Positions 1-64,000 of a stretch of DNA of 64,000 bases are shown here, piece by piece. The notes under the pieces were generated by a model that saw only the letters and a list, made by a program, of their open reading frames with translations, had not been told where the DNA came from and searched no databases. Position numbers and translations under genes: made by a program. Numbering within the stretch: the first letter of the stretch is position 1; every line of letters starts with the position of its first letter. Location of the stretch: the IMG/VR virus record IMGVR_UViG_3300025810_000004, positions 64,001 through 128,000 of that record; one strand, written 5' to 3'. The DNA is from a virus.

Positions 1-464
1 CTTTTGATTTCTGCTTCAACAACGACGTCGATATAGTCGCAGATGGTGGTATCAAAGTTTCCGGCGACATAGCCAAGGCAATAGGCGTCGGAGCCACTGT
101 GGTCATGGTGGGTTCTCTCCTGTCTGGTACCGACGAGTCACCCGGCGAGGTGTTTGAACACGGGGGTCGGAAGTACAAGACCTATCGGGGTATGGGCTCC
201 ATAGACGCCATGAAGGCTGGGTCCTCTGACAGGTATTTCCAGGACAACACCAAGAAGCTTGTGGCCGAAGGTATCAAGTCTCGTGTCCCCTACAAGGGCT
301 CTGTTCGGGACATCGTGTACCAGCTCGTCGGTGGCTTGCGTTCCGCCATGGGTTACACCGGACACCCCAACCTCAGCACCATGATCGGCAACTGCGAGTT
401 TGTCCGCATAACCAGCAGCGGGATCGTGGAGAGTCGCCCCCACAGCGTCGAGCAGGTTGACTGA
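1..464 (+). CDS. guaB: IMP dehydrogenase, C-terminal part (5' truncated by window)
   Basis: Frame open from nt 3; IVADGGI...[50 protein letters not shown] are IMPDH motifs. Confidence 0.95.
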
Positions 465-598
465 TTTCTCGTTGAAGATGGAGGTGTTCCCCGTGGAACG
501 GGATCCCTACGAAATCAGCGTGACCATTTCCGCAAAGGTCCGCTGAACTGCTCCAGACTGTATAAGAGGATGCCCCCGTAACCCATTGGAGCACTCTC

Positions 599-1114
599 AT
601 GAGCGTGGTATTTCCTGAGTCATCGGACCCTATGTCTTGGGTCACCAAGGATGGTCGAGTCCACAACATCTCGAAGATGGAGGACCGCCACATCCACAAG
701 GCATTGAAGCACCTGTACTCTCTTTCTGAGTCCGACGTCAGACAGGGTCTTCACCGTATGGTCAACGACCTCGAAAAGGAACACGGTGGTCCCACCGTGT
801 TCTCCATGCGGCTCCATAAGGTTGCCTCCTTCGGCTCCCTTCGTGAGGCCAGAGTCTCCTACACCCCCCAGCTTCCCCACCTGGAAGCCGAAGCTGAACT
901 GAGGAACATTGGTGGGTGGAGGTACCTCGTGTCCGACTCTCAGGTGCACAAGTCTCTGGGGGAGGTGCTTGGCGGCGCGGCCAACATCGTGAAGACCTAC
1001 AAGTCCCTGGGCCACAACCCCAACGTTCCCATCAAGGCAGAGATCGAGAGCATCGTGAACGCAGTCGAACTCCTGGAGAAGGCTGGGTACCGATTTGAGT
1101 CCTACCCCCGTTAG
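599..1114 (+). CDS. hypothetical protein
   Basis: 171-aa ORF with GGAG upstream; WVTKDGRVHNISKMEDRHI N-terminus resembles small phage proteins. Confidence 0.6.
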   Translation: MSVVFPESSDPMSWVTKDGRVHNISKMEDRHIHKALKHLYSLSESDVRQGLHRMVNDLEKEHGGPTVFSMRLHKVASFGSLREARVSYTPQLPHLEAEAELRNIGGWRYLVSDSQVHKSLGEVLGGAANIVKTYKSLGHNPNVPIKAEIESIVNAVELLEKAGYRFESYPR

Positions 1115-1117
1115 GAT

Positions 1118-1885
1118 TCACTCCTCGTCGGAAAAATCGATCACCCTTTTGGAAGCGTGTACCACGCACCGCTCCGGTCCATCGTGGTAGTATCGGCAGT
1201 TGTTCCCCAGACCACCTATGTACAGTCCGGTGGCTGGGTCGCAGCACAGACCGGGCCAACCCTCGTTGTGTTTTGTCGGCTTTCTTCTCATGGCTTCCGG
1301 AACTGGTTCGTAGAGCCCTCTGACCTTCCAATTCACGCCGAGGTGGGCTCGCCGCTTCCGGTTGACCATATTTGGGTTGAGCCTCCAAGCGTCCAGGGTG
1401 GCCTCCCTCAGGGCTTGGCAACAATATTCTTCGGCTCTGGCCTCCACCTGCAGTGGGCTGTCCTCGGTTATTCCGTGGTGCTTGTAATTGGTGTGTCCGC
1501 ATTTGAACACGGTCGGGAGTCCGAAGTCGCAGTCCGGGGACAATTCCACCCCCTGGTCTTCAGAGATTTCGATGTCTTCCGATGTCCCCGATGAGATGGG
1601 AGATGTCATGACTTGGGCCGCCGGACGGCCTTTGGTGCTCTTGGGGCTTTTCTTGACCTTGGTAGACTTCTTCTTGACCTTGGTAGACTTCTTCTTGACC
1701 TTGGTAGACTTCTTCTTGACTTTCTTGTCGGTTCTACCACTCAGGTCTTCCGGTACCCTCAAGTCATTCGAATTCGGCGAATTCAGAACTTGAGAGAATT
1801 CCTTCGAGGTCATTTCCAATTCGGGACTGGGCTTGGCGGGCTTCTTCTTCACCCACCCTTCTATCAGAGAATTTACGTTCCTCAT
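1118..1885 (-). CDS. hypothetical protein with Lys-rich repeats and Cys/His-rich C-terminus
   Basis: 255-aa ORF; (KVKKKST)n repeats; CGH, YCC, LCC, NCRY..H..RC..H. Confidence 0.7.
   Translation of the reverse strand: MRNVNSLIEGWVKKKPAKPSPELEMTSKEFSQVLNSPNSNDLRVPEDLSGRTDKKVKKKSTKVKKKSTKVKKKSTKVKKSPKSTKGRPAAQVMTSPISSGTSEDIEISEDQGVELSPDCDFGLPTVFKCGHTNYKHHGITEDSPLQVEARAEEYCCQALREATLDAWRLNPNMVNRKRRAHLGVNWKVRGLYEPVPEAMRRKPTKHNEGWPGLCCDPATGLYIGGLGNNCRYYHDGPERCVVHASKRVIDFSDEE
1650..1720. repeat. 21-bp tandem repeat, about 3.4 copies
   Basis: ttcttgaccttggtagacttc repeated; encodes KSTKVKK on the minus strand. Confidence 0.95.
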
Positions 1886-1934
1886 GTTCTTCCAGCGTTA
1901 GGTGAGTTATACGGCTCTTAGTTTAGAGGTGGAA

Positions 1935-3086
1935 TTGAGTAAAGAAATACAAATAGGGTTTCCCTGCCCTCACCTTGTGGTTGAGGAACCAGTTTCCCTG
2001 GGGAGCGACCGTCGGTCACTCGATACCAGAGCCCCTGTGTCCAATTCCAACACAGTCAGGGTCTTGGTAAACGACTCTTTCTATGTCCCTCCTTCCGGTC
2101 TCTATAACCAAGCTACCCTGTACAGTCCGGAGGGGCCTTTCAGGATAAGACCCTGCCTGGGCCTCGCTGGTCCGGATGCCAACCTGTTCACGGTCACCAC
2201 CAGCGCTGGCGAGGTCACGGTCAGGCTCCCCACCGGGGACCGGGTGTCTGTGACGAGGATAGTGGAATTCCTGAAGCTGAAGTTGGACGGGTTCTGCCTG
2301 GTCAGAGTATCCGACAACAAGTTCACCCTTTCCGACCCCTACGAAGCTGGCCGGGGGTCTTTTGTGAGGGTGGGGGGTGAGGCTTCCGACACACTCAGAT
2401 TCTCCCAGAAGATGGCCAGAGGGAAGGAGCTGTACCCCGCTTGGAACCTGGAGTCGAGAGACGAGGTTTTCCCCGCTTCCACCATAGGCAGGGTGGTCAT
2501 AGTCAAGGCTCGATACCCCAAATTCGTGTCTCCCATCAGGGGGAACCCCACGTTCAAGGTCACCTATTCTGCCATGCCGGAAAGGTGTCCGAGGTGCCAA
2601 GCCACATATGTGGAGAATGACTACAGGTTCAACCCGTCCGGGGAATTGCTGACCATAGTGAACGAGAATCTGCTCCAGCAGGTTTGTCTCAAGGCTATAC
2701 TCACCGTTCGGGGGTCCAATCCCTTCCACCCTGGGTATGGTTCAAGGATAATGGAACGGGTGGGGTCAAAGTCCGTTCGGGCCGTGGCCGCAAGGATAAG
2801 AGAAGATGTGGTGAACGCCCTGAACACAGTCCAAGAGCTGCAGAGGAAGCAGGGGGCCTTCCAGCAGGTCACCAACAAGGAGCGGCTGTATAGGGTGGTG
2901 ACTGTGGACGTCAAGCCGGGTCCGGACCCCACTGTCTTCAACATATCGGTAGTAGTTACCAACGGTTCCGGTTCCCCCGTCAGAACCACTGTGATCTATA
3001 CAGCGCCTGGTGCCGTGGCCCTCGCAGGCTCCAACGGCCAGTCCCTGGGGAAACAGCCAACCCGTGTGATACTGGGTGAGTCATGA
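1935..3086 (+). CDS. baseplate wedge protein with C-terminal gp25/GPW-like domain
   Basis: ENLLQQVCLKAILTVRGSNPFHPGYGS is gp25-like; overlaps baseplate J gene; TTG start chosen after GAGGTGG and downstream of the promoter motif. Confidence 0.75.
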   Translation: MSKEIQIGFPCPHLVVEEPVSLGSDRRSLDTRAPVSNSNTVRVLVNDSFYVPPSGLYNQATLYSPEGPFRIRPCLGLAGPDANLFTVTTSAGEVTVRLPTGDRVSVTRIVEFLKLKLDGFCLVRVSDNKFTLSDPYEAGRGSFVRVGGEASDTLRFSQKMARGKELYPAWNLESRDEVFPASTIGRVVIVKARYPKFVSPIRGNPTFKVTYSAMPERCPRCQATYVENDYRFNPSGELLTIVNENLLQQVCLKAILTVRGSNPFHPGYGSRIMERVGSKSVRAVAARIREDVVNALNTVQELQRKQGAFQQVTNKERLYRVVTVDVKPGPDPTVFNISVVVTNGSGSPVRTTVIYTAPGAVALAGSNGQSLGKQPTRVILGES

Positions 3087-6000
3087 GCGTCGCTATCAAG
3101 GGACCCGACGGGGTTTCCTACCAGGAATTGTTCTATTCCACGAATCTACAGGCTGTCTTCCTGAGCGGGAGCATACCCTCCTCCGCCGTGGAAGTGCAGG
3201 TAGACTTCAACGACTCAGGGTACAACTCCTATCAAGGTCTTGTGCGGTGGGGGGACGGAACCTGGACCTTCCCGGACCCCTCCTACGAGCCCGATGGTAT
3301 AGCGCTTTCTGTGGGAGTCAACTCCTTCAAGATCCGTGCTATCCTCCCCAATGGGTCGGTGACTCCCCCCGCCACGGCCAGTATAAGGTTCCTTGACAAT
3401 TCCGGAGCAGTGGCCAACTCCCCCACCTCCGTGTCTGTGGAGCAGAACAACAACTCTGTCTCCATCAACGTGGAACCCCCCGATGACCCCAACGGGTACC
3501 TTCGGGGCATAAACTTCTACGCCTCCACTTTTCCTGGGGGTGGGAGTTCTGGGTACTTCCGAATAAACGTCAACACGGTTTCCACTTCCAGCACCATCCA
3601 GAAGACCTCCCAGTTCGCCAATTCCCAGTTTGACGTTACGGTCAAGGCGGATGCCAACGGCAATCACGTTGCCGACCCCATGTACTTCAGGGTGGCGGGG
3701 TCACAAGAGGACTCAGACGAGGTTCTCCTTCAATCTGACTTCTCCGAGAAGTACGAAATACCAGAGTCTGCTGTTTCCATAAGGTACGTTTCTCAGCTCG
3801 AAGAGATCCGCACGGTCGAGGTCTTCAGCTTTGACCACAACCGCAGTTTCGGCCCCACCTCTGTCGTCCCAACCGTTGGCGTATCCGAATTCCGGTCTCT
3901 CTCAAACACCGAGCCTCTGTACTACGTGGCGACTGCAGTCTTCTACGACCCCATCCAGAAGCTCGAATACGAGTCTGCCTTTTCGGCTGAGGTCGTTGCC
4001 CATCCCGCGACGGTCACCCGCCTCCTCGGTTCGATAGGCACCGCTTCCAGGCAGGATATACTCCAGCAGTTCGTCACTGCCATATTCCGGAGCAACCCTC
4101 AGGTCAAGGTGGAGGTGGGGTCAGTCCTTCGCGACACGGTCATAGACCCCTTCACCTCCGAGTCTGAGAAGCTCCGGTTCATATTGGACTTCTACAACCG
4201 GGCCAGAACCCCGGCCCTTCTCCTTCAGATAGACGACCCCGACGGTTCCGGAACCAGCGTCCCCGTTTCCCAGAGCACCTACAAATCGGGACTGAAGTCC
4301 GCGTTGTACTTCGACACCGATTCCCAGGTGCAGGACCTCATAGACTCGGCTTTCGAGTCTTACGCCTCAAACTTCGGTGTCACCCGCAAGGCTGGGGTCT
4401 CGGCCAGAGGTGAAGTCACCTTCTTCACCTCCACCAGACCCCAGACCACGGTTTCCATACCTATAGGAACTCAGGTTTCCGGTGGGGGCCAGACCTTTTC
4501 CGTCACCCAGAACGTTTCCATACCCGTGGGGCAGCTGGCTTCCTATTATGACCCGGTTTCTGGGTTCTACAAGGTGAACGCCCCCATCCGGTCTGTAGAA
4601 GTCGGAACTCAGACCAACCTGGGTGCTGGTCAGATAAACAAGATCCTGTCCAACGTGGGCTCCAAAATTCGCGTCACGAATTCCGCCTCTACCTTTGGGG
4701 GTCAGGAAGGGGAGAGCAACCTTTCCCTCACCACCAGAGTGCAGAACCGACTGTCCTCTGTGGACTCAGGCACCAAGCAAGGGTACCAGCAGTCTGCTGC
4801 GAACACCCCCGGTGTCATAAAGTCAGGTGTCGTGGCGGCTGGGGACCCACTCATGCAGCGGGACCTCGACCAGACGGGGACCCATAGGGGTGGGAAGGTG
4901 GACGTTTGGGTGCAGGGAACCAACCTCACCACGGTCACCGATTCCTTCGCCTTCACGTTTGAGATCAAGTCGGACGTTCAATTCGAGGTTCTGGATACCG
5001 CCTCTTTGACGTTCAGGGCCATAGACTCCGACCTGTCCGAGTTTGACCCCATCATTGAAATGCTGGACAACTCCGTTATAGGCTATGAGTTCGTAAACGC
5101 CTCCACCGGGCAGGCTTTCGATTTGCAGGGAGTCAAGATAGTCTCCTACAACACCATAGAGTTGGACACTAGTTTGGTCCAACCGTCTGTGGACCTCACG
5201 GACGTGGTGTTGGGTTCTTATCGGAAACGCACTGGCACGGATTTCGTCTTCGTCAGACAGCCCGTCTTTGGGGTCACCTCCCTTGAAGGAGCTGTAAGCG
5301 GCGACATTCCCAGCTCGGCGTACACTCTCGTTCATCCCAATGCCCCCTTGTCTTACGGCAGGTCTATCCTGGCTGGGGACTTCTTGTCGGTGGTCGGGTA
5401 CACAGACGACAGCGGAAACTCCGTCCCCAGTGGTGACACGAATTCCGTGACGGACGAGCAGCACGTTCTGGTGGGTCAGTACCCGGAGTTTCTGGACAGC
5501 CTGGGGACCAACTTCCTCACCATAGTGGTGAAAAGCTCCGATGGCCTCACCACCTATGCTGGACCACTCGATCCGGGTGGCGCTCCCGACTACCAGATAA
5601 CCCTCGGTACCCAGACCACTGCGGTGAGCATAACCAGAACGGATTCAAGTTCCATACCGAGTGGGGCGATAGTTCTCGTATCGTACGAACACGACGAGAA
5701 TTTCACCGTGACCTACACCACCAACCTGATAGTCAAAACCACCCAGGACTCCATAGACCAGACCAAACACGCTACTGCAGATGTCCTTGTGAAGGAGGCA
5801 GTTCCCATTCCCATAGACGTGGAAGCCACCATACTTCTGTCTCCGGGCGTGGATACCGGGGTGGCTGACACCTCGCTCAGAACAAACCTCAACAACTTCT
5901 TCGGCCAGCTTCGGTTGGGGGACCCAGTAAGGCAGTCGGACATCATAAACGTCATCGAGGGAACCAGTGGCGTTTCATACGTGGTCGTTCCCCTCACAAA

Positions 6001-6538
6001 GATGGTCCGTCAGGAAGGCAGCACCGTCGTCAGGGAGCAACTGTCGACCGATACAGCTGCGGAAAGCACCCTTCTCACGGGGTTGGTGGCTTCGGCTTCT
6101 TCTGTGTTTATCCTCAACCAGGAGTTCTCCGCCGCAACCGTTGACGGCGGGGGTCAGGAAGGGGACTTCAAGGCGGTATTCCAAGACGATTTGGAGCTAG
6201 AACTTTTGCCCTCCTCCTCCACTCTTCAGTCCCTCGCTTTGGGTCCCGGTTACGCCTTCATTATTGGTGAAAAGGGTATGTCTATACCGGGATTTTCGGA
6301 TGACGCCACCCTCGAAGCTGAGGGGTATACCACCGAGTCTGCCAAATCCTCCCGCAGAAAAGAAATAACTGCCAACAGGGCTGTGGTTTCCGTCGCGGTT
6401 GGGGACTCCCCCGTCAACCACGAGTATTCGGTCACCTACATCGTGGGGAACGACACTGGCTCAAAGAACATAGACCCAGGCGGGGCCGAATTCTGTCAGG
6501 TGGGAACCCTGACCCTGACCTACGACGAGGACTCCTGA
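3083..6538 (+). CDS. baseplate J-like (gp6-like) wedge protein
   Basis: ASNFGVTRKAGVSARGEVTF, IPIGTQV, GTQTNLGAGQI, VTNSASTFGGQEGESN, GKVDVWV, LGDPVRQSDIINVIEGTSGVSYV. Confidence 0.85.
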   Translation: MSVAIKGPDGVSYQELFYSTNLQAVFLSGSIPSSAVEVQVDFNDSGYNSYQGLVRWGDGTWTFPDPSYEPDGIALSVGVNSFKIRAILPNGSVTPPATASIRFLDNSGAVANSPTSVSVEQNNNSVSINVEPPDDPNGYLRGINFYASTFPGGGSSGYFRINVNTVSTSSTIQKTSQFANSQFDVTVKADANGNHVADPMYFRVAGSQEDSDEVLLQSDFSEKYEIPESAVSIRYVSQLEEIRTVEVFSFDHNRSFGPTSVVPTVGVSEFRSLSNTEPLYYVATAVFYDPIQKLEYESAFSAEVVAHPATVTRLLGSIGTASRQDILQQFVTAIFRSNPQVKVEVGSVLRDTVIDPFTSESEKLRFILDFYNRARTPALLLQIDDPDGSGTSVPVSQSTYKSGLKSALYFDTDSQVQDLIDSAFESYASNFGVTRKAGVSARGEVTFFTSTRPQTTVSIPIGTQVSGGGQTFSVTQNVSIPVGQLASYYDPVSGFYKVNAPIRSVEVGTQTNLGAGQINKILSNVGSKIRVTNSASTFGGQEGESNLSLTTRVQNRLSSVDSGTKQGYQQSAANTPGVIKSGVVAAGDPLMQRDLDQTGTHRGGKVDVWVQGTNLTTVTDSFAFTFEIKSDVQFEVLDTASLTFRAIDSDLSEFDPIIEMLDNSVIGYEFVNASTGQAFDLQGVKIVSYNTIELDTSLVQPSVDLTDVVLGSYRKRTGTDFVFVRQPVFGVTSLEGAVSGDIPSSAYTLVHPNAPLSYGRSILAGDFLSVVGYTDDSGNSVPSGDTNSVTDEQHVLVGQYPEFLDSLGTNFLTIVVKSSDGLTTYAGPLDPGGAPDYQITLGTQTTAVSITRTDSSSIPSGAIVLVSYEHDENFTVTYTTNLIVKTTQDSIDQTKHATADVLVKEAVPIPIDVEATILLSPGVDTGVADTSLRTNLNNFFGQLRLGDPVRQSDIINVIEGTSGVSYVVVPLTKMVRQEGSTVVREQLSTDTAAESTLLTGLVASASSVFILNQEFSAATVDGGGQEGDFKAVFQDDLELELLPSSSTLQSLALGPGYAFIIGEKGMSIPGFSDDATLEAEGYTTESAKSSRRKEITANRAVVSVAVGDSPVNHEYSVTYIVGNDTGSKNIDPGGAEFCQVGTLTLTYDEDS

Positions 6539-6694
6539 TTGTGGCTTCCTTTGATATGGCATGTTTGGTCTGCTACAACCTCATATCACATGGGCTCCGC
6601 AAGAGCGAGATCGCCGCTGCGATGAACGAACCCCCCGACTTCGTTTCCAAGGTGATGCGGGCCATCCGAAAGGTCGCCGCCGATTGGCGGGATC

Positions 6695-6949
6695 ATGTCG
6701 GCATCTGACCAGAACCAGACACAAGCGAAGCCACCCGGCCACACCTGCCCCACCATCGACAAGGCCCAGCGGTCGATGCGCCGTCTCGCGTGGCGAGCAC
6801 GGCAACCGGAGCGGACGGCGGACACCTCCGAAGTGCTGGCAGAGGGGCTGGCACTACTGGAGTCCGTCAGGGCCGAGAACGCTGCGATGCGGAAGGCGTA
6901 CTACGAGATGCGTAGCAGACTGCGGGAGGTGGAAGATGGCAAGGCGTGA
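6695..6949 (+). CDS. hypothetical protein
   Basis: PGHTCPTID...LESVRAENAAMR; coupled to downstream small ORFs. Confidence 0.6.
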   Translation: MSASDQNQTQAKPPGHTCPTIDKAQRSMRRLAWRARQPERTADTSEVLAEGLALLESVRAENAAMRKAYYEMRSRLREVEDGKA

Positions 6950-7136
6950 GGCTCACTGTCTGGTATGCGGTCGGAAGTACATCGACTATGACGCCGCACC
7001 CCGCTTCTTCTGCTCCGTGGGTTGTGCGGCGGACGCTGGCGACCTCTCCCACGAGCGGGTCCATCGAGATACTGGACGAACCCGCCCAGCCCGAGTCGTC
7101 CGGTCCATCAAGAAGGCGACGGTGAGTGATGACTGA
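6936..7136 (+). CDS. small zinc-finger protein
   Basis: MARREAHCLVCG...FFCSVGC (CxxC...CxxxC); GGAGG upstream; real start lies inside track ORF 6561. Confidence 0.55.
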   Translation: MARREAHCLVCGRKYIDYDAAPRFFCSVGCAADAGDLSHERVHRDTGRTRPARVVRSIKKATVSDD

Positions 7137-7506
7137 CCCCCACCGAGAACTCCGCGACAACCTGTCGAACATCGACCCCGCATGGCGAGGGGAGATCGAG
7201 TCCCTGCTGGCCGACCGGGACCACCTTCTCCGCGTTCTACGGGTGGAGAAGGTGGTCACATCGGCGGCACCCGAGGGGTGGACCTATCTGCCCAAGGAAC
7301 CCACTGAGATGTGGGTGTGGAACGGACCCTTCACCCACAACGTCCGACCCGTCATCGTCCGCAAGAGTGCGCGGGTGTGGGAACTCCGACAGAAACCCGA
7401 TGGGGGGATGGCGCTGTCCTTCCCGACTGCGCTGGAGGCCATGCTCGCTGAGCCTCCGTGGGCGTCCATCGAGGACGGGGACACGCAGGAGATCACGCTG
7501 TGGTGA
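7129..7506 (+). CDS. hypothetical protein
   Basis: ORF overlapping the previous stop; GC-rich small-gene cluster. Confidence 0.55.
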   Translation: MTDPHRELRDNLSNIDPAWRGEIESLLADRDHLLRVLRVEKVVTSAAPEGWTYLPKEPTEMWVWNGPFTHNVRPVIVRKSARVWELRQKPDGGMALSFPTALEAMLAEPPWASIEDGDTQEITLW

Positions 7507-7510
7507 GTGA

Positions 7511-8704
7511 CTACGCCTTGGGCGGTCTCCACCCCACAGGGTCAGCCACCCACGGATGATCTACACCCTCGCCACGGCACAGGGGTGAGTCCTCTGGCGT
7601 CCAGTGACACCGTGCCTTCCCGCGTTTGGAGTGCTTGAGCCTATACTCTGCACGGAGGGCTTCGGAGCGGCTGTAGTACGGGCCGTAGCAGGCTCGGGCG
7701 ACCCACGGACGGTGCTTGGAAGTCCACTTTCCTCCTCCCTTCTTGCCCATCTTGCCGTTGGCGTAGCGCCCGTTGTGCTCACGGAGCCGTCGAGCCGGAT
7801 CTGTGGTCATCCCAACGTAAAAGTAGCCGGGGAGGACTCGACCCGTCTTGGGACTCACCCGCTTCTGCTCACTTTGCAAGACGTACACCCAGTAGAGGCG
7901 GGACCGCTTCTCCTTGACTTTCACATTTAGGCAGTTGGGGTCGTCCATGTGTTCCTCGATGATCTGGGACTCGACCTCAAGAGCCTCGTCGTCGGTGTCG
8001 CACTCCACCAGTACCCGCCATGTGGCGGTGCTCCAGTCCTGCTCGTTGAGGGCGGCTGTGTGACACCCCCTCGCAGATTTGCTCTTGTGGACATTGAACC
8101 GAAGGTCAGGACGGGTTGACTTGCCGTAGTAGTAGCAGCCATTGGCGAATGTAATGCAGTACACCCGTGGGCGCTTCGTGGCTTCCCTCTTGGCTCTCAG
8201 GGAATCCTTGTTCGCTTCCCGGTACTCGCGTTGGTACGCCGCCCTCATCTCCCGTCTGGCTCTCTCTGTGGCAACGATCCGCTCCTTGTTCGCTTCCCGG
8301 TACTCCCGCGCATGAGCCGCCTTCATCTCCCGTCTGGCTTTGCGGTACTCGCGTTGGTACGCCACATTCTTCGCCCGATTCGCCTCTCGGTAGGCTCTCT
8401 CTGTGGCAACGATCCGCTCCTTGTTCGCTTCCCGGTAGGCTGCAACCCGAACACTAATCTTCTCTTTGTTCGCTTCCCAGTACGCCTTCCCGCGAGCAGC
8501 GATTCGCTCCTTATTCGCTTCCCTGTAGGCTTTCAGACAAGCCTTGCAGTAGACCTGCAAGCCATCCTTCCGATTGCGGTCACGGTTGTACTCGGAGAGA
8601 GGCTTGTCCTCGCCGCACTTGCTACAGGTCTTCGTCGTCGGGGCGGCGGGATCCCGTTCAATCCCGAACAGGTCAAACACATCAAGGGTATCGTAGGGCA
8701 GCAT
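7511..8704 (-). CDS. tandem GIY-YIG endonuclease with N-terminal Zn ribbon and YREANK repeats
   Basis: KTCSKC..CKAC; VYCITF..YYYGKS..R...H..E (GIY-YIG 1); WVYVLQS..FYVGMTTDPARRLREHNG..GGKWT..RPW..SEALRAEYRLK (SLX1/YhbQ-like GIY-YIG 2). Confidence 0.85.
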   Translation of the reverse strand: MLPYDTLDVFDLFGIERDPAAPTTKTCSKCGEDKPLSEYNRDRNRKDGLQVYCKACLKAYREANKERIAARGKAYWEANKEKISVRVAAYREANKERIVATERAYREANRAKNVAYQREYRKARREMKAAHAREYREANKERIVATERARREMRAAYQREYREANKDSLRAKREATKRPRVYCITFANGCYYYGKSTRPDLRFNVHKSKSARGCHTAALNEQDWSTATWRVLVECDTDDEALEVESQIIEEHMDDPNCLNVKVKEKRSRLYWVYVLQSEQKRVSPKTGRVLPGYFYVGMTTDPARRLREHNGRYANGKMGKKGGGKWTSKHRPWVARACYGPYYSRSEALRAEYRLKHSKRGKARCHWTPEDSPLCRGEGVDHPWVADPVGWRPPKA

Positions 8705-8875
8705 CGCTTACCTCTGGTACAGGTTCGTGGTGTCAGAGACGGCGGGGTGTTGGCGCACCTCGTCGTCTCGCCCCTACCGGGCGCATAGGCTGGCTACCGA
8801 GCCGAGATCAACGCCTCTGTGATGGCTGAGATCACCGAGTAGAAGGGGATTAGAACCGCTTCTCAACCCAAGCAT

Positions 8876-9304
8876 TCAGAGCGTCCAGTTGCCGCGACTG
8901 TCGCGGATCGTTCCTTGGTAACCCCAACTGCCGTCGTTGAGCACCGAGTAGACCTCGATACGCCTTGGGTCACCCGGAACGGTGTTCAATGCTGTGGTGC
9001 GAGGGCCATACCCCTTCAAGTCCCACTCAAACTTCGTGGCCCAGATGCGAGCCGCGTCCTTGTGCTCGTAGACGCTATCGACCTTGATCAGCTTCCCGCC
9101 CTGCTTTCGGAGGTACACCTCACGAGCCTCGGTAGCGCCAGAGACGTTCTCTGGTTTGCGGGTGGGGACGAACCCCGACAGGGGATTCCTACCTGCGTAG
9201 ACCAAGCCAGCCAGAACCGCACGGCGTTCATCGGAGCCCTTCACCATGGTCGAAGCCAAGCGAATGAGAGCAGATCGGTCAGCGGCAGTAAGGGAACGGG
9301 ACAT
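8876..9304 (-). CDS. LTASDR-leader protein 1 (unknown cargo)
   Basis: Starts MSRSLTAADRSALIRLASTMVKGSDERRAVLAGL; GGAG RBS. Confidence 0.8.
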   Translation of the reverse strand: MSRSLTAADRSALIRLASTMVKGSDERRAVLAGLVYAGRNPLSGFVPTRKPENVSGATEAREVYLRKQGGKLIKVDSVYEHKDAARIWATKFEWDLKGYGPRTTALNTVPGDPRRIEVYSVLNDGSWGYQGTIRDSRGNWTL

Positions 9305-9418
9305 GATGGGGTCACTCCAAGGTGTCTGCCCCACCGGGCGCATAGGCTGGCTACCGTGTAGTAGCCCCAGTCGCAGTCACAGGGGTCACAGCCGCAGCAG
9401 GGGGCGCATGAACAACTC

Positions 9419-9988
9419 CTATTTTCTGTTGAACCAGGACTTTATTCTAAGCAGGAGCCTGCCCAGAAAGGACATTCGCCAGAGCGTGTTATACAGTCTC
9501 ATGACGTCCTCTGTATCCTTCAGGGCGGTGTGGGCGTCCTTCTTGTCCCATCCAAGGAAGTCCCTCACACTGTCCAGTGAAGCGCGTTTGAGACCTATGG
9601 GGGTCAGGTGCTCAAATACCAGAGTCACCGTGTCTATCTTGTGGTACGGGATCTTCCTGTTTATCCCGTGACGGAGGAACACAGCCTTTATTATGGACTC
9701 GTCAAAAGACACGTTGTGTCCCACGAGGGTACAATTCTCAAGTATGGTAACCACCCTTCCGGCGATTTCCTCTATAGTGGGGGCGTCCTCCCACTTTTCC
9801 GGGTCATACCCGTTTATGGCAAGGGATTTGGGGTTGGCATTGATCATTTCCTCCTTCGTGGGCTTCACGAAGGAGTGGAATCTGTCCACCTCCACACCTT
9901 CTTCCACCCTTATGATGGCTATTTCCAGTATGGCCGCTTTGTTTGGGTCAAGTTCTGTGGTTTCCGTGTCTATAAAGGCCAGTTTCAT
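9419..9988 (-). CDS. DEDDh 3'-5' exonuclease (DnaQ/epsilon-like)
   Basis: IDTETT (ExoI), VGHNVSFD (ExoII), HTALKD (ExoIII). Confidence 0.92.
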   Translation of the reverse strand: MKLAFIDTETTELDPNKAAILEIAIIRVEEGVEVDRFHSFVKPTKEEMINANPKSLAINGYDPEKWEDAPTIEEIAGRVVTILENCTLVGHNVSFDESIIKAVFLRHGINRKIPYHKIDTVTLVFEHLTPIGLKRASLDSVRDFLGWDKKDAHTALKDTEDVMRLYNTLWRMSFLGRLLLRIKSWFNRK

Positions 9989-10014
9989 GGTTTGGTTCCT
10001 TCGGAGAGGTTCTT

Positions 10015-10308
10015 GTGTCTAAAGAAGGCGATGGAAACAGTAACGTGGTCAATATTGATGACCACAGAGTAAGATACCCTCTCGCATACTTCGAAGCTGT
10101 ATGGGGGGAGTCAGAATTCGGCTGGAACGCCAAAATCGTTGATATCGAGAGCCTGAGGAGGAATGTACCCCTCCAGAACCTGACCATGCGACCCCCCGAA
10201 ACTTCGTACGAGGTTGAACTTATAATCAGGCATCTGAGAGCCGCTGCCAACGACATAGCCAAAGGCCACAGGCTCAATCATCTGGTGAAGCCCGAAGACG
10301 ACATCTAA
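10015..10308 (+). CDS. hypothetical protein
   Basis: 97-aa ORF, GAGG upstream. Confidence 0.55.
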   Translation: MSKEGDGNSNVVNIDDHRVRYPLAYFEAVWGESEFGWNAKIVDIESLRRNVPLQNLTMRPPETSYEVELIIRHLRAAANDIAKGHRLNHLVKPEDDI

Positions 10309-10373
10309 TAGCTCTTCTATGGGTAAAATAGGTATCGGGGTTATGAGCCCCGTCACCCCAAAGAGGTACGAAA

Positions 10374-10568
10374 ATGGAAAACGAGTTCACTTTTGTCGAG
10401 GTCATCGACTCCATGATCGCAAAGCTCCAGGAGGCCAAGACGGACGCCGCCAAGTGCGACGGCGGTCAGGCCGGAAACCCCGGTACTCGCGTCCGGAAGG
10501 CCATGGCCGAGGTCCGGGAAACCGCTGGTCAGATCCGCAAAGACATCCTTGCTGCTCGCAAGGGCTGA
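10374..10568 (+). CDS. histone H1-like (Hc1-family) small DNA-binding protein
   Basis: DAAKCDGGQAGNPGTRVRKAMAEV...IRKDI resembles the D..K...GN..AGTRxRK pattern of short Hc1-like proteins. Confidence 0.65.
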   Translation: MENEFTFVEVIDSMIAKLQEAKTDAAKCDGGQAGNPGTRVRKAMAEVRETAGQIRKDILAARKG

Positions 10569-10576
10569 GCTTCGCA

Positions 10577-10595
10577 TCCTCCACGATACGGAGGA
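10577..10595 (+). terminator. hairpin between convergent genes
   Basis: tcctcc-acgatac-ggagga stem-loop right after the 10568 stop. Confidence 0.35.
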
Positions 10596-10616
10596 CTAAC
10601 GGGGGGAGCGGGAAGT

Positions 10617-11255
10617 CTACTTCTTGCTTCCCCCGCCCTGTATAAGGGCTTTGGCTTCAGCCAGTCTCTCTGCTGTGTTTGCCCTGGACTTGGCCTCTCC
10701 CTCTCGTATCTTTCTCAGGTCTCTTTTTTCCGAGCCTGAGAACCTGTTGTTGCCCGTGAGGGTCAACTGCTCGGTGTCCCTGTCTATCCACCGAGAGGTA
10801 AGACCAGTCGCCCCCGGCTTTATCGCCTTCACGACCTTTGGGTCCATGGCCAGAACAGCTATGTCCCACACCATATCGAAGAAAACACCGTCTGCCACCT
10901 GTATTGGCTTCCCATCGTAGACGGTCGGCTGTCTTTCCGAGAACAGCTTCATGCCTGCCCCGGTCTGCAGCTCCAGGTCTATGAAGTGGAGCGGGGTCGG
11001 GACTTCTGGTCTGTCGAACGACAAGCGGAAGGCTAAGGCTATCCTGAGGTCCCCGAACTTCACCTTCAGATTCTGGGCTTCCCCGTATCCCTTCACCACA
11101 ACTTTGAGGTCTTGGGCGTTGACGAGTCGGCTTATGACTTCCTGCTCGTCTTCTGACATTGGGGTGTAGGCAGAACCCTTCCTGCCCCCGAATCTGTTCT
11201 TTTCCATTACACGTCCTCTTTTACGTAGCAAGCTCTTGGGCGGCCCTTTTTCCAT
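10617..11255 (-). CDS. hypothetical protein
   Basis: About 200-aa ORF in a minus-strand operon; true start probably near 11207. Confidence 0.7.
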   Translation of the reverse strand: MEKGPPKSLLRKRGRVMEKNRFGGRKGSAYTPMSEDEQEVISRLVNAQDLKVVVKGYGEAQNLKVKFGDLRIALAFRLSFDRPEVPTPLHFIDLELQTGAGMKLFSERQPTVYDGKPIQVADGVFFDMVWDIAVLAMDPKVVKAIKPGATGLTSRWIDRDTEQLTLTGNNRFSGSEKRDLRKIREGEAKSRANTAERLAEAKALIQGGGSKK

Positions 11256-11635
11256 CCCTTATAGAACTTTACCCTGCTCCCCTTTATCGGGATCCACCCT
11301 TCCGATATGTCCGAGACGTGCAGATAGACTTTCGTCTGGTCCCCATACTCGCGTATGAATCCCCACCCATTTGCTGGGTCAAAGGATTCCACCACACCCG
11401 AAGCTACCACCACGGGTGAAGAGCGCTTTATCTCCTTGGCGACAGGAGAACCCCCCTCCCTGTCTTCAGTGTGACCCACAGATACTATTTCCCCAGATAC
11501 GGGCATGGGGAAGTCTGGTCCCCTTCTAAAGAAGTGCTCCCCTCTAAAGAAGTACCTCTTGCCCGATTCGTCTTCTACGAATCCGTACCCCTTCTCTTCC
11601 AGATAGAAGTCTACATAGTATGTCATGCACTTCAC
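11207..11635 (-). CDS. double cold-shock-domain protein
   Basis: Two RNP1/RNP2 sets: KGYGFV..YFFRGEHF and NGWGFI..VYLHVSDI. Confidence 0.85.
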   Translation of the reverse strand: MKCMTYYVDFYLEEKGYGFVEDESGKRYFFRGEHFFRRGPDFPMPVSGEIVSVGHTEDREGGSPVAKEIKRSSPVVVASGVVESFDPANGWGFIREYGDQTKVYLHVSDISEGWIPIKGSRVKFYKGWKKGRPRACYVKEDV

Positions 11636-11666
11636 TCTGGCAGGTTGAAGGAATGGTACAGGTACC

Positions 11667-11996
11667 TTAGGAATTGATCTCTGCGAGAATGTCCGACTTG
11701 GTCATGCCGGACTTCACCTCTATGCCCATAGACTCGGCTGCTGCGACGAGTTCGGCCTTCGTGTTGTCCATGGACCAAGAGACCTCTTCTTCGGGCTCAG
11801 GGGTGGGCTCAGGGGCGGGGGCCGGAGCAGGCTCCGGTGCGGGTGCCGGGGCAGGGGTGGGTGCAGGCTCAGGAGCCGGGGCTGCAGCCAGAGCCGCGTT
11901 TGCAGCAAGACGGCGTTCCTCTTGCTTCCGCAACAGCATCTTCCGCTTGTTTACTTTTCCGCCTCTTCCGGCCAGTGCTTTGGATACCTTTGTCAT
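11667..11996 (-). CDS. Pro/Ala-linker protein with C-terminal Rho-N/HeH-like domain
   Basis: Basic N-terminus, (AP/EP)n linker, TKAELVAAAESMGIEVKSGMTKSDILAEI. Confidence 0.7.
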   Translation of the reverse strand: MTKVSKALAGRGGKVNKRKMLLRKQEERRLAANAALAAAPAPEPAPTPAPAPAPEPAPAPAPEPTPEPEEEVSWSMDNTKAELVAAAESMGIEVKSGMTKSDILAEINS

Positions 11997-11997
11997 T

Positions 11998-12348
11998 TCA
12001 CTCTCCTCTACGGGGGTTTACCTGTTTGGCTTGGATGTAGTCGTAGTAATCTTGGTGGGAAATTATGGGCTTGAAAGCCCTGGGATGCTTCTTCATCAAG
12101 TTTCGAATTCTGGTCTGGCTCGCCTCGTCCAGTTGTGGCAATAACCTCAACAGGTCCTTCTGGGCGATCTTCGAAGTCTGTACCGAAAACAGTATGAACT
12201 CGTCTTCAAGGACTGCAGGGTTCTCCTTGTCCTTTATGGTTTGAATTCTACCATCCGGAAGTTCCACTTTCGAACTCTCGGATCCAACCAAACCGTTTTT
12301 TTGACCGAAAGTCCAGAATCCGAAATTAGGCATGATGCTTCCCCACAC
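11998..12348 (-). CDS. hypothetical protein
   Basis: ORF preceded by the promoter motif at 12359-12373. Confidence 0.6.
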   Translation of the reverse strand: MWGSIMPNFGFWTFGQKNGLVGSESSKVELPDGRIQTIKDKENPAVLEDEFILFSVQTSKIAQKDLLRLLPQLDEASQTRIRNLMKKHPRAFKPIISHQDYYDYIQAKQVNPRRGE

Positions 12349-12417
12349 ATCACACGTGATAAAAGACTCAACGCGTTAGGAGTTTCATAACTTTCCTTCC
12401 AATAGGAAGGTACCACA

Positions 12418-12798
12418 GTGCACAAACTTACCCCGTATGTTTACAACGCCGAGGTGGTTTCCGTCTATGATGGGGACTCCATCACAGTTTTGCTCGATCT
12501 CGGCATGAAGATGACCGTGAAGGCCAGCTGCAGGCTCTTCGGTCTGGACACTCCCGAAATCCGGTCCAAGGTCGCTGGCGAAAAGGAAGTGGCAAACAAA
12601 GCCAAAGACAGAGTCAAGTCCCTTGTGCTCGGCAAGAACGTAGTCGTTCAGTCTGTACAGAAACCGGACAAATACGGACGACTGCTTGTGAAGGTCTGGA
12701 CCGAGGAAGGATTGTGCTTGAACGACTTGCTGATAGAAGAAAAGCTCGCCATAGCCTACGATGGCGGCCCCAAGATTTCTTGGGCCAACTGGCCCTGA
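12418..12798 (+). CDS. thermonuclease (SNase-like)
   Basis: VVSVYDGDSI, RLFGLDTPE, DKYGRLL. Confidence 0.92.
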   Translation: MHKLTPYVYNAEVVSVYDGDSITVLLDLGMKMTVKASCRLFGLDTPEIRSKVAGEKEVANKAKDRVKSLVLGKNVVVQSVQKPDKYGRLLVKVWTEEGLCLNDLLIEEKLAIAYDGGPKISWANWP

Positions 12799-12800
12799 CT

Positions 12801-12815
12801 CGTTAGCCCCTCTAT
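12801..12815 (+). promoter_or_regulatory. putative phage late promoter CGKTRR-N6-TAT (representative copy)
   Basis: cgttag-cccctc-tat; about 17 similarly spaced intergenic copies (see findings). Confidence 0.65.
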
Positions 12816-12846
12816 AAACTTCGTGGGATAACAAAAGGGAAAAGCG

Positions 12847-13626
12847 ATGCCTACTAACAACGACCTAAACCCCGGTTCTCCTGGCGGCGTTCAGGGATCC
12901 TCCCAGATCTACAAGTTCGGTACTTCCCCGAATACTCGCGCTGTTGTTTCCCAGCGGGTCAGGATTCTGACCCCTGCCTACGGTGGCACTGGTCTCCTCC
13001 AGATGGGGGTTCTGAGTTCCTTTGGGATCACCGACGGTCGTGGCGTTGAGGCTATCTCTGGCATCGGTTTCGGTGACCAGGTTGCCGAGCTTGTCCCCGG
13101 AATGTCGGACCCCATGACCGCTTCCATCGAGCGAGCACTTCTCTACCTGTCCAACTTGTGGCAGGCCAGCGGATACGCTGCTGGCGTTTCCGGTCCCGTT
13201 CGCGCCCTGAAGCACCACCGCTGGCCTTTCGACATCGAGCAGCAGATCGTCTTTTCCCGCATCGCTGACGCTGAGCTGACTGGTGACGGAACCGGGTCGG
13301 AGACCGGGTTCAGTGCTTCCACCGGGTCGTACGGCTCTTTGAAGTACAACGGCGCAGTCGGTGGCGGCGGGGCATACGGAAGTGGGGGTTCCCTTTCCCA
13401 CAACATTCTGATCTCGTACTACGAAGCCTGCTGGTGGACCTCCTGGAACGCCACCTTCGCCAAGGACTCCGTTGTGGTCATGGAATCCGGCGACGTTACC
13501 ATCACCGACGTCCACGACTTCGGCACCACCCAGTACGGCGAGTTCCTCGCAACGGGCAACGACCCGACCATCGGTCAGACTGGCTCGCTTATCTACAACA
13601 ACGACCTGACTCAGGGCGCTGGCTGA
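12847..13626 (+). CDS. probable tail tube protein
   Basis: Gly/beta-rich 259 aa; ELVPG..SIERALLY..PFDIE..YEACWWTSW..VVMES pattern resembles myovirus tube proteins; own promoter motif. Confidence 0.55.
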   Translation: MPTNNDLNPGSPGGVQGSSQIYKFGTSPNTRAVVSQRVRILTPAYGGTGLLQMGVLSSFGITDGRGVEAISGIGFGDQVAELVPGMSDPMTASIERALLYLSNLWQASGYAAGVSGPVRALKHHRWPFDIEQQIVFSRIADAELTGDGTGSETGFSASTGSYGSLKYNGAVGGGGAYGSGGSLSHNILISYYEACWWTSWNATFAKDSVVVMESGDVTITDVHDFGTTQYGEFLATGNDPTIGQTGSLIYNNDLTQGAG

Positions 13627-14414
13627 TGGATAAGGAGGCCGCACTCAAGGAGTGGCTGAGCTGGATGGCGCAGCCACTCTCTGTGATTCTCAAGGAGCAC
13701 AAGGACTTCATATACGGTCCTGTGAATGACCTTATGGACGAGGTCATCCGTAAGCTGGCTCCGAAGATAGTGGAATCGGTCGGTGAGCGCGAAATCGACG
13801 AGGACGTCGAAGAGTTCACCGACGGTGCCAGAGAGGGTCGATTTGAAGCCCTTCAGGGTTTCTTCAGGGACCCGGAGCGCGGCCAATCAGACGACTACTA
13901 CGCTGGGTACGAGTGGGGCTTCAGCGCTGCCCACAGCTGGGACGGCAAAGAACTGCCTTCTCAGGTGAAGCGATGGGTGGTCAAGGAGCAGATCCAAGAA
14001 TTCCAGAGTCAGGTCACCGAGAAGGTGGTGTCTGACCTCATGAAGAAGGCTTGGAGCGCTGTTTCCCCAGCCCACACTCTGAAGGTCATGGTTTCGGCTG
14101 TGAAGAAGCACGGCTGGAAGATAGGTCTTAGCTTCGCCCTGTTCGAGATAGTCGAACACACCATCCTCCCAGCGGTCATGATTAAGCTCACGGGCGACCC
14201 CGAATGGGCTGTACTCGGAACCCTCCCCATTGGGGAGATAATCTACGCTCTTGTTCTGAGGGCCATAGGCAGAGCCGACAACAAACTGGACGAGATCACG
14301 GAAGACGGACACCTCGATTGGTACGTCGAAAAGTACGGGCCAGTCCGGTTGGCCCACAGCCGTGGTTTGAACTGTGGTCGGGTTGCCCACAAGTGGGCTT
14401 CCCAAAATGTCTGA
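13626..14414 (+). CDS. hypothetical protein (C-terminal RVAHKW motif)
   Basis: Real start MDKEAALKEW overlaps the upstream TGA; two hydrophobic segments. Confidence 0.7.
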   Translation: MDKEAALKEWLSWMAQPLSVILKEHKDFIYGPVNDLMDEVIRKLAPKIVESVGEREIDEDVEEFTDGAREGRFEALQGFFRDPERGQSDDYYAGYEWGFSAAHSWDGKELPSQVKRWVVKEQIQEFQSQVTEKVVSDLMKKAWSAVSPAHTLKVMVSAVKKHGWKIGLSFALFEIVEHTILPAVMIKLTGDPEWAVLGTLPIGEIIYALVLRAIGRADNKLDEITEDGHLDWYVEKYGPVRLAHSRGLNCGRVAHKWASQNV

Positions 14415-14532
14415 ATACGCTCTGGGGTTGGTGAACCTCGGTAGAGCACCGAGAACGGCTGCTTAGCTTTGCCTAAGTTTCGGAGAACGGAGTTTATAGG
14501 TATGATACGGGTAGACCCATGAGGAGTCTTCC

Positions 14533-15762
14533 TTGTTTGCCAACCTAACAGAGTCCATAAAACGGAGAGTCATTCAAGAAGTCAGGTACTTCTGGTCCAA
14601 GGACCCTCAGTACAAGGATTCTCTGGCTCCCAACATACAAGGTCGGTTTTCGTTCCAGGAACGACCTCAACAGGCAATAGTCATAAAGGGTGGCTCCGCC
14701 AGCCCTTTCCAGTTCTCTGCGGATCACTTCCAGGGGACCGTGGTCTCGTACTGTCATCTGACCAAGGTTTACGGGCAGAACGGAACCAGCATAGAGTGGG
14801 TCAGGGAAAACGGGTTGGCCATCCGAAATAACGGGGGTGTTTTTCCTTCTCCTCCGGGGATTTACTACGTCGAAGTGAGGGAAGAAGTCGTAGAGGTCAG
14901 GGGTGTGCCCTCTGAACGGCTCGTGTTCTACGTGGACCCACTCCTTGAAGTCATAGACGAACGGGCCACGGTGCTTGAGCCTCTTTTGTACGAGGTTAGC
15001 TCTGGGTCCTTCCACCCCGGCAGTCTCAGGGTGTATGAGATGCCTGGAAACATATTGTACGAGGACGGTATAAACTACACAGCCGACCCCACCACCGGAA
15101 GGATAACGCTCGAAAGCCCGTTGTTGTCGGGCACCTACCTTTCCGTCGACTATCGATACGTCGGTACGACCGTGGGGCCCGTCCCCCTCCCTGAAAACGG
15201 TGCCGTGGACAACGTCATACCCGGTGTGGTGATGGCGTTCGGGAGAAGGGCATCCGACGGCGACATAATGGCCGTCGTGGTCGGGGACAGGAGAGAGGAA
15301 GTCGCCAACGAGTTCGGCGGCAAGTGGGAAATGAGCCTGGACCTCGACATAATGGCGAGGGACCTGTATGCACAGGGCGAAATAACCGACAGAACCCTCA
15401 TGTTCCTGTACACCGAAGCCAGAGACAGGTTTTCCCAAGAAGGTATAGAACTGACCGAAGCCAGCGCTGGCGGGGAAGCCGAAGAAGTCTACGACGAGAA
15501 CGGCGACGACTACTATTACACCTCTTCCCTCTCCATTTCCATAATGACCGATTGGTCCATACAGGTCCCCACCGGACGCAGGATCTCTCGTGTCAACACG
15601 AACACCCACCAGCAGCTTGAAGAGGTAGCTGGTATGACTGACGACGAGATTGCCGCCAGCGGCACCCCGTCGAATCTCAGGGTCTCGGACAATCTCGGTT
15701 TGTTGTCTATAAGGGACCCGTGGTACTCAGGCCGAAACAAGAACTTCGAACTTATCAAATAA
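14533..15762 (+). CDS. putative neck/tail-completion structural protein
   Basis: 409 aa; DGINYTADPTTGRITL..LSVDYRY virion beta module; context. Confidence 0.5.
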   Translation: MFANLTESIKRRVIQEVRYFWSKDPQYKDSLAPNIQGRFSFQERPQQAIVIKGGSASPFQFSADHFQGTVVSYCHLTKVYGQNGTSIEWVRENGLAIRNNGGVFPSPPGIYYVEVREEVVEVRGVPSERLVFYVDPLLEVIDERATVLEPLLYEVSSGSFHPGSLRVYEMPGNILYEDGINYTADPTTGRITLESPLLSGTYLSVDYRYVGTTVGPVPLPENGAVDNVIPGVVMAFGRRASDGDIMAVVVGDRREEVANEFGGKWEMSLDLDIMARDLYAQGEITDRTLMFLYTEARDRFSQEGIELTEASAGGEAEEVYDENGDDYYYTSSLSISIMTDWSIQVPTGRRISRVNTNTHQQLEEVAGMTDDEIAASGTPSNLRVSDNLGLLSIRDPWYSGRNKNFELIK

Positions 15763-15775
15763 CAGGAGAACAATC

Positions 15776-16600
15776 ATGCCCTCTACCATCCGAAAGGGAT
15801 CTCGCGGCAGTGACGTCATACTCTGTCAGGACAGCCTCACCAAGAAGGGGTACCCCTGCGAGGCAGATGGTACCTTTGGTTCGGGAACCGAGTCGAAGGT
15901 CAAGCAGTTCCAGGCCGCAAATGGGCTCATAGCCGATGGTATCGTGGGCAACGCCACATGGGGCAAACTCCTCGCAGAGAACCCAGCTGACGTGACCATC
16001 GCTGCTCCGTCCCCCCTCCCCCCGGTCATCGCTCACGCTCAGAGCCTCGGCTACGAGACTTGGGGTGACCCGTGGCGTCTGTTCCTGTTCGGCGTCCGCT
16101 CTTCGGTGCGGAAGGCCGACGCCTTCGACGATATGTTGGGGTGCGCCTACGTCAACGACGAGGGGCTGTGGGAAGCCCACTATTGGCCCGGTACGACGGA
16201 CCCCGGCGCGTACTACCTTGAGCACCCGATGAACAGCGCGGGCTGTGCCATCCTCGTGGCGGGGCAATACCTCGACACCTGGACCATCGACCTCCACGCT
16301 GGGAAGTACGAAGCTCTGTGCCAGAGGGCAGGGGAGGTAGAAGTCTACCGTGACCCCAGCATGGACGACAAACTGAACCTCGACCCCGGCACCATCTCCA
16401 AAGGCTTCTTCGGGATCAACCTCCACGCCGCAACCCGCACCGAGCACCAGACTTCCACTGTCGTCGGACGGTGGAGCGCAGGGTGCCAGGTCCACGCTTC
16501 GGCAGACGGGTTTGCCAAGATGATGGAGCTGGCTCACATGCAGAAGGACAAGACGGGTCTCAAGACGTTCAGCTACACCCTCATGGACAAGTGGTGGTAG
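15776..16600 (+). CDS. peptidoglycan-binding domain + L,D-transpeptidase-like cell-wall enzyme (putative endolysin)
   Basis: GSRGSDV..Q..L..DGTFG..T..VKQFQ..NGL.ADGIVG..TW (PG_binding_1); GINLH...WSAGCQV. Confidence 0.8.
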   Translation: MPSTIRKGSRGSDVILCQDSLTKKGYPCEADGTFGSGTESKVKQFQAANGLIADGIVGNATWGKLLAENPADVTIAAPSPLPPVIAHAQSLGYETWGDPWRLFLFGVRSSVRKADAFDDMLGCAYVNDEGLWEAHYWPGTTDPGAYYLEHPMNSAGCAILVAGQYLDTWTIDLHAGKYEALCQRAGEVEVYRDPSMDDKLNLDPGTISKGFFGINLHAATRTEHQTSTVVGRWSAGCQVHASADGFAKMMELAHMQKDKTGLKTFSYTLMDKWW

Positions 16601-16601
16601 A

Positions 16602-17081
16602 ATGGAAGACCCCAAGAGACAGGCTATCAGAAGAGTCATGGCCTCCGGCAAGAAGCCGGAGAGGGCCATATACTCGGCTGTCTTCTTGGAGGACCCCAAG
16701 GAACTCATGAGGTGGTGGGAGAGCAACGTCGGCAGTCCCTTGCACCCCAAGGCGTTTTCCCACCATATGACTATAAAGTACAAGCCCGACCCGGACGAGG
16801 TCACGAGTCTCCCCATAGGCTCCCCCGTGAGGCTGAAGATAGTCGGTTGGGCCGAAGACGAGCGGGGTCAAGCCGTGGTCGTGGAGCCTCACGGCGTCAG
16901 GAGTACCAACGCTATACCCCACATAACAGTGGCCACGAATGGTGCTCCCCCCTCCTACTCCAACGAGCTGTTGGAAAGAGGGTGGGACCCAGCCCGTGGT
17001 TCTCTCAGTGGCCGAGTGGGGTACAAGGGAACGAAAGGAAGCGAGGTTTTTGACCTCACCGGCACTGTGTACGACCTTTAG
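16602..17081 (+). CDS. 2H phosphoesterase (2',3'-cyclic phosphodiesterase-like)
   Basis: Two HxT motifs, HHMTI and PHITVA, followed by SNELL. Confidence 0.8.
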   Translation: MEDPKRQAIRRVMASGKKPERAIYSAVFLEDPKELMRWWESNVGSPLHPKAFSHHMTIKYKPDPDEVTSLPIGSPVRLKIVGWAEDERGQAVVVEPHGVRSTNAIPHITVATNGAPPSYSNELLERGWDPARGSLSGRVGYKGTKGSEVFDLTGTVYDL

Positions 17082-17097
17082 GACCTCGTTAGAGTGT

Positions 17098-17141
17098 TTA
17101 TTTCTCCGGTTGGGTGTTCTTTCATCCAACCGGAGAAATAA
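17098..17141 (+). promoter_or_regulatory. RBS-occluding hairpin
   Basis: 19-bp inverted repeat (one G-U) whose 3' arm contains GGAG, ending just before ATG 17144. Confidence 0.7.
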
Positions 17142-17143
17142 GT

Positions 17144-17649
17144 ATGAAGAATCTCACTGCTTCCGATCGCAAGGTCCTCATTCGACTCGCTTCTTCGCTC
17201 CCGAAGGGAGACAAGTCGCGTCGCGCCATTCTGGCTGGGCTGAGGTCTACCACGGCGAGTGCCTCAGAACTCCGGAAATTCTGCAGAAAATAGAGGCTGA
17301 CATAGACCGGGAAAACCCGGAGATCGACTACGATTACCCCAACAAGTGGTTCGACATACTTGAAGAGAACAAGAGGGCAATAGAGTCGGTTATATCGAAG
17401 TTGGGGCCTGCGGACGCCAAGAATGCCTTGAGGACCCTGAAGGAAGGGGAGAGGGACATAATCAACACTGGGTACAAGCACGCATGGAGCTTCTTGTACG
17501 CGTTGGATGCCGACGACGAAGTGGAAATGGAAATGACCCCGTTCGAAGATCAGAGGGACATCGATCGTGCCATGAAGGAAGTAGAAAATTACAAGTCCAA
17601 GGCCGAGAAGATGTTCAAGAGTTTCCAGTCTTCAATAAGTAAAAGGTAG
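17144..17649 (+). pseudogene. LTASDR-leader protein 2, -1 frameshift near 17275-17290
   Basis: MKNLTASDRKVLIRLASSLPKGDKSRRAILAGL...ELRKFCRK*; one extra A in cggaaatt joins it to ILQKIEADIDRENPE... Confidence 0.7.
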
Positions 17650-17670
17650 ACAGAAATACTCGTTAGGGTT

Positions 17671-17713
17671 TTTATGGTCCCGGTTGGATAACTTTCCCAA
17701 CCGGGACCATAAA
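17671..17713 (+). promoter_or_regulatory. start-proximal hairpin
   Basis: Perfect 17-bp inverted repeat tttatggtcccggttgg/ccaaccgggaccataaa ending just before ATG 17715. Confidence 0.7.
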
Positions 17714-17714
17714 T

Positions 17715-18062
17715 ATGAAAAACCTCACCGCATCTGACCGAAAGAACCTCATTCGCCTGGCCTCGAAGATGGAGAAGGGTTCTCCCGAGCGTCGGGCTAT
17801 CCTCGCTGGCCTCAAGAAGAATGCCGAGAGCCTCGCTGACCTTCCCGACGCTCCCATGGGATACAAGTGGGAGGACGTTTCTGACGAGTGGGGAGATACC
17901 GCTTTCACTCTGTACCGTCGCGGCCACGAGGTGGGTTCCGTCGTGGACAATGGCCGCAGCTGGTTGACCTATGTTGCCGGTGAGGAGTGGCCCATAGGTC
18001 GCGGACAGAGCGACATCTGGGACGCTGCTATCCAGCTTCTGGACTACCTCGGGCTTGCCTGA
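17715..18062 (+). CDS. LTASDR-leader protein 3 (unknown cargo)
   Basis: MKNLTASDRKNLIRLASKMEKGSPERRAILAGLKKNA. Confidence 0.85.
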   Translation: MKNLTASDRKNLIRLASKMEKGSPERRAILAGLKKNAESLADLPDAPMGYKWEDVSDEWGDTAFTLYRRGHEVGSVVDNGRSWLTYVAGEEWPIGRGQSDIWDAAIQLLDYLGLA

Positions 18063-18107
18063 GCAAGTCCCGCCATCGGGTAGGAAATTCCTATCAAGGA
18101 GCAGTAT

Positions 18108-19670
18108 ATGGCTGGGAAAAAGGCCAAAGCAGACGTTGTTCCGGTTCGTCAGCAGAACCAGTACAACTGTATGACCACGAGCCTCTGCATGGCTCTCCGT
18201 GCCCTTGGTGTGCCCGAAGAGGAGTGCTCTATCCAGCAGGTGAACAAGGTCGTTGGGGCTATGCCCCTCCGAGGCGCGGCTTGGGAGCCCCTGCTTGCAG
18301 CGGCAAACCATTATGGGATGCGAGCCATCTTGACTTTGCCCTCTACGGTTCGGCAGCTGAAGAAGTGGACCGACGCTGGCAGTCCCATAGTCATCGCCTG
18401 GAACCCCGAGGGCCGCGAGTGGAGCCACGCTTCTCTGGTGTTTGACGTCACCGAAGACGACGAGCACGGGTTCTTGGTTCACGTCGCTGACCCGAATATA
18501 CCGGACCCCGATGAAACCGTGCGGGTTGTACCGAAGGGCGAGTTCTACCAGAAGTGGTACGAAAAGTCACCTCAGGGTTTCTTGATCCGTAGACCAGCTT
18601 GCGCAATAGAGCGGGAGATCACTCCCGAAGGGAGACAAGTCATGGCAAGCATGAAGAAATCAGCGGCGCGTCGTGGCCCCCCGTCTCAGGTAGGATCTTC
18701 TGCCCTCCTGAAGCGGCAGGGCTACACCCCCGTCGATGTCATGTTCGGCGAGGCGCTGCCACACCGTCGCCCCATCGTCTCCAAGGGCGATGGGATCATG
18801 GACCGGCGCGGCGACGTGTATCTGTTTGCAGGCATCGCAGGCGACGGCTCACCGATCCTGGCGAAGGATGAACGGGAACTGGAACGGCTCTCGAAGAAGG
18901 TCATCGAAGACCGCTTGCACGTGGTCACCGCAGCAGGCAAAGATTACACCGTTGAGATGCGGGGGGAAGCTGACAACTTCCGTTCTGCTACCTCTGCCAA
19001 GAGGGTCCTCGCACGTTGGGCTCGTACCAGCAAGACCGCCGCTGAATTGAAGGACATCTGGGTCGTCACCGAGCCCGGTGAGGACGACGAAATTGTGGGG
19101 ATAGTGTCCCAGATTTCTGACCCCCGGACGCTTGGGGACCTGATACGGGGCATGGGCAGGAGGTGGGATACCGACCTCCCGGCTCTCCACGACTCTCAGG
19201 ATTCCGCTGAGAAGGACGCCATGCGCCGACTTGAAAAGGTTCACAAGGGTGACGTGCCCGATTGGGTTCTGCAGGACAAGGGTGACTACAAACTGGCTTC
19301 GGTCAGGCGTCTGATCCAGGCTTACACCAAGCAGTCCAACCGCTTCCAGAAGAGGATGGACAGAAAGCTGAAGTCCCTCATAAACCACAGCTTTGAGCGT
19401 ATAGGGCTGGACGGGAACACCAGATTCAACACCCCACAGCAGGGTTATTCTCGTGCTGTGGACCTCATGGGTGAGTACGGTGTGGAGCTGGCGGAGGTGC
19501 CTAATTCGTTCGACTTCAAGCACCGACCGACTGGGACAGTGCGGGTTGACGTGGCCTTCACCAACCAAGAGGACATTTTCTCCCCGTACGAGATCACCAA
19601 CTCCATGCTGGTTATCCAGTACACGGAACTGCGTGAAGATGTTTTCGAGGTCATAGCTTATATGTCTTGA
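18108..19670 (+). CDS. multidomain protein with N-terminal C39-like cysteine peptidase
   Basis: RQQNQYNCMTTSLCMAL (Q/C), WSHASLV (H), VADPN (D); further domains separated by KSAA/KTAA. Confidence 0.8.
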   Translation: MAGKKAKADVVPVRQQNQYNCMTTSLCMALRALGVPEEECSIQQVNKVVGAMPLRGAAWEPLLAAANHYGMRAILTLPSTVRQLKKWTDAGSPIVIAWNPEGREWSHASLVFDVTEDDEHGFLVHVADPNIPDPDETVRVVPKGEFYQKWYEKSPQGFLIRRPACAIEREITPEGRQVMASMKKSAARRGPPSQVGSSALLKRQGYTPVDVMFGEALPHRRPIVSKGDGIMDRRGDVYLFAGIAGDGSPILAKDERELERLSKKVIEDRLHVVTAAGKDYTVEMRGEADNFRSATSAKRVLARWARTSKTAAELKDIWVVTEPGEDDEIVGIVSQISDPRTLGDLIRGMGRRWDTDLPALHDSQDSAEKDAMRRLEKVHKGDVPDWVLQDKGDYKLASVRRLIQAYTKQSNRFQKRMDRKLKSLINHSFERIGLDGNTRFNTPQQGYSRAVDLMGEYGVELAEVPNSFDFKHRPTGTVRVDVAFTNQEDIFSPYEITNSMLVIQYTELREDVFEVIAYMS

Positions 19671-19679
19671 GGAGCGGTT

Positions 19680-22481
19680 GTGAGTTCGATCAAGAGGATA
19701 GTGGCTCGCTTCTTGGAAGCAGACCTGAACCCCCCACTCGGGTATCCAGGTGGCTCTTGCTATTTCCAAGAGAGGGTTCGGGAGGAAGTCGGAAGCGACA
19801 AGCTGGTGAACCAGATAATGCTGAAGCACCTTCAGAACAAGAAGCTCACTCCCGTCGAAGAGAAGTCCATATACGACGATATGTACTGGGAGGGGAAGGT
19901 CAAAGGCACTTTCTTCGAACTCTTCTTGACTGCTCACGCCCAGTACCGCATGGACCTGCGCGGAGTCACAGTCAGTGACGTAAAGAACTCCCTGAGAGAA
20001 TTCCAGAAGGAGTGGTCCAAAGCACAGAGTCGGGGTGGTCCCAACTATTACACCAACCTCCTCCTGAACAGGGACGTGAGGTGGAAGTCCACCAACCCAC
20101 GGTTTGAGATGTTCTTCACTGTCCTTAAGTTCGTTCCCAAGGACAAGGAACGCGGTCAGAAGATGGAGGTGAGGATTCGTGTCGACTCGGTGTTCTTCTC
20201 TGGGGGTGTGCCGGAGGACCCCGTTCTTCCCAAGAATTGTGATACCTGGAAGAATTGGGAAGGGTGGTCCGGGGAGTACGAAGAGCACGGTCTGGACCGA
20301 ATCCTCCCGGTTCTCCCGAATCGCAGGAACGCAGACTTGAACCCCCCACTCGGATATCCGGGAGGCTCTTGCCACACCATTCAGCGGGTGCACGAAGAGG
20401 TCAGGAACCCAAATCTTAGGGATAACCTGGTAGACAAACTGGAAGAGGGGAAAAGCCTCTCCAATTCAGAAGCTCGCAAGGTCTACAAGGCCCCCCAGGT
20501 TGAAAGCGGAACCCAGTCCAAGCTGCTGAAAGACATCGTCATAACCTCCCACGCCCAGTACCGCATGGACCAGAGGGGTATAACCGCTGTCGAGATACGT
20601 CTGGCACTGAAGCAATTCGTCAAGGCTTTCTACGACGGGAAGTCCCAGAAGTCGGTCGAGTTCATGGACTGGTCCACGGCCATGGCTTACGGCGAGCCTA
20701 TCAGGTGGGTTGCCAAGGTCCCCAAGGGTTTGACTGTAATGTTCCAGATTTCTTCTGGGACCGCCACCGTAGTGACCGTGTACTGGGAGAAGGAACAGGA
20801 CCCCCGCCCTCAGTCTGAAGAGAGCTGTGGCTTCCCTTCAGCGGGTCGCGTGGCTCGCAAGTACGCCATGCGTATAACCCCCACCCCCGGTGTCCAAACC
20901 TTCGTCACCGAGAAGTCCCAAGAGGGGCTCCCAACGAGTGTTGACCATGAAAAGCAGGTGGTCCTCCCTCCAGGCTCTGCGACTCCGGGAGGCGAAGGAA
21001 GGAACATCGGCCCTTTTTCCTATAATGGCCCCGACTCTGAGTCGGACATCTCACCTCGTACCCTTGGTACTCCGGGTGAGGAGCGGGGCCATCCCACGAA
21101 TTTCGTAACTCCTGGCACTATGTCCCGCCGCACCATGACCTCCTCCAGAGCCACCATATTCTGGGAAGAAGAATACGAAGATTTGGAGGGAGACCCCTGG
21201 GAAGTAGCAGAGTCTGCTGGCATAAACATACTCAGGGGCAAGGAGTTCAGGGCTGGGTTCCAAGTTGACGGGGAAATAGTCGCGGTTCTGTTCGACGAGT
21301 CAGACAGAGACGGGTACTCATTCGACATAGCCGTTAGCCCTAACCACAGGAGACAGGGATTCGCCAAGAGGCTGCTGGACATAGCTCTTGACCTTTATGA
21401 GGACAACAGAGAAGCCTACGGCGAAGAGTACACTCTGAACCTTGACGTGGTTAGCCCAATCATGGAAAAGGTGCTGAAGGGAAAAGGCTTCGTGGAAGTC
21501 GGAAGGCAGGGTGGTCACACCATGATGACCAGGGTGGCCTCCTCCTCGATTCCGAATGCCAGGACTCTGCAGCAGGAATTGGTGGACCTGAAATCTTATA
21601 CCGACCACTTTGAAAGGGACTCGGACGGATACCCACTGTGGTACTTCGTTTCTCAGGGAAGTCTGACTTCCACCCCTGACTATGGTGTTTCCAACGCGGC
21701 CCTGCCCCGTGGTGCCGAGGGCAACGAGATAATGAAGACCGAAGAGGAGGTCGAGGGCACGGGGAAAACAGCCTACAAGCGCAGGTGGAAGCCTGGTCAG
21801 AGGCAGCGCAAGTCCAGGGGTAGGACCAAGACCAAGCGCAAAGAGTACAACCGCAAGAACAGGGCAAAGCGCAGACGGTACTCTCAAAAGTGGCGGGACA
21901 AGAACAAGAATAAGGGGGCGTTTCGGTCCAGTGAGAAGAAGAGGAGAAGGTCCAACCGCAGAAGGAGAGGGTCTGTCCTCACCGTTCCGGACATAGCCTT
22001 CCTTATCGGCCCCGAAATGCTGATGGGGTATATACACTCTATTTCTCCCATCAGTGGCATGGTGACCATAGAGCTGGAGGGTTCCAACGTTTCTCAGCTC
22101 GATTCGCTCCCGGTCGAGGTGTTCCTGCGAATGGCGGTATTCCTGACCGAGCAAGACATAAACTCGTTCTTCGAGTTGGTCGACGTCGAGATAGGCCCAC
22201 AAGCCTACGAGGATATGGACGAAAGCATGGTCAAGGACTGTGCTCGCAGATACGACCGTGACCCGGACTCCGACGATTTCAAGAACGATTGTTTCGAACT
22301 CACCGACGAGTACGAGCTTTCTTCCATGGGTGCAGACCAGCTCGAAGCGGTCACCACCAGCATAGTGCAAGGCAACATAGACGACGGCTTCTCCCGGTCC
22401 GTAGAAGACGCAGACGACCCAGAAATTGGCGACGAGTACGACCCCCACCTCTTTTATGGCGAGGTGGAAGTTGACCGATAG
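19680..22481 (+). CDS. polyprotein-like: two HAxxRM (DUF4258/BECR-like) domains, GNAT domain, Arg/Lys-rich tract
   Basis: ADLNPPLGYPGGSC x2; HAQYRMD.RG.T x2; FDIAVSPNHRRQGFAKRLL. Confidence 0.75.
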   Translation: MSSIKRIVARFLEADLNPPLGYPGGSCYFQERVREEVGSDKLVNQIMLKHLQNKKLTPVEEKSIYDDMYWEGKVKGTFFELFLTAHAQYRMDLRGVTVSDVKNSLREFQKEWSKAQSRGGPNYYTNLLLNRDVRWKSTNPRFEMFFTVLKFVPKDKERGQKMEVRIRVDSVFFSGGVPEDPVLPKNCDTWKNWEGWSGEYEEHGLDRILPVLPNRRNADLNPPLGYPGGSCHTIQRVHEEVRNPNLRDNLVDKLEEGKSLSNSEARKVYKAPQVESGTQSKLLKDIVITSHAQYRMDQRGITAVEIRLALKQFVKAFYDGKSQKSVEFMDWSTAMAYGEPIRWVAKVPKGLTVMFQISSGTATVVTVYWEKEQDPRPQSEESCGFPSAGRVARKYAMRITPTPGVQTFVTEKSQEGLPTSVDHEKQVVLPPGSATPGGEGRNIGPFSYNGPDSESDISPRTLGTPGEERGHPTNFVTPGTMSRRTMTSSRATIFWEEEYEDLEGDPWEVAESAGINILRGKEFRAGFQVDGEIVAVLFDESDRDGYSFDIAVSPNHRRQGFAKRLLDIALDLYEDNREAYGEEYTLNLDVVSPIMEKVLKGKGFVEVGRQGGHTMMTRVASSSIPNARTLQQELVDLKSYTDHFERDSDGYPLWYFVSQGSLTSTPDYGVSNAALPRGAEGNEIMKTEEEVEGTGKTAYKRRWKPGQRQRKSRGRTKTKRKEYNRKNRAKRRRYSQKWRDKNKNKGAFRSSEKKRRRSNRRRRGSVLTVPDIAFLIGPEMLMGYIHSISPISGMVTIELEGSNVSQLDSLPVEVFLRMAVFLTEQDINSFFELVDVEIGPQAYEDMDESMVKDCARRYDRDPDSDDFKNDCFELTDEYELSSMGADQLEAVTTSIVQGNIDDGFSRSVEDADDPEIGDEYDPHLFYGEVEVDR

Positions 22482-23835
22482 TTTGAGGACTCTCAGGTCC
22501 TACATAGGAGACTTGCACTCCCTTTTCGAGTCCGAGGACTACGACGTTCTCATTGAAAAGGCAGAATCTTCCAAAGAGGTGTCACGCCTTTCTCGTATGA
22601 TAGGAGACGTTGACGAGTACCTGACGGGCAACAGGCGTCCGTCTGATTCCAGGTACAACAGAGACGCTTCTGAACTTCTGGAGGGGGGCCGACCTGTGGT
22701 ACATCTGTCTGACGGTGGATACTCTCGTCTCACTCTCTCCATGGACAGGAAACCCCACATGTGGATAGACAAGGGTATCTCCACCAAAAGAGTGGTGGAA
22801 AAGTGGGAAAGTTCCAAGTCTGCTGGGGACATAATCCTGTACGACCAGGAAAACCCCTCAAACAACGAGATAAAGCAACCGGGTCCGGACGTTGGATACA
22901 GAGCTGAGGGCCCGACGACCTACGCCATTTCTCCGGACGAGAAGGAGGGGGTTCCTGCAGGAGGGGGAGTTGGCTTTGGTCTGTATGAAGACGCCCCACC
23001 CGCAAGCTCCAGAGTCATCCCCCAGCAGATGAAGCAGAATCTGGAGGAAAACTACTCCAAGTTCAGCGCTCGCAGGAGAAAGCCCACGAGGTTCAACAAG
23101 AACCTCGTCCTCAACGTCATATACGACCAGTCCAGGGACCCAGAGGGTATAGAGTGGGGGTCAGCCCACGTAATTTCTCCCCACGGGGAAACTGACTGGC
23201 TGGTTTCCTACCGCACCTACACCGGGAAGACGAGGAAGGTCATAGTCGGGGGGCACGAAACCGGACCGGGCAGGGTGTACCTGTCCATCCGACCCTACAA
23301 TTCCAGGCAAGCCGCCCTCATATCCGAGGTTATGGCTAATTGTGGTCCGGAGATTGTGGAGAGGTCCAAAGGTATCTCCTTCAGAAGGACCCGGATCATA
23401 CCCGCCAAGCAGATTCTCACCTACGAGGTGACCGGATCCACGGGGGACAAGTACAAGGTCTATCTGAAGGGCGTGAAGAAGGGGAACGTGAAGGCCATAG
23501 CCAAGATGCCCATAAGGGTGTCTTGTACCTGCAACTTCTTCCGCTGGTCTGGGCCAGAGCATTGGGCCAAGTCGAACGGGTTCCTGTATGGACGCCCGGT
23601 TGGAACTGCCTCTAAGCCAGTGGTAAGAGACCCCAAGGGCAAACATTGGGTTTGTAAGCACGTCTACGCTATTCTTGACGCCAAGAAAAACCTGAAATTC
23701 GCAAACTGGAACCCCGGTGCCGCCTCTGGAACTCCGGTACCAATGTCCAGAGAAGAAGTTCTGGAGCTGGTGACGCCGGAAATAATGCCGGACATCGTAA
23801 CCCGCGTGGCGACCCGATACCTCCTGAAGGGCTGA
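22426..23835 (+). CDS. multidomain protein with SWIM-type zinc finger
   Basis: VSCTCNFF...VCKHV; ends IVTRVATRYLLKG; start uncertain (22456 or 22471). Confidence 0.7.
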   Translation: MATSTTPTSFMARWKLTDSLRTLRSYIGDLHSLFESEDYDVLIEKAESSKEVSRLSRMIGDVDEYLTGNRRPSDSRYNRDASELLEGGRPVVHLSDGGYSRLTLSMDRKPHMWIDKGISTKRVVEKWESSKSAGDIILYDQENPSNNEIKQPGPDVGYRAEGPTTYAISPDEKEGVPAGGGVGFGLYEDAPPASSRVIPQQMKQNLEENYSKFSARRRKPTRFNKNLVLNVIYDQSRDPEGIEWGSAHVISPHGETDWLVSYRTYTGKTRKVIVGGHETGPGRVYLSIRPYNSRQAALISEVMANCGPEIVERSKGISFRRTRIIPAKQILTYEVTGSTGDKYKVYLKGVKKGNVKAIAKMPIRVSCTCNFFRWSGPEHWAKSNGFLYGRPVGTASKPVVRDPKGKHWVCKHVYAILDAKKNLKFANWNPGAASGTPVPMSREEVLELVTPEIMPDIVTRVATRYLLKG

Positions 23836-23838
23836 ACT

Positions 23839-24666
23839 TCAGAGGGTGTGAAACTTATCCGTTTCCTTGTCCAGAACGAGGTTGGGATAACCGTCCTGCT
23901 CCGAAGACTGCTGAGCGTAGGGTTCCACTGTCCCGTCGGAAGAAGGCTGTCTGAAGGCGCTGTCTATGATGTACACGAGATACTGCACACACAGTTTCTC
24001 CGAGTACAGAACCGGGTCGTAGGACGCCTTCATACCCTCTCCTCTCGTGGCTTGGACTATTTCGGACAGTTCTTCGTTGAGCTGTTCGTACAAGTCCGAG
24101 AGCTTTATTATCCTCTCCTCCAGTCTCACCCTCTTCTGGTACATCTCCTTCTTCGTCCAACCTCGAAGTTGCTTTATGGGTGTCCAGACCCTCTCCTCTC
24201 CGGTTTCCACTTCCCCACCCACCACGCTGGGTTTGAACCCAGACAGGTTGGAGTCTGAGTTCTCGTTCGCCGATGCGAACGAGTAGGAGAATCCCACCCT
24301 ATAGGCAACACCCAGCCCCGGCTGTTGGTCGTCGACCAGTATTCCTTCGTCTGAGACCTTGGCCTGGTTTGGTACCAAGAACATCGAAATATCGAACGGG
24401 TTTCCACCGAGTGCCACATAAGCCTTCAGCAACTTTCCTATGGCGCAGTCCTGAACCCCTTCCACCAGGACTCCCACCCTTTCTTCGGTCTTGAGTCCGT
24501 TGGTTTCGTCCGTTCCGTACAGGATGATTATCCGGCCTATCCGGCGCTGCTCGGCCAGTATGATTTTCTCCCTGTTCCCACAGTCTTTTCTTTCCTGTGT
24601 GACGAACTCCCTGAATACCCTCCACTGCCCCTCTCTGAAGGTGGAGCCCCACTCAAAAGAAGGCAT
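23839..24666 (-). CDS. hypothetical protein
   Basis: 275 aa, translationally coupled to the upstream gene. Confidence 0.7.
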   Translation of the reverse strand: MPSFEWGSTFREGQWRVFREFVTQERKDCGNREKIILAEQRRIGRIIILYGTDETNGLKTEERVGVLVEGVQDCAIGKLLKAYVALGGNPFDISMFLVPNQAKVSDEGILVDDQQPGLGVAYRVGFSYSFASANENSDSNLSGFKPSVVGGEVETGEERVWTPIKQLRGWTKKEMYQKRVRLEERIIKLSDLYEQLNEELSEIVQATRGEGMKASYDPVLYSEKLCVQYLVYIIDSAFRQPSSDGTVEPYAQQSSEQDGYPNLVLDKETDKFHTL

Positions 24667-27158
24667 CAGTCTTCTCCTCCGCTCAAAGCGAGCACCAAGA
24701 TTTCCAAGAGTATGTCTGAGAGCCCACCAAATATGAACAGCGCACCCGCCCCATACGTCAGTCTGGAGTCCTCTGGTTTGTTCTCCGAGGCAATCAGTCC
24801 GTTGATGACCCCGTTTGTTCCGTTTTCCACCAGAAGCAGACCGCTGAAGGAAGGAAGGTCGAAGAACTGAAGGGACTTCAGGAGGGCTCTGATCTTCTCT
24901 ATCAGAGCCTGCAGCTGGAATATCCGGGCCTGTATGGCTTCTATGTACGCGACTATCTTATCTATCAGACCCTGCAGACCGTCCAATATCCCCAACAGGA
25001 TCTTCTCCACGTTGACCAGAACGTCATCCAGAGGAGCCAGAGCTTCTTCGAAGAACCTCTTCGTTATCCACTGGCTGTCCCCTTCTGGTCTGCTGAGCCT
25101 TGCTCCCGCTATCTGCAGTACAGCCTTGGCGGCCAGAAGAACGCTCCCATCGTCGTACTCCAGGAGGGATTTCCTCACAAAGTCTATCTCCGAGAAGAGC
25201 GCGGGGCTCGTCTTGGAATAGACCACCGGACTCCAGTCTCCAGACCCCTGACCAAACATCCAAATGAACTCAGAAGACCCAGGAGTGGTGTCGTAAACTC
25301 CGTCCCTCGACGGACCCTGCATGAACAGACTGCCGCTTCTTATACCACACCCAGCTGGATTCGAGGCTATGCCCGAATTCGGGTCTTTCGAAGACAGCGA
25401 CTCCAGTATGGTCTGCTCCGGGTATTCAGGTTTGACCTGGTTCCACTTGAAGTTCACCAGCTTGTCCGCAGACTCATACACCAAGTCCATAAGCTCGTTG
25501 GAGGGAGTCGTGTCGAGGAGTATCTGAGACACTCTCTGGACCACAACAAGCAGCTTTCTCCTGAACGAAACGGCGTCGTCTGTGCTGTAGAACTTCTTCG
25601 GGTTTATCCCGAATCTTGGGTACATGGCTCTGGAGCCCTCCAACCCGGTGGGCCTTCCCTTCAGGTGTGTGTTAAAGGCCCAATAAGCGTTGCCCTCGTC
25701 GTTCGTGGGTTGCTCAGCGAAGTCTATCCTGCATAGTATAGCCACTATAACCGCCGATTGTACTGCAGTTATGTAGTCCTTCATTGAGGCGGAAGGGAAG
25801 GCGACCTGTGCGGGGGAGCTTGGGCTCGTGAACTCCTCGAAAGATATCTCCAACCCAGGAGGGTCGGGGAAAATCGCTCTACCTGATTTCTGGGACAGGA
25901 TGTTGTCGTAGTTGAAATTGTAGAGGTGCAGGTTGTTCTTCCCTATGGGGACCGGGGCTGCGGGGGGAGCGGAATCGATACCGATACCCTGCACGTATTC
26001 CTTGGAAAGGGCAGTAACCCGCACGAAATACTTGTTGGTGTCGAAGGTGGTGACCACAGAACTCCCGTCTGGGCTCGCGGTCACCTCTATCCCCATCGGA
26101 AGTTGGTCCTTGCTGAGGAAGGCGTTGAAGGACTGGTTGGCACCCATCTTTGCAAAGAATCCCGCCTTCACAAAGTAAGTGGCTCCACCAACGGGCTTTC
26201 CATCGTTTTCTTCTGCGGTGAGCAAAGAGGGTTTGAACGGTGGTGTGTTCTGCCCCACAGTCAGCAGCAACTTCACCCCGTGCTCGTCAGTGGTTTCCAG
26301 CCTTGAGAAATCCTGAGCCCTCTCCCCTGTTCCCAGGTCGCACACTCCTCCGTACAGCTTCAGCGGACCTCCGGTTGTTGGGTCTATCCCCACCAGGAAG
26401 TCACTGCTTATGTCTTCCACCTCGGAGGACTGTTCCGACTTCGGCCTCTTCACCAGAACGTTGAACCCGTCCGGAAGGGTGGAAACGTGTATGAGGAACC
26501 CCTTGGGGGCGGGGGTGAACAGCTTCCCGTTTGTGGGCTGTTGCCAATTTATAGAGATGCTGTCTGGCACTGTTTCGGCGCTCAGGGACTTGCTGAGATT
26601 TCTGAAGTTCAGAGTTCCCTGAGGCCCAAACAGTATGCTTGGGGTGGTGGGGGTGGGGTAAATTCGGGTGTTGGCGGGAGAGTTATCCCCGAAGAACGCT
26701 ATAATCTTGAATATGAGCTTCAGCAGGAATACGGCGTCCTCTGCAGAACGGTAGGCGAACAGGGCAAGAACCGCTGAAGAGGTAGAAAAATTGGGTCGGT
26801 TGGGGTCGGTCGAATCAAGGAGTCTGGCGAGCATCCTCCGCTCGTAAGCGTCGTATCCCCCAACCAGGTCCTCGAAGGGTGCCTGGAACAGGTTCTTGTC
26901 TGACGTCATATAGACGCCCATCTGCCTCAGGTCGTTGACTATGTTCCGTATCAGAGTTATGATGGCTTCCACTATCGCTCGGATAGGGTCCAATAGGCCG
27001 ACCAGGAACACTTTGATGATGGATAGAATGGCCTGAACTATGTTGAGCACAGCTATCAGGAAGGATAGAACAGAGTCTATCTGTTCTACGACTTCGTTGA
27101 TGGGCTCAAGTATGGGGTCGAGGTTGGGTTGTATGGTAACCCATTCTTTGTCAGCCAC
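24666..27158 (-). CDS. large hypothetical protein with amphipathic/hydrophobic helical ends (possibly virion/baseplate-associated)
   Basis: 830-aa ORF in an operon headed by the promoter motif at 27402-27416. Confidence 0.7.
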   Translation of the reverse strand: MADKEWVTIQPNLDPILEPINEVVEQIDSVLSFLIAVLNIVQAILSIIKVFLVGLLDPIRAIVEAIITLIRNIVNDLRQMGVYMTSDKNLFQAPFEDLVGGYDAYERRMLARLLDSTDPNRPNFSTSSAVLALFAYRSAEDAVFLLKLIFKIIAFFGDNSPANTRIYPTPTTPSILFGPQGTLNFRNLSKSLSAETVPDSISINWQQPTNGKLFTPAPKGFLIHVSTLPDGFNVLVKRPKSEQSSEVEDISSDFLVGIDPTTGGPLKLYGGVCDLGTGERAQDFSRLETTDEHGVKLLLTVGQNTPPFKPSLLTAEENDGKPVGGATYFVKAGFFAKMGANQSFNAFLSKDQLPMGIEVTASPDGSSVVTTFDTNKYFVRVTALSKEYVQGIGIDSAPPAAPVPIGKNNLHLYNFNYDNILSQKSGRAIFPDPPGLEISFEEFTSPSSPAQVAFPSASMKDYITAVQSAVIVAILCRIDFAEQPTNDEGNAYWAFNTHLKGRPTGLEGSRAMYPRFGINPKKFYSTDDAVSFRRKLLVVVQRVSQILLDTTPSNELMDLVYESADKLVNFKWNQVKPEYPEQTILESLSSKDPNSGIASNPAGCGIRSGSLFMQGPSRDGVYDTTPGSSEFIWMFGQGSGDWSPVVYSKTSPALFSEIDFVRKSLLEYDDGSVLLAAKAVLQIAGARLSRPEGDSQWITKRFFEEALAPLDDVLVNVEKILLGILDGLQGLIDKIVAYIEAIQARIFQLQALIEKIRALLKSLQFFDLPSFSGLLLVENGTNGVINGLIASENKPEDSRLTYGAGALFIFGGLSDILLEILVLALSGGED

Positions 27159-27387
27159 TGGTGCCCCCTCCGTTCTTTATACGTTGCAGGGCTATATGCA
27201 GGTCAGCTGCTGTCTGCTTATCCTTCTCCAGTTGGCTTTGGAGAATTCCTTCGATCTTCTTTAGGGCGTCTGCCTGTTCCTTGACTATCTTGGGCATGAC
27301 TCCCTTCTTGCTCTCGGTCTGCTTCCAAGAGCCGTCCACAGGTACTCCTGCTTCCCTGAGTCGTCTTTTTATTTCCTCTGCATCCAT
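27151..27387 (-). CDS. hypothetical coiled-coil protein
   Basis: 78 aa, overlaps the next start. Confidence 0.65.
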   Translation of the reverse strand: MDAEEIKRRLREAGVPVDGSWKQTESKKGVMPKIVKEQADALKKIEGILQSQLEKDKQTAADLHIALQRIKNGGGTSG

Positions 27388-27438
27388 ACTTCTTCCCGAC
27401 TATAGTTCATCTAATGAGGGCTTTGGGTACCATTCCTC

Positions 27439-27864
27439 ATGGCTTTCGAACTGTACAGGATCAAGATAGAGGGTGCCCATACCTTCCAACTATACCTGGA
27501 AGGGAACCCTGTTGTTTCTCACCCAGGAGGGACCTCGGTCCACTCCGTCATGGTGGACGAGGAGGAACTGGGGCAACTCAGGGACCAGATTTCCCAGCTG
27601 GGAAACTCTGTGGAAGTGTTAGACCCCGTTCTTCAGGACCCCGACCAAGAGCGAGAGCGACTCGCTTTGTTGGGGGCGGGGAGAGAGAACGAGGTGTGGC
27701 CAAGTGCTTCTTGCCCCAATTGTTCTTGGTTTGACCCCACCCTCTCAAGGGTATTCTGTGGTAGGTCGGCTTGGCCTACCGAGATGGTCTCCTCGTTTGA
27801 ATCCCATGACTTCTCCACAAAAGACCTGGAGAATTGCCCCGTACCGCACGTGTGGTCCCAATAG
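27439..27864 (+). CDS. hypothetical protein with Cys cluster
   Basis: CPNC..FC..CP. Confidence 0.6.
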   Translation: MAFELYRIKIEGAHTFQLYLEGNPVVSHPGGTSVHSVMVDEEELGQLRDQISQLGNSVEVLDPVLQDPDQERERLALLGAGRENEVWPSASCPNCSWFDPTLSRVFCGRSAWPTEMVSSFESHDFSTKDLENCPVPHVWSQ

Positions 27865-27872
27865 GTGAAAGT

Positions 27873-28064
27873 ATGCCCGTGTACGAATACCGCTGTCCCA
27901 AGTGCGGTGCTGAATTCGAAAAGCTGCTCCGAGTCAGCGAGCGAGATGAACCGCAGCCCTGCCCCAACGAGAAGTGTGACGAGAAACACACCAAGAAGCT
28001 GATTTCTCGTTCCTCCTTCTCTCTCAAGGGAGGGGGATGGGCCAGCGACGGGTACTCGGGGTAA
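27873..28064 (+). CDS. FmdB-family zinc-ribbon protein
   Basis: MPVYEYRCPKCG.EFE..CP..C..KKLIS.SSF.LKGGGW..DGY. Confidence 0.9.
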   Translation: MPVYEYRCPKCGAEFEKLLRVSERDEPQPCPNEKCDEKHTKKLISRSSFSLKGGGWASDGYSG

Positions 28065-28150
28065 GCCATGGTTATCCCCTTGGTATACCAGCTCGCAATC
28101 GTGATCTTGATATGCCTTTTCATCCTTTGGATGATGGGAAAGGACAAGCC

Positions 28151-28372
28151 ATGAGCAAGCGCTTGATGAACCACCTGTCGCGGAAGATGGGTCGCAACAC
28201 CACGGCCACCCCCGCTGATAGGGAGACACGCACGGTCACCCTCACACGGTCGGATTTGGGCTTAATCGTGAAGTGGTTTGAGGGCACCCTGAGCGACCAC
28301 GAACGTCACATGGACCCCAACGAAGCCGCTCACATGCGAGAGGTCGTCCACAAGGTCAAGGCAGCAGGGTGA
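28151..28372 (+). CDS. hypothetical protein
   Basis: MSKRLMNHL... with AGGA upstream. Confidence 0.5.
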   Translation: MSKRLMNHLSRKMGRNTTATPADRETRTVTLTRSDLGLIVKWFEGTLSDHERHMDPNEAAHMREVVHKVKAAG

Positions 28373-28476
28373 TCCACTTCCTTCTCGGCATGGCTACGGG
28401 TGTGTTCGTGTGCACCGCCGTATTCGGGTACGTCGTCTATCACCTCTACAAGTTATTCAAATACGGAGCCTGACCA

Positions 28477-29805
28477 ATGAGCACCGAAGCATACGACTAC
28501 CTGTACGCCACCTACATCTGGATCGACGGCGGCTCCCCTACCCAGACCCTCCGGTCGAAGACCCGCGTGATCATCGACGTGGTGCAAGGCCGGATGCTGG
28601 GGTCCGCGACCGCGAACGCGAACTGGGTTCTGGACCTGGGCGGCGAGTGGGACTGGTCCTTCGACGGGAGCAGCACCATGCAGGCGGACGGGGACTCCTC
28701 CGACTGCGTGCTCAAGCCCATCCGGTTCTTCCGTGACCCCCTTCGCCCCCGGACCCCGTGTCCCGAGACGGGAGAGCCCCGCCATCACCTGCTGGTGCTC
28801 TGCGAGGTCTTCGGTGCCGATGGCGAGCCACACCCGTCCAACTACCGGGCTCGCCTCCGTGACGTGGAGCACGCCATCGAGGAGGAGGCCGAAGACCCGA
28901 CCGGGTGTTGGTTCGGCTACGAGCAGGAGTACACGCTGTTCAAGGGCTCCCGTCCGCTGGGCTTCGGTGAGGATCGGAGGTTCCCCGCAGCGCAGGGTCC
29001 CTACTACTGCGGCGTGGGGGCCGACGAGGTGAAGGGGCGTGATCTGGTCGAGGAGCACATGGAGATGTGCGCCCGTGCGGGCATCCACCTGACCGGAATC
29101 AACGCCGAGGTCATGCCCGGCCAGTGGGAGTTCCAAGTCGGTGGTCCTGGTGCTTATGGGACGCTGGCGGGGGATCATCTGTGGATGGCCCGCTGGCTCC
29201 TGTACCGCTTGGGCGAGAAGTACGGCATCCACGCCACGCTCGATCCCAAGCCCGTCCCCGGTGACTGGAACGGAGCCGGGATGCACACCAACTTCTCGAC
29301 CCCCGCGATGCGCGAGAATCCCGTCTCTGATGACGGCAGCGAATCCGACAGCAGCAAGGGCATCCACGCCATCCACGCGTGGTGCCGAGAAGCCCGGTTC
29401 CGAGTCAGTGACCACCTGTCCGAGTACGGGGACGGCATCGAGATGCGCCTCACCGGGAAGCATGAGACGTGCTCCTACCGTGAGTTCAAGTGGGGGGTCA
29501 GCGACCGCACCGCTTCGATTCGCATTCCCATCGCCACCGCGAAGGCGGGCAAGGGGTACCTGGAGGACCGCAGGCCGAACGCGAACGCCTGCCCCTACCG
29601 GGTGGCCGTCGCCATGCTCAAGACCGCCTACGGGCTCTGGGGGCTCTCCCACGAGCGTCCTGAACCTCTGGAGGACAACCCGTTCGGAGACACCTACGAG
29701 GTGGTCTACACCGAGTACGGCGGAGGGTCGATCGGAAACGTGAGCGACCAGTTGTGGCTGTTCAACCTCAACGACTACACGATCACCACGGAAGGTGACA
29801 AGTGA
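28477..29805 (+). CDS. glnII: glutamine synthetase type II
   Basis: YIWIDG, LRSKTR, WSFDGSST.QA, EQEY, QGPYYCGVG, GINAEVMPGQWEFQVG, PKP..GDWNGAGMHTNFST, RLTGKHET, GYLEDRRP. Confidence 0.95.
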   Translation: MSTEAYDYLYATYIWIDGGSPTQTLRSKTRVIIDVVQGRMLGSATANANWVLDLGGEWDWSFDGSSTMQADGDSSDCVLKPIRFFRDPLRPRTPCPETGEPRHHLLVLCEVFGADGEPHPSNYRARLRDVEHAIEEEAEDPTGCWFGYEQEYTLFKGSRPLGFGEDRRFPAAQGPYYCGVGADEVKGRDLVEEHMEMCARAGIHLTGINAEVMPGQWEFQVGGPGAYGTLAGDHLWMARWLLYRLGEKYGIHATLDPKPVPGDWNGAGMHTNFSTPAMRENPVSDDGSESDSSKGIHAIHAWCREARFRVSDHLSEYGDGIEMRLTGKHETCSYREFKWGVSDRTASIRIPIATAKAGKGYLEDRRPNANACPYRVAVAMLKTAYGLWGLSHERPEPLEDNPFGDTYEVVYTEYGGGSIGNVSDQLWLFNLNDYTITTEGDK

Positions 29806-30008
29806 GCCGCGTGAAGACCATCCGTAGTCGCGGAGGCCACGAGGTCGAGGTCGTGGCCCGACCCCCGTCGAGGAAGCGGCAGGCGCGGGAGTCCCAGCGT
29901 CCGATGTTCGGCGGTCCCGAGTCCGTCATCGGTGAGCGGGTCCAGAAGGATCTGGACAACGAGGTGGTCTACGCCGCCCTCGGTGACATCTTGAACCGGG
30001 GTGAGTGA
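29802..30008 (+). CDS. hypothetical protein
   Basis: Start/stop overlap chain. Confidence 0.5.
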   Translation: MSRVKTIRSRGGHEVEVVARPPSRKRQARESQRPMFGGPESVIGERVQKDLDNEVVYAALGDILNRGE

Positions 30009-30226
30009 TGTCTGAGTGGCGAGAAGACGACCCCCGCGAGTCCGTGATGAAGCGTGCCACCATCGCGATCTGCGTCGATAGACTCATCTTCGGGGGGCTG
30101 GTAGAAACCAAACACGCATGGACGATACACCTCCAAAGCACCGACTACCCTGCGGGGGTCGTATCGGCAGACGACCCTTGGCCGAAGGGTTGGCGCTGGG
30201 TCTTCCTACCCGACACTCGGAGGTGA
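30008..30226 (+). CDS. hypothetical protein
   Basis: Start/stop overlap chain. Confidence 0.5.
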   Translation: MSEWREDDPRESVMKRATIAICVDRLIFGGLVETKHAWTIHLQSTDYPAGVVSADDPWPKGWRWVFLPDTRR

Positions 30227-30502
30227 GTGATGTCTGACGATAAGCCCCGCATCCGATGGTCTGCCACCGAGAAGTACGGCATCGGCATCGACAACCCAGA
30301 GAGGACCCGCAAGACGAAGGACGGCAAGACCGTCTTCATGCCGACCACGCTCACGATCAAGTCATCGTTCAAGGTCACCGAGGAAGACCTGCTCAACGAC
30401 GACCCGATCTTCCCGTTCACGACCCGTCCCAGCGATGTCGCAGCGGAGATCACGGAGATCGAAGACGAGCGGATTCTGGCGACCCTACTGGGGGAGGACT
30501 GA
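30227..30502 (+). CDS. hypothetical protein
   Basis: GGAGG RBS; overlap chain. Confidence 0.55.
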   Translation: MMSDDKPRIRWSATEKYGIGIDNPERTRKTKDGKTVFMPTTLTIKSSFKVTEEDLLNDDPIFPFTTRPSDVAAEITEIEDERILATLLGED

Positions 30503-30771
30503 TGGCTGAACGACTCAATGAGTGCCCGAAGTGCGGCAAGTACCAGTATACGGACATCGTGGTGAAGGCACACAACCCCGACACCACCGACATGAACATG
30601 CGGGCCACCCTCCGGTGTGGTGGGACGGTCCTCGTGATGAAGGACCACCCGACATGGGAGGGCCGGAAGGTCGAGAGTCCGCACGAGGTCGAGGGCTGCG
30701 GCCACGAGTGGGAGGGCATGGTCACATCGCCTCACCACGAACGCCAACGCCGACGAGGATGGGTGATCTGA
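30502..30771 (+). CDS. small Zn-ribbon protein
   Basis: MAERLNECPKCG...C...GCGHEW; GGAGG RBS. Confidence 0.55.
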   Translation: MAERLNECPKCGKYQYTDIVVKAHNPDTTDMNMRATLRCGGTVLVMKDHPTWEGRKVESPHEVEGCGHEWEGMVTSPHHERQRRRGWVI

Positions 30772-30871
30772 TGAAGAACACGACGGGTATTCCTTCTCCG
30801 AAGGAACCATAGCACCGTTCTCCGATGTTATTGGCACAAAAGCCTTCAGTATCTCCTTTCTATGTCCCCTT

Positions 30872-31171
30872 TCACAGGGTGGGATCCTGGGAGTAGAAGG
30901 CGGGACCCATGGTGTGGGGCGACCCGGAGGTCGTCTGTACCACCACCTTGGTGGACCCTGCCAATAGGGCGGAGACCTTTTCACAGGCTTGGCCTATGCT
31001 CCCAGCTTTGACGTGAACGTGGGTTTCGTCAAAGTGGTCTTCAGTATGGTACCAGGGGGTCATGGGGCCTTCCGTTGCCGGGTTGGCGTCCTCTGGTCTT
31101 GGGGGGATGTTGTCGCCTTCTTTCATGAGCACCACTCTGTCTGCTTCTCTATGAAAGTAGTACCACCGCAT
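30872..31171 (-). CDS. hypothetical protein
   Basis: 99-aa ORF, GGAG upstream. Confidence 0.55.
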   Translation of the reverse strand: MRWYYFHREADRVVLMKEGDNIPPRPEDANPATEGPMTPWYHTEDHFDETHVHVKAGSIGQACEKVSALLAGSTKVVVQTTSGSPHTMGPAFYSQDPTL

Positions 31172-31375
31172 TTTCTACTTGCTCCGTATTTCTTCTTCAC
31201 AGTTGTAGCGAGGTGTACAACAATATACCGACAAGAACCATTATAATTACTCCCAGAAATTCCAAGACTGGGAGTTTGTCTTCTTTTTCTTCTATAGGTG
31301 CCAGTCCCCTCAACAGGACTTTCCAGAATTCTTCCACACCAATTCCCCTTGTGGGGAAACTCCTCTATGGGGGGA

Positions 31376-32617
31376 TTACTTCACTATGTAGGTCCTGCTG
31401 TTCTCCAGGTTCTTGGTCCCCCTCATATACGGCATGACCCACCTCCGCTTGGAGTTGAGCTTTTCCTCCAGTTCCAGCAGTTCATCCCTGAACTTTTCCA
31501 CCTTCCACTGGAGATACTCTTTTCTGGTATCGGACGCAGATTCGATTTCCAGAGTCAGGGACTTTATATCCTGCTCTTTGCGGTTGAGCTTGTTCTTGAT
31601 GGTGGCCTTCTTCGGCCACCAGTGTCCCCTAACCCAGTGCCTTCTTGGGGAACCCTTATCCCCCGGCTGACCCTCGGTCGGCCCTCCCCAGGACATACCC
31701 CCAACCCAGGTCACCACGTCTCTGGGGATTTTGTCCAGTTTCCTCTGGAGCTTCTTCCCTTTCCCCCTCTTGGGGTCCTTTGTCCTGTTCAGGGAGTCTT
31801 CCAGAGCCTTAATCTTGGTTGCGTTGTCTTCCGTGGCTGGGTCCAGCTCCAGCACCGGGTCTGAGCTGTCCATGTAGAGGAAGGTTCCAAACACGATCCG
31901 AAGCGTGTCTATGATGTGCTTTCGAGCTTCCTGGCCTTCTGGCAGTTCGGTCACCAGACCCAGCTTGCTCATTACCTCTGGATTCTCTATATCCTCCAGA
32001 GTGGAATCCCTCTTGGGGTCGTCCAACATGACCCTCAGGTATGTTTCGAGGTCGTACCTATCTTCTTCCATTTCGTGGAGGTCCAACACCATCCACATTG
32101 AAGCGTCATCGCCCACGTGGGTGGACCTCTCGTTCTCAGGCCCCCAGAGGTACAGGTAAACGCACCCCGGATCGTTTGGCGGGGCAGGCTTGGGTTCTGT
32201 GGTTTCCCCCGCGTAGTGCCTGTCCACCCCCCTCCTGAACCTCACGTACACACCTTCAATTTGGTGCCATTGAGTTTCGTTTCCTCCCCATATCTTGGTC
32301 TTCCCCTCAGGAAGGGCGATATACTGGTTCGGGTACGGGGTTCTGATCTCAGAGGGTGATACACCTTCCAAGGAGGTGTTGGCCAAGGCTGTCTGCATGG
32401 CGGGGGGTACGACGAAGTTCTGCCTCCCCGCCATCACGTACTCTGCCTGGTGCAGGGTGAGAGTGTACAGAGCCCTGTGGAACCCTATTCCAGGTATGTG
32501 GAAGTACCCAGCTATCTCCTTGGGCCCCGCCTTGCCACTGATTATCAGGTCCAACATGTGGGAGTGTACCTTCTCCCTTGGAAGCTCTTGGGTCAGCATT
32601 CTGAATTCTGGGGTCAT
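31376..32617 (-). CDS. phage protein with PRRHWVRGHW motif
   Basis: 413 aa; SPRRHWVRGHWW...RWVMPYMRG pattern common in uncharacterised phage proteins. Confidence 0.7.
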   Translation of the reverse strand: MTPEFRMLTQELPREKVHSHMLDLIISGKAGPKEIAGYFHIPGIGFHRALYTLTLHQAEYVMAGRQNFVVPPAMQTALANTSLEGVSPSEIRTPYPNQYIALPEGKTKIWGGNETQWHQIEGVYVRFRRGVDRHYAGETTEPKPAPPNDPGCVYLYLWGPENERSTHVGDDASMWMVLDLHEMEEDRYDLETYLRVMLDDPKRDSTLEDIENPEVMSKLGLVTELPEGQEARKHIIDTLRIVFGTFLYMDSSDPVLELDPATEDNATKIKALEDSLNRTKDPKRGKGKKLQRKLDKIPRDVVTWVGGMSWGGPTEGQPGDKGSPRRHWVRGHWWPKKATIKNKLNRKEQDIKSLTLEIESASDTRKEYLQWKVEKFRDELLELEEKLNSKRRWVMPYMRGTKNLENSRTYIVK

Positions 32618-32849
32618 ACAACCTTATACAGACCTTCGAGCCTGTGCTTATCTTTATATAGAAAGGATGCTGTCCAGCACCCCTTTCACCCGTCTGACGT
32701 ACCACTTCATCTGGTCTTCTGGTACTTCTTCCTGTTTATCGTTTATAGCGAATGCCTCTTTTTGAGCCAGCTCATGGGTTCTCCTTTGGTTCACTTTACC
32801 AGCTGGTCCGGGTCCGTTGACCTATCTATAAGTTCGGTGAATTGTGACC

Positions 32850-34424
32850 ATGAAGATCTCCAACCTACATAAGCTGGTAGCCACACTTCCGGCACCCCAC
32901 CAAGGGATGTTCTGGCTGTGCTTTGTTGTGCTTTGCTGGCAGGGTCTATACTTGGCCGAATTCTTTGGCGAGTCACTTTACTCCTTCGTAGAGCGACCAG
33001 TTCAGCCCCCTGACAAGTGTGAATTCACCCCTGACCTCGGACAAGAAGCTGAGGGGATGGACCCAGGGGAGGTCCACTTTGTGGTGGATATGCGGTGCTC
33101 CGTGTCGAATTTCAGCACGGTGTTCGTCACCACCCCGCTCTGTGGGGACTGCGACGATGAAGGCTGGAACGAACTCCAAGACGAGGATGGGGACGGGACA
33201 TACGAGGGCAACATCCAGTTCGTGGATACCACGACCGACTCACCTCTGGTGGGGGCTGGGCTGATGTACAGATACGGTGTCACCATAGAATCCGGAAGCG
33301 GGTTCATGGCCACCTATCCAGAAAACCTCCTGCCCTCCAATTCGAATGACGTCTCCTGTGCCCCGTCCTCAGACGGTATGACCTATGCCTACAGGACCCT
33401 CGTGACCGACGGTGACGGAACCGAAGTGAAGGACATATTCGGTTCTTGCACGAGTGTCCCCATCCCATCTGAAGAATGGGACAAAATCCGGGACGAGGAG
33501 TGGCGTTCTGCCAACTCGTTCCTGTATGAACACGTGGACCCATGGTGGAAACCCACCTCCGAGTTCCTGACGAAATTCCAGGTCGTTCCCCCCATCCTGT
33601 TTTTGACCTTCTGTTCTCTCTTGTACGTTTACGCCACCTTCTTCATAGGCAGCAAATACGTCGGCAGGAAAGAAGCGGCCCTCCACAAAGCACTGGAAGA
33701 GACGAAGCACAAGAACACCTACTTGGAGCACGCGGCCAAGATCCTACGCCATGACATGCACTCGGGGATCAACACCTACATCCCCCGTGGCATCAAGTCG
33801 CTGGAGCGGCGCTTGGAGCAGGCCCAGAAGAACCAGACCATTCGCGTCTTCAACGACAAGGGCGAGGTGTCCCCACAAACGCTGGTCGGGGCGTTGCGCC
33901 TGGACGCCCCGCTACGGATGCTCAAGGAAGGGCTGGCACACACCCAGAAGGTCTACGCTGGCGTGTGCGAGTTCACCAACCTCGTGAAGGCTGGGTCCAA
34001 GATAAACACCAAGCCCCACGACGTGGGAGAGATCCTGAGGGACTATCTGGACACGGTGGAATACAAGAGCGAAGTCATAATAGACGACAACCTCCCAACC
34101 CTCGAAGTCAATGCGCCTCTTTTTTGCACCGCTCTGGACAACCTCATAAGAAACGGTCTGAAGTACAACGATTCTGCATCCAGAATGGTGACGGTCACCA
34201 AATTTGACGAGCATCACATAGCCGTTCTGGACAACGGCAGGGGGATGTCCCAAGAGGAATTCCTCGAATTTTCCAAGCCCTACACCCGCAAGGCCGGACA
34301 ACAAGAAAGTGGCATGGGTCTGGGGCTCAATATTTGCATAGCCATACTCAACGAACACGGGTTCTCTGTTTCTTCCTCGGTTAGACCAGAGGGCGGCACA
34401 GAAATAAAAGTGAGGATTTCTTGA
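32850..34424 (+). CDS. membrane sensor histidine kinase
   Basis: Two TM segments; H-box ILRHDMHS; N-box LDNLIRNGLKYN; G1 DNGRGM; G2 GMGLGL. Confidence 0.92.
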   Translation: MKISNLHKLVATLPAPHQGMFWLCFVVLCWQGLYLAEFFGESLYSFVERPVQPPDKCEFTPDLGQEAEGMDPGEVHFVVDMRCSVSNFSTVFVTTPLCGDCDDEGWNELQDEDGDGTYEGNIQFVDTTTDSPLVGAGLMYRYGVTIESGSGFMATYPENLLPSNSNDVSCAPSSDGMTYAYRTLVTDGDGTEVKDIFGSCTSVPIPSEEWDKIRDEEWRSANSFLYEHVDPWWKPTSEFLTKFQVVPPILFLTFCSLLYVYATFFIGSKYVGRKEAALHKALEETKHKNTYLEHAAKILRHDMHSGINTYIPRGIKSLERRLEQAQKNQTIRVFNDKGEVSPQTLVGALRLDAPLRMLKEGLAHTQKVYAGVCEFTNLVKAGSKINTKPHDVGEILRDYLDTVEYKSEVIIDDNLPTLEVNAPLFCTALDNLIRNGLKYNDSASRMVTVTKFDEHHIAVLDNGRGMSQEEFLEFSKPYTRKAGQQESGMGLGLNICIAILNEHGFSVSSSVRPEGGTEIKVRIS

Positions 34425-34855
34425 TGATCCGGAGCATACTTCTGGTGGACGACGAGAACCTGTTCCATCTGGTTTTCGAAGACGCTTGTTCTCTACTGGA
34501 CATAGTCCTGAATCTGCAGGCCATAAACTCGGCCAACAAAGCTGAGGATTTGTTCAAGGACTGGCACCAGGACCCAACCGGACGCCCAGAGTGCGTGTTC
34601 GTGGATCTGAATCTTGTGGGTTCGAGCTTCGACGGCATAGAACTCGTCAGGCGTATCAACGAACTCTACGGCAACGGAGTCGTGATAGGTATTATATCCT
34701 CTTCCTCCGACCAGATGGAGATAGAGAAGGCAAAGTCAGTCGGTGCACAATTCTGGATTGTGAAGTCTGACGACATAGAGCCCCGGCTTGAGGCTTTCAG
34801 GGAGGACTACCAGGGGTACATGGACCGCTCCGCCTCTTTTGAGGTCTACTCCTGA
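34424..34855 (+). CDS. single-domain response regulator (CheY-like)
   Basis: ILLVDD, VFVDLNL, DGIEL, ISSS, IVKS. Confidence 0.92.
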   Translation: MIRSILLVDDENLFHLVFEDACSLLDIVLNLQAINSANKAEDLFKDWHQDPTGRPECVFVDLNLVGSSFDGIELVRRINELYGNGVVIGIISSSSDQMEIEKAKSVGAQFWIVKSDDIEPRLEAFREDYQGYMDRSASFEVYS

Positions 34856-35499
34856 TGCCTCCCTCGGTTTCCTTCCCCGACGAAGCTTGGACCAGCCTCA
34901 TACTTCTGGCCCAGAAGGACTCCGTCTGGTTGGAAGGAAATATACTGAAGGTGCTGGACCCAGGGGACAGCGCTTCTTACAGGTCCTACCTGGAGTCTGC
35001 TACCAAAGCGGATAAAGAAACCAGGGAAAGAAGGCTGGCTGTTACAAAGCAGGTACAAGCTCAAAACAAAGAACTGATAGCAGCCCAACAGGACTTAGAC
35101 CAATCCAAAGTTCAGCTGGAAGACGCACTGGCCAAAGCCGAGGAAGAAGCAAGAAAGGCCAAAGAAGCTCAGAGGGCTGAAAAGGAGGCCAAAGAGGAAA
35201 TAGACTCGGCCTACCAGAAAGCACAGCAGGACCTCGACTACATGCAGAAGAGGACCCAATTCGAGCTTATGGGGAACATAGTGAGGGTAGCCCTGGCGAC
35301 CATAATAGGGGTGGGGGCGGTCACCACCATTCTTTACGCTGTCGCTTTGTTCGGAACTGGGGCGGAACCTGCCGACACCGCGCTCCTTGCAAACACTTGG
35401 TCCAGCATGTTCGGAATACTTCTCACCAACTCCTTTTCCATTATAGGAACCATAATGGGAGTGAAGTACGCCACCGATAGAAGAGAAGGCGAGGATTAG
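34855..35499 (+). CDS. coiled-coil protein with two C-terminal TM helices
   Basis: Coupled to the regulator (TGATG overlap). Confidence 0.75.
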   Translation: MPPSVSFPDEAWTSLILLAQKDSVWLEGNILKVLDPGDSASYRSYLESATKADKETRERRLAVTKQVQAQNKELIAAQQDLDQSKVQLEDALAKAEEEARKAKEAQRAEKEAKEEIDSAYQKAQQDLDYMQKRTQFELMGNIVRVALATIIGVGAVTTILYAVALFGTGAEPADTALLANTWSSMFGILLTNSFSIIGTIMGVKYATDRREGED

Positions 35500-35776
35500 C
35501 CCAACAGGCGTTACTTCGCGATATGAAGAACTACTGAGTGTGAGCACGGGCTCTGGAGTGAGTCTCATACACGCCCACCCATTCCCCGTTTTTATCCCAA
35601 ACGTGGAACCCATTCAGATACAGCCCACCTTTTGACTCCCAAGTTCCCAACCAAACTATGTAAGAACGGTACATTACTTTTGTCTCCAGTTTCCACGTTC
35701 AGTGTTCCCTATAGAGAGGATATCGTTATCCTCTCTATAAAGACCGGGGTTTATACTCCTCAGGGGAGACTGAAGT

Positions 35777-37345
35777 ATGGCACAACCACCGTTCCTTATA
35801 GACGAACTCCAGATCGAGCCGGGAAGCGGCGACACACTCACCGTGTCTCGCGATTCGACCGACGGAGCTATGAAGTTCGTCGATGCAGTCGTGACATCTG
35901 GAGTGCTGCTTCCGAACCTTGTAGGATTGAGGAATGTCACCGGAGTCTACATGGTGGGTCGAGCTGGTGATGGTGCCCCGTATACGAGCGTCCAAGACGC
36001 TCTCGACGCGGTTCCCGACTCTTCCAGCGCTGCTCTCCCCTCCCTGGTTGTAATTCTGCCTGGTGTGTACACCGAGAACGTTTCCATCCAGAAGGACGGG
36101 GTGTATCTGGTCGGTCTGGGTGGAGCGACCATAACCAACGATGGGGCATCGGACACTGTTGAGATCAGCGCTGCCATAGCCACGACTCCTCAGGACGTTC
36201 TGCTCCGAGGTGTGATCATACAGAACACCTCTGCAGGTCAGTCCTGTGTCCGGATCATAGGTGCGGATTCCTTCGCCTCCGGTACGGTCACCGTGAACGC
36301 CGCGCCTCTGGCCACCGGAGACTCCATCACCATCAACGGCACTGCCCTCACCGGGACAGCAGGCACCCGCACTTCGGGGAGCAACGACTTCTCCGTCTCC
36401 GGCATGACCGACGCTGCCATAGCAGCCGAGATCGTAGACGCCATCAACGATTCGGCCAACGCTTTCTCCTCTCTGGTAAGTGCAGAGGCAACCGGGGTCG
36501 GACTGAACGTGGTCACCCTCACGGCTATCACCGCCGGATCAGGTGGAAACGCTATAACCCTCGCAGCGAGCACCACGCCTCCGGGCAACATGACCCCATC
36601 GGGTGCGAACCTCACCGGGGGCGGGTCTTCGGGCTCCCTCGTGGGCAACGGAGTCATAACCGTCGAGGACTGCGACCTCGTGGCGGCTGGGGCAGCTGGG
36701 TACCAGGTTCGAGCCGATGCCTCTGGACACATCAGAATTCGTGGCGGCACCTGGCGTGGGTCAGACAGTGCCAGCCTCTCGACTGTCTCCAACTGCGCTC
36801 TGTTCTCGGTCGCCGGGGTCGAGTGGACCAACGACTTCGAAACCGCCTACGACACCACCTCAGACCGCCCCAATGACACCACCTGCGAGTACCTGCTCTC
36901 CGGTATAAGCCGCGCAGGTGGAATTCTGTCGAATCTCGTCGGTGCCGGGTCACTCACCATAAGTAGTTGCCCAAGTGTGGGAACACTGGCGCAGGCGGGG
37001 GACCAGACCCTCGCCGTGCAGCACTCGTCTGTGGGTGCGGTCACGCTGAGCGATACCGTGGCTGCCACACTGACCGCCAGCACACGCACGACTGCTACGG
37101 TGGGTGGCGGAACCCCCACACTGTCTGAGCCTCGTATCCGGGGCGAGGTGGCTTTTGCGGCCTCGGCTTCCGAATCGTACTCGTTCGATGTGACCCAGCC
37201 AGACACCGACTACACCGTGTTGCTGGAGAGCCCTACCACGGCTTCCGTCCTCGCGGTGACAAACAAGACAACCTCCGGGTTCGACATCGAGGCCAGTGTA
37301 GCTTTGACAGGCACCGTTGGTCTGTCTATCGTGCGCGGCCAGTAG
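35777..37345 (+). CDS. virion fibre/appendage-like protein
   Basis: YTSVQDALDA..PGVYTENV (beta-helix cap), Thr/Gly/Ala-rich body, C-terminal F..PDTDYTV..NKTTSGF module. Confidence 0.65.
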   Translation: MAQPPFLIDELQIEPGSGDTLTVSRDSTDGAMKFVDAVVTSGVLLPNLVGLRNVTGVYMVGRAGDGAPYTSVQDALDAVPDSSSAALPSLVVILPGVYTENVSIQKDGVYLVGLGGATITNDGASDTVEISAAIATTPQDVLLRGVIIQNTSAGQSCVRIIGADSFASGTVTVNAAPLATGDSITINGTALTGTAGTRTSGSNDFSVSGMTDAAIAAEIVDAINDSANAFSSLVSAEATGVGLNVVTLTAITAGSGGNAITLAASTTPPGNMTPSGANLTGGGSSGSLVGNGVITVEDCDLVAAGAAGYQVRADASGHIRIRGGTWRGSDSASLSTVSNCALFSVAGVEWTNDFETAYDTTSDRPNDTTCEYLLSGISRAGGILSNLVGAGSLTISSCPSVGTLAQAGDQTLAVQHSSVGAVTLSDTVAATLTASTRTTATVGGGTPTLSEPRIRGEVAFAASASESYSFDVTQPDTDYTVLLESPTTASVLAVTNKTTSGFDIEASVALTGTVGLSIVRGQ

Positions 37346-37351
37346 GAGACC

Positions 37352-38164
37352 ATGAACAACGACGACTTCTGGACGAACTTCGCTACGGGCCACACCAACA
37401 CGGTGCTGGCTGGGTCGATGGACTCCCACTTGTCGGGCAAGAGTCTTGACGATTCGTTCGGCTCCGTTCGCAATCTCAAGACTGCTGCACGACCCATCCG
37501 GCTTCCCACACGCGAGATCAAGACCCTCGCCAAGAGGTTGGCACAGCGGCTCTACCAGTACGGACTGCCGAAGCCCGGTCGAGTGACGGCGCAGGAGTAC
37601 CTGCCCCTCACCAACGTCATGGGTGATGAGGTGGTGGTCGAGATCCTGTTGACGGGCACGCCGGGTCGGAACCGCGACCCGTTCAGCAACGAACTGCTCA
37701 ACGGCGGCTTCCTCAAGCGTCGTCCCGAAGGTCCGGTGATGCGGGTGTTCGTGAACCCGCACCTCGACCCCCGGTCGTTTGAGATGCGTCCTCGCAAGAT
37801 TGTCGAGGACGAGTTGTACCGTCTTCTCGCCCACGAGTTGACCCATGCGGCAGATGTCTGGTCAGGCAAGGGGTCGGTGGGTGACCTGTCGGGGTCGATG
37901 GATGATCTCAAGAAGCATCACCACAACCATCCGGCAGAGGTTCGGTCGCTGATGCGGGACGTGGTGACGCACCTCGATGACGGGGACACCGTGCGTGAGT
38001 TCATGGGCTACGGCATGGACTTCAACACGGCGCTCCGCGAAGCTCTGAAGGACACCAAGTGGCCGGACATCGAGCCGTACCTGAACCCGAAGAACAAGAA
38101 GACCCTCTTGAAGGGGATCTACACCTTCCTTCAAGATCAAGGTCTGGACGAGGCGGGGAGGTAG
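37352..38164 (+). CDS. HExxH zinc metallopeptidase-like protein with N-terminal extension ending KTAA
   Basis: LAHELTHAAD...HPAEVRS. Confidence 0.7.
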   Translation: MNNDDFWTNFATGHTNTVLAGSMDSHLSGKSLDDSFGSVRNLKTAARPIRLPTREIKTLAKRLAQRLYQYGLPKPGRVTAQEYLPLTNVMGDEVVVEILLTGTPGRNRDPFSNELLNGGFLKRRPEGPVMRVFVNPHLDPRSFEMRPRKIVEDELYRLLAHELTHAADVWSGKGSVGDLSGSMDDLKKHHHNHPAEVRSLMRDVVTHLDDGDTVREFMGYGMDFNTALREALKDTKWPDIEPYLNPKNKKTLLKGIYTFLQDQGLDEAGR

Positions 38165-38167
38165 TCG

Positions 38168-38482
38168 ATGGCAAGGTGTGGACGATGTGGGCTCTGGAAT
38201 AAGTATCCGGACAACCACCACGAGCAGAAATATGCCGGGGTGTGTCTGTGGTACCAGCATCGTCTCATGGGCGACGACGTGTTCGAAGACCGGGAGTGCA
38301 GTGACTTCTTCGAACGCGTCCCCGGCCTGACCCCCCTCGACCATTTCGAATACAAGACCAAGCGGGACAATCTGGGGGATGCCTACAAAATGGCCAAAAG
38401 GTCCAAGTACCTCGCCTACATAGGCATAACGGTTTCTTTGATCTCTTTGGTGGCCTCCTTGTACAGGACCTTCTTCGTCTGA
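38168..38482 (+). CDS. Cys-rich protein with C-terminal TM helix
   Basis: CGRC..C..C; hydrophobic C-terminus. Confidence 0.6.
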   Translation: MARCGRCGLWNKYPDNHHEQKYAGVCLWYQHRLMGDDVFEDRECSDFFERVPGLTPLDHFEYKTKRDNLGDAYKMAKRSKYLAYIGITVSLISLVASLYRTFFV

Positions 38483-38529
38483 GGATCATACGTTGGACTG
38501 CCTATAACCTCCTTTAGTTGGAGGCAACT

Positions 38530-39081
38530 ATGGCAAACAAACTTATAGCTGGCCAGAAGCCGTTCACCGTTATAGCCCCCATCAAGAAGGGCGGAAGCGA
38601 CCCCTCCAAGGGCAGAAACGGCGTCATATCCCGCACTTCCTACAGGTCCCAGACCTTCATCGAAGTGGCTCCCCGTCGGGGCACCAATAGTGTGACCAAC
38701 AACCCCGGTGGAACCCCCGGCATGGGGGCGAGGCAGGGTCTGGCCACAGCCACGGCTGCTCCTGTCCGAGCCACCGGAACGGTGACTTTGACTCCCGGTG
38801 ACGTGGACGGAACCACCACTTTGCAGCTGGGTCCCCACATCCTCACGTTTGGTGTGGAGTTCAACTCTGCCGCCACCCTGGCGACAGCTGTGGAAGCCTT
38901 GATTGGCTTCTCCGCCACCGAAGCGGCGGGTACAGTTACGATATCCGGTCCCTATGGTCCGGAAGGAAACGAGACTGTGTTCAAGGTTTCTGGGTACTCC
39001 CCAGGAGCTTTCACCCTCACCCCCAATGATGGTTCTTTGCAGGGTGCAGAACCCTATATAGGACCCGCCGAAATAGTGTAG
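38530..39081 (+). CDS. putative structural protein
   Basis: GGAGG RBS, promoter motif 38491-38505, Thr/Gly-rich. Confidence 0.65.
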   Translation: MANKLIAGQKPFTVIAPIKKGGSDPSKGRNGVISRTSYRSQTFIEVAPRRGTNSVTNNPGGTPGMGARQGLATATAAPVRATGTVTLTPGDVDGTTTLQLGPHILTFGVEFNSAATLATAVEALIGFSATEAAGTVTISGPYGPEGNETVFKVSGYSPGAFTLTPNDGSLQGAEPYIGPAEIV

Positions 39082-39088
39082 GTGTCGA

Positions 39089-39757
39089 ATGTCCTTACAG
39101 ACCAAATCTGACAGATTGGGGATACTGAAGAATCTCCCTCCTGGCACCAGGAGGGTCAAGGTGAAAGACATAACTGGCAAGGAGATGTACAAGAAGCCAG
39201 AAGAGGTGGACGTAGAAAACGACCTCATACAGTTCTCCAAATCCGGCGACGTCATAGTCATGAAGGGCAAGCCCGGAGGCCAGAACAAACTGCCCCCGGT
39301 CAACGCCAACGCCGCAGCCGTCTCCCAGGCTAGGGACTTGCACATAAGCTACAACAAGGTCGTGCACTCGGCTCGCAAAAACCCAGAGGGCGATGCGGTA
39401 TACGAAGCCATAATGAAGTCCATGGCCGCAGACGTGGCCTCTCTCGAATTCGAGATAGAGGAACAGGTTCGGAAGGGACTCAACCCCACCCAGACCGTGG
39501 CCAAGAAGTCCAGAGTCCTCAAGTCTATGGCAGACGCCTGGTTGGCCCGCAAGAAGATCTCTCGGGACTCGACTGTCGATATGGAGTCCGATCAGTTCGG
39601 CGCTTTGTTCTCCCTTATCCTTTCCACCATGAAGGACTGCATGGTGGACGCCGGGACCCGCAAGGAGCACATAGAGACGATCTTCAACAAGTTCTCGGAC
39701 ACCATCTCCAAGCCAGCTTGGCAGTCAGAGGCAAAGAAACTCTCCGAGGGTAGCTGA
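39089..39757 (+). CDS. hypothetical protein, candidate terminase small subunit
   Basis: Helical 222 aa directly upstream of terL; positional inference only. Confidence 0.45.
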   Translation: MSLQTKSDRLGILKNLPPGTRRVKVKDITGKEMYKKPEEVDVENDLIQFSKSGDVIVMKGKPGGQNKLPPVNANAAAVSQARDLHISYNKVVHSARKNPEGDAVYEAIMKSMAADVASLEFEIEEQVRKGLNPTQTVAKKSRVLKSMADAWLARKKISRDSTVDMESDQFGALFSLILSTMKDCMVDAGTRKEHIETIFNKFSDTISKPAWQSEAKKLSEGS

Positions 39758-39759
39758 AT

Positions 39760-41670
39760 ATGCGGCTGTCCGATATAGCGGCGAATGTGGGTCGAACTGT
39801 CTCGGACTCTGACGACGTTGTAGACCCCATCACCTATATCGAGGCTCCTTGGGGTCTGAGTCTCCGCCTTTTCCCTGTGCAGAGGGTCATAATCAAGGCC
39901 CATTATGGGATGGAGCTGGACGACAACCCCCACGATTACCCCCTCGACCAGCCCGTCCCCCCCAACCATCCCGAATACGACCCCGTTCTCATGGACGAAG
40001 ACGGGTTCTACAAGTTCAGGATAGTGGTGACAAACTTCAGGAGGAAAAACCCTCAGTTCATGACTGAAGCTGGGTACCTGAAGTTCCTCCACAGCGAGGG
40101 CAGGTGCAACATAGACAAAGTCGTTCCCGGAAAGCAACGTCGGGAAATGGTACTGAGTGTCGGAAGGCGTAGTGGCAAGACCCTGATCACGTCCTGTATC
40201 GTAGCCTACGAGACCTACAAGCTGCTACTCAAGGGCAACCCACAGAAATACTACGGGTCCTCTCAGTCCAACGTGATCCAGCTGATCTCCGTCGCAACCG
40301 ACCGGGACCAAGCGGGTCTGCTGTACCGCGAAGCCTCCGGGCACTTCCAGAAGTGCGACTTCTTCAAGCCCTATGCGGCCAACGCAACCCAGAGCTTCGC
40401 CACCTTCCAGACCCCGTTCGACATCGAGAACTACGGGTCCTACAGGGACAACCCCAAGGCCCGGTACTCGATAAACGTGACGTTCCGTTCCTGCGTTGCA
40501 AAGGGACTCCGTGGTGGTGCCAACATTCTGGTCGCTCTGGACGAGGTTGCCCACTTCGGGGAGAAGGGGCAGGCGTCAGCCGACGAGGTGTACCAAGCTG
40601 TTGAGCCGAGTACTCGTACCTTCTCCCCCAAGGACCCCAACAACCAAACCCGCCCCATAGGGGAAAACGAAGGCCGGATCATCATGATCTCGTCACCGTT
40701 GGGGCGTCAGGGCCTTTTCTACAAGCAGTACCAACTCGGATTTGGGGACAACGAGGCAGCGGACAACCTTATCTGCATTCAGGCCCCGACCTGGGAGGTC
40801 AACCCCACCGTTCCAGCCAACACCTTCGTCGCTTCCTACCTGAAAGACCCCAACGTCTTCTTCACCGAGTTCGGTGCCGTATTCAGTGACAGAACGAGGG
40901 GCTGGATAACCAGCGAGAAGGACCTCACCGACTGCATCGACCCGGATTTGCGTCCGAGGCACAGGGCACCAGCTCTTGCGCCCCACTTCATGGGAATCGA
41001 CGTCGCTCTTGCGGGTGACTATTCTGCCATAGCAATAGGTCACAACACACCTGACGGCAAGATAGTCCTGGACCTCGTTGAGAGGATAAAAGCCGGGGAG
41101 GGCGACTACGAGGGGTACGACAGGCTGGAATTCGACGACGTTGCTGACTGGATCTTCAATTTCACGAAACGGTTCTACATAGTCCACGGGGTGTTCGACC
41201 AATGGCTCGGAATCCCCATGGAGCAGGCGCTGAAGAAGCGGGGGCTCACCAACCTCGAATCCCTGTACCACTCTCGTCAGGTCAGCAGCAACATATACCA
41301 GAATTTCAAGTCCCTCATGATGGACCAGAGGCTGGTGATGTACAACTGGCCCCTGACTGACGGCGAAGACTTCGCACCCCACATACAGGAATTGCTGGAA
41401 CTGGAGCAGGAAGTCGTCAGCAAATACATCGTTAAGGTCCAGGCCCCCAACATCGAAGGCAAGCACGACGATATGTCTGATGCTATAGCCCGTATGGTGT
41501 GGTGTGCCTCTCAGGATTCTACGCAGGTCAAGAAGGTCACCGGGTCCCGCAACAGCAAAGGCAAACCTGTGCGTTCAGGTGTGGGGAACAAAACCCCGAC
41601 GTTCGGCAGGAGCGCCAAGAAGTCGGGGAGGAGCGGATTCGGGAGCCACTCCTCGCGCCAGAAACGTTAG
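39760..41670 (+). CDS. terL: terminase large subunit
   Basis: Walker A GRRSGKT, Walker B VALDEVAH, coupling ISSP, nuclease MGIDVA...HDDMSDA. Confidence 0.93.
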   Translation: MRLSDIAANVGRTVSDSDDVVDPITYIEAPWGLSLRLFPVQRVIIKAHYGMELDDNPHDYPLDQPVPPNHPEYDPVLMDEDGFYKFRIVVTNFRRKNPQFMTEAGYLKFLHSEGRCNIDKVVPGKQRREMVLSVGRRSGKTLITSCIVAYETYKLLLKGNPQKYYGSSQSNVIQLISVATDRDQAGLLYREASGHFQKCDFFKPYAANATQSFATFQTPFDIENYGSYRDNPKARYSINVTFRSCVAKGLRGGANILVALDEVAHFGEKGQASADEVYQAVEPSTRTFSPKDPNNQTRPIGENEGRIIMISSPLGRQGLFYKQYQLGFGDNEAADNLICIQAPTWEVNPTVPANTFVASYLKDPNVFFTEFGAVFSDRTRGWITSEKDLTDCIDPDLRPRHRAPALAPHFMGIDVALAGDYSAIAIGHNTPDGKIVLDLVERIKAGEGDYEGYDRLEFDDVADWIFNFTKRFYIVHGVFDQWLGIPMEQALKKRGLTNLESLYHSRQVSSNIYQNFKSLMMDQRLVMYNWPLTDGEDFAPHIQELLELEQEVVSKYIVKVQAPNIEGKHDDMSDAIARMVWCASQDSTQVKKVTGSRNSKGKPVRSGVGNKTPTFGRSAKKSGRSGFGSHSSRQKR

Positions 41671-41704
41671 CGTTATTATAAACCCCAGCGTTATTATAAA
41701 CCCC
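41669..41704. repeat. 18-bp perfect tandem duplication overlapping a promoter motif
   Basis: agcgttattataaacccc x2. Confidence 0.9.
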
Positions 41705-41722
41705 GTTAACGGAGGAACTGCC

Positions 41723-42295
41723 GTGGCGTACACCCAAAATTCGAGTATGGACGACGCTGGTGACGTGGAACTTATGTTCCCCGGTGACAGATTTCCGGTC
41801 GTCGTAGGACCCAACCTCAGGACCAGCGGTTGGAGGGGTGGCACATTCGTCCAATACGTCACGGGCGATCAGGACTTCACCGTTGAAGTGAGTGACGGCA
41901 ACCAGGCAGCTGGTTTCCTCCTCTTCCAGAGTGAAAACTATGAGCTTATCCCCCCGTATGGGAACGGTCCCGGCTCTCCCCAGAATTTCTTGGGCCAGCA
42001 GAACCGCAGCCCCGTGGGAGGCAACAACGTTATGACCGTGGTGGAAGGAGGGGTCCGTGCCTTCTTCAAGGTCTTTGAGACGGTCGCTCTGGACGGGGCC
42101 GGGGACAGGGTCGGGGGGTCCATAACCTACACCCTCAACGAAGACCTGAAAATCAGCGAGAACGGACTCCTCTGCAACGACTCGGACGCCAACCTCGCCG
42201 CAGCTGGGGTTTCGAGTCCACAGGTTGTAGGTATAGTGTCCGCGATACCCTCTTCTTCCAACAACAACCGACTCTGCATAGACCTCAAGTATTAG
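41723..42295 (+). CDS. putative head-associated structural protein
   Basis: GTG after GGAGG; lies between terL and portal. Confidence 0.6.
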   Translation: MAYTQNSSMDDAGDVELMFPGDRFPVVVGPNLRTSGWRGGTFVQYVTGDQDFTVEVSDGNQAAGFLLFQSENYELIPPYGNGPGSPQNFLGQQNRSPVGGNNVMTVVEGGVRAFFKVFETVALDGAGDRVGGSITYTLNEDLKISENGLLCNDSDANLAAAGVSSPQVVGIVSAIPSSSNNNRLCIDLKY

Positions 42296-42304
42296 GACCG
42301 GGAA

Positions 42305-42604
42305 TTGGACAAAAAGGCGCGAGAGATAGAGAACCTCAACTCCCGGATAAAAGAACTGGCTCGTACGGCTTCTTCCAATCTGGAGGAAGCTCTGCGTATT
42401 GTCCGAAATTCCCCGGCTTCCAGGTTGGAAAAGAGGATAGCCCAGAGAAGGCTGGCAGAGGCTCTCGATGCGCTCCAGGGAGTGAAGGGCATAGTGACCA
42501 CACCCGAAAGGGAGACACACGAGGAGTGGAAGGAGAGGCGTGAAGAGCGAAAGAAGAGACGTTCTGAGCGGCTCAAAGGCATGAAGGAGCAGGCTGATGT
42601 CTGA
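42305..42604 (+). CDS. hypothetical protein
   Basis: Charged helical ORF overlapping the portal start. Confidence 0.55.
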   Translation: MDKKAREIENLNSRIKELARTASSNLEEALRIVRNSPASRLEKRIAQRRLAEALDALQGVKGIVTTPERETHEEWKERREERKKRRSERLKGMKEQADV

Positions 42605-44303
42605 CAACAACGAGGGCAAGTCCGTCAAGAAGGTCAGAAACGGCGACGGCAAGAAGAAGGCCAAGACCGGGAAGCCCCGCAAAGTCACCGCTTCCATGAT
42701 GCGAACCAGGACCGCCTCGTACGGTGGTATGAGCGCCGGGAACGGCGGGTCAGTAGAGGGGGCGGGGGGCAACTTCTACTCCCCGGAACTCAGCACGGAC
42801 TTTCTGGAGCTTCCTCAGTCTCTCCACGAGCAGTGGAATTACTACAGGTTCTTCTACAACTCCGAGCCGTTCGTCGGTCAGGCTGTGGACCTCCACACGG
42901 AGTTGCCAATCAGCAAGGTCCGGATCGGTATGGCCCACGCCAAGAACCGGGACATAGCTGTTGCCGCAACCAAGTTCTGTGAGAGGTGGGCGAAGAATAT
43001 CAAGCTCCTCGACAGGCTGATCTCCATCACACACGACCGGAACCTCATAGGTGAGGTCAACATATGGTGTGAAGACGCCAACCCGGATATGCCCAGGGAC
43101 ATACGCCAGCAGCTCCAGCGCACTCTGCTCGAATCCGGAGAAGCGGAAGAAAAGTGGGTGGACAGAGAGGACGCCGACGAGAGGGCCGTTGCTTGGCTCA
43201 AGAAGAACTACAAGGGGTGGACCAGCATCCGGGTTCTTCCTCCAGAGCAGGTCAAGATGGAGTCGTTCAACTTCACGGACGAACGCATATTCGAGCTTAT
43301 CCCCGACTCCAAGACTCGGGACATCATAGACAAATACCAGCAGGGGGACCCCAACGCGAAGCGTATCGTGGAGTCCATGCCACCTGAGGTGGTCAAAGCC
43401 GTCGTTGAGGGCGGGAACATCCCGCTCAACACGGACCCGATGGCTGGGTCTTTCATCTACTATCTGGCAAACAAGAAGTCAGACTATGAGCCCCGTGGCC
43501 GTTCCATCCTTGAGAGGTGTATGAGGGCGCTCGTATACCGGGACAAGCTGCGTCAGGCACAGACCAGCATCGCCTCCCGCCACATGACCCCGATCCGTGT
43601 CGTGTTCGGTGAGGATATGGACGTGGCAGACGTGGAGGCTCTGCGAGAGCAGGTGGACAACGCGCTGCAGGACCCGGATTACAGCATCATCGCGAACTTC
43701 CAGATCAACTGGGAGGAAATGGGTGCAGACCAGAGACTGTTGGACCTGAGTGGTGAATACGACCTCACCGACCGGCAGTTGTACTCTGGTCTGGGAGTCA
43801 CAGAAGGGTTGCTGTCTGGGGAGTCCAGCTATTCGGGCGACCGGATCAATCTGGAAGTTATCAACACTCGGTATATGCTCCTCCGGGAGCAGCTTCAGGA
43901 CTTGGTGGAGACCCAGTTCTTCAAGCCCATGTGCGCACGTATGGGCTTCGTAGAGGAGGACGACGACGGTGAAGAATACGTCGTCGTACCGACCCTGTCG
44001 TTCACCCGGCTTGCACTCCGTGACAATCGAGACACCTTCGACGCTCTATACAATCTGTATACAAAGGGTTCACTGGATGTGGACACCATTCTGGAGCTTC
44101 TCAACCTCGACCCCATAGCTGTCAGAGAGAGAATCGAGCGTGACCTGTTCACGGTCAATGACCCGACCTTCAACGAGGTTCTGCGAGGAGTCTACGGAGA
44201 TACTGGCCGAGCGATTGCGGAGAACTCGAACGCAGCCGAGAAGATCGCGGAAGTGCTGGGGCTGAAGATGAACCCACCGGAAGAAGATGGCGGCAGATAC
44301 TAA
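42597..44303 (+). CDS. portal protein
   Basis: 568 aa after terL; RFFY..EPFVGQAVDLHTELP, VLPPEQV, YEPRGRSIL.R, L..GLGV..GLLSGE. Confidence 0.8.
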   Translation: MSDNNEGKSVKKVRNGDGKKKAKTGKPRKVTASMMRTRTASYGGMSAGNGGSVEGAGGNFYSPELSTDFLELPQSLHEQWNYYRFFYNSEPFVGQAVDLHTELPISKVRIGMAHAKNRDIAVAATKFCERWAKNIKLLDRLISITHDRNLIGEVNIWCEDANPDMPRDIRQQLQRTLLESGEAEEKWVDREDADERAVAWLKKNYKGWTSIRVLPPEQVKMESFNFTDERIFELIPDSKTRDIIDKYQQGDPNAKRIVESMPPEVVKAVVEGGNIPLNTDPMAGSFIYYLANKKSDYEPRGRSILERCMRALVYRDKLRQAQTSIASRHMTPIRVVFGEDMDVADVEALREQVDNALQDPDYSIIANFQINWEEMGADQRLLDLSGEYDLTDRQLYSGLGVTEGLLSGESSYSGDRINLEVINTRYMLLREQLQDLVETQFFKPMCARMGFVEEDDDGEEYVVVPTLSFTRLALRDNRDTFDALYNLYTKGSLDVDTILELLNLDPIAVRERIERDLFTVNDPTFNEVLRGVYGDTGRAIAENSNAAEKIAEVLGLKMNPPEEDGGRY

Positions 44304-44520
44304 ACGCAGCCACGGGTCCGGATTCTGTGCCCGATGTGGTGGTATGGGAAAAGCCCAGATCTACAGGGGCGGTAGGATTATGTCTGTGTACTGCGACTGT
44401 CCCGCAGGGGACAGATTCGTGGCGCGTGTGTCCGAGGGGCGCGTGACAAAGCACAAGTTCCTTCGGGTTTCAGATTTCCCCACAAAATCGCGGTATTACG
44501 GTTTGGTTCCCAAGGATTAG
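44287..44520 (+). CDS. small Zn-finger protein
   Basis: CARCGGMG...YCDCPAG. Confidence 0.5.
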   Translation: MAADTKRSHGSGFCARCGGMGKAQIYRGGRIMSVYCDCPAGDRFVARVSEGRVTKHKFLRVSDFPTKSRYYGLVPKD

Positions 44521-44567
44521 TTTCCCTCCCCCTGTCGGTATTATACGGCTTCCACTCAGGAGAAAAA

Positions 44568-45029
44568 ATGGCAGTTGAAATCTGGAAAGCCAACGAAGAT
44601 ATCCACAAGCAGATGATGGCTCTGGTTGCCACCAATCATCCCGACTTAGCTCTATGCGTGGACGAGATCGTGATCGTCTTCCGCGAGAAGGCGGGAAAGG
44701 CTGGTGGTCAGGTCGTCCTCGGCAACTCCAAGAAGGTTGCGGCCATCGCCAATGCCATCGGGAACACCGACTATAAGTTCGTGCTCGAAATTGCCGCAGA
44801 CCAGTGGGAGAACGAACTGACCTCCCGACAGAAGGAAGCCCTTCTGGACCACCTCCTCTGTGCCTGCAGGGTGGACGAGGACCCCAAGTCTGGGAACATC
44901 AAGTACACCGTGGCGAAGCCCGACATCGCCGCGTACTCCGACAACGTGGAGCGGTACGGAATGTGGTTCCCGCGAGAGGAATCGGAAGCTGGGGAAGATG
45001 TGGCAGATTTGCTGCCTTCCGCGCAGTAG
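44568..45029 (+). CDS. phage metallopeptidase-like protein (degenerate HExxH)
   Basis: FVLEIAADQW..L...QKEALLDHLLCAC..KPDI..VERYG. Confidence 0.65.
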   Translation: MAVEIWKANEDIHKQMMALVATNHPDLALCVDEIVIVFREKAGKAGGQVVLGNSKKVAAIANAIGNTDYKFVLEIAADQWENELTSRQKEALLDHLLCACRVDEDPKSGNIKYTVAKPDIAAYSDNVERYGMWFPREESEAGEDVADLLPSAQ

Positions 45030-45035
45030 GCCCCC

Positions 45036-45716
45036 ATGGCATTCGACACGAAGTACAGGCCCAAGACCTACAAAGAGGTCTTGGGTCAGGACACCACTGT
45101 GTCCATACTCAAGAAATACGTTTCAGAAGGCAAGGGGTTCCACCAATCTTATGTCTTCTGCGGCCAGCACGGTTCGGGCAAGACCACTCTTGCCCGAATT
45201 CTGGCCCGTGCCCTTCTGTGTCACCAGCCCGTAGAAGGTGCTCCCTGTGACGAGTGCAACTCCTGCCTGTCCTTGCTGAATGGACAGGGGCATGAGTGCT
45301 TCGAAGAACTGGACGCCGCCACGAAGTCTGGGAAGGACGACCTCGCTCGGATTATCGAGGACGCCAACTACAGCACGTTGAGCGGTTCCCGGCGCGTCTA
45401 CGTTATAGACGAGTGTTTCACTGAGGACACCGTTCTACTGACCCGTGACGGGTTCCGGTCCATTCGAGACATAGTGGATTCCAAATTCGTTGGGGAGGTT
45501 CTGTCTTTCGATCCTGACACCGGTAGGGAAATTTGGAAGCCCATAACGGATTGGTTTGACCTCGGTGAACGCGAGGTCATTACTCTGGAATTCGATAACG
45601 GGGTCGAGATCACTGTCACCCTCGGTCAGGAGCTTTACACCTCCAACCGTGGCTGGGTGAAAGTAGAAGATCTGACAGACCAGGACGACGTGGTGGAATC
45701 TTCGTGGGGTCAATAA
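45036..45716 (+). CDS. dnaX: DNA polymerase III gamma/tau N-extein + N-intein
   Basis: KYRPKTY..V.GQ, GQHGSGKTT, PCDECNSC, ELDAA, VYVIDE then CFTEDT...HINT blocks, stop TAA. Confidence 0.92.
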   Translation: MAFDTKYRPKTYKEVLGQDTTVSILKKYVSEGKGFHQSYVFCGQHGSGKTTLARILARALLCHQPVEGAPCDECNSCLSLLNGQGHECFEELDAATKSGKDDLARIIEDANYSTLSGSRRVYVIDECFTEDTVLLTRDGFRSIRDIVDSKFVGEVLSFDPDTGREIWKPITDWFDLGEREVITLEFDNGVEITVTLGQELYTSNRGWVKVEDLTDQDDVVESSWGQ

Positions 45717-45720
45717 GTCT

Positions 45721-46020
45721 TTAGCTCTTGCTTATTGGTTCATGGATGACGGATCAATTGGTAGGAGGACCAAAAGTGGTGCACTGTTGAGTGCCTGTAT
45801 ACACACTTGTGGATTCGGGATTCCAGAGAACGAATTATTGGTAACATTCCTGAAAGAGAGATTCGGGTTGGAACCGATTTTAGCATTTTCCAAAGGTTAT
45901 CCTTACCTAAGGTTCAATGTAAAAAGCGCGCGAGCATTGGGGGAAATAATTACCCCATATTTGCACCCTTCTATGGCTTACAAAGGAAACTGCTTTGGCT
46001 CGACTGACGAACAAATCTGA
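45721..46020 (+). pseudogene. LAGLIDADG homing-endonuclease remnant (single domain)
   Basis: LALAYWFMDDGS...GF...E..LL..L.ERFGL...I.PYLHPSMAYK; AT-richer; out of frame with both intein halves. Confidence 0.8.
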
Positions 46021-47122
46021 ACCTTTTCGCGCTCCAGTATATGATGTGACCGTGGAGGGGACACATTCTTTTTTTGCTGGTTCAGGCCCCACCCCCAACA
46101 GAGGTGTGCTGGTCCACAACTGCCACCGACTCTCCAAGAACGCACTGGACGTCCTGCTCAAGCCCATGGAGGACAATGTTCCTGGGTCTGAGAACAAGAG
46201 GCTCGTCATTCTGTTCTGCACCACGGAACCAGACAAGATGGTCGGGACCGTGTTCTCCAGATGCGCACCTGCTTTCACCATCAGACCCACATCGTTTGAG
46301 GAGATCTCGGATAGGTTGGCCTCCATCTGTGTGCTGGAGGGTATCAAATACGAGCCGACTGCCCTTCTGACCTTGGCTGAGATCAGCAAGAGTCACATCC
46401 GCGATGCCTTGAAGACCCTGGAGGGGGTCTCGGTCGTCAGCAACAGGGTCGTGGACGACAAGGCAGTCAGCTCGTATTTCAAATTCGATACCAACGAAGT
46501 CATCCTGAGTCTGTTGAAGGAGATACTCCTGGACAACAAACCAGAATGCTTCGAGTTGGCCGAGTCCGTGTCCCGTGACCTTGGCCCAAAGGTTTCGTAC
46601 GAGAGGCTTTCGGAAGCCTCGATGCTGGCCTATAGGTCGAGTCTGGGAATTCCGCCGAAGCGGACGTCTTGGGATCTCCAGAAACTCAGGGAGATCGGCG
46701 TGAACCACCAACAGGCTCTGTTGGAGGTCGCCAAGCACTTCGCCGCACCTCCAAACAGGTCTTCTGGTTCTTCCTTTGTATTGGACTGCGTGGGTTTCAC
46801 CCCCCACGTCAATACTGCCCCGACACCTCGAAGAGACACCAGCGAAAATAAGGGAGAAAAGGGGGAAGACAAGACCCCCGAAAAACTGGTAGACTACGAG
46901 AAGAGCAAGCAGGTGTCCCACCCTTCTGTTAATTCAGGTGGGGTGTATATCGAGCCCAAAGCAGTCAAGAAAATCGAAGATGGGGCAGGCGGGTATGATA
47001 CCCTGACTGTTCCGGTCGTCAAGACTAAGTCTTTAGACAGAGCTACGTTTATTAAGCTGCTGCAGGTGCACCTCGGAGGGGTCAACATAAATGCCAAAAG
47101 GGGAGTCTTGGATAGTTCTTGA
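45995..47122 (+). CDS. dnaX: C-intein + DnaX C-extein
   Basis: VYDVTVEGTHSFFA...LVHN then CHRLSKNALDVLLKPMED, ILFCTTE, SRC, HIRDAL; AAGGA upstream of TTG. Confidence 0.9.
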   Translation: MARLTNKSEPFRAPVYDVTVEGTHSFFAGSGPTPNRGVLVHNCHRLSKNALDVLLKPMEDNVPGSENKRLVILFCTTEPDKMVGTVFSRCAPAFTIRPTSFEEISDRLASICVLEGIKYEPTALLTLAEISKSHIRDALKTLEGVSVVSNRVVDDKAVSSYFKFDTNEVILSLLKEILLDNKPECFELAESVSRDLGPKVSYERLSEASMLAYRSSLGIPPKRTSWDLQKLREIGVNHQQALLEVAKHFAAPPNRSSGSSFVLDCVGFTPHVNTAPTPRRDTSENKGEKGEDKTPEKLVDYEKSKQVSHPSVNSGGVYIEPKAVKKIEDGAGGYDTLTVPVVKTKSLDRATFIKLLQVHLGGVNINAKRGVLDSS

Positions 47123-47612
47123 ACTTTCTTTCCAAGGGGAAAGATTAGCCTCTTACGGCTCGCTTCTGGAATTTCTGTGCTCCATAGCTCACCTTGAAGA
47201 CGAAGAAGAAGACCTCATATTCATACCCTATGCGGTGTTGAATTCCAAGAATTCCAAACACGTCCTGAACGTCATGGAAGGGTACTGCTTCGTCCACGAG
47301 TCCATCCCCGAAGACGCTCTGGCAACCCTCATAAATAGCGAGTACATATCCGGAACAGTTTCCCAGGGCAGAAACACCTATGGCACCGTTGACGGCCAAG
47401 CCATAGCCGGAATAAAGAACAAACTGGGGGAAATGGTATCCTCCAAACTTGAGAAGGGACAGCCAGTCAGAGTCATTGGAGGTCCCTTCAAAGGTATAGT
47501 CGGGGTAATACAGATAAAGGGCTCCACCAGCTCTTGTGTGCACTTCTCTTTCAGGTCCATGGAGACCATGAGGGTCGTGTTCAACTACCTATTGGAGCCC
47601 TACGATGCCTAG
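47091..47612 (+). CDS. NusG-like transcription factor (NGN + KOW)
   Basis: W.VL, IFIP, MEGYCFV, KGQPVRVIGGPFKGIVG. Confidence 0.8.
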   Translation: MPKGESWIVLELSFQGERLASYGSLLEFLCSIAHLEDEEEDLIFIPYAVLNSKNSKHVLNVMEGYCFVHESIPEDALATLINSEYISGTVSQGRNTYGTVDGQAIAGIKNKLGEMVSSKLEKGQPVRVIGGPFKGIVGVIQIKGSTSSCVHFSFRSMETMRVVFNYLLEPYDA

Positions 47613-48222
47613 CAACTGGTATTCCCACGTCTTCATGGACCCCTCCGACATAGAGAAATTCTTCTCCTCCGACAGGGGGCTGCACGAGATATATGGGGAG
47701 ACCCCGGAAGACAAAGAAGAAGTCAACAACGAGCAGCTATCCCAAATCAGAAAAGTGCTGCACAGAATCCCCCCGAGGGAAGCCGACTTCGTGGAGTTGT
47801 ACTACTTCCACGAGGTGAAGCAGGCAGCGATAGCTGAGCTGTTTGGTGTCAGCCAGCCCACCATCTGCTACAGACTCCAGAGGGCTTCCAAGAGAATCAA
47901 GTACCTCATAGAGCTTCCAGAATACGAAGAAAAGAAACTGGCCAAATTCCTGAACATGGTCCTGTCCGACCCAGTGGACATAGAGATCATGAGGCTGATG
48001 CTATTGACCACCTGCCAGAGCGAAGTCGCAAGGTCCCTCAATGCCTCGCAGGGCTTCGTCAGGCACAGATTCTACAGGTCCCTGAAGAAGATCAAGGACT
48101 ATCCGGGTGCAGAATCCAAACTGTACCAGAAGGTGTTCACGCACCTATCCCAGAACCTGAACGTTCTGAAGAGTGACGACAAGCTCAAGAAGACCGAGCC
48201 CATGGTGTTCGTCCTGGGGTGA
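47605..48222 (+). CDS. sigma-70 region-4-like double-HTH protein
   Basis: IPPREADFVELYYF..KQAAIAELFGVSQPTI..RL.RA; second QSEVARSLNASQGFV. Confidence 0.75.
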   Translation: MPSNWYSHVFMDPSDIEKFFSSDRGLHEIYGETPEDKEEVNNEQLSQIRKVLHRIPPREADFVELYYFHEVKQAAIAELFGVSQPTICYRLQRASKRIKYLIELPEYEEKKLAKFLNMVLSDPVDIEIMRLMLLTTCQSEVARSLNASQGFVRHRFYRSLKKIKDYPGAESKLYQKVFTHLSQNLNVLKSDDKLKKTEPMVFVLG

Positions 48223-48267
48223 CGTTTGGTCTTTTATACGGACTGTCCGGTATAGGATAAACGAGGT

Positions 48268-48576
48268 ATGTCCGAAACCAAAACCACTTTTATGGCCAAG
48301 AAGTTAGCGAGTCGCTGGCTCGCTGAGAACATGGTCCCTGAGTACAAAATGGTTGTCTATATGCACGGGGGAGGCAGTCATATAAACCTCCCTTCGATCA
48401 TAAGGACTGCCAGAAAACGTCAGTTCAAGTGGGCTCAGGACAAGTATCCTGACCTGAGGCTGAAGGTTGGGTTCGACTTTGTGTCCGTCAGGTCCAAAGA
48501 CCCCCGAGCCATAAAAGACCTCAAAGCCTACTTCACCAAGCTGGGGTTTGAAACATTCGGGATGGAAGGGGAATGA
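48268..48576 (+). CDS. hypothetical protein (N-terminal KKLASRWL)
   Basis: GAGG RBS, promoter motif 48223-48237. Confidence 0.65.
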   Translation: MSETKTTFMAKKLASRWLAENMVPEYKMVVYMHGGGSHINLPSIIRTARKRQFKWAQDKYPDLRLKVGFDFVSVRSKDPRAIKDLKAYFTKLGFETFGMEGE

Positions 48577-49001
48577 CCGCCTCTCTCATACAGTCCGAGT
48601 TCGTGTACAGGTCTGGGGTTTCCCCCAATCTGTACACGTTCACCATATCCTCCAACTCAACTGGTGTCATATCGGTCAGGGACATACAGGACCCCTACGG
48701 TTTTGTCATTTCCCCGTACACCCAGATACCCCAGTCTGTGACGGCGGACATCAGCTCCGCTATGTCGCAAGTGGAGACCATCTTGTCACTCACCTCAGCC
48801 GTCAACGGCACCCTCACCTTCACCGCTGAAACCGAAAAGACCGTGACCTTCGCGGAAGCCTTTTCTGACACCTCTTACAGGGTGCAGGTCACTTCGGACG
48901 TTTTCGCTCCTTTCCGAATCACCAACAAGACCGTGCTTGGATTCACGGTCCAAGCCGGGTCGACCATAACGGGCAGCGTCGGATACGACGTGTTTGTTTG
49001 A
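48573..49001 (+). CDS. putative structural protein
   Basis: C-terminal F..AFSDTSYRV..ITNKTVLGFTV module like that of the 35777 protein. Confidence 0.65.
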   Translation: MTASLIQSEFVYRSGVSPNLYTFTISSNSTGVISVRDIQDPYGFVISPYTQIPQSVTADISSAMSQVETILSLTSAVNGTLTFTAETEKTVTFAEAFSDTSYRVQVTSDVFAPFRITNKTVLGFTVQAGSTITGSVGYDVFV

Positions 49002-49051
49002 GTCGATAACTCTCCTATAACTGTTATTATTCCGAACACGGAGATCCGAAA

Positions 49052-51067
49052 ATGCTACTCCCCATCGAAACCCACAAGTCGGCTTCTGACACCATTGGCT
49101 CGGGCGACAACACTTATATAGCCCGTTACAAGCGACAGCAGGTCGTGGTGATGGCTGACACCTCGTACGAGGCACAGCAGATTGCAGCCAAGCACTTCCG
49201 GGCTCGCAAGCCCTACGAAGTGAGTGTCATGCTCGCGGAGAAGGGCGGCAAGCAGGTCACCCACATGCCCCTCATGGCTTCTGAGCAGGAGGCCGAGAAG
49301 TTGGAGGCCGAGGCCGAAGCCAACGAGGCACAGGCTGATGCTGACCGCCAGAAGGCCGACGCCGCTCGCATGAAGGAAGGCTGGGCTGAGGGTGCACAGG
49401 GCCGCAAGGACTGGCAGGCTTGGTTCGACCAGCAGTCTCAGGAGTTCCAGGACAAGTGGAACGAGATGAACGAGCAGTATGGGGAAGTGGTCAAGGACCA
49501 GTACAAGACCGCTGCTGGTGGTCTTTACGGCTACACCAAGGGCACCCAGCGCGACGTGGAAGCCACGATCCGCAAGTCCACCAAATATGCCACCAAGCTC
49601 GCAAAGGGCATCTACGCCAAGGACGAGCGCAGCGTGGACTTCCTGAAGACCCACGCGAAGCGCGGCAGCAAGACCGCCAAGTTGCTCCTGGTTGCTATGT
49701 CCAGTGTCGGTCCCCGAGTGGCTTCCGAAAAGTCTGCAAATGTCTTTGAGCTTCCCATAGAGAACAAGACCGCCGCGAAGCGCAAGAGCCCCTCCAACGG
49801 CATGTACGGGTTCCCTTCCAAGGTCGCTCGTCTTTCTCTCACGGCTTGCTCGGACCTGAAGTCCTACATCGGTGAGATCACCTACGATCTCCACAGCCGT
49901 CGCGCAGCGAAGCACGAGCGCATCACCGGGTTCCTCAAGGAGCACAGCAAGACCGCCAAGTGCGGTTATTCCCGCATGATTCTGTCCTGCTACCCGGACG
50001 CCCCCAAAGTCGCCAAGCAGAAGCTCCCCAAGGAACTGGAAGAGCACCAGTTCACCTCCAAGGACGGGGACAACCCTCCCCCTGCAGACGCCGACGGCGA
50101 CGGCAAGACCAACGAGCCGAAGCCCGAGGGTCTCAAAAACAAAAAGTCTTCCATGAAGAAGAAGATTGACCGCCACATGTACGTGATCCACAAGGCGGGT
50201 GACCGCTACGTGGTCACCCTGGGCGACCCGAGGAAGCCCGGTGTGGATATTAAATTCCAGTCACCGCATATGAGCGATGTAACGGAGTACCTGGAAGACA
50301 AGGGTATCAGCAACGACCACGTATTTGATACGACTCGTAAATTCGGTATCCCCGATACCTACAGCGAGTTCTACATAAGTATGAACCGTCTTGCATCCCG
50401 AGGTGGCCACCACTATACCTCCCCCGACGGGACCGTGCTCGTGGATACCGCTTTCCTGAATTCCCTCGGCGGAATACGGGGGGTCTCCCTGCAGCACATG
50501 GGATTCGGTGAGTTTTTTGCCGACACCCCAAAGGGCCGGGTTGACTTCATAAGGGGAGGGGCGGATTTCCCCGGAAAGTCTGGCCGTTCCCACAAGGTCA
50601 GGGGCCCAGGTGCAGAGTGGCTCGTGGCCGAGATGACCTCCAAGGGCAAGTCTGAGGAAATGTCCTCCCACAAGAGCGCAGCTGAGGAGACGCTGAAGAA
50701 GGCGTTCGTCCCCGACTCGGTGGACGGCTGGCTGGAGTGGGCGGAAGGTTCCCGTACCGCTGCCCCCATTGACGACTTGTTTGAGATGCGTGATGTCCGG
50801 TATCCACCAGAGGTGGGTTTCATCGTTGACCTGTTGGTCAATCTGGGATTCGGGAAGGGTTACGGCTCTCCCGATGCAATCCTTCGGTGGGTGGAGGCTG
50901 GCAAGTCTGTCCCCGAAACCATCGCAGACATCACGAAGCATTGGCGTAAGCAGTTCAAGAGCACCAACCCGAAGGTGCAGGCTGCGTTTCTGAAAGCGAT
51001 GGCGTCTATTGAGGACAACGCGGCTCCCGCGAAGGAGTACCCGCCGCCTCGCCGACGCCGTGCCTGA
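49052..51067 (+). CDS. polyprotein-like multidomain protein
   Basis: Internal repeats LPIETHKSA/LPIENKTA, GLYGY/GMYGF, FLKTHAKRGSKTA/FLKEHSKTA; many K/R-x-A/S junctions. Confidence 0.8.
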   Translation: MLLPIETHKSASDTIGSGDNTYIARYKRQQVVVMADTSYEAQQIAAKHFRARKPYEVSVMLAEKGGKQVTHMPLMASEQEAEKLEAEAEANEAQADADRQKADAARMKEGWAEGAQGRKDWQAWFDQQSQEFQDKWNEMNEQYGEVVKDQYKTAAGGLYGYTKGTQRDVEATIRKSTKYATKLAKGIYAKDERSVDFLKTHAKRGSKTAKLLLVAMSSVGPRVASEKSANVFELPIENKTAAKRKSPSNGMYGFPSKVARLSLTACSDLKSYIGEITYDLHSRRAAKHERITGFLKEHSKTAKCGYSRMILSCYPDAPKVAKQKLPKELEEHQFTSKDGDNPPPADADGDGKTNEPKPEGLKNKKSSMKKKIDRHMYVIHKAGDRYVVTLGDPRKPGVDIKFQSPHMSDVTEYLEDKGISNDHVFDTTRKFGIPDTYSEFYISMNRLASRGGHHYTSPDGTVLVDTAFLNSLGGIRGVSLQHMGFGEFFADTPKGRVDFIRGGADFPGKSGRSHKVRGPGAEWLVAEMTSKGKSEEMSSHKSAAEETLKKAFVPDSVDGWLEWAEGSRTAAPIDDLFEMRDVRYPPEVGFIVDLLVNLGFGKGYGSPDAILRWVEAGKSVPETIADITKHWRKQFKSTNPKVQAAFLKAMASIEDNAAPAKEYPPPRRRRA

Positions 51068-51156
51068 CAGGAGGGTGAGAAGCGGTCGCTTCCACACTCC
51101 CATCCCCACCCCGAAGACATTGACGAATGGAACCCGGTCATAGAGGACGATGAGAA

Positions 51157-52272
51157 ATGAGCCAGCACCAGCGCGACAAGCAGGCGTACTTGAACGCCAC
51201 CCCGATGCAGCGTGAGGTCGTGCGTCGGCTCCTGTGCGATGTGCTGGCGTGCCTCCGAGCACAGGCACTCTCATACCAGACGAGCCACTGGCAGGTCGTC
51301 GGGCAGTCCTTCTACGGCAACCACCTCCTGTTCGCCCGCCTCTACGAGTCGGTGAAGGAACAGGTAGACGGACTCGCCGAGAAGATCGTAGGCTACCTGG
51401 GTAGGGACGCCGTTGACCTCACCTACCAGATGGAAGACATCCGGGACTTCACCTCGGCCTGGTCTCAGATAGGGTGTCACCACCGGAGGGGATTGCAGTC
51501 CGAAACTGACCTCCAGGCCACCCTGAAATTGGCATATAACGCCATAACTTCCACCGGGCTTATGACTCTTGGGTTGGATGACTGGATCATGGCGACTGCC
51601 AACGCCCATGAGGAGAACGAGTACCTGCTCCAGCAGGCATTGACTCCGGTTCCGGGGCAGAAGCAGGCGTCCAAGCAGGCCAGCACCAACACCGAGCGGT
51701 ACTTCTACAAGGCCACGGACGGCAAGTGGTACGTCGAGAACGAGGAGTACGAGGAGGACTGGGGCACAGGCGAGCAGATCGAAGGTGAGATGACCCATTA
51801 TGGGCCGTTCCCATCGTTTGATGCCGCCGAGAAGTACATGCGCCGCAATTTCGCCAACTCCGGTTCCTACTCCGATGACCATTCCGGTCGCATGAAGCCC
51901 CCGCGCAACCCGGTGAAGCCCGGTCGTGGACGTAGGCTCTGGGGATCTGACGCCCCTTCCGAGGAGCACCGCTTCTTCGACAACCCGGAGAAGCGTGAGG
52001 TGCGGGAGTTCGCTCAGGCAGGTGCCATCAGCAACAGCCCCGAGATCGCCGCCGAAGCCTCCGAAGAAGACCAGCTGGACGTTTCCGAGGCCAAGGCCGT
52101 AGCGGAAGCCGAAGCGGCCCCTCCCACCCCCGAAGAGATCAAGGAAGAGCCGGGTGGAAAGACCCTGAGCACCCTGAATAGGCTGGTGGTGGAGTCCGAA
52201 GACCCCGACGCGGCAAAGGCTGCTGAAGACAACAAAGCAAGAATGGCGGCATGGCTCCGCGAACTCGGTTGA
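51157..52272 (+). CDS. Dps/ferritin-like domain fused to additional domains
   Basis: YQTSHWQVVGQSFYGNHLLFARLYE...VDGLAEKI...HEENEYLL; then KQASKQAS linker. Confidence 0.85.
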   Translation: MSQHQRDKQAYLNATPMQREVVRRLLCDVLACLRAQALSYQTSHWQVVGQSFYGNHLLFARLYESVKEQVDGLAEKIVGYLGRDAVDLTYQMEDIRDFTSAWSQIGCHHRRGLQSETDLQATLKLAYNAITSTGLMTLGLDDWIMATANAHEENEYLLQQALTPVPGQKQASKQASTNTERYFYKATDGKWYVENEEYEEDWGTGEQIEGEMTHYGPFPSFDAAEKYMRRNFANSGSYSDDHSGRMKPPRNPVKPGRGRRLWGSDAPSEEHRFFDNPEKREVREFAQAGAISNSPEIAAEASEEDQLDVSEAKAVAEAEAAPPTPEEIKEEPGGKTLSTLNRLVVESEDPDAAKAAEDNKARMAAWLRELG

Positions 52273-52326
52273 CTCCCTATCTCCCCGTCTCAGGTATCAA
52301 GACCAACTCTCACGGAGAACATCACC

Positions 52327-52650
52327 ATGGCACGCACCCTTACCGCATCGGATCGCAAGGCTCTGACTCGTTTGGCTTCGACCCTTGAGAAGGGTTCTGA
52401 TGAACGTCGGGCGATCCTCTCCTTCCTCAAGAAGGAGGGGATGGACTTCAAGAGAATCGACCGATACATGATCAACGCGGCGGAGGAGATGGGATCTCTT
52501 CTGTACGGGAATCCCGATGTCGCATTGAAGATCCGGGATGCTCTCGGAGGCCCCTACAAGAAATCAGCGCGGGCGCTCTTCGATGCGTACGAGAAAGCCC
52601 AGGCTAAGTTTGACTTTGCGAACGACTACGACTACGACTTCGACTACTAG
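52327..52650 (+). CDS. LTASDR-leader protein 4
   Basis: MARTLTASDRKALTRLASTLEKGSDERRAILSFLKKEG. Confidence 0.85.
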   Translation: MARTLTASDRKALTRLASTLEKGSDERRAILSFLKKEGMDFKRIDRYMINAAEEMGSLLYGNPDVALKIRDALGGPYKKSARALFDAYEKAQAKFDFANDYDYDFDY

Positions 52651-52684
52651 CTTCCCATAACATATTCCTTGGAGTGGTCCAATC

Positions 52685-52993
52685 ATGTCCCGTTCCCTTA
52701 CTGCTTCCGATCGCAAGAACCTCATTCGCTTGGCTTCGACGCTTCCCGCTGGGAGTGCGGAGCGCCGTGCGATTCTGGCGGGGTTGAGCAAGCAGGCGTG
52801 GTCCCCGGCGCGAACGGATGCTGAAGTCTTTGCGAACGGGAACATGAACGCACGGCTCCTTGTTCGCAAGGTGGACAAGATGGTCGATGGTTTGGGGTCG
52901 TTGATGGGATTTCCAGACCAGATCGGTGTGAAGGCCGCTAAGGCTCGCCTTGCTCTGATTGAACTGGCTCGTGAGATCGGTCAATACGACTGA
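52685..52993 (+). CDS. LTASDR-leader protein 5
   Basis: MSRSLTASDRKNLIRLASTLPAGSAERRAILAGLSKQA. Confidence 0.85.
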   Translation: MSRSLTASDRKNLIRLASTLPAGSAERRAILAGLSKQAWSPARTDAEVFANGNMNARLLVRKVDKMVDGLGSLMGFPDQIGVKAAKARLALIELAREIGQYD

Positions 52994-53102
52994 CCCAAGA
53001 ACCCCTCCAGCCGTGACCTCACGGAGTCCGGGTCTGACTCGGTAGGCTGTCTATGACCCCGATACGGGTATCAACAGACATCCTCGTTGGAGTGACCCCA
53101 TC

Positions 53103-53612
53103 ATGTCCCGCACTCTCACTGCTTCCGATCGCAAGGTCCTCATTCGACTCGCTTCTTCGCTCCCGAAGGGAGATAAGTCGCGTCGTGCGATCCTCGCTGG
53201 TCTGGCGAAGACCAGCCGATATGAGGATTTTGATGACTCCGTCATGAAAGACGCTGAGTATTACTTTGACAAAGTAGACTCCAGTCTTTTCAGCGGTTTG
53301 AAGAGGATGGATATAAAGATCCGGAAAAACGGTCGCTCCGACCACGAGTTCTTTGAAGAGGACTCACTCGGTGCGGTGGGGGAATGGACGAAGGGCTACA
53401 CTTTCACTTCTCCCAGGGGTCACATAGACATATCAGTGTCCATGTATCATAACTCCGCTGGTGATCCCATATGGTATCACTACGCGGTGCGCGGGGGGGC
53501 GGACTGGATTCCGTCTTCGGGTTGGGGCAAGATCGGGGAGGTTGAGGAGGAAGACCCCAGAAAGTTCGTAGAAAAGGTCTTGAAGGACATACAAGCCGTT
53601 CTGGCCTACTGA
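53103..53612 (+). CDS. LTASDR-leader protein 6
   Basis: MSRTLTASDRKVLIRLASSLPKGDKSRRAILAGLAKTS. Confidence 0.85.
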   Translation: MSRTLTASDRKVLIRLASSLPKGDKSRRAILAGLAKTSRYEDFDDSVMKDAEYYFDKVDSSLFSGLKRMDIKIRKNGRSDHEFFEEDSLGAVGEWTKGYTFTSPRGHIDISVSMYHNSAGDPIWYHYAVRGGADWIPSSGWGKIGEVEEEDPRKFVEKVLKDIQAVLAY

Positions 53613-54991
53613 AACATAGGGGACAGGAATTCTGCGTAGTTCTTCCCCCTGCCTATGGACTTGGTGTTTATCGGCCTCTTCACCTGCGAATAAGAAGCCG
53701 TGGCCACGTGTCTGTCTGATTTGTGGGGGCACAAGCACCCCTCGTGGAAGCTGAGACCCAAACTCTCCAGTAGACTTGGTATCTCCGTCTCTGGGCTGGA
53801 AACCAGCTCTTCGTATCGTACCACCACGTCGGCGTCAACTTCGGTGTTCTTCCACTCCTCGTAATAGTGCTTCAGTCCCTCCACCGAGTTGGACCAAGAA
53901 GTGCCTATGGTGTGGAACATCTGCATGTAGCAGCTCGCCAGACAGTCCTCAGGGTTCCTGACGCAGTGGACTATCTTTGCGCCCGGAAACATCTGTCTTA
54001 TTAGTCCGGTGTGTCTCCAGTTGCCTGGAAGTTTGTCTGTCACGTATCCCTGCTCTGGCACCGGACCGTCGTGTTTCCCCTTCGTGTAGATGGTCGCTAT
54101 CTGGTCTATCTGGTCGACCGACAAATCGGGCCACCAGGCAGCTCCAAGGTCGTTGGCTATCTTGTCCAGGTCCTTCCTCTCACCCATGGCGGTGACCTCT
54201 GGGTGCATGGAAAGGATCTGCTCCGTCAAACTGGTGCCTGACCTTGGGATTCCGACTATGAAGATGAACCGGGAGCAGTCGAGGGTGCTTGTGTTGGACC
54301 GGACCGCCTTCTTCTCAAGCTCGCGTTTGATCTTGAACTTGTCCCGGTCGTACACCAGTCCCTGCTTGTTCACCTCAGAAAAGTGGCTCCATGCTTCCGC
54401 GTAATTCCCCAATTTGTCGTGCAGCATCCCGAGTTCGTGTGCAAGCTCAGGACTCCAGACCAGCCCCTGCAGGGTGTCCACCCCCTCCTGGTGTCTGCCC
54501 ATCCTTCTGAGGCACTTCGCTTTTATCACCTTGGCCTTTCTGTCGAAGTAGGCTGGTGGTAGCTTCCTGCCGTCGAGAATCACCTCCTCGACCTCGGAAG
54601 CCTGCTCCACGGCCTTCTCGCAGAAAGCTATGGCTTCCTCCAGAAGCCCCGCGACCTCCCTCACCTGCGCTCGCACCACGTTCGACCCGATGGTGTTTAT
54701 CCCCTCAAGGATCTTCTCCACCTCCTCGAATTTCCCCAGCCCCACCAGCGAGAACGCATACTGTTCTCTCCATATGTCGGATTTGGGGTCGAGCAGGACC
54801 GAATTCTTGTAGCATTCTCTGGCTTCGTCTATCCTGCCCACGGAGGAAGCCACCATCCCCATGATGCCCCACAGGTACCCGTTGTCTTGGTACCTTTTCA
54901 GCATAGCCTGGAAATACTGATAGGCCCCATCCCGGTTTCCGGACTGGAACAGGTTCATCCCGAATTCGAATTCTTCGTCTATCTTTCGCAT
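53606..54991 (-). CDS. TPR-repeat sulfotransferase family protein
   Basis: N-terminal TPRs; FIVGIPRSGTSLTEQIL..HP (5'-PSB), DKLPGN, RNPED...S (3'-PB), RYEELV, TASYSQV..PI. Confidence 0.9.
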   Translation of the reverse strand: MRKIDEEFEFGMNLFQSGNRDGAYQYFQAMLKRYQDNGYLWGIMGMVASSVGRIDEARECYKNSVLLDPKSDIWREQYAFSLVGLGKFEEVEKILEGINTIGSNVVRAQVREVAGLLEEAIAFCEKAVEQASEVEEVILDGRKLPPAYFDRKAKVIKAKCLRRMGRHQEGVDTLQGLVWSPELAHELGMLHDKLGNYAEAWSHFSEVNKQGLVYDRDKFKIKRELEKKAVRSNTSTLDCSRFIFIVGIPRSGTSLTEQILSMHPEVTAMGERKDLDKIANDLGAAWWPDLSVDQIDQIATIYTKGKHDGPVPEQGYVTDKLPGNWRHTGLIRQMFPGAKIVHCVRNPEDCLASCYMQMFHTIGTSWSNSVEGLKHYYEEWKNTEVDADVVVRYEELVSSPETEIPSLLESLGLSFHEGCLCPHKSDRHVATASYSQVKRPINTKSIGRGKNYAEFLSPMFQ

Positions 54992-55251
54992 TTGGCTAAA
55001 CTCCAAATACAGGTTACCCGGAAGTTATGCCTCCGGGTAAAACACACCGCTCTTTCCCCGCCCCCCGAACAAGAATGACCAAAAAAAGAGGGGAGGGAAA
55101 GAGCGGTGTGTCAGGAATGGGGGGCTGAGTGCTGGCCGACGACCCATAGCGAAAGCGGGACCACAATTCGAGCCCCAGCCACTCCCGCGCGAAGGGCTCC
55201 AGCGACGGGTGCAGGGACAGGGGGATGGGGTCATCGTGGTCTTTGAGGGAA

Positions 55252-55485
55252 TCAGACACCCGGCACTCCCCTGCGAAGCTCCAGACCGTGCGGCGTGTCG
55301 ACGGCGGCCAACTGGCCGGGCTTGGTGCCCAGCGCCTCGTGCGCCAGCCGGATGGCCAGCAGGCGCTGCTCGGCGGTCAGGGCAGGCGGTGCGCTGCGGC
55401 GCTCCTCACCAGGGGGCCACGTGGTGCTGGCCCGCACCACGCTGGTCTCGGTGTCGATGGTCAGGGTCAGGGTCGTCTTGGACAT
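55252..55485 (-). CDS. hypothetical protein
   Basis: MSKTTLTLTIDT.., GGAG RBS. Confidence 0.45.
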   Translation of the reverse strand: MSKTTLTLTIDTETSVVRASTTWPPGEERRSAPPALTAEQRLLAIRLAHEALGTKPGQLAAVDTPHGLELRRGVPGV

Positions 55486-55543
55486 CGTGTTCTCCGGTGG
55501 TTGTCTGCTGTCTCTTGGCATCAGGACGGGGAAGTGAGATCAG

Positions 55544-55774
55544 TCACGCCTTCATCTCCAAGAAGCACAACGGCAGTCCGTCGTGCGCGGGGAAGCGGTT
55601 GATGAGGTTGGCGCAGGACTCGCAGTAGAGCAGCGGCGTCCCTCGGTTGGACCACGCGGGGTCAGCCTTGTTGGTGCAGGCTCCGCGCCCACACTCAGGC
55701 TTCTCGCCACGAGCACGAGCCTCGTCCTGCCACTTGCGGCGGTCGTGGTAGTCGTCGGGCTTGGGGCGGCTCAC
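55544..55774 (-). CDS. small Cys-rich protein
   Basis: CGRGAC...YCESCA; GGAGG upstream of GTG. Confidence 0.5.
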   Translation of the reverse strand: MSRPKPDDYHDRRKWQDEARARGEKPECGRGACTNKADPAWSNRGTPLLYCESCANLINRFPAHDGLPLCFLEMKA

Positions 55775-55933
55775 AGCGCCTCCAGCAGCCCCGCCACGCT
55801 GTTCAGCGCCACGGCGGCCATGGTGAGGATGGAAAGGCACCACAGCGCCAGCAGGGACAGCGTGGTGCGGTGCTCGTCCGCGTCGGGCGTCCAGCGAGGA
55901 CGGCGCAGACCGATGTGGGGGTCGCGGGGGGTG

Positions 55934-56021
55934 TGGCGGAGAGAGTGGGATTCGAACCCACGGTACGTTGCCGCACACTCGCGTTCCAGGCGAGCACCTT
56001 CGTCCACTCGGTCATCTCTCC
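55934..56021 (-). tRNA. tRNA-Ser(GGA)
   Basis: ggagaga acceptor, ctcgc-ctGGAac-gcgag anticodon arm, long variable arm, ggttcgaatcc, encoded CCA. Confidence 0.92.
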
Positions 56022-56033
56022 AAAATTCTACGG

Positions 56034-56116
56034 TAGGGACGGTGGGATTCGAACCCACAAGACCGTAAGGCCAGCAGATTTTAAATCTGCCATGTCTACC
56101 ATTCCATCACATCCCC
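56034..56116 (-). tRNA. tRNA-Leu(TAA)
   Basis: gcaga-ttTAAaa-tctgc anticodon arm, variable arm, ggttcgaatcc. Confidence 0.9.
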
Positions 56117-56123
56117 GAAAAAA

Positions 56124-56195
56124 TGGACCCGGTGGGAGTCGAACCCCTGACCCCCTGCGTGCAGGCAGGTGCTCTCCCAACTGAGCTACAGCCCC
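56124..56195 (-). tRNA. tRNA-Ala(TGC)-like, degenerate
   Basis: ggggctgtagctcagttgggagagc start; anticodon loop only 6 nt (ctgcac); acceptor and T-stem mismatches. Confidence 0.7.
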
Positions 56196-56199
56196 ATTA

Positions 56200-56660
56200 T
56201 GTCGTCAAAGTTGGCACACTTTAACCGGTGTGCCAGCGGGTTTGTAAGCCACGTTTTGCAAGCTCTTGAACTTTAATTCCAGAACACGTTTTCCTACCTC
56301 TTGGCTCTTAGTTGGCTTGTTGTCACCAACTACAAGGCACACTTTAACCGGTGTGCCAGCGGTATAGGTTTAGATTTTCACTTACGTTTCGGGCTTCGCC
56401 ACGATGCGCTGGATGCCTTCTCAGACTTTAGCCTCCGATAACCTAAAACGGAGGTCGCACTCTTGTTCCGCCTTCTGCCGTGAGGCTCCAACGGGGGTGC
56501 AAAGTTATCAGATTTTCAATGAACTATTCGGGTTTTACCGAGCAGGGCTCGCAAACCGGAAGCCAACCACTTTTCCATCTTCTGGACTTGGTAGCTTTTG
56601 ATGAACATTGCCCCCAATCACACGTAGGATTGGGGCGAAGTTGGGGACCACACAAAGTGA
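56200..56660 (-). ncRNA. candidate structured ncRNA / tRNA-operon leader
   Basis: No credible ORF; two copies of ccgctggcacaccggttaaagtgtgcc; several hairpins. Confidence 0.45.
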
Positions 56661-56671
56661 TGTGACCTACT

Positions 56672-57337
56672 TCAGAACCAGGGGGTTTCCCCCCAGAAAT
56701 CTCGGTATACAAGGTATTGTTCTGTAGCATACCTTTGGGCGGCAGGTCCTGATCCATTATACCGACGGAGAGCGTCTTTGGGGTCGCCTTTTGCATATCT
56801 GAGAGCTTCCGAAAGAACGAATCCCACAGCGTGTAGGTTTACCTCCGGGTCGTATAGGTCATCGACCGAATTGATGATACCCTCCCTTTTGAGGGTCGTC
56901 TCCCAAACGACCGGGTGAATCTGGCCCAGACCTATTTCTCCTGCTGCCCCGAGCGCGTCGGTCTTGCATCGGCTCTCCCTGTACACGGTCAGTGCTATGA
57001 CTCTGGGGTTGACTTTGTGGGCTTCTGCCGCTTTTCCGATGAAGGCGTTGAACTCTTCTGGGGGGTTGATCCTACAGTGCTGGGCGAAGTCTTCGGTCGG
57101 AAGTCCCTCAGGAACTTCGCTGTCGGCTCCCCCATTTCCTGCAATACTGTCTCCCTGTCCCCCTTCTCCCACAAGGTCACCAGTCTCTCGCACTCCTGTA
57201 TGGTCCGTGTCTTCACAGTATTCCTTTCCGACCTTCACGAAGGCCAGCAGGGCGAATGTGAAGGCTGCCCCGCACGCAAAGAACCCCAACGCCTCGTAGA
57301 AGCGATGGTTGCCCTCAGTATACAGAGGCGGTCTCAC
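56672..57337 (-). CDS. lytic transglycosylase (SLT domain) with N-terminal TM
   Basis: YRESRC, GEIGLGQI, LYDPEVNL..G..L, ALRRYNG. Confidence 0.9.
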   Translation of the reverse strand: MRPPLYTEGNHRFYEALGFFACGAAFTFALLAFVKVGKEYCEDTDHTGVRETGDLVGEGGQGDSIAGNGGADSEVPEGLPTEDFAQHCRINPPEEFNAFIGKAAEAHKVNPRVIALTVYRESRCKTDALGAAGEIGLGQIHPVVWETTLKREGIINSVDDLYDPEVNLHAVGFVLSEALRYAKGDPKDALRRYNGSGPAAQRYATEQYLVYRDFWGETPWF

Positions 57338-57495
57338 GATGCACTCTCACGGTCCTTCCGCGACTGGATGGCCGACCGAATGTGCCTCTGGTCCACGTTT
57401 GGGAACTGGCGCTTGACCTGCTTCCGGCTGGGGCACTCAGGCTGGGCGTCTACCCATGCCTGCACCCTGTTGCGCTGTTCACGGCTTTCGTACAC
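57334..57495 (-). CDS. small hypothetical protein
   Basis: 53-aa MYESREQRNRVQAW.. whose stop overlaps the SLT start; GGAG upstream. Confidence 0.45.
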   Translation of the reverse strand: MYESREQRNRVQAWVDAQPECPSRKQVKRQFPNVDQRHIRSAIQSRKDRESAS

Positions 57496-57619
57496 TCTCG
57501 CGTCTCCGAAGTTGGTCTATACCTACAGTTTACAATACCACCGTCTTGTGGTTTATCGTTCTTCTCCGGTCCGTGTTTTATAGGTAAAGTAACCACAGAA
57601 GCAAGAAGCACGGGACCCA

Positions 57620-60600
57620 ATGTCTATACTAGACTCTTCCTCATACGTGTTGAGACCATCACGCAGCGCGGGTGGTAACTCCAGTACGACCGACGAGGCC
57701 ACCACTGGGGTGGATCGTGACCATCTGTATCCGGAGGAGTTCCCTGCGGCGTACGTGGTCAAGCCCACAGATGGTCCGGTGGAGCCATACGGCGATATGT
57801 ACCGTGCCGCTGTGCTGCTTCAGCCTTCTGACAGGGCCGGGAAGCAGGAATACTGTCTGTTTGCTGCCACCACGGGCTCCCTGAGCACTATCGAGGATGC
57901 TTCCTTCGTTGTGACTGGTGGGTCCGACTCCGTGCAGGTTATTCCGGGTTCGCTTTCCGTTGGGGGGTTCGAAGACGGAACCACCTCCTTCTACATCCGA
58001 GACGAGGGTGCCAGAGACGTTTCCAGTGTGGTCTCCATATCCATAGTGGTGGGGGGAACCTCCGTGACCAATGCGGTCACCTGTACCGTGACATCCTATG
58101 ATGCTCTCACCGGGCGGGTTGAGATAGACGCTTCTGGGATAGGGGGAGGATATTCCGAGGAGAGAGGAGACACTATACTTGCGGCCTATTATGTCCTTGC
58201 CGGGGTGTCCTTCTGGTGGACCCGCAACGACACGGTAGACGGTGTTTCCCGATTTGGGTGGAACGGAAAGGTCCAGAAGTGGCTCCCCCTTCCCGGAACC
58301 CCCGCCAGGTCTTTGGGTGCGGTTGACCCGGACGAGGCTTACACCCTGAACCCGGCCCCCACCAGATTCGAAATTGGGGACACCCTTCCAGGCGACCCCT
58401 CAGAGGGAGACCAATACGCGTTGCTGCGTGTGGGTCTGTACTCAGACAAGGATTCCACCCCCCTCGAAGTGAGGGTGGTGTCCGACGAAGTCGCAGACGC
58501 AGGATGGGATGGAGGCGGCGGGGACGCCATAGTCGGAGTGAACAGTGGATTCCTTGTTCTCAGCGACGCCTTCATTGAAGTCAACGCGGGACGCACACTT
58601 TGGTACAACGCAGAAACCTTCGTTCCCGATGCCGACGGGGATATGGGAGTTGTTGCAGACTTCCCCATCGTGGACAACCAGGGGTTCCCTTCTCTTTCCC
58701 CGGCACCCGGCCCCACCGAGCGCCCCTTCCTGAGAATAGGGAACAGGCAGTACCTGACCCCCATACCCAAGGAGGATGACACCTCCTTGAACAGCCCAAG
58801 CGGGGTCCCCAGCGGCTCCTTTGAATGGAGCAAGACCACAGGCAAGATAGTCCTGTCCGCTGTCGACATAGCGAAGTGCACCCCCGGCTTTTCTACGGCA
58901 GAAGGCGACCCAGCCGACTACGAGATACCCTATCTGGGTGCGCGTCTGTTCTTCGACGGGGTGGCGCTCAGCACCCAGCCCATCCCTGTCAGGGGTCCCT
59001 CTTATTGCATAGACGCTGAAGGAGACGGCGGAAACGGCTCCCCTATAACTGGCGACCCGGATGGGGTTCCAACCTTCGGTGACCTCTTCGTTGACAGGGC
59101 CAAGCCACTGCCCCCTCCTGGGGTCAGTGGGGTGTCTTGGGTGCCAGACAACAGCGGCGTTGTGCCTGATGGTGCCGCTGTCCCTGTCCCCGACCCCCCT
59201 CAGACCCGCCCCAACGGAACGGGGCTCGTGAGACAGGTCAAGGCAGAAGCTGGAGACATGTTCTTCTTCAATGGCAACACCGGGGGGTCCGGATACGCCT
59301 ACGAAAACGTCGACATCATCGAGTACGACGAAGATGTAACCAAGCTCGAATTCAGAATCCCCAAGACTGACGTGGAAGTCGCTCGTCAGTCCAAGAACGC
59401 CCCCAGCAACTATCCTTATTCTTCTCAGATAAACATGAGAAGGAGGCCAGTGAAGGGTGACGGCCTGCTCTTCAGGCAGGCCATGGTCATACCCTCAGTG
59501 TACTCTGATACCGCTCGGGTCTATTCGAGGTTCATGGGTCCGTACCAGCTGGACGGGACGGAAACTCTCCGCTATGCGCTGGGCGGTACAGAGTATCTTT
59601 GGACTGCTCCGGGGTCTGGTTCTTACACCGCTTCTGACATAGCGGCCAGTTTCCCTGTCGGACACGCAGGCCACCAGCGGGGAATCCTGTACCTGGAGGA
59701 CCCAAGCGGGACCGACATAGAGATAGGGTGGCACCTCCCTGAGTCCTCAGGTGGTCCTCCACGCGGGAGATTTGAACTGTCCGCACACGCGGCACTTGGT
59801 CTCCTTCCCGGCTGGAAGATTGTCGCCGGGGACAGCGAATACAGGTGGCTACCAGACAACGGGGTTGCGCTCGGAGTCTTCCGTAGCCCCACGAACCTTG
59901 ACCGGAGTGACCCCACCCCGGATATAAGGGCCAGGTCGGTCTTGAAGAACGAGGTTCTGACCGACAACATCCCCGCCGTTCCCTTCATAACCATAAACCA
60001 GCCTCCGCTGGAGGATATTCCTGGGTACGAGGAGGACTCCCACTTCAGGGTCCGGTCCGGTCTCCTCAGGTTGAACCTCAAGAATTACCAGACCATCCGG
60101 GACATTGGGCTGAAGTATGACTGGCCCAACGACAGGATGCAGTGGATAAGGGAAGGCAAGACCAACTCCACGGAAATAGCCTTCCCTTCTTCCGTTCTGC
60201 AGTTGGCTGACACCGGGGTACTTCCGGAAACGGTGTCGTCGGATGCCATGCTGGACGGCGCTTTCGGTCTGGACCTGAAGTCCGCTAAGGACGACTCCTT
60301 CAGTGAGCTGACTCAGGGAACAGAATTCCTGATGCCGGGTGGAGGAAACCCAGGTCAGGCGTTTCTCGTTGAGGTAGCCGGGGAGACGAAGTACCAGGGG
60401 GGCAACGGTACCTTCGTTGCGGGTGACACGCTCTTCTCCGACCCCAACACCACCATAGGGTCCGTGCCAGCGGGATACCTCCTGCACATCATAAACGGGG
60501 ACGCCGAGGGGGTCTACACCTTCACGGACAGCTTCCTGAATGTGTCCCCGGCCTTCCCCGCCAGCGCTGGTTTCCCCCTGGGCCCACCCGCACAGTGGAA

Positions 60601-63600
60601 GATATACGAGGCCAAGACCAGAGGGGAAGTGGACAACACGCTCTTGGCTGACGTTCAGCAGACCGTGCAGAACCACCTCTCAGAGGAGCCATTCAAGATC
60701 CGGCTCTTGACCTATGCAGGAGACGTTGGGAGCACTCTGACGGTCAACCCGTCTGATGCCATCAGAAGTGGCCGAATAGTCAGGGTGAGGTTTGGACTGG
60801 AATCCGGGTCCCCGGAAGCCGTACCCTCTTATCTGGTCAGAGGCACGGATCTCGGTCCGATTGCAACAGACGGTCTTTTTGTGGACCCCACAGACCCCCA
60901 CGTTTCCAATTCTGGGGCGACCGTATACTTCCAGATCCGCGTGGGGGCAGAGATTTACGTCCCCACCGTGAACGGAGGCGGCGGGCTCGTTGACGTGGAC
61001 ACCACCACCGGAGAGGTCTTCATAGACCCCAACGTCGTGTCGGACCAGACCGGGAGTTCTGTTTTCTACGATCAGATCTTCCTGTCCCCCAGCGATCTGA
61101 GTGCGGGTGAATGCGAGATAGACTCCTCGGATGGGTCGGTCAACCTTTCTGGGGCCGATACAAGCAGCTATTCCGGTGCGAAGGCTTATTTTGTTGAGCA
61201 GATGGTCACCGAGAACAACCTCGACGTCACCACTTCTCCCCTGAACGGAAGTCTGCTGTTCAACAAGCCGCTCCGCGCTATGCAGATAGTGGAGGTCAAC
61301 TACTTCCAGGCGGATACCAACGGCGACAAAGCCCTGGATTCAGACGGGAACGAGATAGAGGTGACCGAATTCTTACCCCTCGTGGTGAGACTGGAGACTG
61401 CCACCAGAATCGACGGGTACACCTATTCCTACAATCCCACCGGAAGAACCGAGTCCTCGACTGTGGAACCCTTCATGTGGGTTGGGGTGGAGTTGCAGAA
61501 TTTTGCGGGTGTCACGAACGCCGTCGCCAACGAGGGGACCATAACCTTCACCAACGAAGTGTCCGAAACCGACACCGTTCAGATCAATTACGGTGTTCTC
61601 GAAGCATTCGGAGGGGAACAGGCTTACACCGTGAGCACTCCCCCGGTGTACAGGAAGCCATTCTGGATAGACGCCGAGTCCAGCAGCTTCCCCCTACAGT
61701 CGGACAAGACCTCTGTGTTTGAGGCTGGTGATCTCGTTCTGGTGGGAGAAACTCCGCTGTACGTGACTGGTTCGTCTTATGACGCCTCCACCGAGGCGAC
61801 CACTGTTTCCTTCTTCCCCACCACCCAAGGCGAAGTGGGTAGCAGAGCAGTGGGGAGGGACGTCAGTCTGACCGTTTCTGACTTCAAAGTGGCGGTGGAT
61901 TACGGGGGCGACGAGGGTTTCATGCCCACCCTCAACACCGACGCCATAACTGGTACCCCTCTGCAGCCAGCAGACAGGGGACAGCTGGAAGTTTCCTTCT
62001 ATGGTGACGTCAGGGCCTTCACGAGGGCAAGCCACATACTGGAGATAGACGGGTACCCGTACCTCATAATCAGCTCTTCTCAGTCCGCTGACGGCAGAAA
62101 CACGGTCGTCACAGTCGGTACCCCCCTCTACAAGGACCACGACAACTCGCAGAAGGTCAGAGTCAGTGTGCGCCCGGTTCACACCCCCGGACCCACCGAA
62201 TTCGTTGGGCTCGGACCCTTGGTTCCGACCGAAGAGTTCGACCTTTTCTTGATGGGCCGAACCGAATCCTCAGGGAACCCGATTCCCGGTAAGAACCTCA
62301 TAGAAGGCGTCCACTACACCCTCGATCCCACCACGGGTTCTGTGGTGTTCCAGTCTCCGACCCAGGGACCCCTTCAGGCGGGGGAATACCTCCACTTCAG
62401 GTACATGAAGCTGGTGGAGGTCACTCCAGAGATTGTGGACGGGGCCTTGTTGTATCCTCTCTACAAGTCCAAGTACCTGGCTGTGTCTACCCCCAGCTCA
62501 AAGAACGGGATACTGGGGAAGGTCCTCAAGGCGAAGTACACCTATAGAAACCAAGACTCCTTCTTCTTCGAAGTTCTGCCTCTTCTGGACTATCTGCCGG
62601 AAGTGGAGAGTGCTTCTTCCTCTCAGGGCATAACCCCAATAGGCGGAGGAGCGGTCCCAAGCACCCCAGGTGAAACCCCCCTCAACAAGCAGGGAAGATT
62701 TGGGCTCAGGGGAGAAACCCAAGATTATCTGGACCAGGACAGAGCTGCCAGAGCATACGTTGAATTCTTCAATGGGGTCATACTGGCGTTCGAGCAGGTG
62801 TTGGAAGCCATCGACGGTCGGATCATCGGTGACCGGGACGGCAAGTTCCGATTCTTCGTGGGTCGTGGTGCCCGGTACGCTCGACCTGGGTGGGAAGACG
62901 AGATCACGGGAGACCTCGTGGCACGTCTCGTCTGGCGTGAGGTCGTCAACGAGTGGGCACCGGATGGGTTCGACGGTTGGTATCGAACCACTGACCCCGT
63001 GTTTGACCCCACGACCGCTGAAGTGCCTGACGCGAGCAACCGTCCTGGCGAGACAAATGGGGTGACACCCAACCCGGACACGCTGAGATTCTTCGCTAAC
63101 CTCCAGCGGAACCGCATTAAGAATGATATGGATGACCGCCTGCTGGTTGGCTTCGGTCGTCCGCGTGGGTTCGCCACATTGTTCCCGAGCATCGACGTAC
63201 CCGGTCTCTTCAAAGCGATGTGGATGGCACACCGGTATTCACGCCTCTTCCCTGAAGCGACCAAGCACTTCTCCCGGCTGTTCCCTGGCATCGAATACGT
63301 TCCTGGGTCGAGTGCTGGGTTCTACACGTCTGGACGCAAAGTCGCGGTTCCCGGTCCCGAACCGGGTGAAGAGACCGAGCAGGTCGTCAAGACTCAGAAG
63401 TCTGCCATCGGACAGATCGCAAACCCGGCTCTGGGCAACGTCGAGAACGTGGTGGATATCACGAGTGCCGATCGGCTGCCTCGGGCACGAGTCTGGGCCT
63501 ACTACCCAGACGGAAATGCAGATCTCGGCACGGCTGGTCAGGCGACCATCGTGGCGACTCCTCTCCCTCTCGGGGAGTTTCCCATCGACCCGACCACCGG

Positions 63601-64000
63601 GTACCCGGACCCTGCCCAGCTTCTCTCGGGTGGTGGTGACCTGTACGACCTTGTGTCGGGCGACGTGGACTTGGCGACCCCAGCTTTCACGGCGGGTCAG
63701 CGGGTCAACTACGGAAAGCCAACGGGCGCGGTGTACGACCTCACCGACTCCAGCGGGAACGGGATCTTCGTTGACCAGGTGACCAACGGGTACATCATCA
63801 CCCTGGCCGACCAGAGCGGGTCAGGTGTGACGGGATCAAGCATTCTGTACAACGGCACTGACCCCCTGGAAGACATCATCAGCGTCGATGACGGCTACGG
63901 CGACACGGTGTTCTGCGGCCCGGTAGTACCTGACATCACGACGTTGGTGTACCCACCAACTTCGGAAAACGAGATTCAAGAACTTATCGAGGTTCTTCCA
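57620..64000 (+). CDS. giant virion structural protein (>2,127 aa, 3' truncated)
   Basis: MSILDSSSYVLRPSR.. frame still open at window end (..QELIEVLP); no frame-2 ORF terminates in this region in the track; beta/Gly/Thr-rich with EGVHYTLDPTTGSVVF-type modules. Confidence 0.8.
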   Translation, partial: MSILDSSSYVLRPSRSAGGNSSTTDEATTGVDRDHLYPEEFPAAYVVKPTDGPVEPYGDMYRAAVLLQPSDRAGKQEYCLFAATTGSLSTIEDASFVVTGGSDSVQVIPGSLSVGGFEDGTTSFYIRDEGARDVSSVVSISIVVGGTSVTNAVTCTVTSYDALTGRVEIDASGIGGGYSEERGDTILAAYYVLAGVSFWWTRNDTVDGVSRFGWNGKVQKWLPLPGTPARSLGAVDPDEAYTLNPAPTRFEIGDTLPGDPSEGDQYALLRVGLYSDKDSTPLEVRVVSDEVADAGWDGGGGDAIVGVNSGFLVLSDAFIEVNAGRTLWYNAETFVPDADGDMGVVADFPIVDNQGFPSLSPAPGPTERPFLRIGNRQYLTPIPKEDDTSLNSPSGVPSGSFEWSKTTGKIVLSAVDIAKCTPGFSTAEGDPADYEIPYLGARLFFDGVALSTQPIPVRGPSYCIDAEGDGGNGSPITGDPDGVPTFGDLFVDRAKPLPPPGVSGVSWVPDNSGVVPDGAAVPVPDPPQTRPNGTGLVRQVKAEAGDMFFFNGNTGGSGYAYENVDIIEYDEDVTKLEFRIPKTDVEVARQSKNAPSNYPYSSQINMRRRPVKGDGLLFRQAMVIPSVYSDTARVYSRFMGPYQLDGTETLRYALGGTEYLWTAPGSGSYTASDIAASFPVGHAGHQRGILYLEDPSGTDIEIGWHLPESSGGPPRGRFELSAHAALGLLPGWKIVAGDSEYRWLPDNGVALGVFRSPTNLDRSDPTPDIRARSVLKNEVLTDNIPAVPFITINQPPLEDIPGYEEDSHFRVRSGLLRLNLKNYQTIRDIGLKYDWPNDRMQWIREGKTNSTEIAFPSSVLQLADTGVLPETVSSDAMLDGAFGLDLKSAKDDSFSELTQGTEFLMPGGGNPGQAFLVEVAGETKYQGGNGTFVAGDTLFSDPNTTIGSVPAGYLLHIINGDAEGVYTFTDSFLNVSPAFPASAGFPLGPPAQWKIYEAKTRGEVDNTLLADVQQTVQNHLSEEPFKIRLLTYAGDVGSTLTVNPSDAIRSGRIVRVRFGLESGSPEAVPSYLVRGTDLGPIATDGLFVDPTDPHVSNSGATVYFQIRVGAEIYVPTVNGGGGLVDVDTTTGEVFIDPNVVSDQTGSSVFYDQIFLSPSDLSAGECEIDSSDGSVNLSGADTSSYSGAKAYFVEQMVTENNLDVTTSPLNGSLLFNKPLRAMQIVEVNYFQADTNGDKALDSDGNEIEVTEFLPLVVRLETATRIDGYTYSYNPTGRTESSTVEPFMWVGVELQNFAGVTNAVANEGTITFTNEVSETDTVQINYGVLEAFGGEQAYTVSTPPVYRKPFWIDAESSSFPLQSDKTSVFEAGDLVLVGETPLYVTGSSYDASTEATTVSFFPTTQGEVGSRAVGRDVSLTVSDFKVAVDYGGDEGFMPTLNTDAITGTPLQPADRGQLEVSFYGDVRAFTRASHILEIDGYPYLIISSSQSADGRNTVVTVGTPLYKDHDNSQKVRVSVRPVHTPGPTEFVGLGPLVPTEEFDLFLMGRTESSGNPIPGKNLIEGVHYTLDPTTGSVVFQSPTQGPLQAGEYLHFRYMKLVEVTPEIVDGALLYPLYKSKYLAVSTPSSKNGILGKVLKAKYTYRNQDSFFFEVLPLLDYLPEVESASSSQGITPIGGGAVPSTPGETPLNKQGRFGLRGETQDYLDQDRAARAYVEFFNGVILAFEQVLEAIDGRIIGDRDGKFRFFVGRGARYARPGWEDEITGDLVARLVWREVVNEWAPDGFDGWYRTTDPVFDPTTAEVPDASNRPGETNGVTPNPDTLRFFANLQRNRIKNDMDDRLLVGFGRPRGFATLFPSIDVPGLFKAMWMAHRYSRLFPEATKHFSRLFPGIEYVPGSSAGFYTSGRKVAVPGPEPGEETEQVVKTQKSAIGQIANPALGNVENVVDITSADRLPRARVWAYYPDGNADLGTAGQATIVATPLPLGEFPIDPTTGYPDPAQLLSGGGDLYDLVSGDVDLATPAFTAGQRVNYGKPTGAVYDLTDSSGNGIFVDQVTNGYIITLADQSGSGVTGSSILYNGTDPLEDIISVDDGYGDTVFCGPVVPDITTLVYPPTSENEIQELIEVLP

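Follow-up and report, generated by a model that had tools for sequence, protein, structure and literature searches.

A recurrent linker motif in mosaic and head-associated proteins of a phage G-related huge phage as a candidate prohead protease cleavage site

Mosaic genes and their junctions

The window, a 64,000-nucleotide stretch of viral DNA, comes from an uncultured huge phage represented by a 159-kb fragment. The fragment is ~36% complete and encodes 146 proteins; its relatives are LR745208.1, Tunturi_5, and Bacillus phage G. A preliminary description of the window had proposed that several of its genes are polyprotein-like, with short K/R-x-A/S motifs at apparent domain boundaries and a second motif (R-V-A-x-R/K-aromatic) at termini or junctions. 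Every peptide quoted there was found in its stated gene (a six-frame search was among the checks). Example motif peptides are GRQVMASRKKTAS and HKSAS. All features below lie on the + strand and are given in window coordinates.

Gene 18108 (18108..19670; 520 aa) begins with a C39-like peptidase domain. In its AlphaFold model, a linker connects the C39-like papain-fold (residues 9-181) to a beta domain (195-272), and a helical region of low confidence separates the latter from the C-terminal domain (413-520). Residues 9-181 match Pfam Peptidase_C39_2, and Foldseek matches them to the peptidase domains of ComA, PCAT1, and PeiR (E about 1e-6). In this domain, C21 is nearly invariant, while H107 and D128 are invariant. 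We find the domain, at least 80% identical, across hundreds of proteins; it is always N-terminal, and the junction always follows directly.

Homology coverage of 18108 changes at residues 181-189, 309, and 393-397. Between residues 181 and 190 the number of homologs falls from 120 to 47; here KSAA (residues 184-187; 18657..18668) follows the peptidase domain within a segment of pLDDT<50 (181-194). At this junction, relatives carry GRQVMAS, then [RQ]KK[TS]A[SGA], and then unrelated cargo, and the motif occurs in 51% of 86 distinct post-C39 junction windows vs 8% of random windows. Gly-Gly is absent at the C39 junction of this family, where the sequence reads VMAS-[RQ]KK[TS]A[SG]. Further along, the low-confidence region 273-358 holds RVLARWA (299-305), a strict match to the second motif, and then KTAA (309-312) (both within 19002..19043); three homology starts fall at residue 309. 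KLAS (395-398; 19290..19301; pLDDT about 50) lies just before the C-terminal domain, in which homology begins at 393-397 and the fold near 413.

Gene 19680 (19680..22481; 933 aa) was analyzed with Pfam and 83 mosaic homologs. It encodes two DUF4258-like modules, one module of no named family, a GNAT module, a Lys/Arg-rich module, and an acidic C-terminal domain. Its homologs exchange in ART-PolyVal (27.3 bits in a homolog, under the Pfam cut-off of 31.2), ChaC, nucleotidyltransferase, and 2H phosphoesterase modules. Coverage breakpoints fall at residues 13/14, 216-218, 383-394, 487-493, 687-706, and 765. RIVARFL (residues 6-12; 19695..19715) is an N-terminal copy of the second motif before ADLNPPLGYPGG, and homolog N-termini carry [RK][VL]x x[RL][YFW] immediately ahead of ADLNPP. 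In this family the second motif opens a longer conserved junction element (VxxRFLEA...PP..GG), which is also found internally in homologs. RVARKYA (390-396; 20847..20867), a strict second-motif match, marks a minor module junction, with homology ending at 383 (8 HSPs) and starting at 387-394.

The two junctions that had been read as TRVAS and GKTAY in 19680 are conserved elements among homologs. RVAS (618-621; 21531..21542) stands at the junction after the GNAT module, which in homologs ends in H[VI][LI]M[TK][RK]xA[SY] and is followed by a stop or by divergence (HSPs end at query 620-624). KTAY (696-699; 21765..21776) stands at the start of the Lys/Arg-rich module, which in nearly all homologs opens with an acidic run and then K[TEQSV]AY[KR][RQ][RK]W. 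RRNAD, also quoted as a junction motif, is rejected: the boundary is real, but the "A" is part of the conserved ADLNPP domain start.

In gene 22426, KSAG (residues 131-134; 22816..22827), a site missing from the preliminary description, lies ahead of the DIILYDQENPSNNE module. Homologs join this module to the C-terminus of a 19680-type protein via K-T-A-G or R-V-A-G. The C-terminal tail of 22426 holds RVATRYL (460-466; 23803..23823), a strict second-motif match; the LR745208 homolog is without this added tail. Another C-terminal tail copy, RVAHKWA (14379..14399; six-frame search), ends gene 13626-14414, which has a strong coding score for the + strand.

Gene 49052 (49052..51067; 671 aa) is a mosaic with 92 mosaic homologs. 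From the N-terminus, it comprises an LPIE leader, a small domain, a coiled coil, and two copies of a ~85-aa helical domain. These are followed by a beta-rich domain and the conserved MLKKAFVPDSVDGWLEW-x-G-x-RTAA module, then by an added domain of 100 aa and a basic tail. No fold match to its AlphaFold model was found in the PDB. BLAST coverage by 91 homologs changes sharply at residues 9, 75/76, 152, 229, 234, 541/542, and 570/571, and 30% of homology breakpoints in the family lie within 3 residues of a motif vs 9% for random positions.

The leader of 49052, LPIE-TH-KSAS (residues 3-12; 49058..49087), runs into a segment of pLDDT<50 (7-28). The family starts with M-x(0-7)-LPxE in 60 of 92 members, 57 of which have [KRFL]xA within the next 6 residues. 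LMAS (74-77; 49271..49282; pLDDT<50 over 71-77) precedes the coiled-coil module; 29 homology starts fall at 75/76, and homologs carry RLA|S, RFA|S, KIA|S, or RAA|S ahead of SEQ(E/Q)AEKLEAE. KTAA (152-155; 49505..49516) opens the first helical repeat in a pLDDT dip between helices, with 6 homology starts at residue 152. Between the two repeats lies an internal copy of the leader, made up of KSAN (227-230), LPIE (234-237), and KTAA (239-242) (49730..49777; pLDDT<50 over 222-244), with 21 homology ends at 229 and 7 starts at 234. KSAA (541-544; 50672..50683; pLDDT<50 over 540-552) and RTAA (568-571; 50753..50764; pLDDT<50 over 565-583) bracket the conserved ~30-aa WLEW module, with 14 homology starts at 541/542 and 40 ends at 570/571. 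After this module most homologs have only 4-6 basic residues; the 100-aa domain is inserted here in 49052. Two S-K-T-A-K copies, which were not among the peptides first listed and are counted in the enrichment of this protein, lie inside helices with pLDDT >90.

Three further genes carry comparable elements. KTAA in gene 37352 (residues 43-46; 37478..37489) separates a conserved N-terminal module of 42 aa from a zincin domain (HExxH as HELTH at 37832-37846), at a homology break at 42/43. Homologs in two related loci (L014 and L016) have only the first ~47-53 residues in common with it and diverge around KTAA, while the alignment to a third (L015) extends further at low identity; RLA[SG]-x-K[TQ]AS junctions occur further along in the homologs. 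The zincin, which was seen only here, is swappable cargo. Gene 48268 has an N-terminal copy of the second motif, KLASRWL (residues 12-18; 48301..48321), and this element, K-x-[LV]-A-x-R-W, is kept in both homologs found (L029 and LR745208). In gene 51157, KQASKQAS (169-176; 51661..51684) follows a Dps/ferritin-like domain (PHROG and Pfam Dps-like matches), and homology breaks just past this domain. Homologs carry GRVAS, SKTAF, SRKAF, SRVAS, or KRQAS at the same post-domain position and then diverge.

Definition and enrichment of the motif

The three-residue motif first proposed, [KR]-x-[AS], is too loose and occurs at chance level, while the four-residue form, [KR]-x-A-[SAG], is enriched. Among the 146 contig proteins, we counted 785 copies of [KR]-x-[AS] vs 803 expected, and 63 of [KR][ST]A vs 58 expected. 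[KR]xA[AS] occurs 85 times vs 64.0 +/- 7.5 in shuffles. The pattern [KR][TVLFQMS]A[SAG], which was derived from families that include two window proteins, occurs 66 times vs 36.9 +/- 6.0, a 1.8-fold excess that lies above 300/300 shuffles. Its richest proteins are 49052, 51157, and 18108. Taken as a whole, the preliminary observation is confirmed in part.

Position preferences at the junctions, counted over related and thus non-independent sequences, are 4.5x for Arg and 3.2x for Lys at P3, and 14.8x for Thr at P2. On the same non-independent counts, Ala is preferred 3.1x at P1 (every other residue <=1.3x) and Ser/Ala 8x at P1'. Thr, Val, Leu, and Gln are favored at the x position. P1' is loose at some conserved sites (M/F/T/Y in portals, Y in 19680). 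The codons of the sites vary, so selection acts at the peptide level.

Most sites stand at domain boundaries, as had been claimed; RRNAD is not a junction motif. Homology breakpoints fall at the refined motif in the mosaic families of 18108, 19680, 22426, 37352, 49052, and 51157. The sites also fall in or beside low-confidence segments of the AlphaFold models, the predicted linkers: this holds for all three motif sites of 18108 and for seven of 49052, six of them within pLDDT<50 segments and the seventh at a pLDDT dip.

The second motif, which the preliminary description proposed as a putative docking signal, is conserved in two families. Its strict form, a pattern fitted post hoc to the six cases first reported, was observed 6 times vs 0.33 expected (maximum of 3 in 300 shuffles), and a looser pattern 12 times vs 2.07. 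The idea that the IRLAS core of the leader is a related cut site was not borne out. The equivalent in the protease tail reads IRLAK, VRLSK, or IRLGR; since "AS" is not kept, we read IRLAS as a docking helix. The related LIRLA helix, clearly of the docking type, is common to the leaders of accessory proteins and the C-terminal tail of the protease.

The polyprotein-like reading fits the families, in which modules (GNAT, DUF4258, ART-PolyVal, ChaC, Zeta toxin, ferritin, and zincin) are shuffled behind interchangeable leaders; the capsid packaging and cleavage that came with it are predictions. There are at least three interchangeable leader types, namely the LPxE peptide, a ~35-aa LIRLA helix pair, and the 185-aa C39-like domain, and leader copies also occur internally. 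Genes 18108, 19680, 49052, and 51157 lie near terminase/portal genes and share leaders, including the LIRLA helix, an indirect link to the head.

Portal, head-maturation protease, and scaffold

The portal carries the motif in its basic N-terminal extension. In gene 42597-44303, which belongs to the PHROG portal family, RTAS (residues 38-41; 42708..42719) precedes a Gly-rich linker and the conserved core. The extension is variable and basic, and [KR][TVFI]A occupies this site in 37 of 45 distinct relatives. The portals of phage G and Tunturi_5, at 29-36% identity to that of the window, have RKMAS and KTAG, respectively.

No head-maturation protease, scaffold, or capsid gene was found on the ~36%-complete contig. 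In LR745208 and 28 related loci, a head-maturation protease is encoded 5-7 kb downstream of the portal (PHROG head maturation protease, E about 1e-13), and gp19 of phage G has been named as such (PMC12484599). The gp19-type protease has no match to Pfam S77/S78 and, by profile search, no sequence match in the PDB; its alignment has invariant His and Ser residues. We aligned 20 proteases (LR745208, 18 from portal-neighbor loci, and phage G gp19) and found up to three motifs at aligned positions in the variable, gap-rich linkers around the catalytic domain. Those of phage G gp19 are KTAA, KVAS, and KIAS. Glu is frequent at P1' of site 1, and this site may therefore be a mere helix. Of the peptidases, only the gp19-type protease is found in all relatives tested; an M16 peptidase is absent from LR745208, Tunturi_5, and this contig.

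Scaffold-like proteins beside the LR745208 protease carry KQAS, RKAS, KKAS, and KVAS. The major capsid protein of relatives is short (about 291 aa) and without a long propeptide; its KLAAS is conserved, but within a highly conserved N-arm, and the capsid gives no clear support. One short consensus recurs in the portal, the protease (up to three sites), and the scaffold-like and mosaic proteins.

A candidate cleavage signal and its alternatives

Judged from sequence comparison, head-associated proteins across a clade of phage G-related huge phages carry the motif as a short linear signal within their flexible linkers. A prohead-protease site would be expected to recur in just this way, in linkers, around the protease catalytic domain, and in distant portals. 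Most likely, the gp19-type head-maturation protease recognizes and cleaves the motif. On balance, we favor the reading that [KR]-x-A-(S/A/G) is a prohead protease cleavage site, used to trim leaders and to split packaged polyvalent proteins into modules. The protease gene would lie on the missing part of the genome, and the scissile bond would probably follow Ala, as in herpesvirus assemblin. At the portal, the protease would remove the basic N-terminal extension. The interchangeable leaders would be cut off: the LPIE peptide from 49052, the first 42 residues from 37352, and the C39-like domain from 18108. The mosaic proteins 18108, 19680, 22426, 49052, and 51157 would be cut into modules. We infer cleavage at the signal, the head protease as its agent, the prohead interior as its place, and a role of the pieces as injected effectors.

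More tentatively, these elements might form a cargo grammar readable from sequence. An address element (an LPxE peptide, a LIRLA helix pair, or a C39-like domain) would load chains of host-manipulating enzymes into the prohead, where an assemblin-like protease would cut after every [KR]-x-Ala, such that one gene yields several effectors delivered with the DNA.

The motif could instead be bound and not cut, with the mosaic proteins staying whole, although we consider this unlikely. It would then serve docking, for example as a short peptide tethering proteins to the capsid interior, portal, or scaffold, or be retained as a linker for flexibility and solubility. The docking-type LIRLA helix, with its "AS" not conserved in the protease tail, and the loose P1' at several conserved sites would agree with this, and N4-type polyvalent proteins are packaged unprocessed (PMC5512222). 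However, the strict small P1 (Ala) and small P1' suit a protease subsite more than a binding epitope. The motif also flanks modules on both sides, occurs in tandem (VMAS followed by KKTAS; KSAN, LPIE, KTAA), and brackets the protease catalytic domain in the manner of autoprocessing sites.

Less probable still is a cutter inside the mosaic proteins, possibly acting after injection: the C39-like domain of 18108, which would cleave itself at its own C-terminal end (GRQVMA|S), or the zincin of 37352. The motif is present in the portals of phage G and Tunturi_5, and in the phage G protease, yet no C39_2 domain was found in either phage. C39 enzymes cut after Gly-Gly, which these junctions lack, and the zincin is swappable cargo seen only in this fragment. 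Furthermore, portal, scaffold, and protease are classic prohead-protease substrates. Such a cutter would account for the strong conservation of the C39-like domain, its retained Cys/His/Asp, and its N-terminal place ahead of a junction; autoproteolytic domain release has been proposed for polyvalent proteins (Iyer et al. 2017, PMC5512222).

That the motif mostly reflects chance and shared ancestry, as a common tripeptide seen by eye, is very improbable: the chance-level three-residue form, the misread RRNAD, and the origin of 4 of the 8 K[ST]A copies of 49052 in one duplicated ~85-aa unit (two of them buried in helices) speak for it, but it is largely refuted by the refined motif exceeding all 300 shuffles, a threefold breakpoint enrichment, the position preferences, the protease linkers, and equivalent linker positions conserved in unrelated families and in phages with portals 29-36% identical.

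The favored reading, cleavage by the head protease, has close parallels in known prohead proteases. T4 gp21 cuts after L/I-x-E, while the phiKZ gp175, 201phi2-1, and SPN3US gp245 proteases cut after S/A/G-x-E. For the T4, phiKZ, and SPN3US proteases, a single short motif marks the cleavage sites of many head proteins, and a protein often has several (PMC10052503). In these systems N-terminal leaders are removed and packaged enzymes are among the substrates (PMC10052503), a trait with a predicted counterpart here. As in T4, phiKZ, 201phi2-1, and SPN3US, one motif is found in portal, scaffold, internal/ejection proteins, and protease, with several sites per protein possible. Unlike in T4, phiKZ, and SPN3US, where P1 is Glu, the motif here has Ala at P1 and a basic P3; the protease is of the phage G gp19 family; and the substrates, whose cuts are predicted from sequence, are far more combinatorial, with hundreds of mosaic architectures.

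The predicted specificity is closer to herpesvirus assemblin, whose release (R) site is (V/L/I)-x-A|S and whose maturation (M) site is Y-V/L-K/Q-A|S. As in assemblin, the predicted cut follows Ala and precedes Ser/Ala, with a small P1 and P1'. The layout of the protease gene also resembles that of pUL26: catalytic domain, site, acidic linker, helical C-terminal part, and C-terminal docking tail. In contrast to assemblin, a basic P3 is favored; the proteases were compared by sequence rather than fold. Phage prohead proteases are homologs of assemblin according to Cheng et al. 2004, as cited in PMC10052503.

The leaders and cargo recall two other systems. The capsid-targeting sequence of T4 IPI-III and Alt is a short N-terminal leader that ends in the protease motif and is carried by unrelated cargo. 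The LPIE-x-KSA|S leader of the 49052 family is similar; unlike in T4, there are at least three interchangeable leader types and also internal copies. Polyvalent proteins are multi-domain phage proteins that combine unrelated enzymatic and peptidase domains, are encoded among virion genes, and have been proposed to be processed into units (PMC5512222). The products of 18108, 19680, 22426, 49052, and 51157 resemble them: unrelated domains occur in one polypeptide and are shuffled among relatives, and each homolog match covers part of the query. Polyvalent-type domains found here or in homologs are ART-PolyVal (below the Pfam cut-off), 2H phosphoesterase, nucleotidyltransferase, zincin, and RelE-like DUF4258; the window's own proteins have no LPD or MPTase Pfam matches. 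Autoproteolysis by embedded zincin domains was proposed for polyvalent proteins, with no junction motif or leader defined (PMC5512222). Here, in contrast, the linker signal is common to the head protease and the portal, pointing to the head protease.

We found no published account of a [KR]-x-A-(S/A/G) cut-site or leader code. Almost no huge phage of the phage G lineage has been cultured, and their genes are mostly orphans. A reliable code would identify capsid-loaded orphan proteins, their mature ends, and the modules delivered into the host, such as acetyltransferases, RelE-like domains, ADP-ribosyltransferases, Zeta-type kinases, Dps-like proteins, and peptidases. If the cargo grammar is real, the enzymes that hundreds of uncultured huge phages package could be read directly from their sequences. 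The code would extend the one-motif principle of T4 and phiKZ to a different specificity, after Ala as in herpesviruses, and would tie it to polyvalent proteins, whose processing has so far been conjecture. Phage G is cultured and bears the motif, which makes the prediction directly testable; its published proteomics used a trypsin-specific search (PMC12484599). Its portal and protease carry the motif, and its gp7 is rich in the three-residue core.

A conserved motif at the module junctions of mosaic proteins

The products of genes 49052, 18108 and 19680 (plus-strand genes are named by their window start positions) belong to large mosaic families. Homolog searches show that any one relative has only part of their modules. 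A preliminary description of this DNA had proposed that a K/R-x-A/S motif marks domain boundaries in such proteins, and all the peptides it quoted are found in the sequence. In its three-residue form, however, the motif occurs at the level expected by chance. Among the proteins of the contig (146 called genes), [KR]-x-[AS] was observed 785 times against 803 expected, and [KR][ST]A 63 times against 58. Four-residue forms exceed shuffles: [KR]xA[AS] was observed 85 times (64.0 +/- 7.5 expected) and [KR][TVLFQMS]A[SAG] 66 times (36.9 +/- 6.0 expected; shuffle maximum 52). Thus, a fourth residue is required for the motif to rise above chance. The 671-amino-acid protein 49052 was initially the sole outlier, with eight copies against 1.3 expected, an excess due in part to an internal duplication of ~85 residues. 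With the refined forms, 49052, 51157 and 18108 are the top-ranked genes.

Preferences derived from the families are strongest for Thr at P2 (14.8-fold) and for Ser or Ala at P1' (8-fold). P3 favors Arg (4.5-fold) and Lys (3.2-fold), and P1 favors Ala (3.1-fold), with every other residue at or below 1.3-fold. Codons vary between sites and the constraint therefore acts on the peptide; the same differences rule out nucleotide microhomology as the origin of the motif.

Homolog coverage breaks at the motifs of 49052, 18108, 37352, 51157 and 19680, in agreement with the proposed boundaries. The exception is RRNAD in 19680, a misreading in which the Ala is part of a conserved ADLNPP domain start. In 49052 (91 homologs), coverage shifts at residues 9, 75/76, 152, 229, 234, 541/542 and 570/571, which coincide with HKSAS, LMAS, YKTAA, EKSAN (broken between A and N), LPIE, KSAA and RTAA. 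Across this family, 30% of breakpoints lie within three residues of a motif, compared with 9% of random positions, and they peak at the Lys/Arg and immediately past the fourth residue. The C39-like domain of 18108 recurs at ≥80% identity in >100 proteins. Its C-terminus is always GRQVMAS, followed by [RQ]KK[TS]A[SGA] and then by unrelated cargo, and the motif is present at this junction in 51% of 86 distinct windows versus 8% of random windows. Relatives of 37352 have the first ~42-53 residues in common and break at KTAA. In 51157, KQASKQAS follows a Dps-like domain, where relatives have GRVAS, SKTAF, SRKAF, SRVAS or KRQAS. The GNAT module of 19680 has a conserved end, M-[TK]-[RK]-x-A-[SY] (here TRVAS), at which homologs stop or diverge, and its Lys/Arg-rich module has a constant start, K-[TEQSV]-A-Y-[KR]-[RQ]-[RK]-W (here GKTAYKRRW). 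A junction absent from the preliminary description lies in 22426, where KSAG precedes a DIILYDQENPSNNE module that relatives join to a 19680-type C-terminus via KTAG or RVAG. We conclude that the conserved junction signal is real.

The expectation that sites fall in low-confidence linkers was largely borne out by AlphaFold models of 49052 and 18108. In the 49052 model (mean pLDDT 70.8), segments with pLDDT <50 contain KSAS-9, LMAS-74, KSAN-227, LPIE/KTAA-234-242, KSAA-541 and RTAA-568, and KTAA-152 lies in a pLDDT dip. Both copies of S-K-T-A-K are within helices with pLDDT >90. A Foldseek search with this model returned no fold match. In the 18108 model (mean pLDDT 77.7), KSAA-184 occupies the linker at 181-194 and KTAA-309 a low-confidence region spanning 273-358, and KLAS-395 immediately precedes the C-terminal domain.

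Module arrangements also vary between relatives. In the complete genome of the uncultured phage LR745208.1, a 49052-type helical-repeat module is immediately preceded by a C39-like domain at 473328-474955 (-), and homologs P0063, P0066 and P0072 have both within one protein. Gene 22426 overlaps 19680 by 56 nt (22426-22481) in the +1 frame; relatives have the 22426-type DIILYDQENPSNNE module fused in frame to the 19680-type C-terminus. Residues 700-767 of 19680 (21777-21980) are an extremely Lys/Arg-rich stretch of ~65 residues that precedes an acidic domain; this is the only module that all 82 homologs have in common. This module may be the core of a DNA-binding internal head protein that carries variable fused enzymes.

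Head protease, portal and scaffold in related phages

The window covers bases 64001-128000 of a single 158,946-bp IMG/VR contig with an estimated completeness of 36% (CheckV). Its genes include those for a large terminase (39760-41670) and for a portal protein (42597-44303). The portal shares 67% identity with its counterpart in LR745208.1 (485 kb); identities to the portals of Tunturiibacter phage Tunturi_5 and Bacillus phage G are 36% and 29%, respectively. Capsid, protease, scaffold and decoration proteins from LR745208 and phage G served as tblastn and blastp queries, and none was located on the contig; Pfam searches of the contig for S77, S78 and HK97-type capsid were empty. A 534-aa protein at contig position 134928 was rejected as a homolog of gp19, the phage G head maturation protease (E = 0.6); it resembles a tail or fibre protein. 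Since the capsid gene was not found on the contig, capsid propeptides could be checked for the motif in relatives only. There the capsid protein (about 291 aa) has no long propeptide, its conserved KLAAS falls within a strongly conserved N-arm, and it lends the cut-site reading no clear support.

In LR745208, the portal is followed by the head protease, scaffold-like proteins and a 291-aa capsid protein. The protease (474 aa) is 35% identical to gp19 over the catalytic part. From 71 portal-neighbor loci we obtained 28 protease genes (18 distinct), identified by PHROG as head maturation proteases, and aligned 20 sequences (the 18 distinct ones, LR745208 and phage G gp19). Against the variable, gap-rich background of the linkers, as many as three short motifs are recognizable. 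The first precedes the catalytic domain (KTAA in phage G). The second directly follows it as K-[VSA]-A-x and then an acidic run (KVAS in phage G), and the third reads phi-phi-K-[EQI]-[AG] (LLKIAS in phage G, LVKQASS in LR745208). Judged from the alignment, this is the pattern of candidate autoprocessing sites. M-[RK]-x-[KR]-[TVFI]-A is conserved within the variable basic portal extension of 37 out of 45 distinct relatives, and the equivalent position reads RKMAS in phage G and KTAG in Tunturi_5. KQAS, RKAS, KKAS and KVAS are present in the LR745208 scaffold-like proteins.

We consider it probable that the head protease of this clade cleaves at [KR]-x-A-(S/A/G). The predicted specificity resembles that of herpesvirus assemblin, and by this analogy the scissile bond would lie after the Ala. 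On this reading, the mosaic proteins of the window would be cargo of the polyvalent type that is trimmed and divided into modules inside the prohead. Peptides bearing candidate cut sites are GRQVMASRKKTAS, LPIETHKSAS and MRTRTASYGG. The logic of this proposed maturation is that of T4 gp21 and of gp175/gp245 of phiKZ/SPN3US (PMC10052503), and the substrates match polyvalent proteins, multi-domain phage proteins with shuffled enzymatic domains (Iyer et al. 2017, PMC5512222). An ART-PolyVal domain in homologs matched below the Pfam cut-off. Our literature search found no description of the motif for the phage G lineage.

It is unlikely that the motif is instead a signal that is bound, not cut; the linkers around the protease catalytic domain themselves have the motif, in the pattern of autoprocessing sites. 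Somewhat less likely still is cleavage by a C39-like or zincin peptidase embedded in the mosaic proteins. The N-terminal domain of 18108 has the papain fold of C39-like peptidases, with nearly invariant C21 and invariant H107 and D128, but a gp19-type protease is the sole peptidase common to the relatives tested, and neither phage G nor Tunturi_5 encodes C39_2. The M16 peptidase of phage G (gp2) was also rejected as a shared enzyme, since LR745208, Tunturi_5 and this contig all lack it. Chance combined with shared ancestry is very improbable as the source of motifs that exceed shuffles and are enriched at breakpoints.

In phage G, which is in culture, gp7 (NC_023719.1 6287-9079, 930 aa) contains 11 matches to [KR][TSVILQ]A where 3.7 would be expected, and is therefore a candidate for a head protein cut at several places. 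Candidate cut sites in other proteins of this phage follow RKMA in the portal (gp14) and KKTA in gp20.

Leader peptides and a second terminal motif

A short LPxE leader characterizes the 49052 family. M-x(0-7)-LPxE begins 60 of 92 members, and in 57 of these 60 [KRFL]xA follows within six residues. Some remaining members start with a LIRLA leader (a helix pair of ~35 residues) and some with a C39-like domain. Internal LP[IVSFL]E copies number 136 in the family against 3.6 expected, many of the sequences being related. As a general cleavage motif LPxE was rejected: it is limited to this family, with two real copies in the contig.

The LIRLA leader is present on seven small contig genes. Helix 1 is homologous to the C-terminal tail of the protease, LT..[DE].K.L[IV]RL[AS]KL[IL], which is conserved at loci L026-L084 (e.g., L057:13056-14465) and in LR745208.1 (399989-401413). 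This homology supports a role for the leader as a putative capsid-docking peptide. IRLAS was rejected as a cut site, as protease tails instead have IRLAK, VRLSK or IRLGR.

A second motif, R-V-A-x-R/K-aromatic, had been noted at termini and junctions, and is indeed enriched. The strict pattern [KR][VIL][AVL]x[KR][FYW][LA] has six matches against 0.33 expected, all six at termini or junctions and all the cases noted beforehand, to which the pattern was fitted; a looser pattern has 12 against 2.07. At 19680-family N-termini it heads a longer element, VxxR[FY]LEA...PP..GG, which also has internal copies, and in the 48268 family it is conserved as K-x-[LV]-A-x-R-W.

Other genes in the window

A 22-kb part of the window had no megablast match among GenBank phages, and 30 further proteins scanned against PHROG yielded hardly any structural annotation. 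Two minus-strand ORFs at 13434-14414, chosen in a first pass, were dropped; the coding score favors 13626-14414 (+), which encodes 262 aa. A dnaX-like clamp-loader gene (45036-47122) is present as two separate ORFs, 45036-45716 and 45995-47122, which flank a small ORF; its LR745208 counterpart is a single 628-aa gene. On the minus strand, 7511-8704 encodes a 397-aa protein with five tandem YREANKE(R/K)I-type repeats and then a GIY-YIG-like segment (YCITFANGCYYYGK), and 1118-1885 encodes a 255-aa protein with four tandem KKSTKVKK repeats. The gene at 28477-29805 (63% GC) has glutamine-synthetase-like motifs (RTASIRIP), matches phrog_21628 and probably represents an auxiliary metabolic gene, in which RTAS belongs to a catalytic-domain motif and does not mark a junction.

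Follow-up and report, generated by a model that had tools for sequence, protein, structure and literature searches.

In the cyanobacterial split DnaE inteins (Ssp, Npu), an N-terminal half (IntN) of about 100 aa is combined with a C-terminal half (IntC) of about 36-42 aa; the genes for the two halves lie at distant genomic positions and have no endonuclease. A split form is the only one known for inteins at this DnaE site (PMC4760082). Inteins are also found in cyanobacterial DnaX, the gamma/tau subunit of Pol III, at insertion point a, directly after Walker B (Novikova et al. 2016, PMC4760082), where they were described from cellular genomes only. The earlier note on the DNA analyzed here had placed cis inteins at this DE|C site of cyanobacterial DnaX, in agreement with that work. 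The title of a 2026 bioRxiv preprint refers to an out-of-frame homing endonuclease in a cyanobacterial dnaX intein; in term counts of the preprint, "split intein" and "trans-splicing" occurred zero times. A third described arrangement is that of the "fractured genes" (gp41-1, gp41-8, NrdJ-1, NrdA-2, IMPDH-1, and others) reported by Dassa, London, Stoddard, and Pietrokovski in 2009 (PMC2677866). A literature search found no published description of a naturally split DnaX intein, and none had been known to the earlier note. A blastn search of an annotated phage collection in distant mode returned one irrelevant 123-nt match only.

The window is a stretch of 64,000 nucleotides from the IMG/VR virus record IMGVR_UViG_3300025810_000004. 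Read from the window sequence, its dnaX gene is interrupted directly 3' of the codons for the Walker B Asp-Glu (VIDE|C...HN|CHRL). The locus at 45036-47122 is quite probably a fractured dnaX, in which a naturally split mini-intein follows Walker B and the two protein halves would be joined by trans-splicing. Its three pieces, the N-half, an endonuclease remnant, and the C-half, lie in three different frames (Table 1). The ORFs, intein halves, remnant, and AAGGA plus TTG listed in the earlier note were all found again at these positions.

Table 1. Features of the interrupted dnaX locus (positions are those of the window)
Feature	Position	Strand	Remarks
N-half ORF	45036-45716	+	N-extein 126 aa + N-intein 100 aa + TAA
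DnaX-like clamp-loader N-extein, 126 aa	45036..45413	+	Walker A GQHGSGKTT; C-terminal Walker B VYVIDE
N-intein (IntN), 100 aa, CFTEDT to DLTDQDDVVESSWGQ (..DDVVESSWGQ)	45414..45713, TAA 45714-45716	+	
Block B, T69-L-G-Q72	45618..45629	+	Gln at the position where the nearly universal His is expected (alignments A1, A3)
LAGLIDADG endonuclease remnant, ..LAYWFMDDGS.. to ..SMAYKG..	45718..46020	+	open third frame
Shine-Dalgarno-like AAGGA	45983..45987	+	7 nt 5' of C-half TTG start
C-half ORF	45995-47122	+	TTG start; C-intein 42 aa + C-extein 333 aa
C-intein (IntC), 42 aa including TTG-encoded Met	45995..46120	+	block F VYDVTVEGTHSFFA, block G VLVHN
DnaX C-extein, 333 aa, +1 Cys first (CHRLSK)	46121..47122, stop 47120-47122	+	

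The N-extein matched Pfam DNA_pol3_delta2 (E 5.9e-16, residues 18-126) and shared 60-74% identity with the N-terminal parts of phage DnaX proteins that lack the interruption. The C-extein, which contains the sensor 1 and SRC region, the AAA+ lid, and the C-terminal domain, matched AAA_lid_RFC1, DNAX_ATPase_lid, and DNA_pol3_delta2 (positions 103-154) and was collinear with uninterrupted relatives, e.g. L028. The predicted spliced DnaX has 459 aa, compared with 449-503 aa in the uninterrupted relatives. The TGA stop of the endonuclease remnant overlaps the start of the C-half, and the AAGGA of the C-half sits within the final codons of the remnant. On the + strand between the halves, no terminator-like and no sigma-70 promoter-like site was found, which was counted in favor of co-transcription. 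Some gene callers place the start of the C-half at a GTG 17 codons downstream of the TTG, yielding a product of 358 aa.

At least 20 contigs, which come from many samples, carry an identical N-half. Ten contigs (L044-L053) from JGI, ENA, and Logan assemblies were compared with window positions 45036-47122 and showed 0-2 substitutions and no indel. Because these independent contigs agree without indels, the breaks are not assembly or sequencing artifacts, and indel errors, which the earlier note had named as a possible source of the breaks, are excluded. A contiguous cis intein broken by assembly or sequencing error was rejected on the same grounds, although closely related contiguous mini-intein alleles do occur; the ten assemblies are base for base concordant on the frame. 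Programmed frameshifting was rejected as well. Read-through would require two frame changes and reading across half an endonuclease, and the relatives vary in frame offset and inter-half length yet each keeps the IntN stop, a Shine-Dalgarno-like site, and the IntC start. The probability that the locus encodes a contiguous intein in either of these ways is negligible.

The fold was modeled on L043, the closest contiguous allele, which in alignment A3 is 79% (IntN) and 74% (IntC) identical to the window halves. The AF2 model of this cis intein, built with a 41-row alignment, reached a pLDDT of 93.9 and a pTM of 0.88; a single-sequence run gave a pLDDT of 39. TM-scores of the model were 0.87-0.92 to the Mtu RecA mini-intein, 0.87 to the NrdJ-1 split-intein fusion, and 0.82-0.86 to NpuDnaE. 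In the model, this close cis relative shows the HINT fold. The break of the split form falls at the loop of model residues 98-104, between the strands 92-97 and 103-111, with the N-half ending at residue 99 and the C-half starting at 105. The split position aligns with the N/C junction region of the fused DnaE intein (7qil, 2keq, 4kl5). Thus, the intein is split at the canonical endonuclease-insertion loop, the same loop at which the split DnaE inteins are broken. The intein is split at the same position as Npu DnaE. Like the DnaE inteins, the element is a naturally split intein in a subunit of the Pol III holoenzyme, and its IntN is strongly acidic (net charge -14). In contrast to DnaE, the phage dnaX halves are adjacent and co-oriented, and whole, split, and endonuclease-bearing alleles coexist.

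Cys1 follows VIDE and is invariant across 11 aligned N-halves. All four split C-halves of alignment A2, and likewise the cis members in A3, have the Tyr-Asp and the His of block F, His-Asn at the intein end, and Cys+1. The +1 residue is Cys in every intein-bearing allele; the 22 intein-less relatives have Ser (16), Ala (5), or Cys (1, L030) at this position. Block B is a non-canonical catalytic block, with Gln instead of His. TxxQ, with invariant Thr and Gln, is carried by each of the 28 dnaX-borne members examined, both the whole and the split ones, and TxxH was present in 22 of 22 more distant intein homologues (alignment A3). [quoted passage not shown] Because such inteins are documented, TLGQ was regarded as a variant feature and not as an exclusion, and the window element is a class-1 type mini-intein with TLGQ in place of the TxxH of that class. 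The Tko CDC21-1 orthologues are a natural group with a His-less block B, in which compensation by another residue is presumed (PMC6333167); they share this feature with the phage DnaX intein but are archaeal and contiguous and reside in an unrelated host protein. The best sequence match of solved structure was the Spl (Spirulina) DnaX mini-intein (PDB 7cfv, E 4e-8), a weak homology with about 26% identity to the phage intein. The cyanobacterial DnaX inteins (Ssp, Spl) have the identical insertion point directly after Walker B. Spl DnaX is also of class-1 type with Cys1, His-Asn, and Cys+1, but its block B has the normal His.

Because Gln replaces His in block B, the N-terminal scissile bond must be activated somewhat differently than in standard inteins, and splicing could be slow, conditional, or absent. 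The intein halves might then only pair tightly and non-covalently, keeping the two DnaX fragments together without splicing. Such a role would fit both the loss of the histidine that activates the first acyl shift and the strongly acidic IntN, a property expected of high-affinity pairing, and it has a precedent in the endonuclease-fragmented NrdA of phage Aeh1, described as assembled by interaction domains (PMC3045599). However, no aligned member that covers the position in question has lost Cys1, the Asp or His of block F, the terminal His-Asn, or Cys+1, and under pure association these residues would not be retained. The same holds against it for the +1 position, where 21 of the 22 intein-less alleles have Ser or Ala and one has Cys, compared with Cys throughout the intein-bearing ones. 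Furthermore, contiguous TxxQ alleles interrupt the AAA+ core within single ORFs of 578-675 aa and must therefore excise the intein for a working ATPase; if a 140-aa HINT domain stayed in place, separating Walker B from sensor 1, the ATPase site would probably be disrupted. Association alone is thus considered improbable, and trans-splicing is the preferred reading.

The split arrangement was compared across related phages. Of 24 related IMG/VR phage loci, 22 are intein-less; the intein element is mobile. Besides the N-half of the window, there are 10 N-half clusters of 216-236 aa, all ending at the same intein position when aligned, and the five C-half clusters (367-385 aa) share one start position in the C-intein. 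Additional N-half and C-half clusters are present among the 50% representatives. Independent relatives retain both the stop that follows the N-intein and, at an identical C-intein position (M-A-R-L), a start codon; their inter-half distances are -13, 29, 181, 278, and 1210 nt. In L007, L031, and L034, an equivalent tACAAGG lies 5-9 nt 5' of the ATG or GTG start of the C-half. The anatomy of the split dnaX is thus both reproducible and conserved. The earlier reading of the locus, in which a naturally split intein encoded in separate ORFs interrupts Walker B at DE|C, is supported by this comparison, in which the split, stop, and start positions are conserved, the gap is variable, and one relative (L007) has an intact endonuclease.

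Contiguous mini-intein alleles are close relatives of the split ones. In the intein tree, the contiguous P0011 is the sister of the window's intein (support 100/97), and the N-inteins of the contiguous P0014 and P0015 are identical to that of the split P0003. Whole and split forms interleave on this tree (98 columns), so that at least six changes between cis and split, in either direction, are forced; the endonuclease gene may have split a whole mini-intein, or whole mini-inteins may have arisen through loss of that gene. Neither the closely related contiguous versions nor the block B without His had been mentioned in the earlier note.

The endonuclease remnant matched Pfam LAGLIDADG_2 (E 2.2e-10) at profile positions 102-167 of 168, i.e. 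in the second half only. By BLASTP it was 47% identical to residues 322-412 of the intact 417-aa L007 gene (L007 positions 4666-5919), and about 91 of the 417 residues are left. The LAGLIDADG remnant that had been noticed between the halves in a third frame is therefore borne out by both the profile match and the L007 alignment. The intact relative matched LAGLIDADG_2 with E 1.1e-26, has a Cys-rich N-terminal region, and has 6x1j and I-SceI as its nearest solved relatives. Instead of two LAGLIDADG half-domains in one chain, the window copy retains the second half only and is thus a pseudogene fragment. Among the relatives, an intact endonuclease gene between the halves was found in L007 and L108-L110, and in P0022 the endonuclease is fused in frame to IntN. 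Internal deletions are present in L031 and L170 and near-total deletions in L034 and L172; the window allele has a 5' deletion.

An origin by decay of a canonical bifunctional intein was unsupported. The endonuclease belongs to the intron or free-standing LAGLIDADG_2 (I-SceI) type and not to the intein-type LAGLIDADG_3, and no fully in-frame IntN-endonuclease-IntC protein was found among the longer proteins. When a genome collection was scanned with the endonuclease, the matches were distant LAGLIDADG relatives throughout (23-37% identity), located in metagenome-assembled genomes of diverse bacteria, with no cyanobacterial dnaX locus and no host clue.

Substitution rates were determined for the intein halves. 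L031 and L170 share one common endonuclease deletion; between them the N-intein had a dN of 0.084 and a dS of 1.15 (ratio 0.07), and their endonuclease remnants were 75% identical with frame-breaking indels. For the window N-intein compared with L007, L040, and L043, dN/dS was 0.1 or less (NG86); in the other pairs, and thus in most pairwise comparisons, dS was saturated, so that the dN/dS values are rough. The window IntC had a dN of 0.14-0.18 to close relatives with saturated dS, and between the window and its relatives dN of the intein was lower than dN of the extein. By these rates the intein is under purifying selection while split, and the ratio of about 0.07 in split relatives with a common deletion argues that trans-splicing is needed.

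The same data bear on a dying or dead dnaX, in which the intein would have been broken by decay of the endonuclease and the fragments would await degradation. The endonuclease piece is clearly a pseudogene fragment, and a functional substitute, such as a second whole dnaX, could exist, since the genome record is only about 36% complete. Within its 159 kb, the only other clamp-loader-like match was a delta-prime-like protein that lacks a P-loop, which counts in favor of a need for the spliced DnaX. What speaks against a dead gene is that the extein ORFs and the intein halves are all intact and that the split has been kept across more than 1 synonymous substitution per site, with a dN/dS of about 0.07-0.1 where estimable. 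Several independent endonuclease deletions all preserve the positions of the stop, the Shine-Dalgarno-like site, and the start, and the same allele occurs in at least 10 samples with 0-2 substitutions. A dead gene is accordingly very improbable. With dnaX kept as two intein-half genes while the endonuclease has decayed, this very large uncultured phage most likely must join the two DnaX proteins after translation.

The split dnaX is a variant fractured gene, with a host gene that is new to this arrangement. As in the loci of Dassa et al., a split intein divides a gene for replication or repair, the C-half has its own translation start, and the DNA is environmental and phage-like. Their loci carry a free-standing homing-endonuclease gene on the same strand between the two halves; such a gene is intact in L007 and L108-L110, whereas the window has only a remnant of it. 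Their gp41-7 locus is also without an endonuclease (PMC2677866). However, dnaX is absent from the eight enzyme types in that work, and its endonuclease is an I-SceI-type LAGLIDADG protein, whereas theirs are GIY-YIG or Vsr-like. The phage dnaX genes overlap, compared with spacers of 27-51 nt between N-half and endonuclease in the fractured genes. Block B Gln and the coexistence of near-identical contiguous and split alleles are further differences.

In the proposed mechanism, the split lineage would have carried a free-standing I-SceI-type LAGLIDADG gene between the intein halves. In the window phage, the 5' three-quarters of this gene (about 320 codons) would then have been deleted, leaving an inactive endonuclease half and the ribosome-binding site for the C-half. 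The two halves would be co-transcribed and translated separately, and the very acidic IntN and the IntC would associate into the HINT fold. Splicing in trans would proceed via Cys1, Cys+1, and the terminal Asn and yield the 459-aa DnaX with the junction ..VIDE-CHRL... 

Taken as a whole, the family slightly favors the view that the intein sequence, with its block B Gln, is a natural toggle, in which the presence or absence of an endonuclease gene, or of its wreck, in the loop would alone decide between a cis mini-intein and a trans split intein. If so, the origin and reversal of split inteins would be documented in living populations. The toggle would also point to a new mode of activating the N-terminal scissile bond and would add a trans-splicing pair to those known, with only about 17-28% identity to the solved inteins matched. 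Protein ligation technology relies heavily on naturally split inteins, of which there are few, and the one described here would reside in a new host gene, that of a clamp loader. An I-SceI-type LAGLIDADG protein, and not a GIY-YIG or Vsr-like one, is a new kind of intervening endonuclease for fractured genes. The empty site, the whole mini-intein, the split form with endonuclease, and the split form with decaying endonuclease represent a full life cycle in one family, and because all stages are visible there, the origin and possible reversion of split inteins are directly testable. The window would represent the post-endonuclease stage, at which the phage stays dependent on trans-splicing after the death of the selfish gene.

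The dnaX gene of this uncultured very large phage, encoding the clamp-loader ATPase, spans 45036-47122 of the window as three consecutive plus-strand pieces in three different frames. The N-extein comprises the first 126 residues, matches Pfam DNA_pol3_delta2 (E 5.9e-16) and closes with the Walker B sequence VYVIDE. The N-intein half (IntN) follows in frame with 100 residues beginning CFTEDT, and TAA comes next. The endonuclease remnant, in a second frame, aligns with Pfam LAGLIDADG_2 over the latter half of the profile only (positions 102-167 of 168, E 2.2e-10). In the C-half, the first 42 residues represent intein blocks F and G (VYDVTVEGTHSFFA ... VLVHN; IntC), and the C-extein (333 aa, CHRLSK onward) contains the lid and C-terminal domains of DnaX according to Pfam. 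Joining of the exteins gives a predicted 459 aa, compared with 449-503 aa in uninterrupted relatives. The net charge is -14 for IntN and +1 for IntC. The break at Walker B, the intein coordinates, the three frames and the LAGLIDADG piece had been described in the earlier note, and all were accurate to the base. Public gene calls for the C-half conflict between TTG at 45995 (375 aa) and GTG at 46046 (358 aa); the latter is probably wrong, as it removes 17 conserved C-intein residues.

Features of the dnaX locus and its neighbors in the window
Feature	Position	Strand	Description
PF18894 phage metallopeptidase-like gene	44568-45029		5' neighbor of dnaX
N-half ORF	45036-45716	+	DnaX-like AAA+ clamp-loader N-extein and intein N part, then TAA
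Endonuclease remnant	45718-46020	+	open second frame, reads ..LAYWFMDDGS..
C-half ORF	45995-47122	+	TTG start, 7 nt 3' of AAGGA
Small gene	47091-47612		about 175 aa, after dnaX
Sigma-70 region-4 protein gene	47605-48222		after the ~175-aa gene

The possibility of indel errors, raised in the earlier note, was addressed by comparison with other contigs. At least 20 contigs, which come from many samples and assemblers, encode exactly this N-half protein; over all 2,087 bases, 10 of them (L044-L053) differ from the window by 0-2 substitutions and carry no indel. The split frames are thus upheld, and the explanation that they reflect an artefact or recoding has a negligible probability. The two halves are likely co-transcribed, since neither a terminator-like nor a sigma-70 promoter-like site was found on the plus strand between them. 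Every relative examined shares the gene order of the table around dnaX, including those with no intein, a whole one or a split one. In the virus record (158,946 bp, estimated 36% complete), the only other clamp-loader-like match is a delta-prime-like protein without P-loop. This subunit has 227 aa and an SRC-type motif and lies outside the window (contig 1 of the record, G000, about 41,600-43,300; contig L038, 1327-3002); an overlapping 398-aa ORF 3' of its gene may encode the delta subunit, in which case the phage might have a complete clamp loader of its own.

Among related IMG/VR loci, 22 of 24 have an uninterrupted dnaX, with DE/SH (16), DE/AH (5) or DE/CH (1) at the empty site. Locus L007 (72% identical) shows the same split as the window, with an intact 417-aa endonuclease gene that overlaps both dnaX halves. 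Its product combines a Cys-rich N-terminal region with a complete LAGLIDADG_2 domain (E 1.1e-26); the nearest solved structures are the intron-encoded endonuclease 6x1j and I-SceI. The remnant in the window corresponds to residues 322-412 of this endonuclease at 47% identity. Intact endonucleases (42% identical) also occur in the more distant fractured dnaX genes of L108-L110 (contigs of 87-497 kb). Loci L031 and L170 share an internal endonuclease deletion, with the Cys-rich start and tail remaining in a gap of 174-181 nt. In L034 the endonuclease tail alone is left and the dnaX halves overlap by 13 nt, and in L172 the endonuclease is wholly lost, leaving a 29-nt gap. Despite these varied endonuclease states, the split was kept at the same intein positions: in all split forms a stop follows IntN, and M-A-R-L opens IntC at a fixed position. 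In the window, L007, L031 and L034, the last endonuclease codons include a tACAAGG-like ribosome-binding site. Database searches yielded 10 N-half clusters (216-236 aa) and 5 C-half clusters (367-385 aa), with further split-half clusters among the 50% representatives. In protein P0022, IntN continues in frame into the whole endonuclease, and the stop before IntC is still present; this arrangement stands between a fractured gene and a bifunctional intein. This N-extein-IntN-endonuclease protein has 531 aa and ends at the usual ..SSMAYK.. tail, its C-half presumably being separate.

The same intein also occurs uninterrupted, as a mini-intein of about 146-153 aa, in P0011-P0015, P0017-P0020 and P0023 (578-675 aa). 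The intein of P0011 is sister to that of the window (support 100/97), and the N-inteins of P0014 and P0015 are identical to that of split P0003. Whole and split forms are interleaved in the N-intein tree, with 9 changes by parsimony, at least 6 of them forced by well-supported branches. Whole locus L040 equals split L007 minus about 1.2 kb; the junction lies within a GGG(GG) run, and in L040 the GTG codon that starts the split C-half encodes an internal Val. Intein DNA identity between the two is 95-100% in the N part and 85-92% in the C part plus the next 150 nt, compared with 60-75% in the flanks; dS is 0.08 for the N-intein and 1.7 for the N-extein. The island of 85-100% identity (L007 4375-4680 and 5898-6190) does not extend beyond the intein and the adjoining 150 nt or so of extein on its downstream side. 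From these alignments it looks like the signature of recent lateral transfer, i.e. homing, with what appears to be a one-sided co-conversion tract. The relatives thus display the entire life cycle at a single dnaX site. A second, contiguous LAGLIDADG-type intein was seen in the P-loop (GK/C...HN/T) of P0016, P0029 and P0021, besides the Walker B intein, which is split in P0016 and P0029; in P0021 (1087 aa) both are contiguous.

L031 and L170 inherited their endonuclease deletion in common and have diverged since. Their N-inteins gave dN 0.084 and dS 1.15 (ratio 0.07), and their dead endonuclease remnants are only 75% identical, with frame-breaking indels. Between the window and its relatives, dN/dS of the intein halves is ≤0.1 where dS is estimable, and intein-half dN is lower than extein dN; that dnaX is a dying gene is very improbable. 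The catalytic residues (Cys1, Asp and His of block F, the terminal His-Asn, Cys+1) are present wherever an aligned member spans the position. To assess the fold, the nearest contiguous allele (L043) was modelled with AF2 from a 41-row alignment (pLDDT 93.9). The model can be superposed on the Mtu RecA mini-intein (TM 0.87-0.92) and the NrdJ-1 split-intein fusion (0.87), as well as on Npu DnaE, Ssp DnaE and Spl DnaX. The break falls in the loop at model residues 98-104, where endonucleases are canonically inserted and inteins of the DnaE type are split. The phage dnaX intein is naturally split, real and conserved, and its homing endonuclease has decayed in the window. Trans-splicing, which would produce the 459-aa subunit, is the best explanation and, judged from sequence, quite probable; non-covalent assembly of the halves with no splicing is unlikely.

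At block B, each of the 28 dnaX-borne members examined, whether whole or split, has T-x-x-Q, whereas T-x-x-H is found in all 22 more distant intein homologues aligned. Many inteins require the block B His, and only a very small natural subset lacks it (PMC6333167). Since the whole alleles have to splice to give a working ATPase, splicing can most likely proceed with the Gln. The fragmentary N-intein relatives P0024 and P0028 have the block B His. With 52% identity and the canonical TxxH, they group in a starred clade of the tree and may represent the point of change from His to Gln.

Novikova et al. 2016 (PMC4760082) found inteins of Pol III gamma in Cyanobacteria only and at a single site, immediately behind Walker B, in agreement with the cis inteins that the earlier note had placed at the DE/C site of cyanobacterial DnaX. 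The phage intein is inserted at the same site, and among solved structures the Spirulina DnaX mini-intein matches it best in sequence. The title of a 2026 preprint describes an out-of-frame endonuclease in a cyanobacterial dnaX intein; by term count, "split intein" and "trans-splicing" occur in it zero times. A literature search, with most subscription journals outside its scope, turned up no report of a DnaX intein that is split in nature, in line with the earlier note, which knew of none that had been characterised. The same arrangement is seen in the "fractured genes" described by Dassa et al. 2009 (PMC2677866). However, those comprised eight host enzyme types, DnaX not among them, and their endonucleases were GIY-YIG or Vsr-like, so that the phage dnaX family differs in both respects. 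The host gene and the endonuclease class are new here, block B is non-canonical, and whole and split alleles coexist with identical intein sequence.
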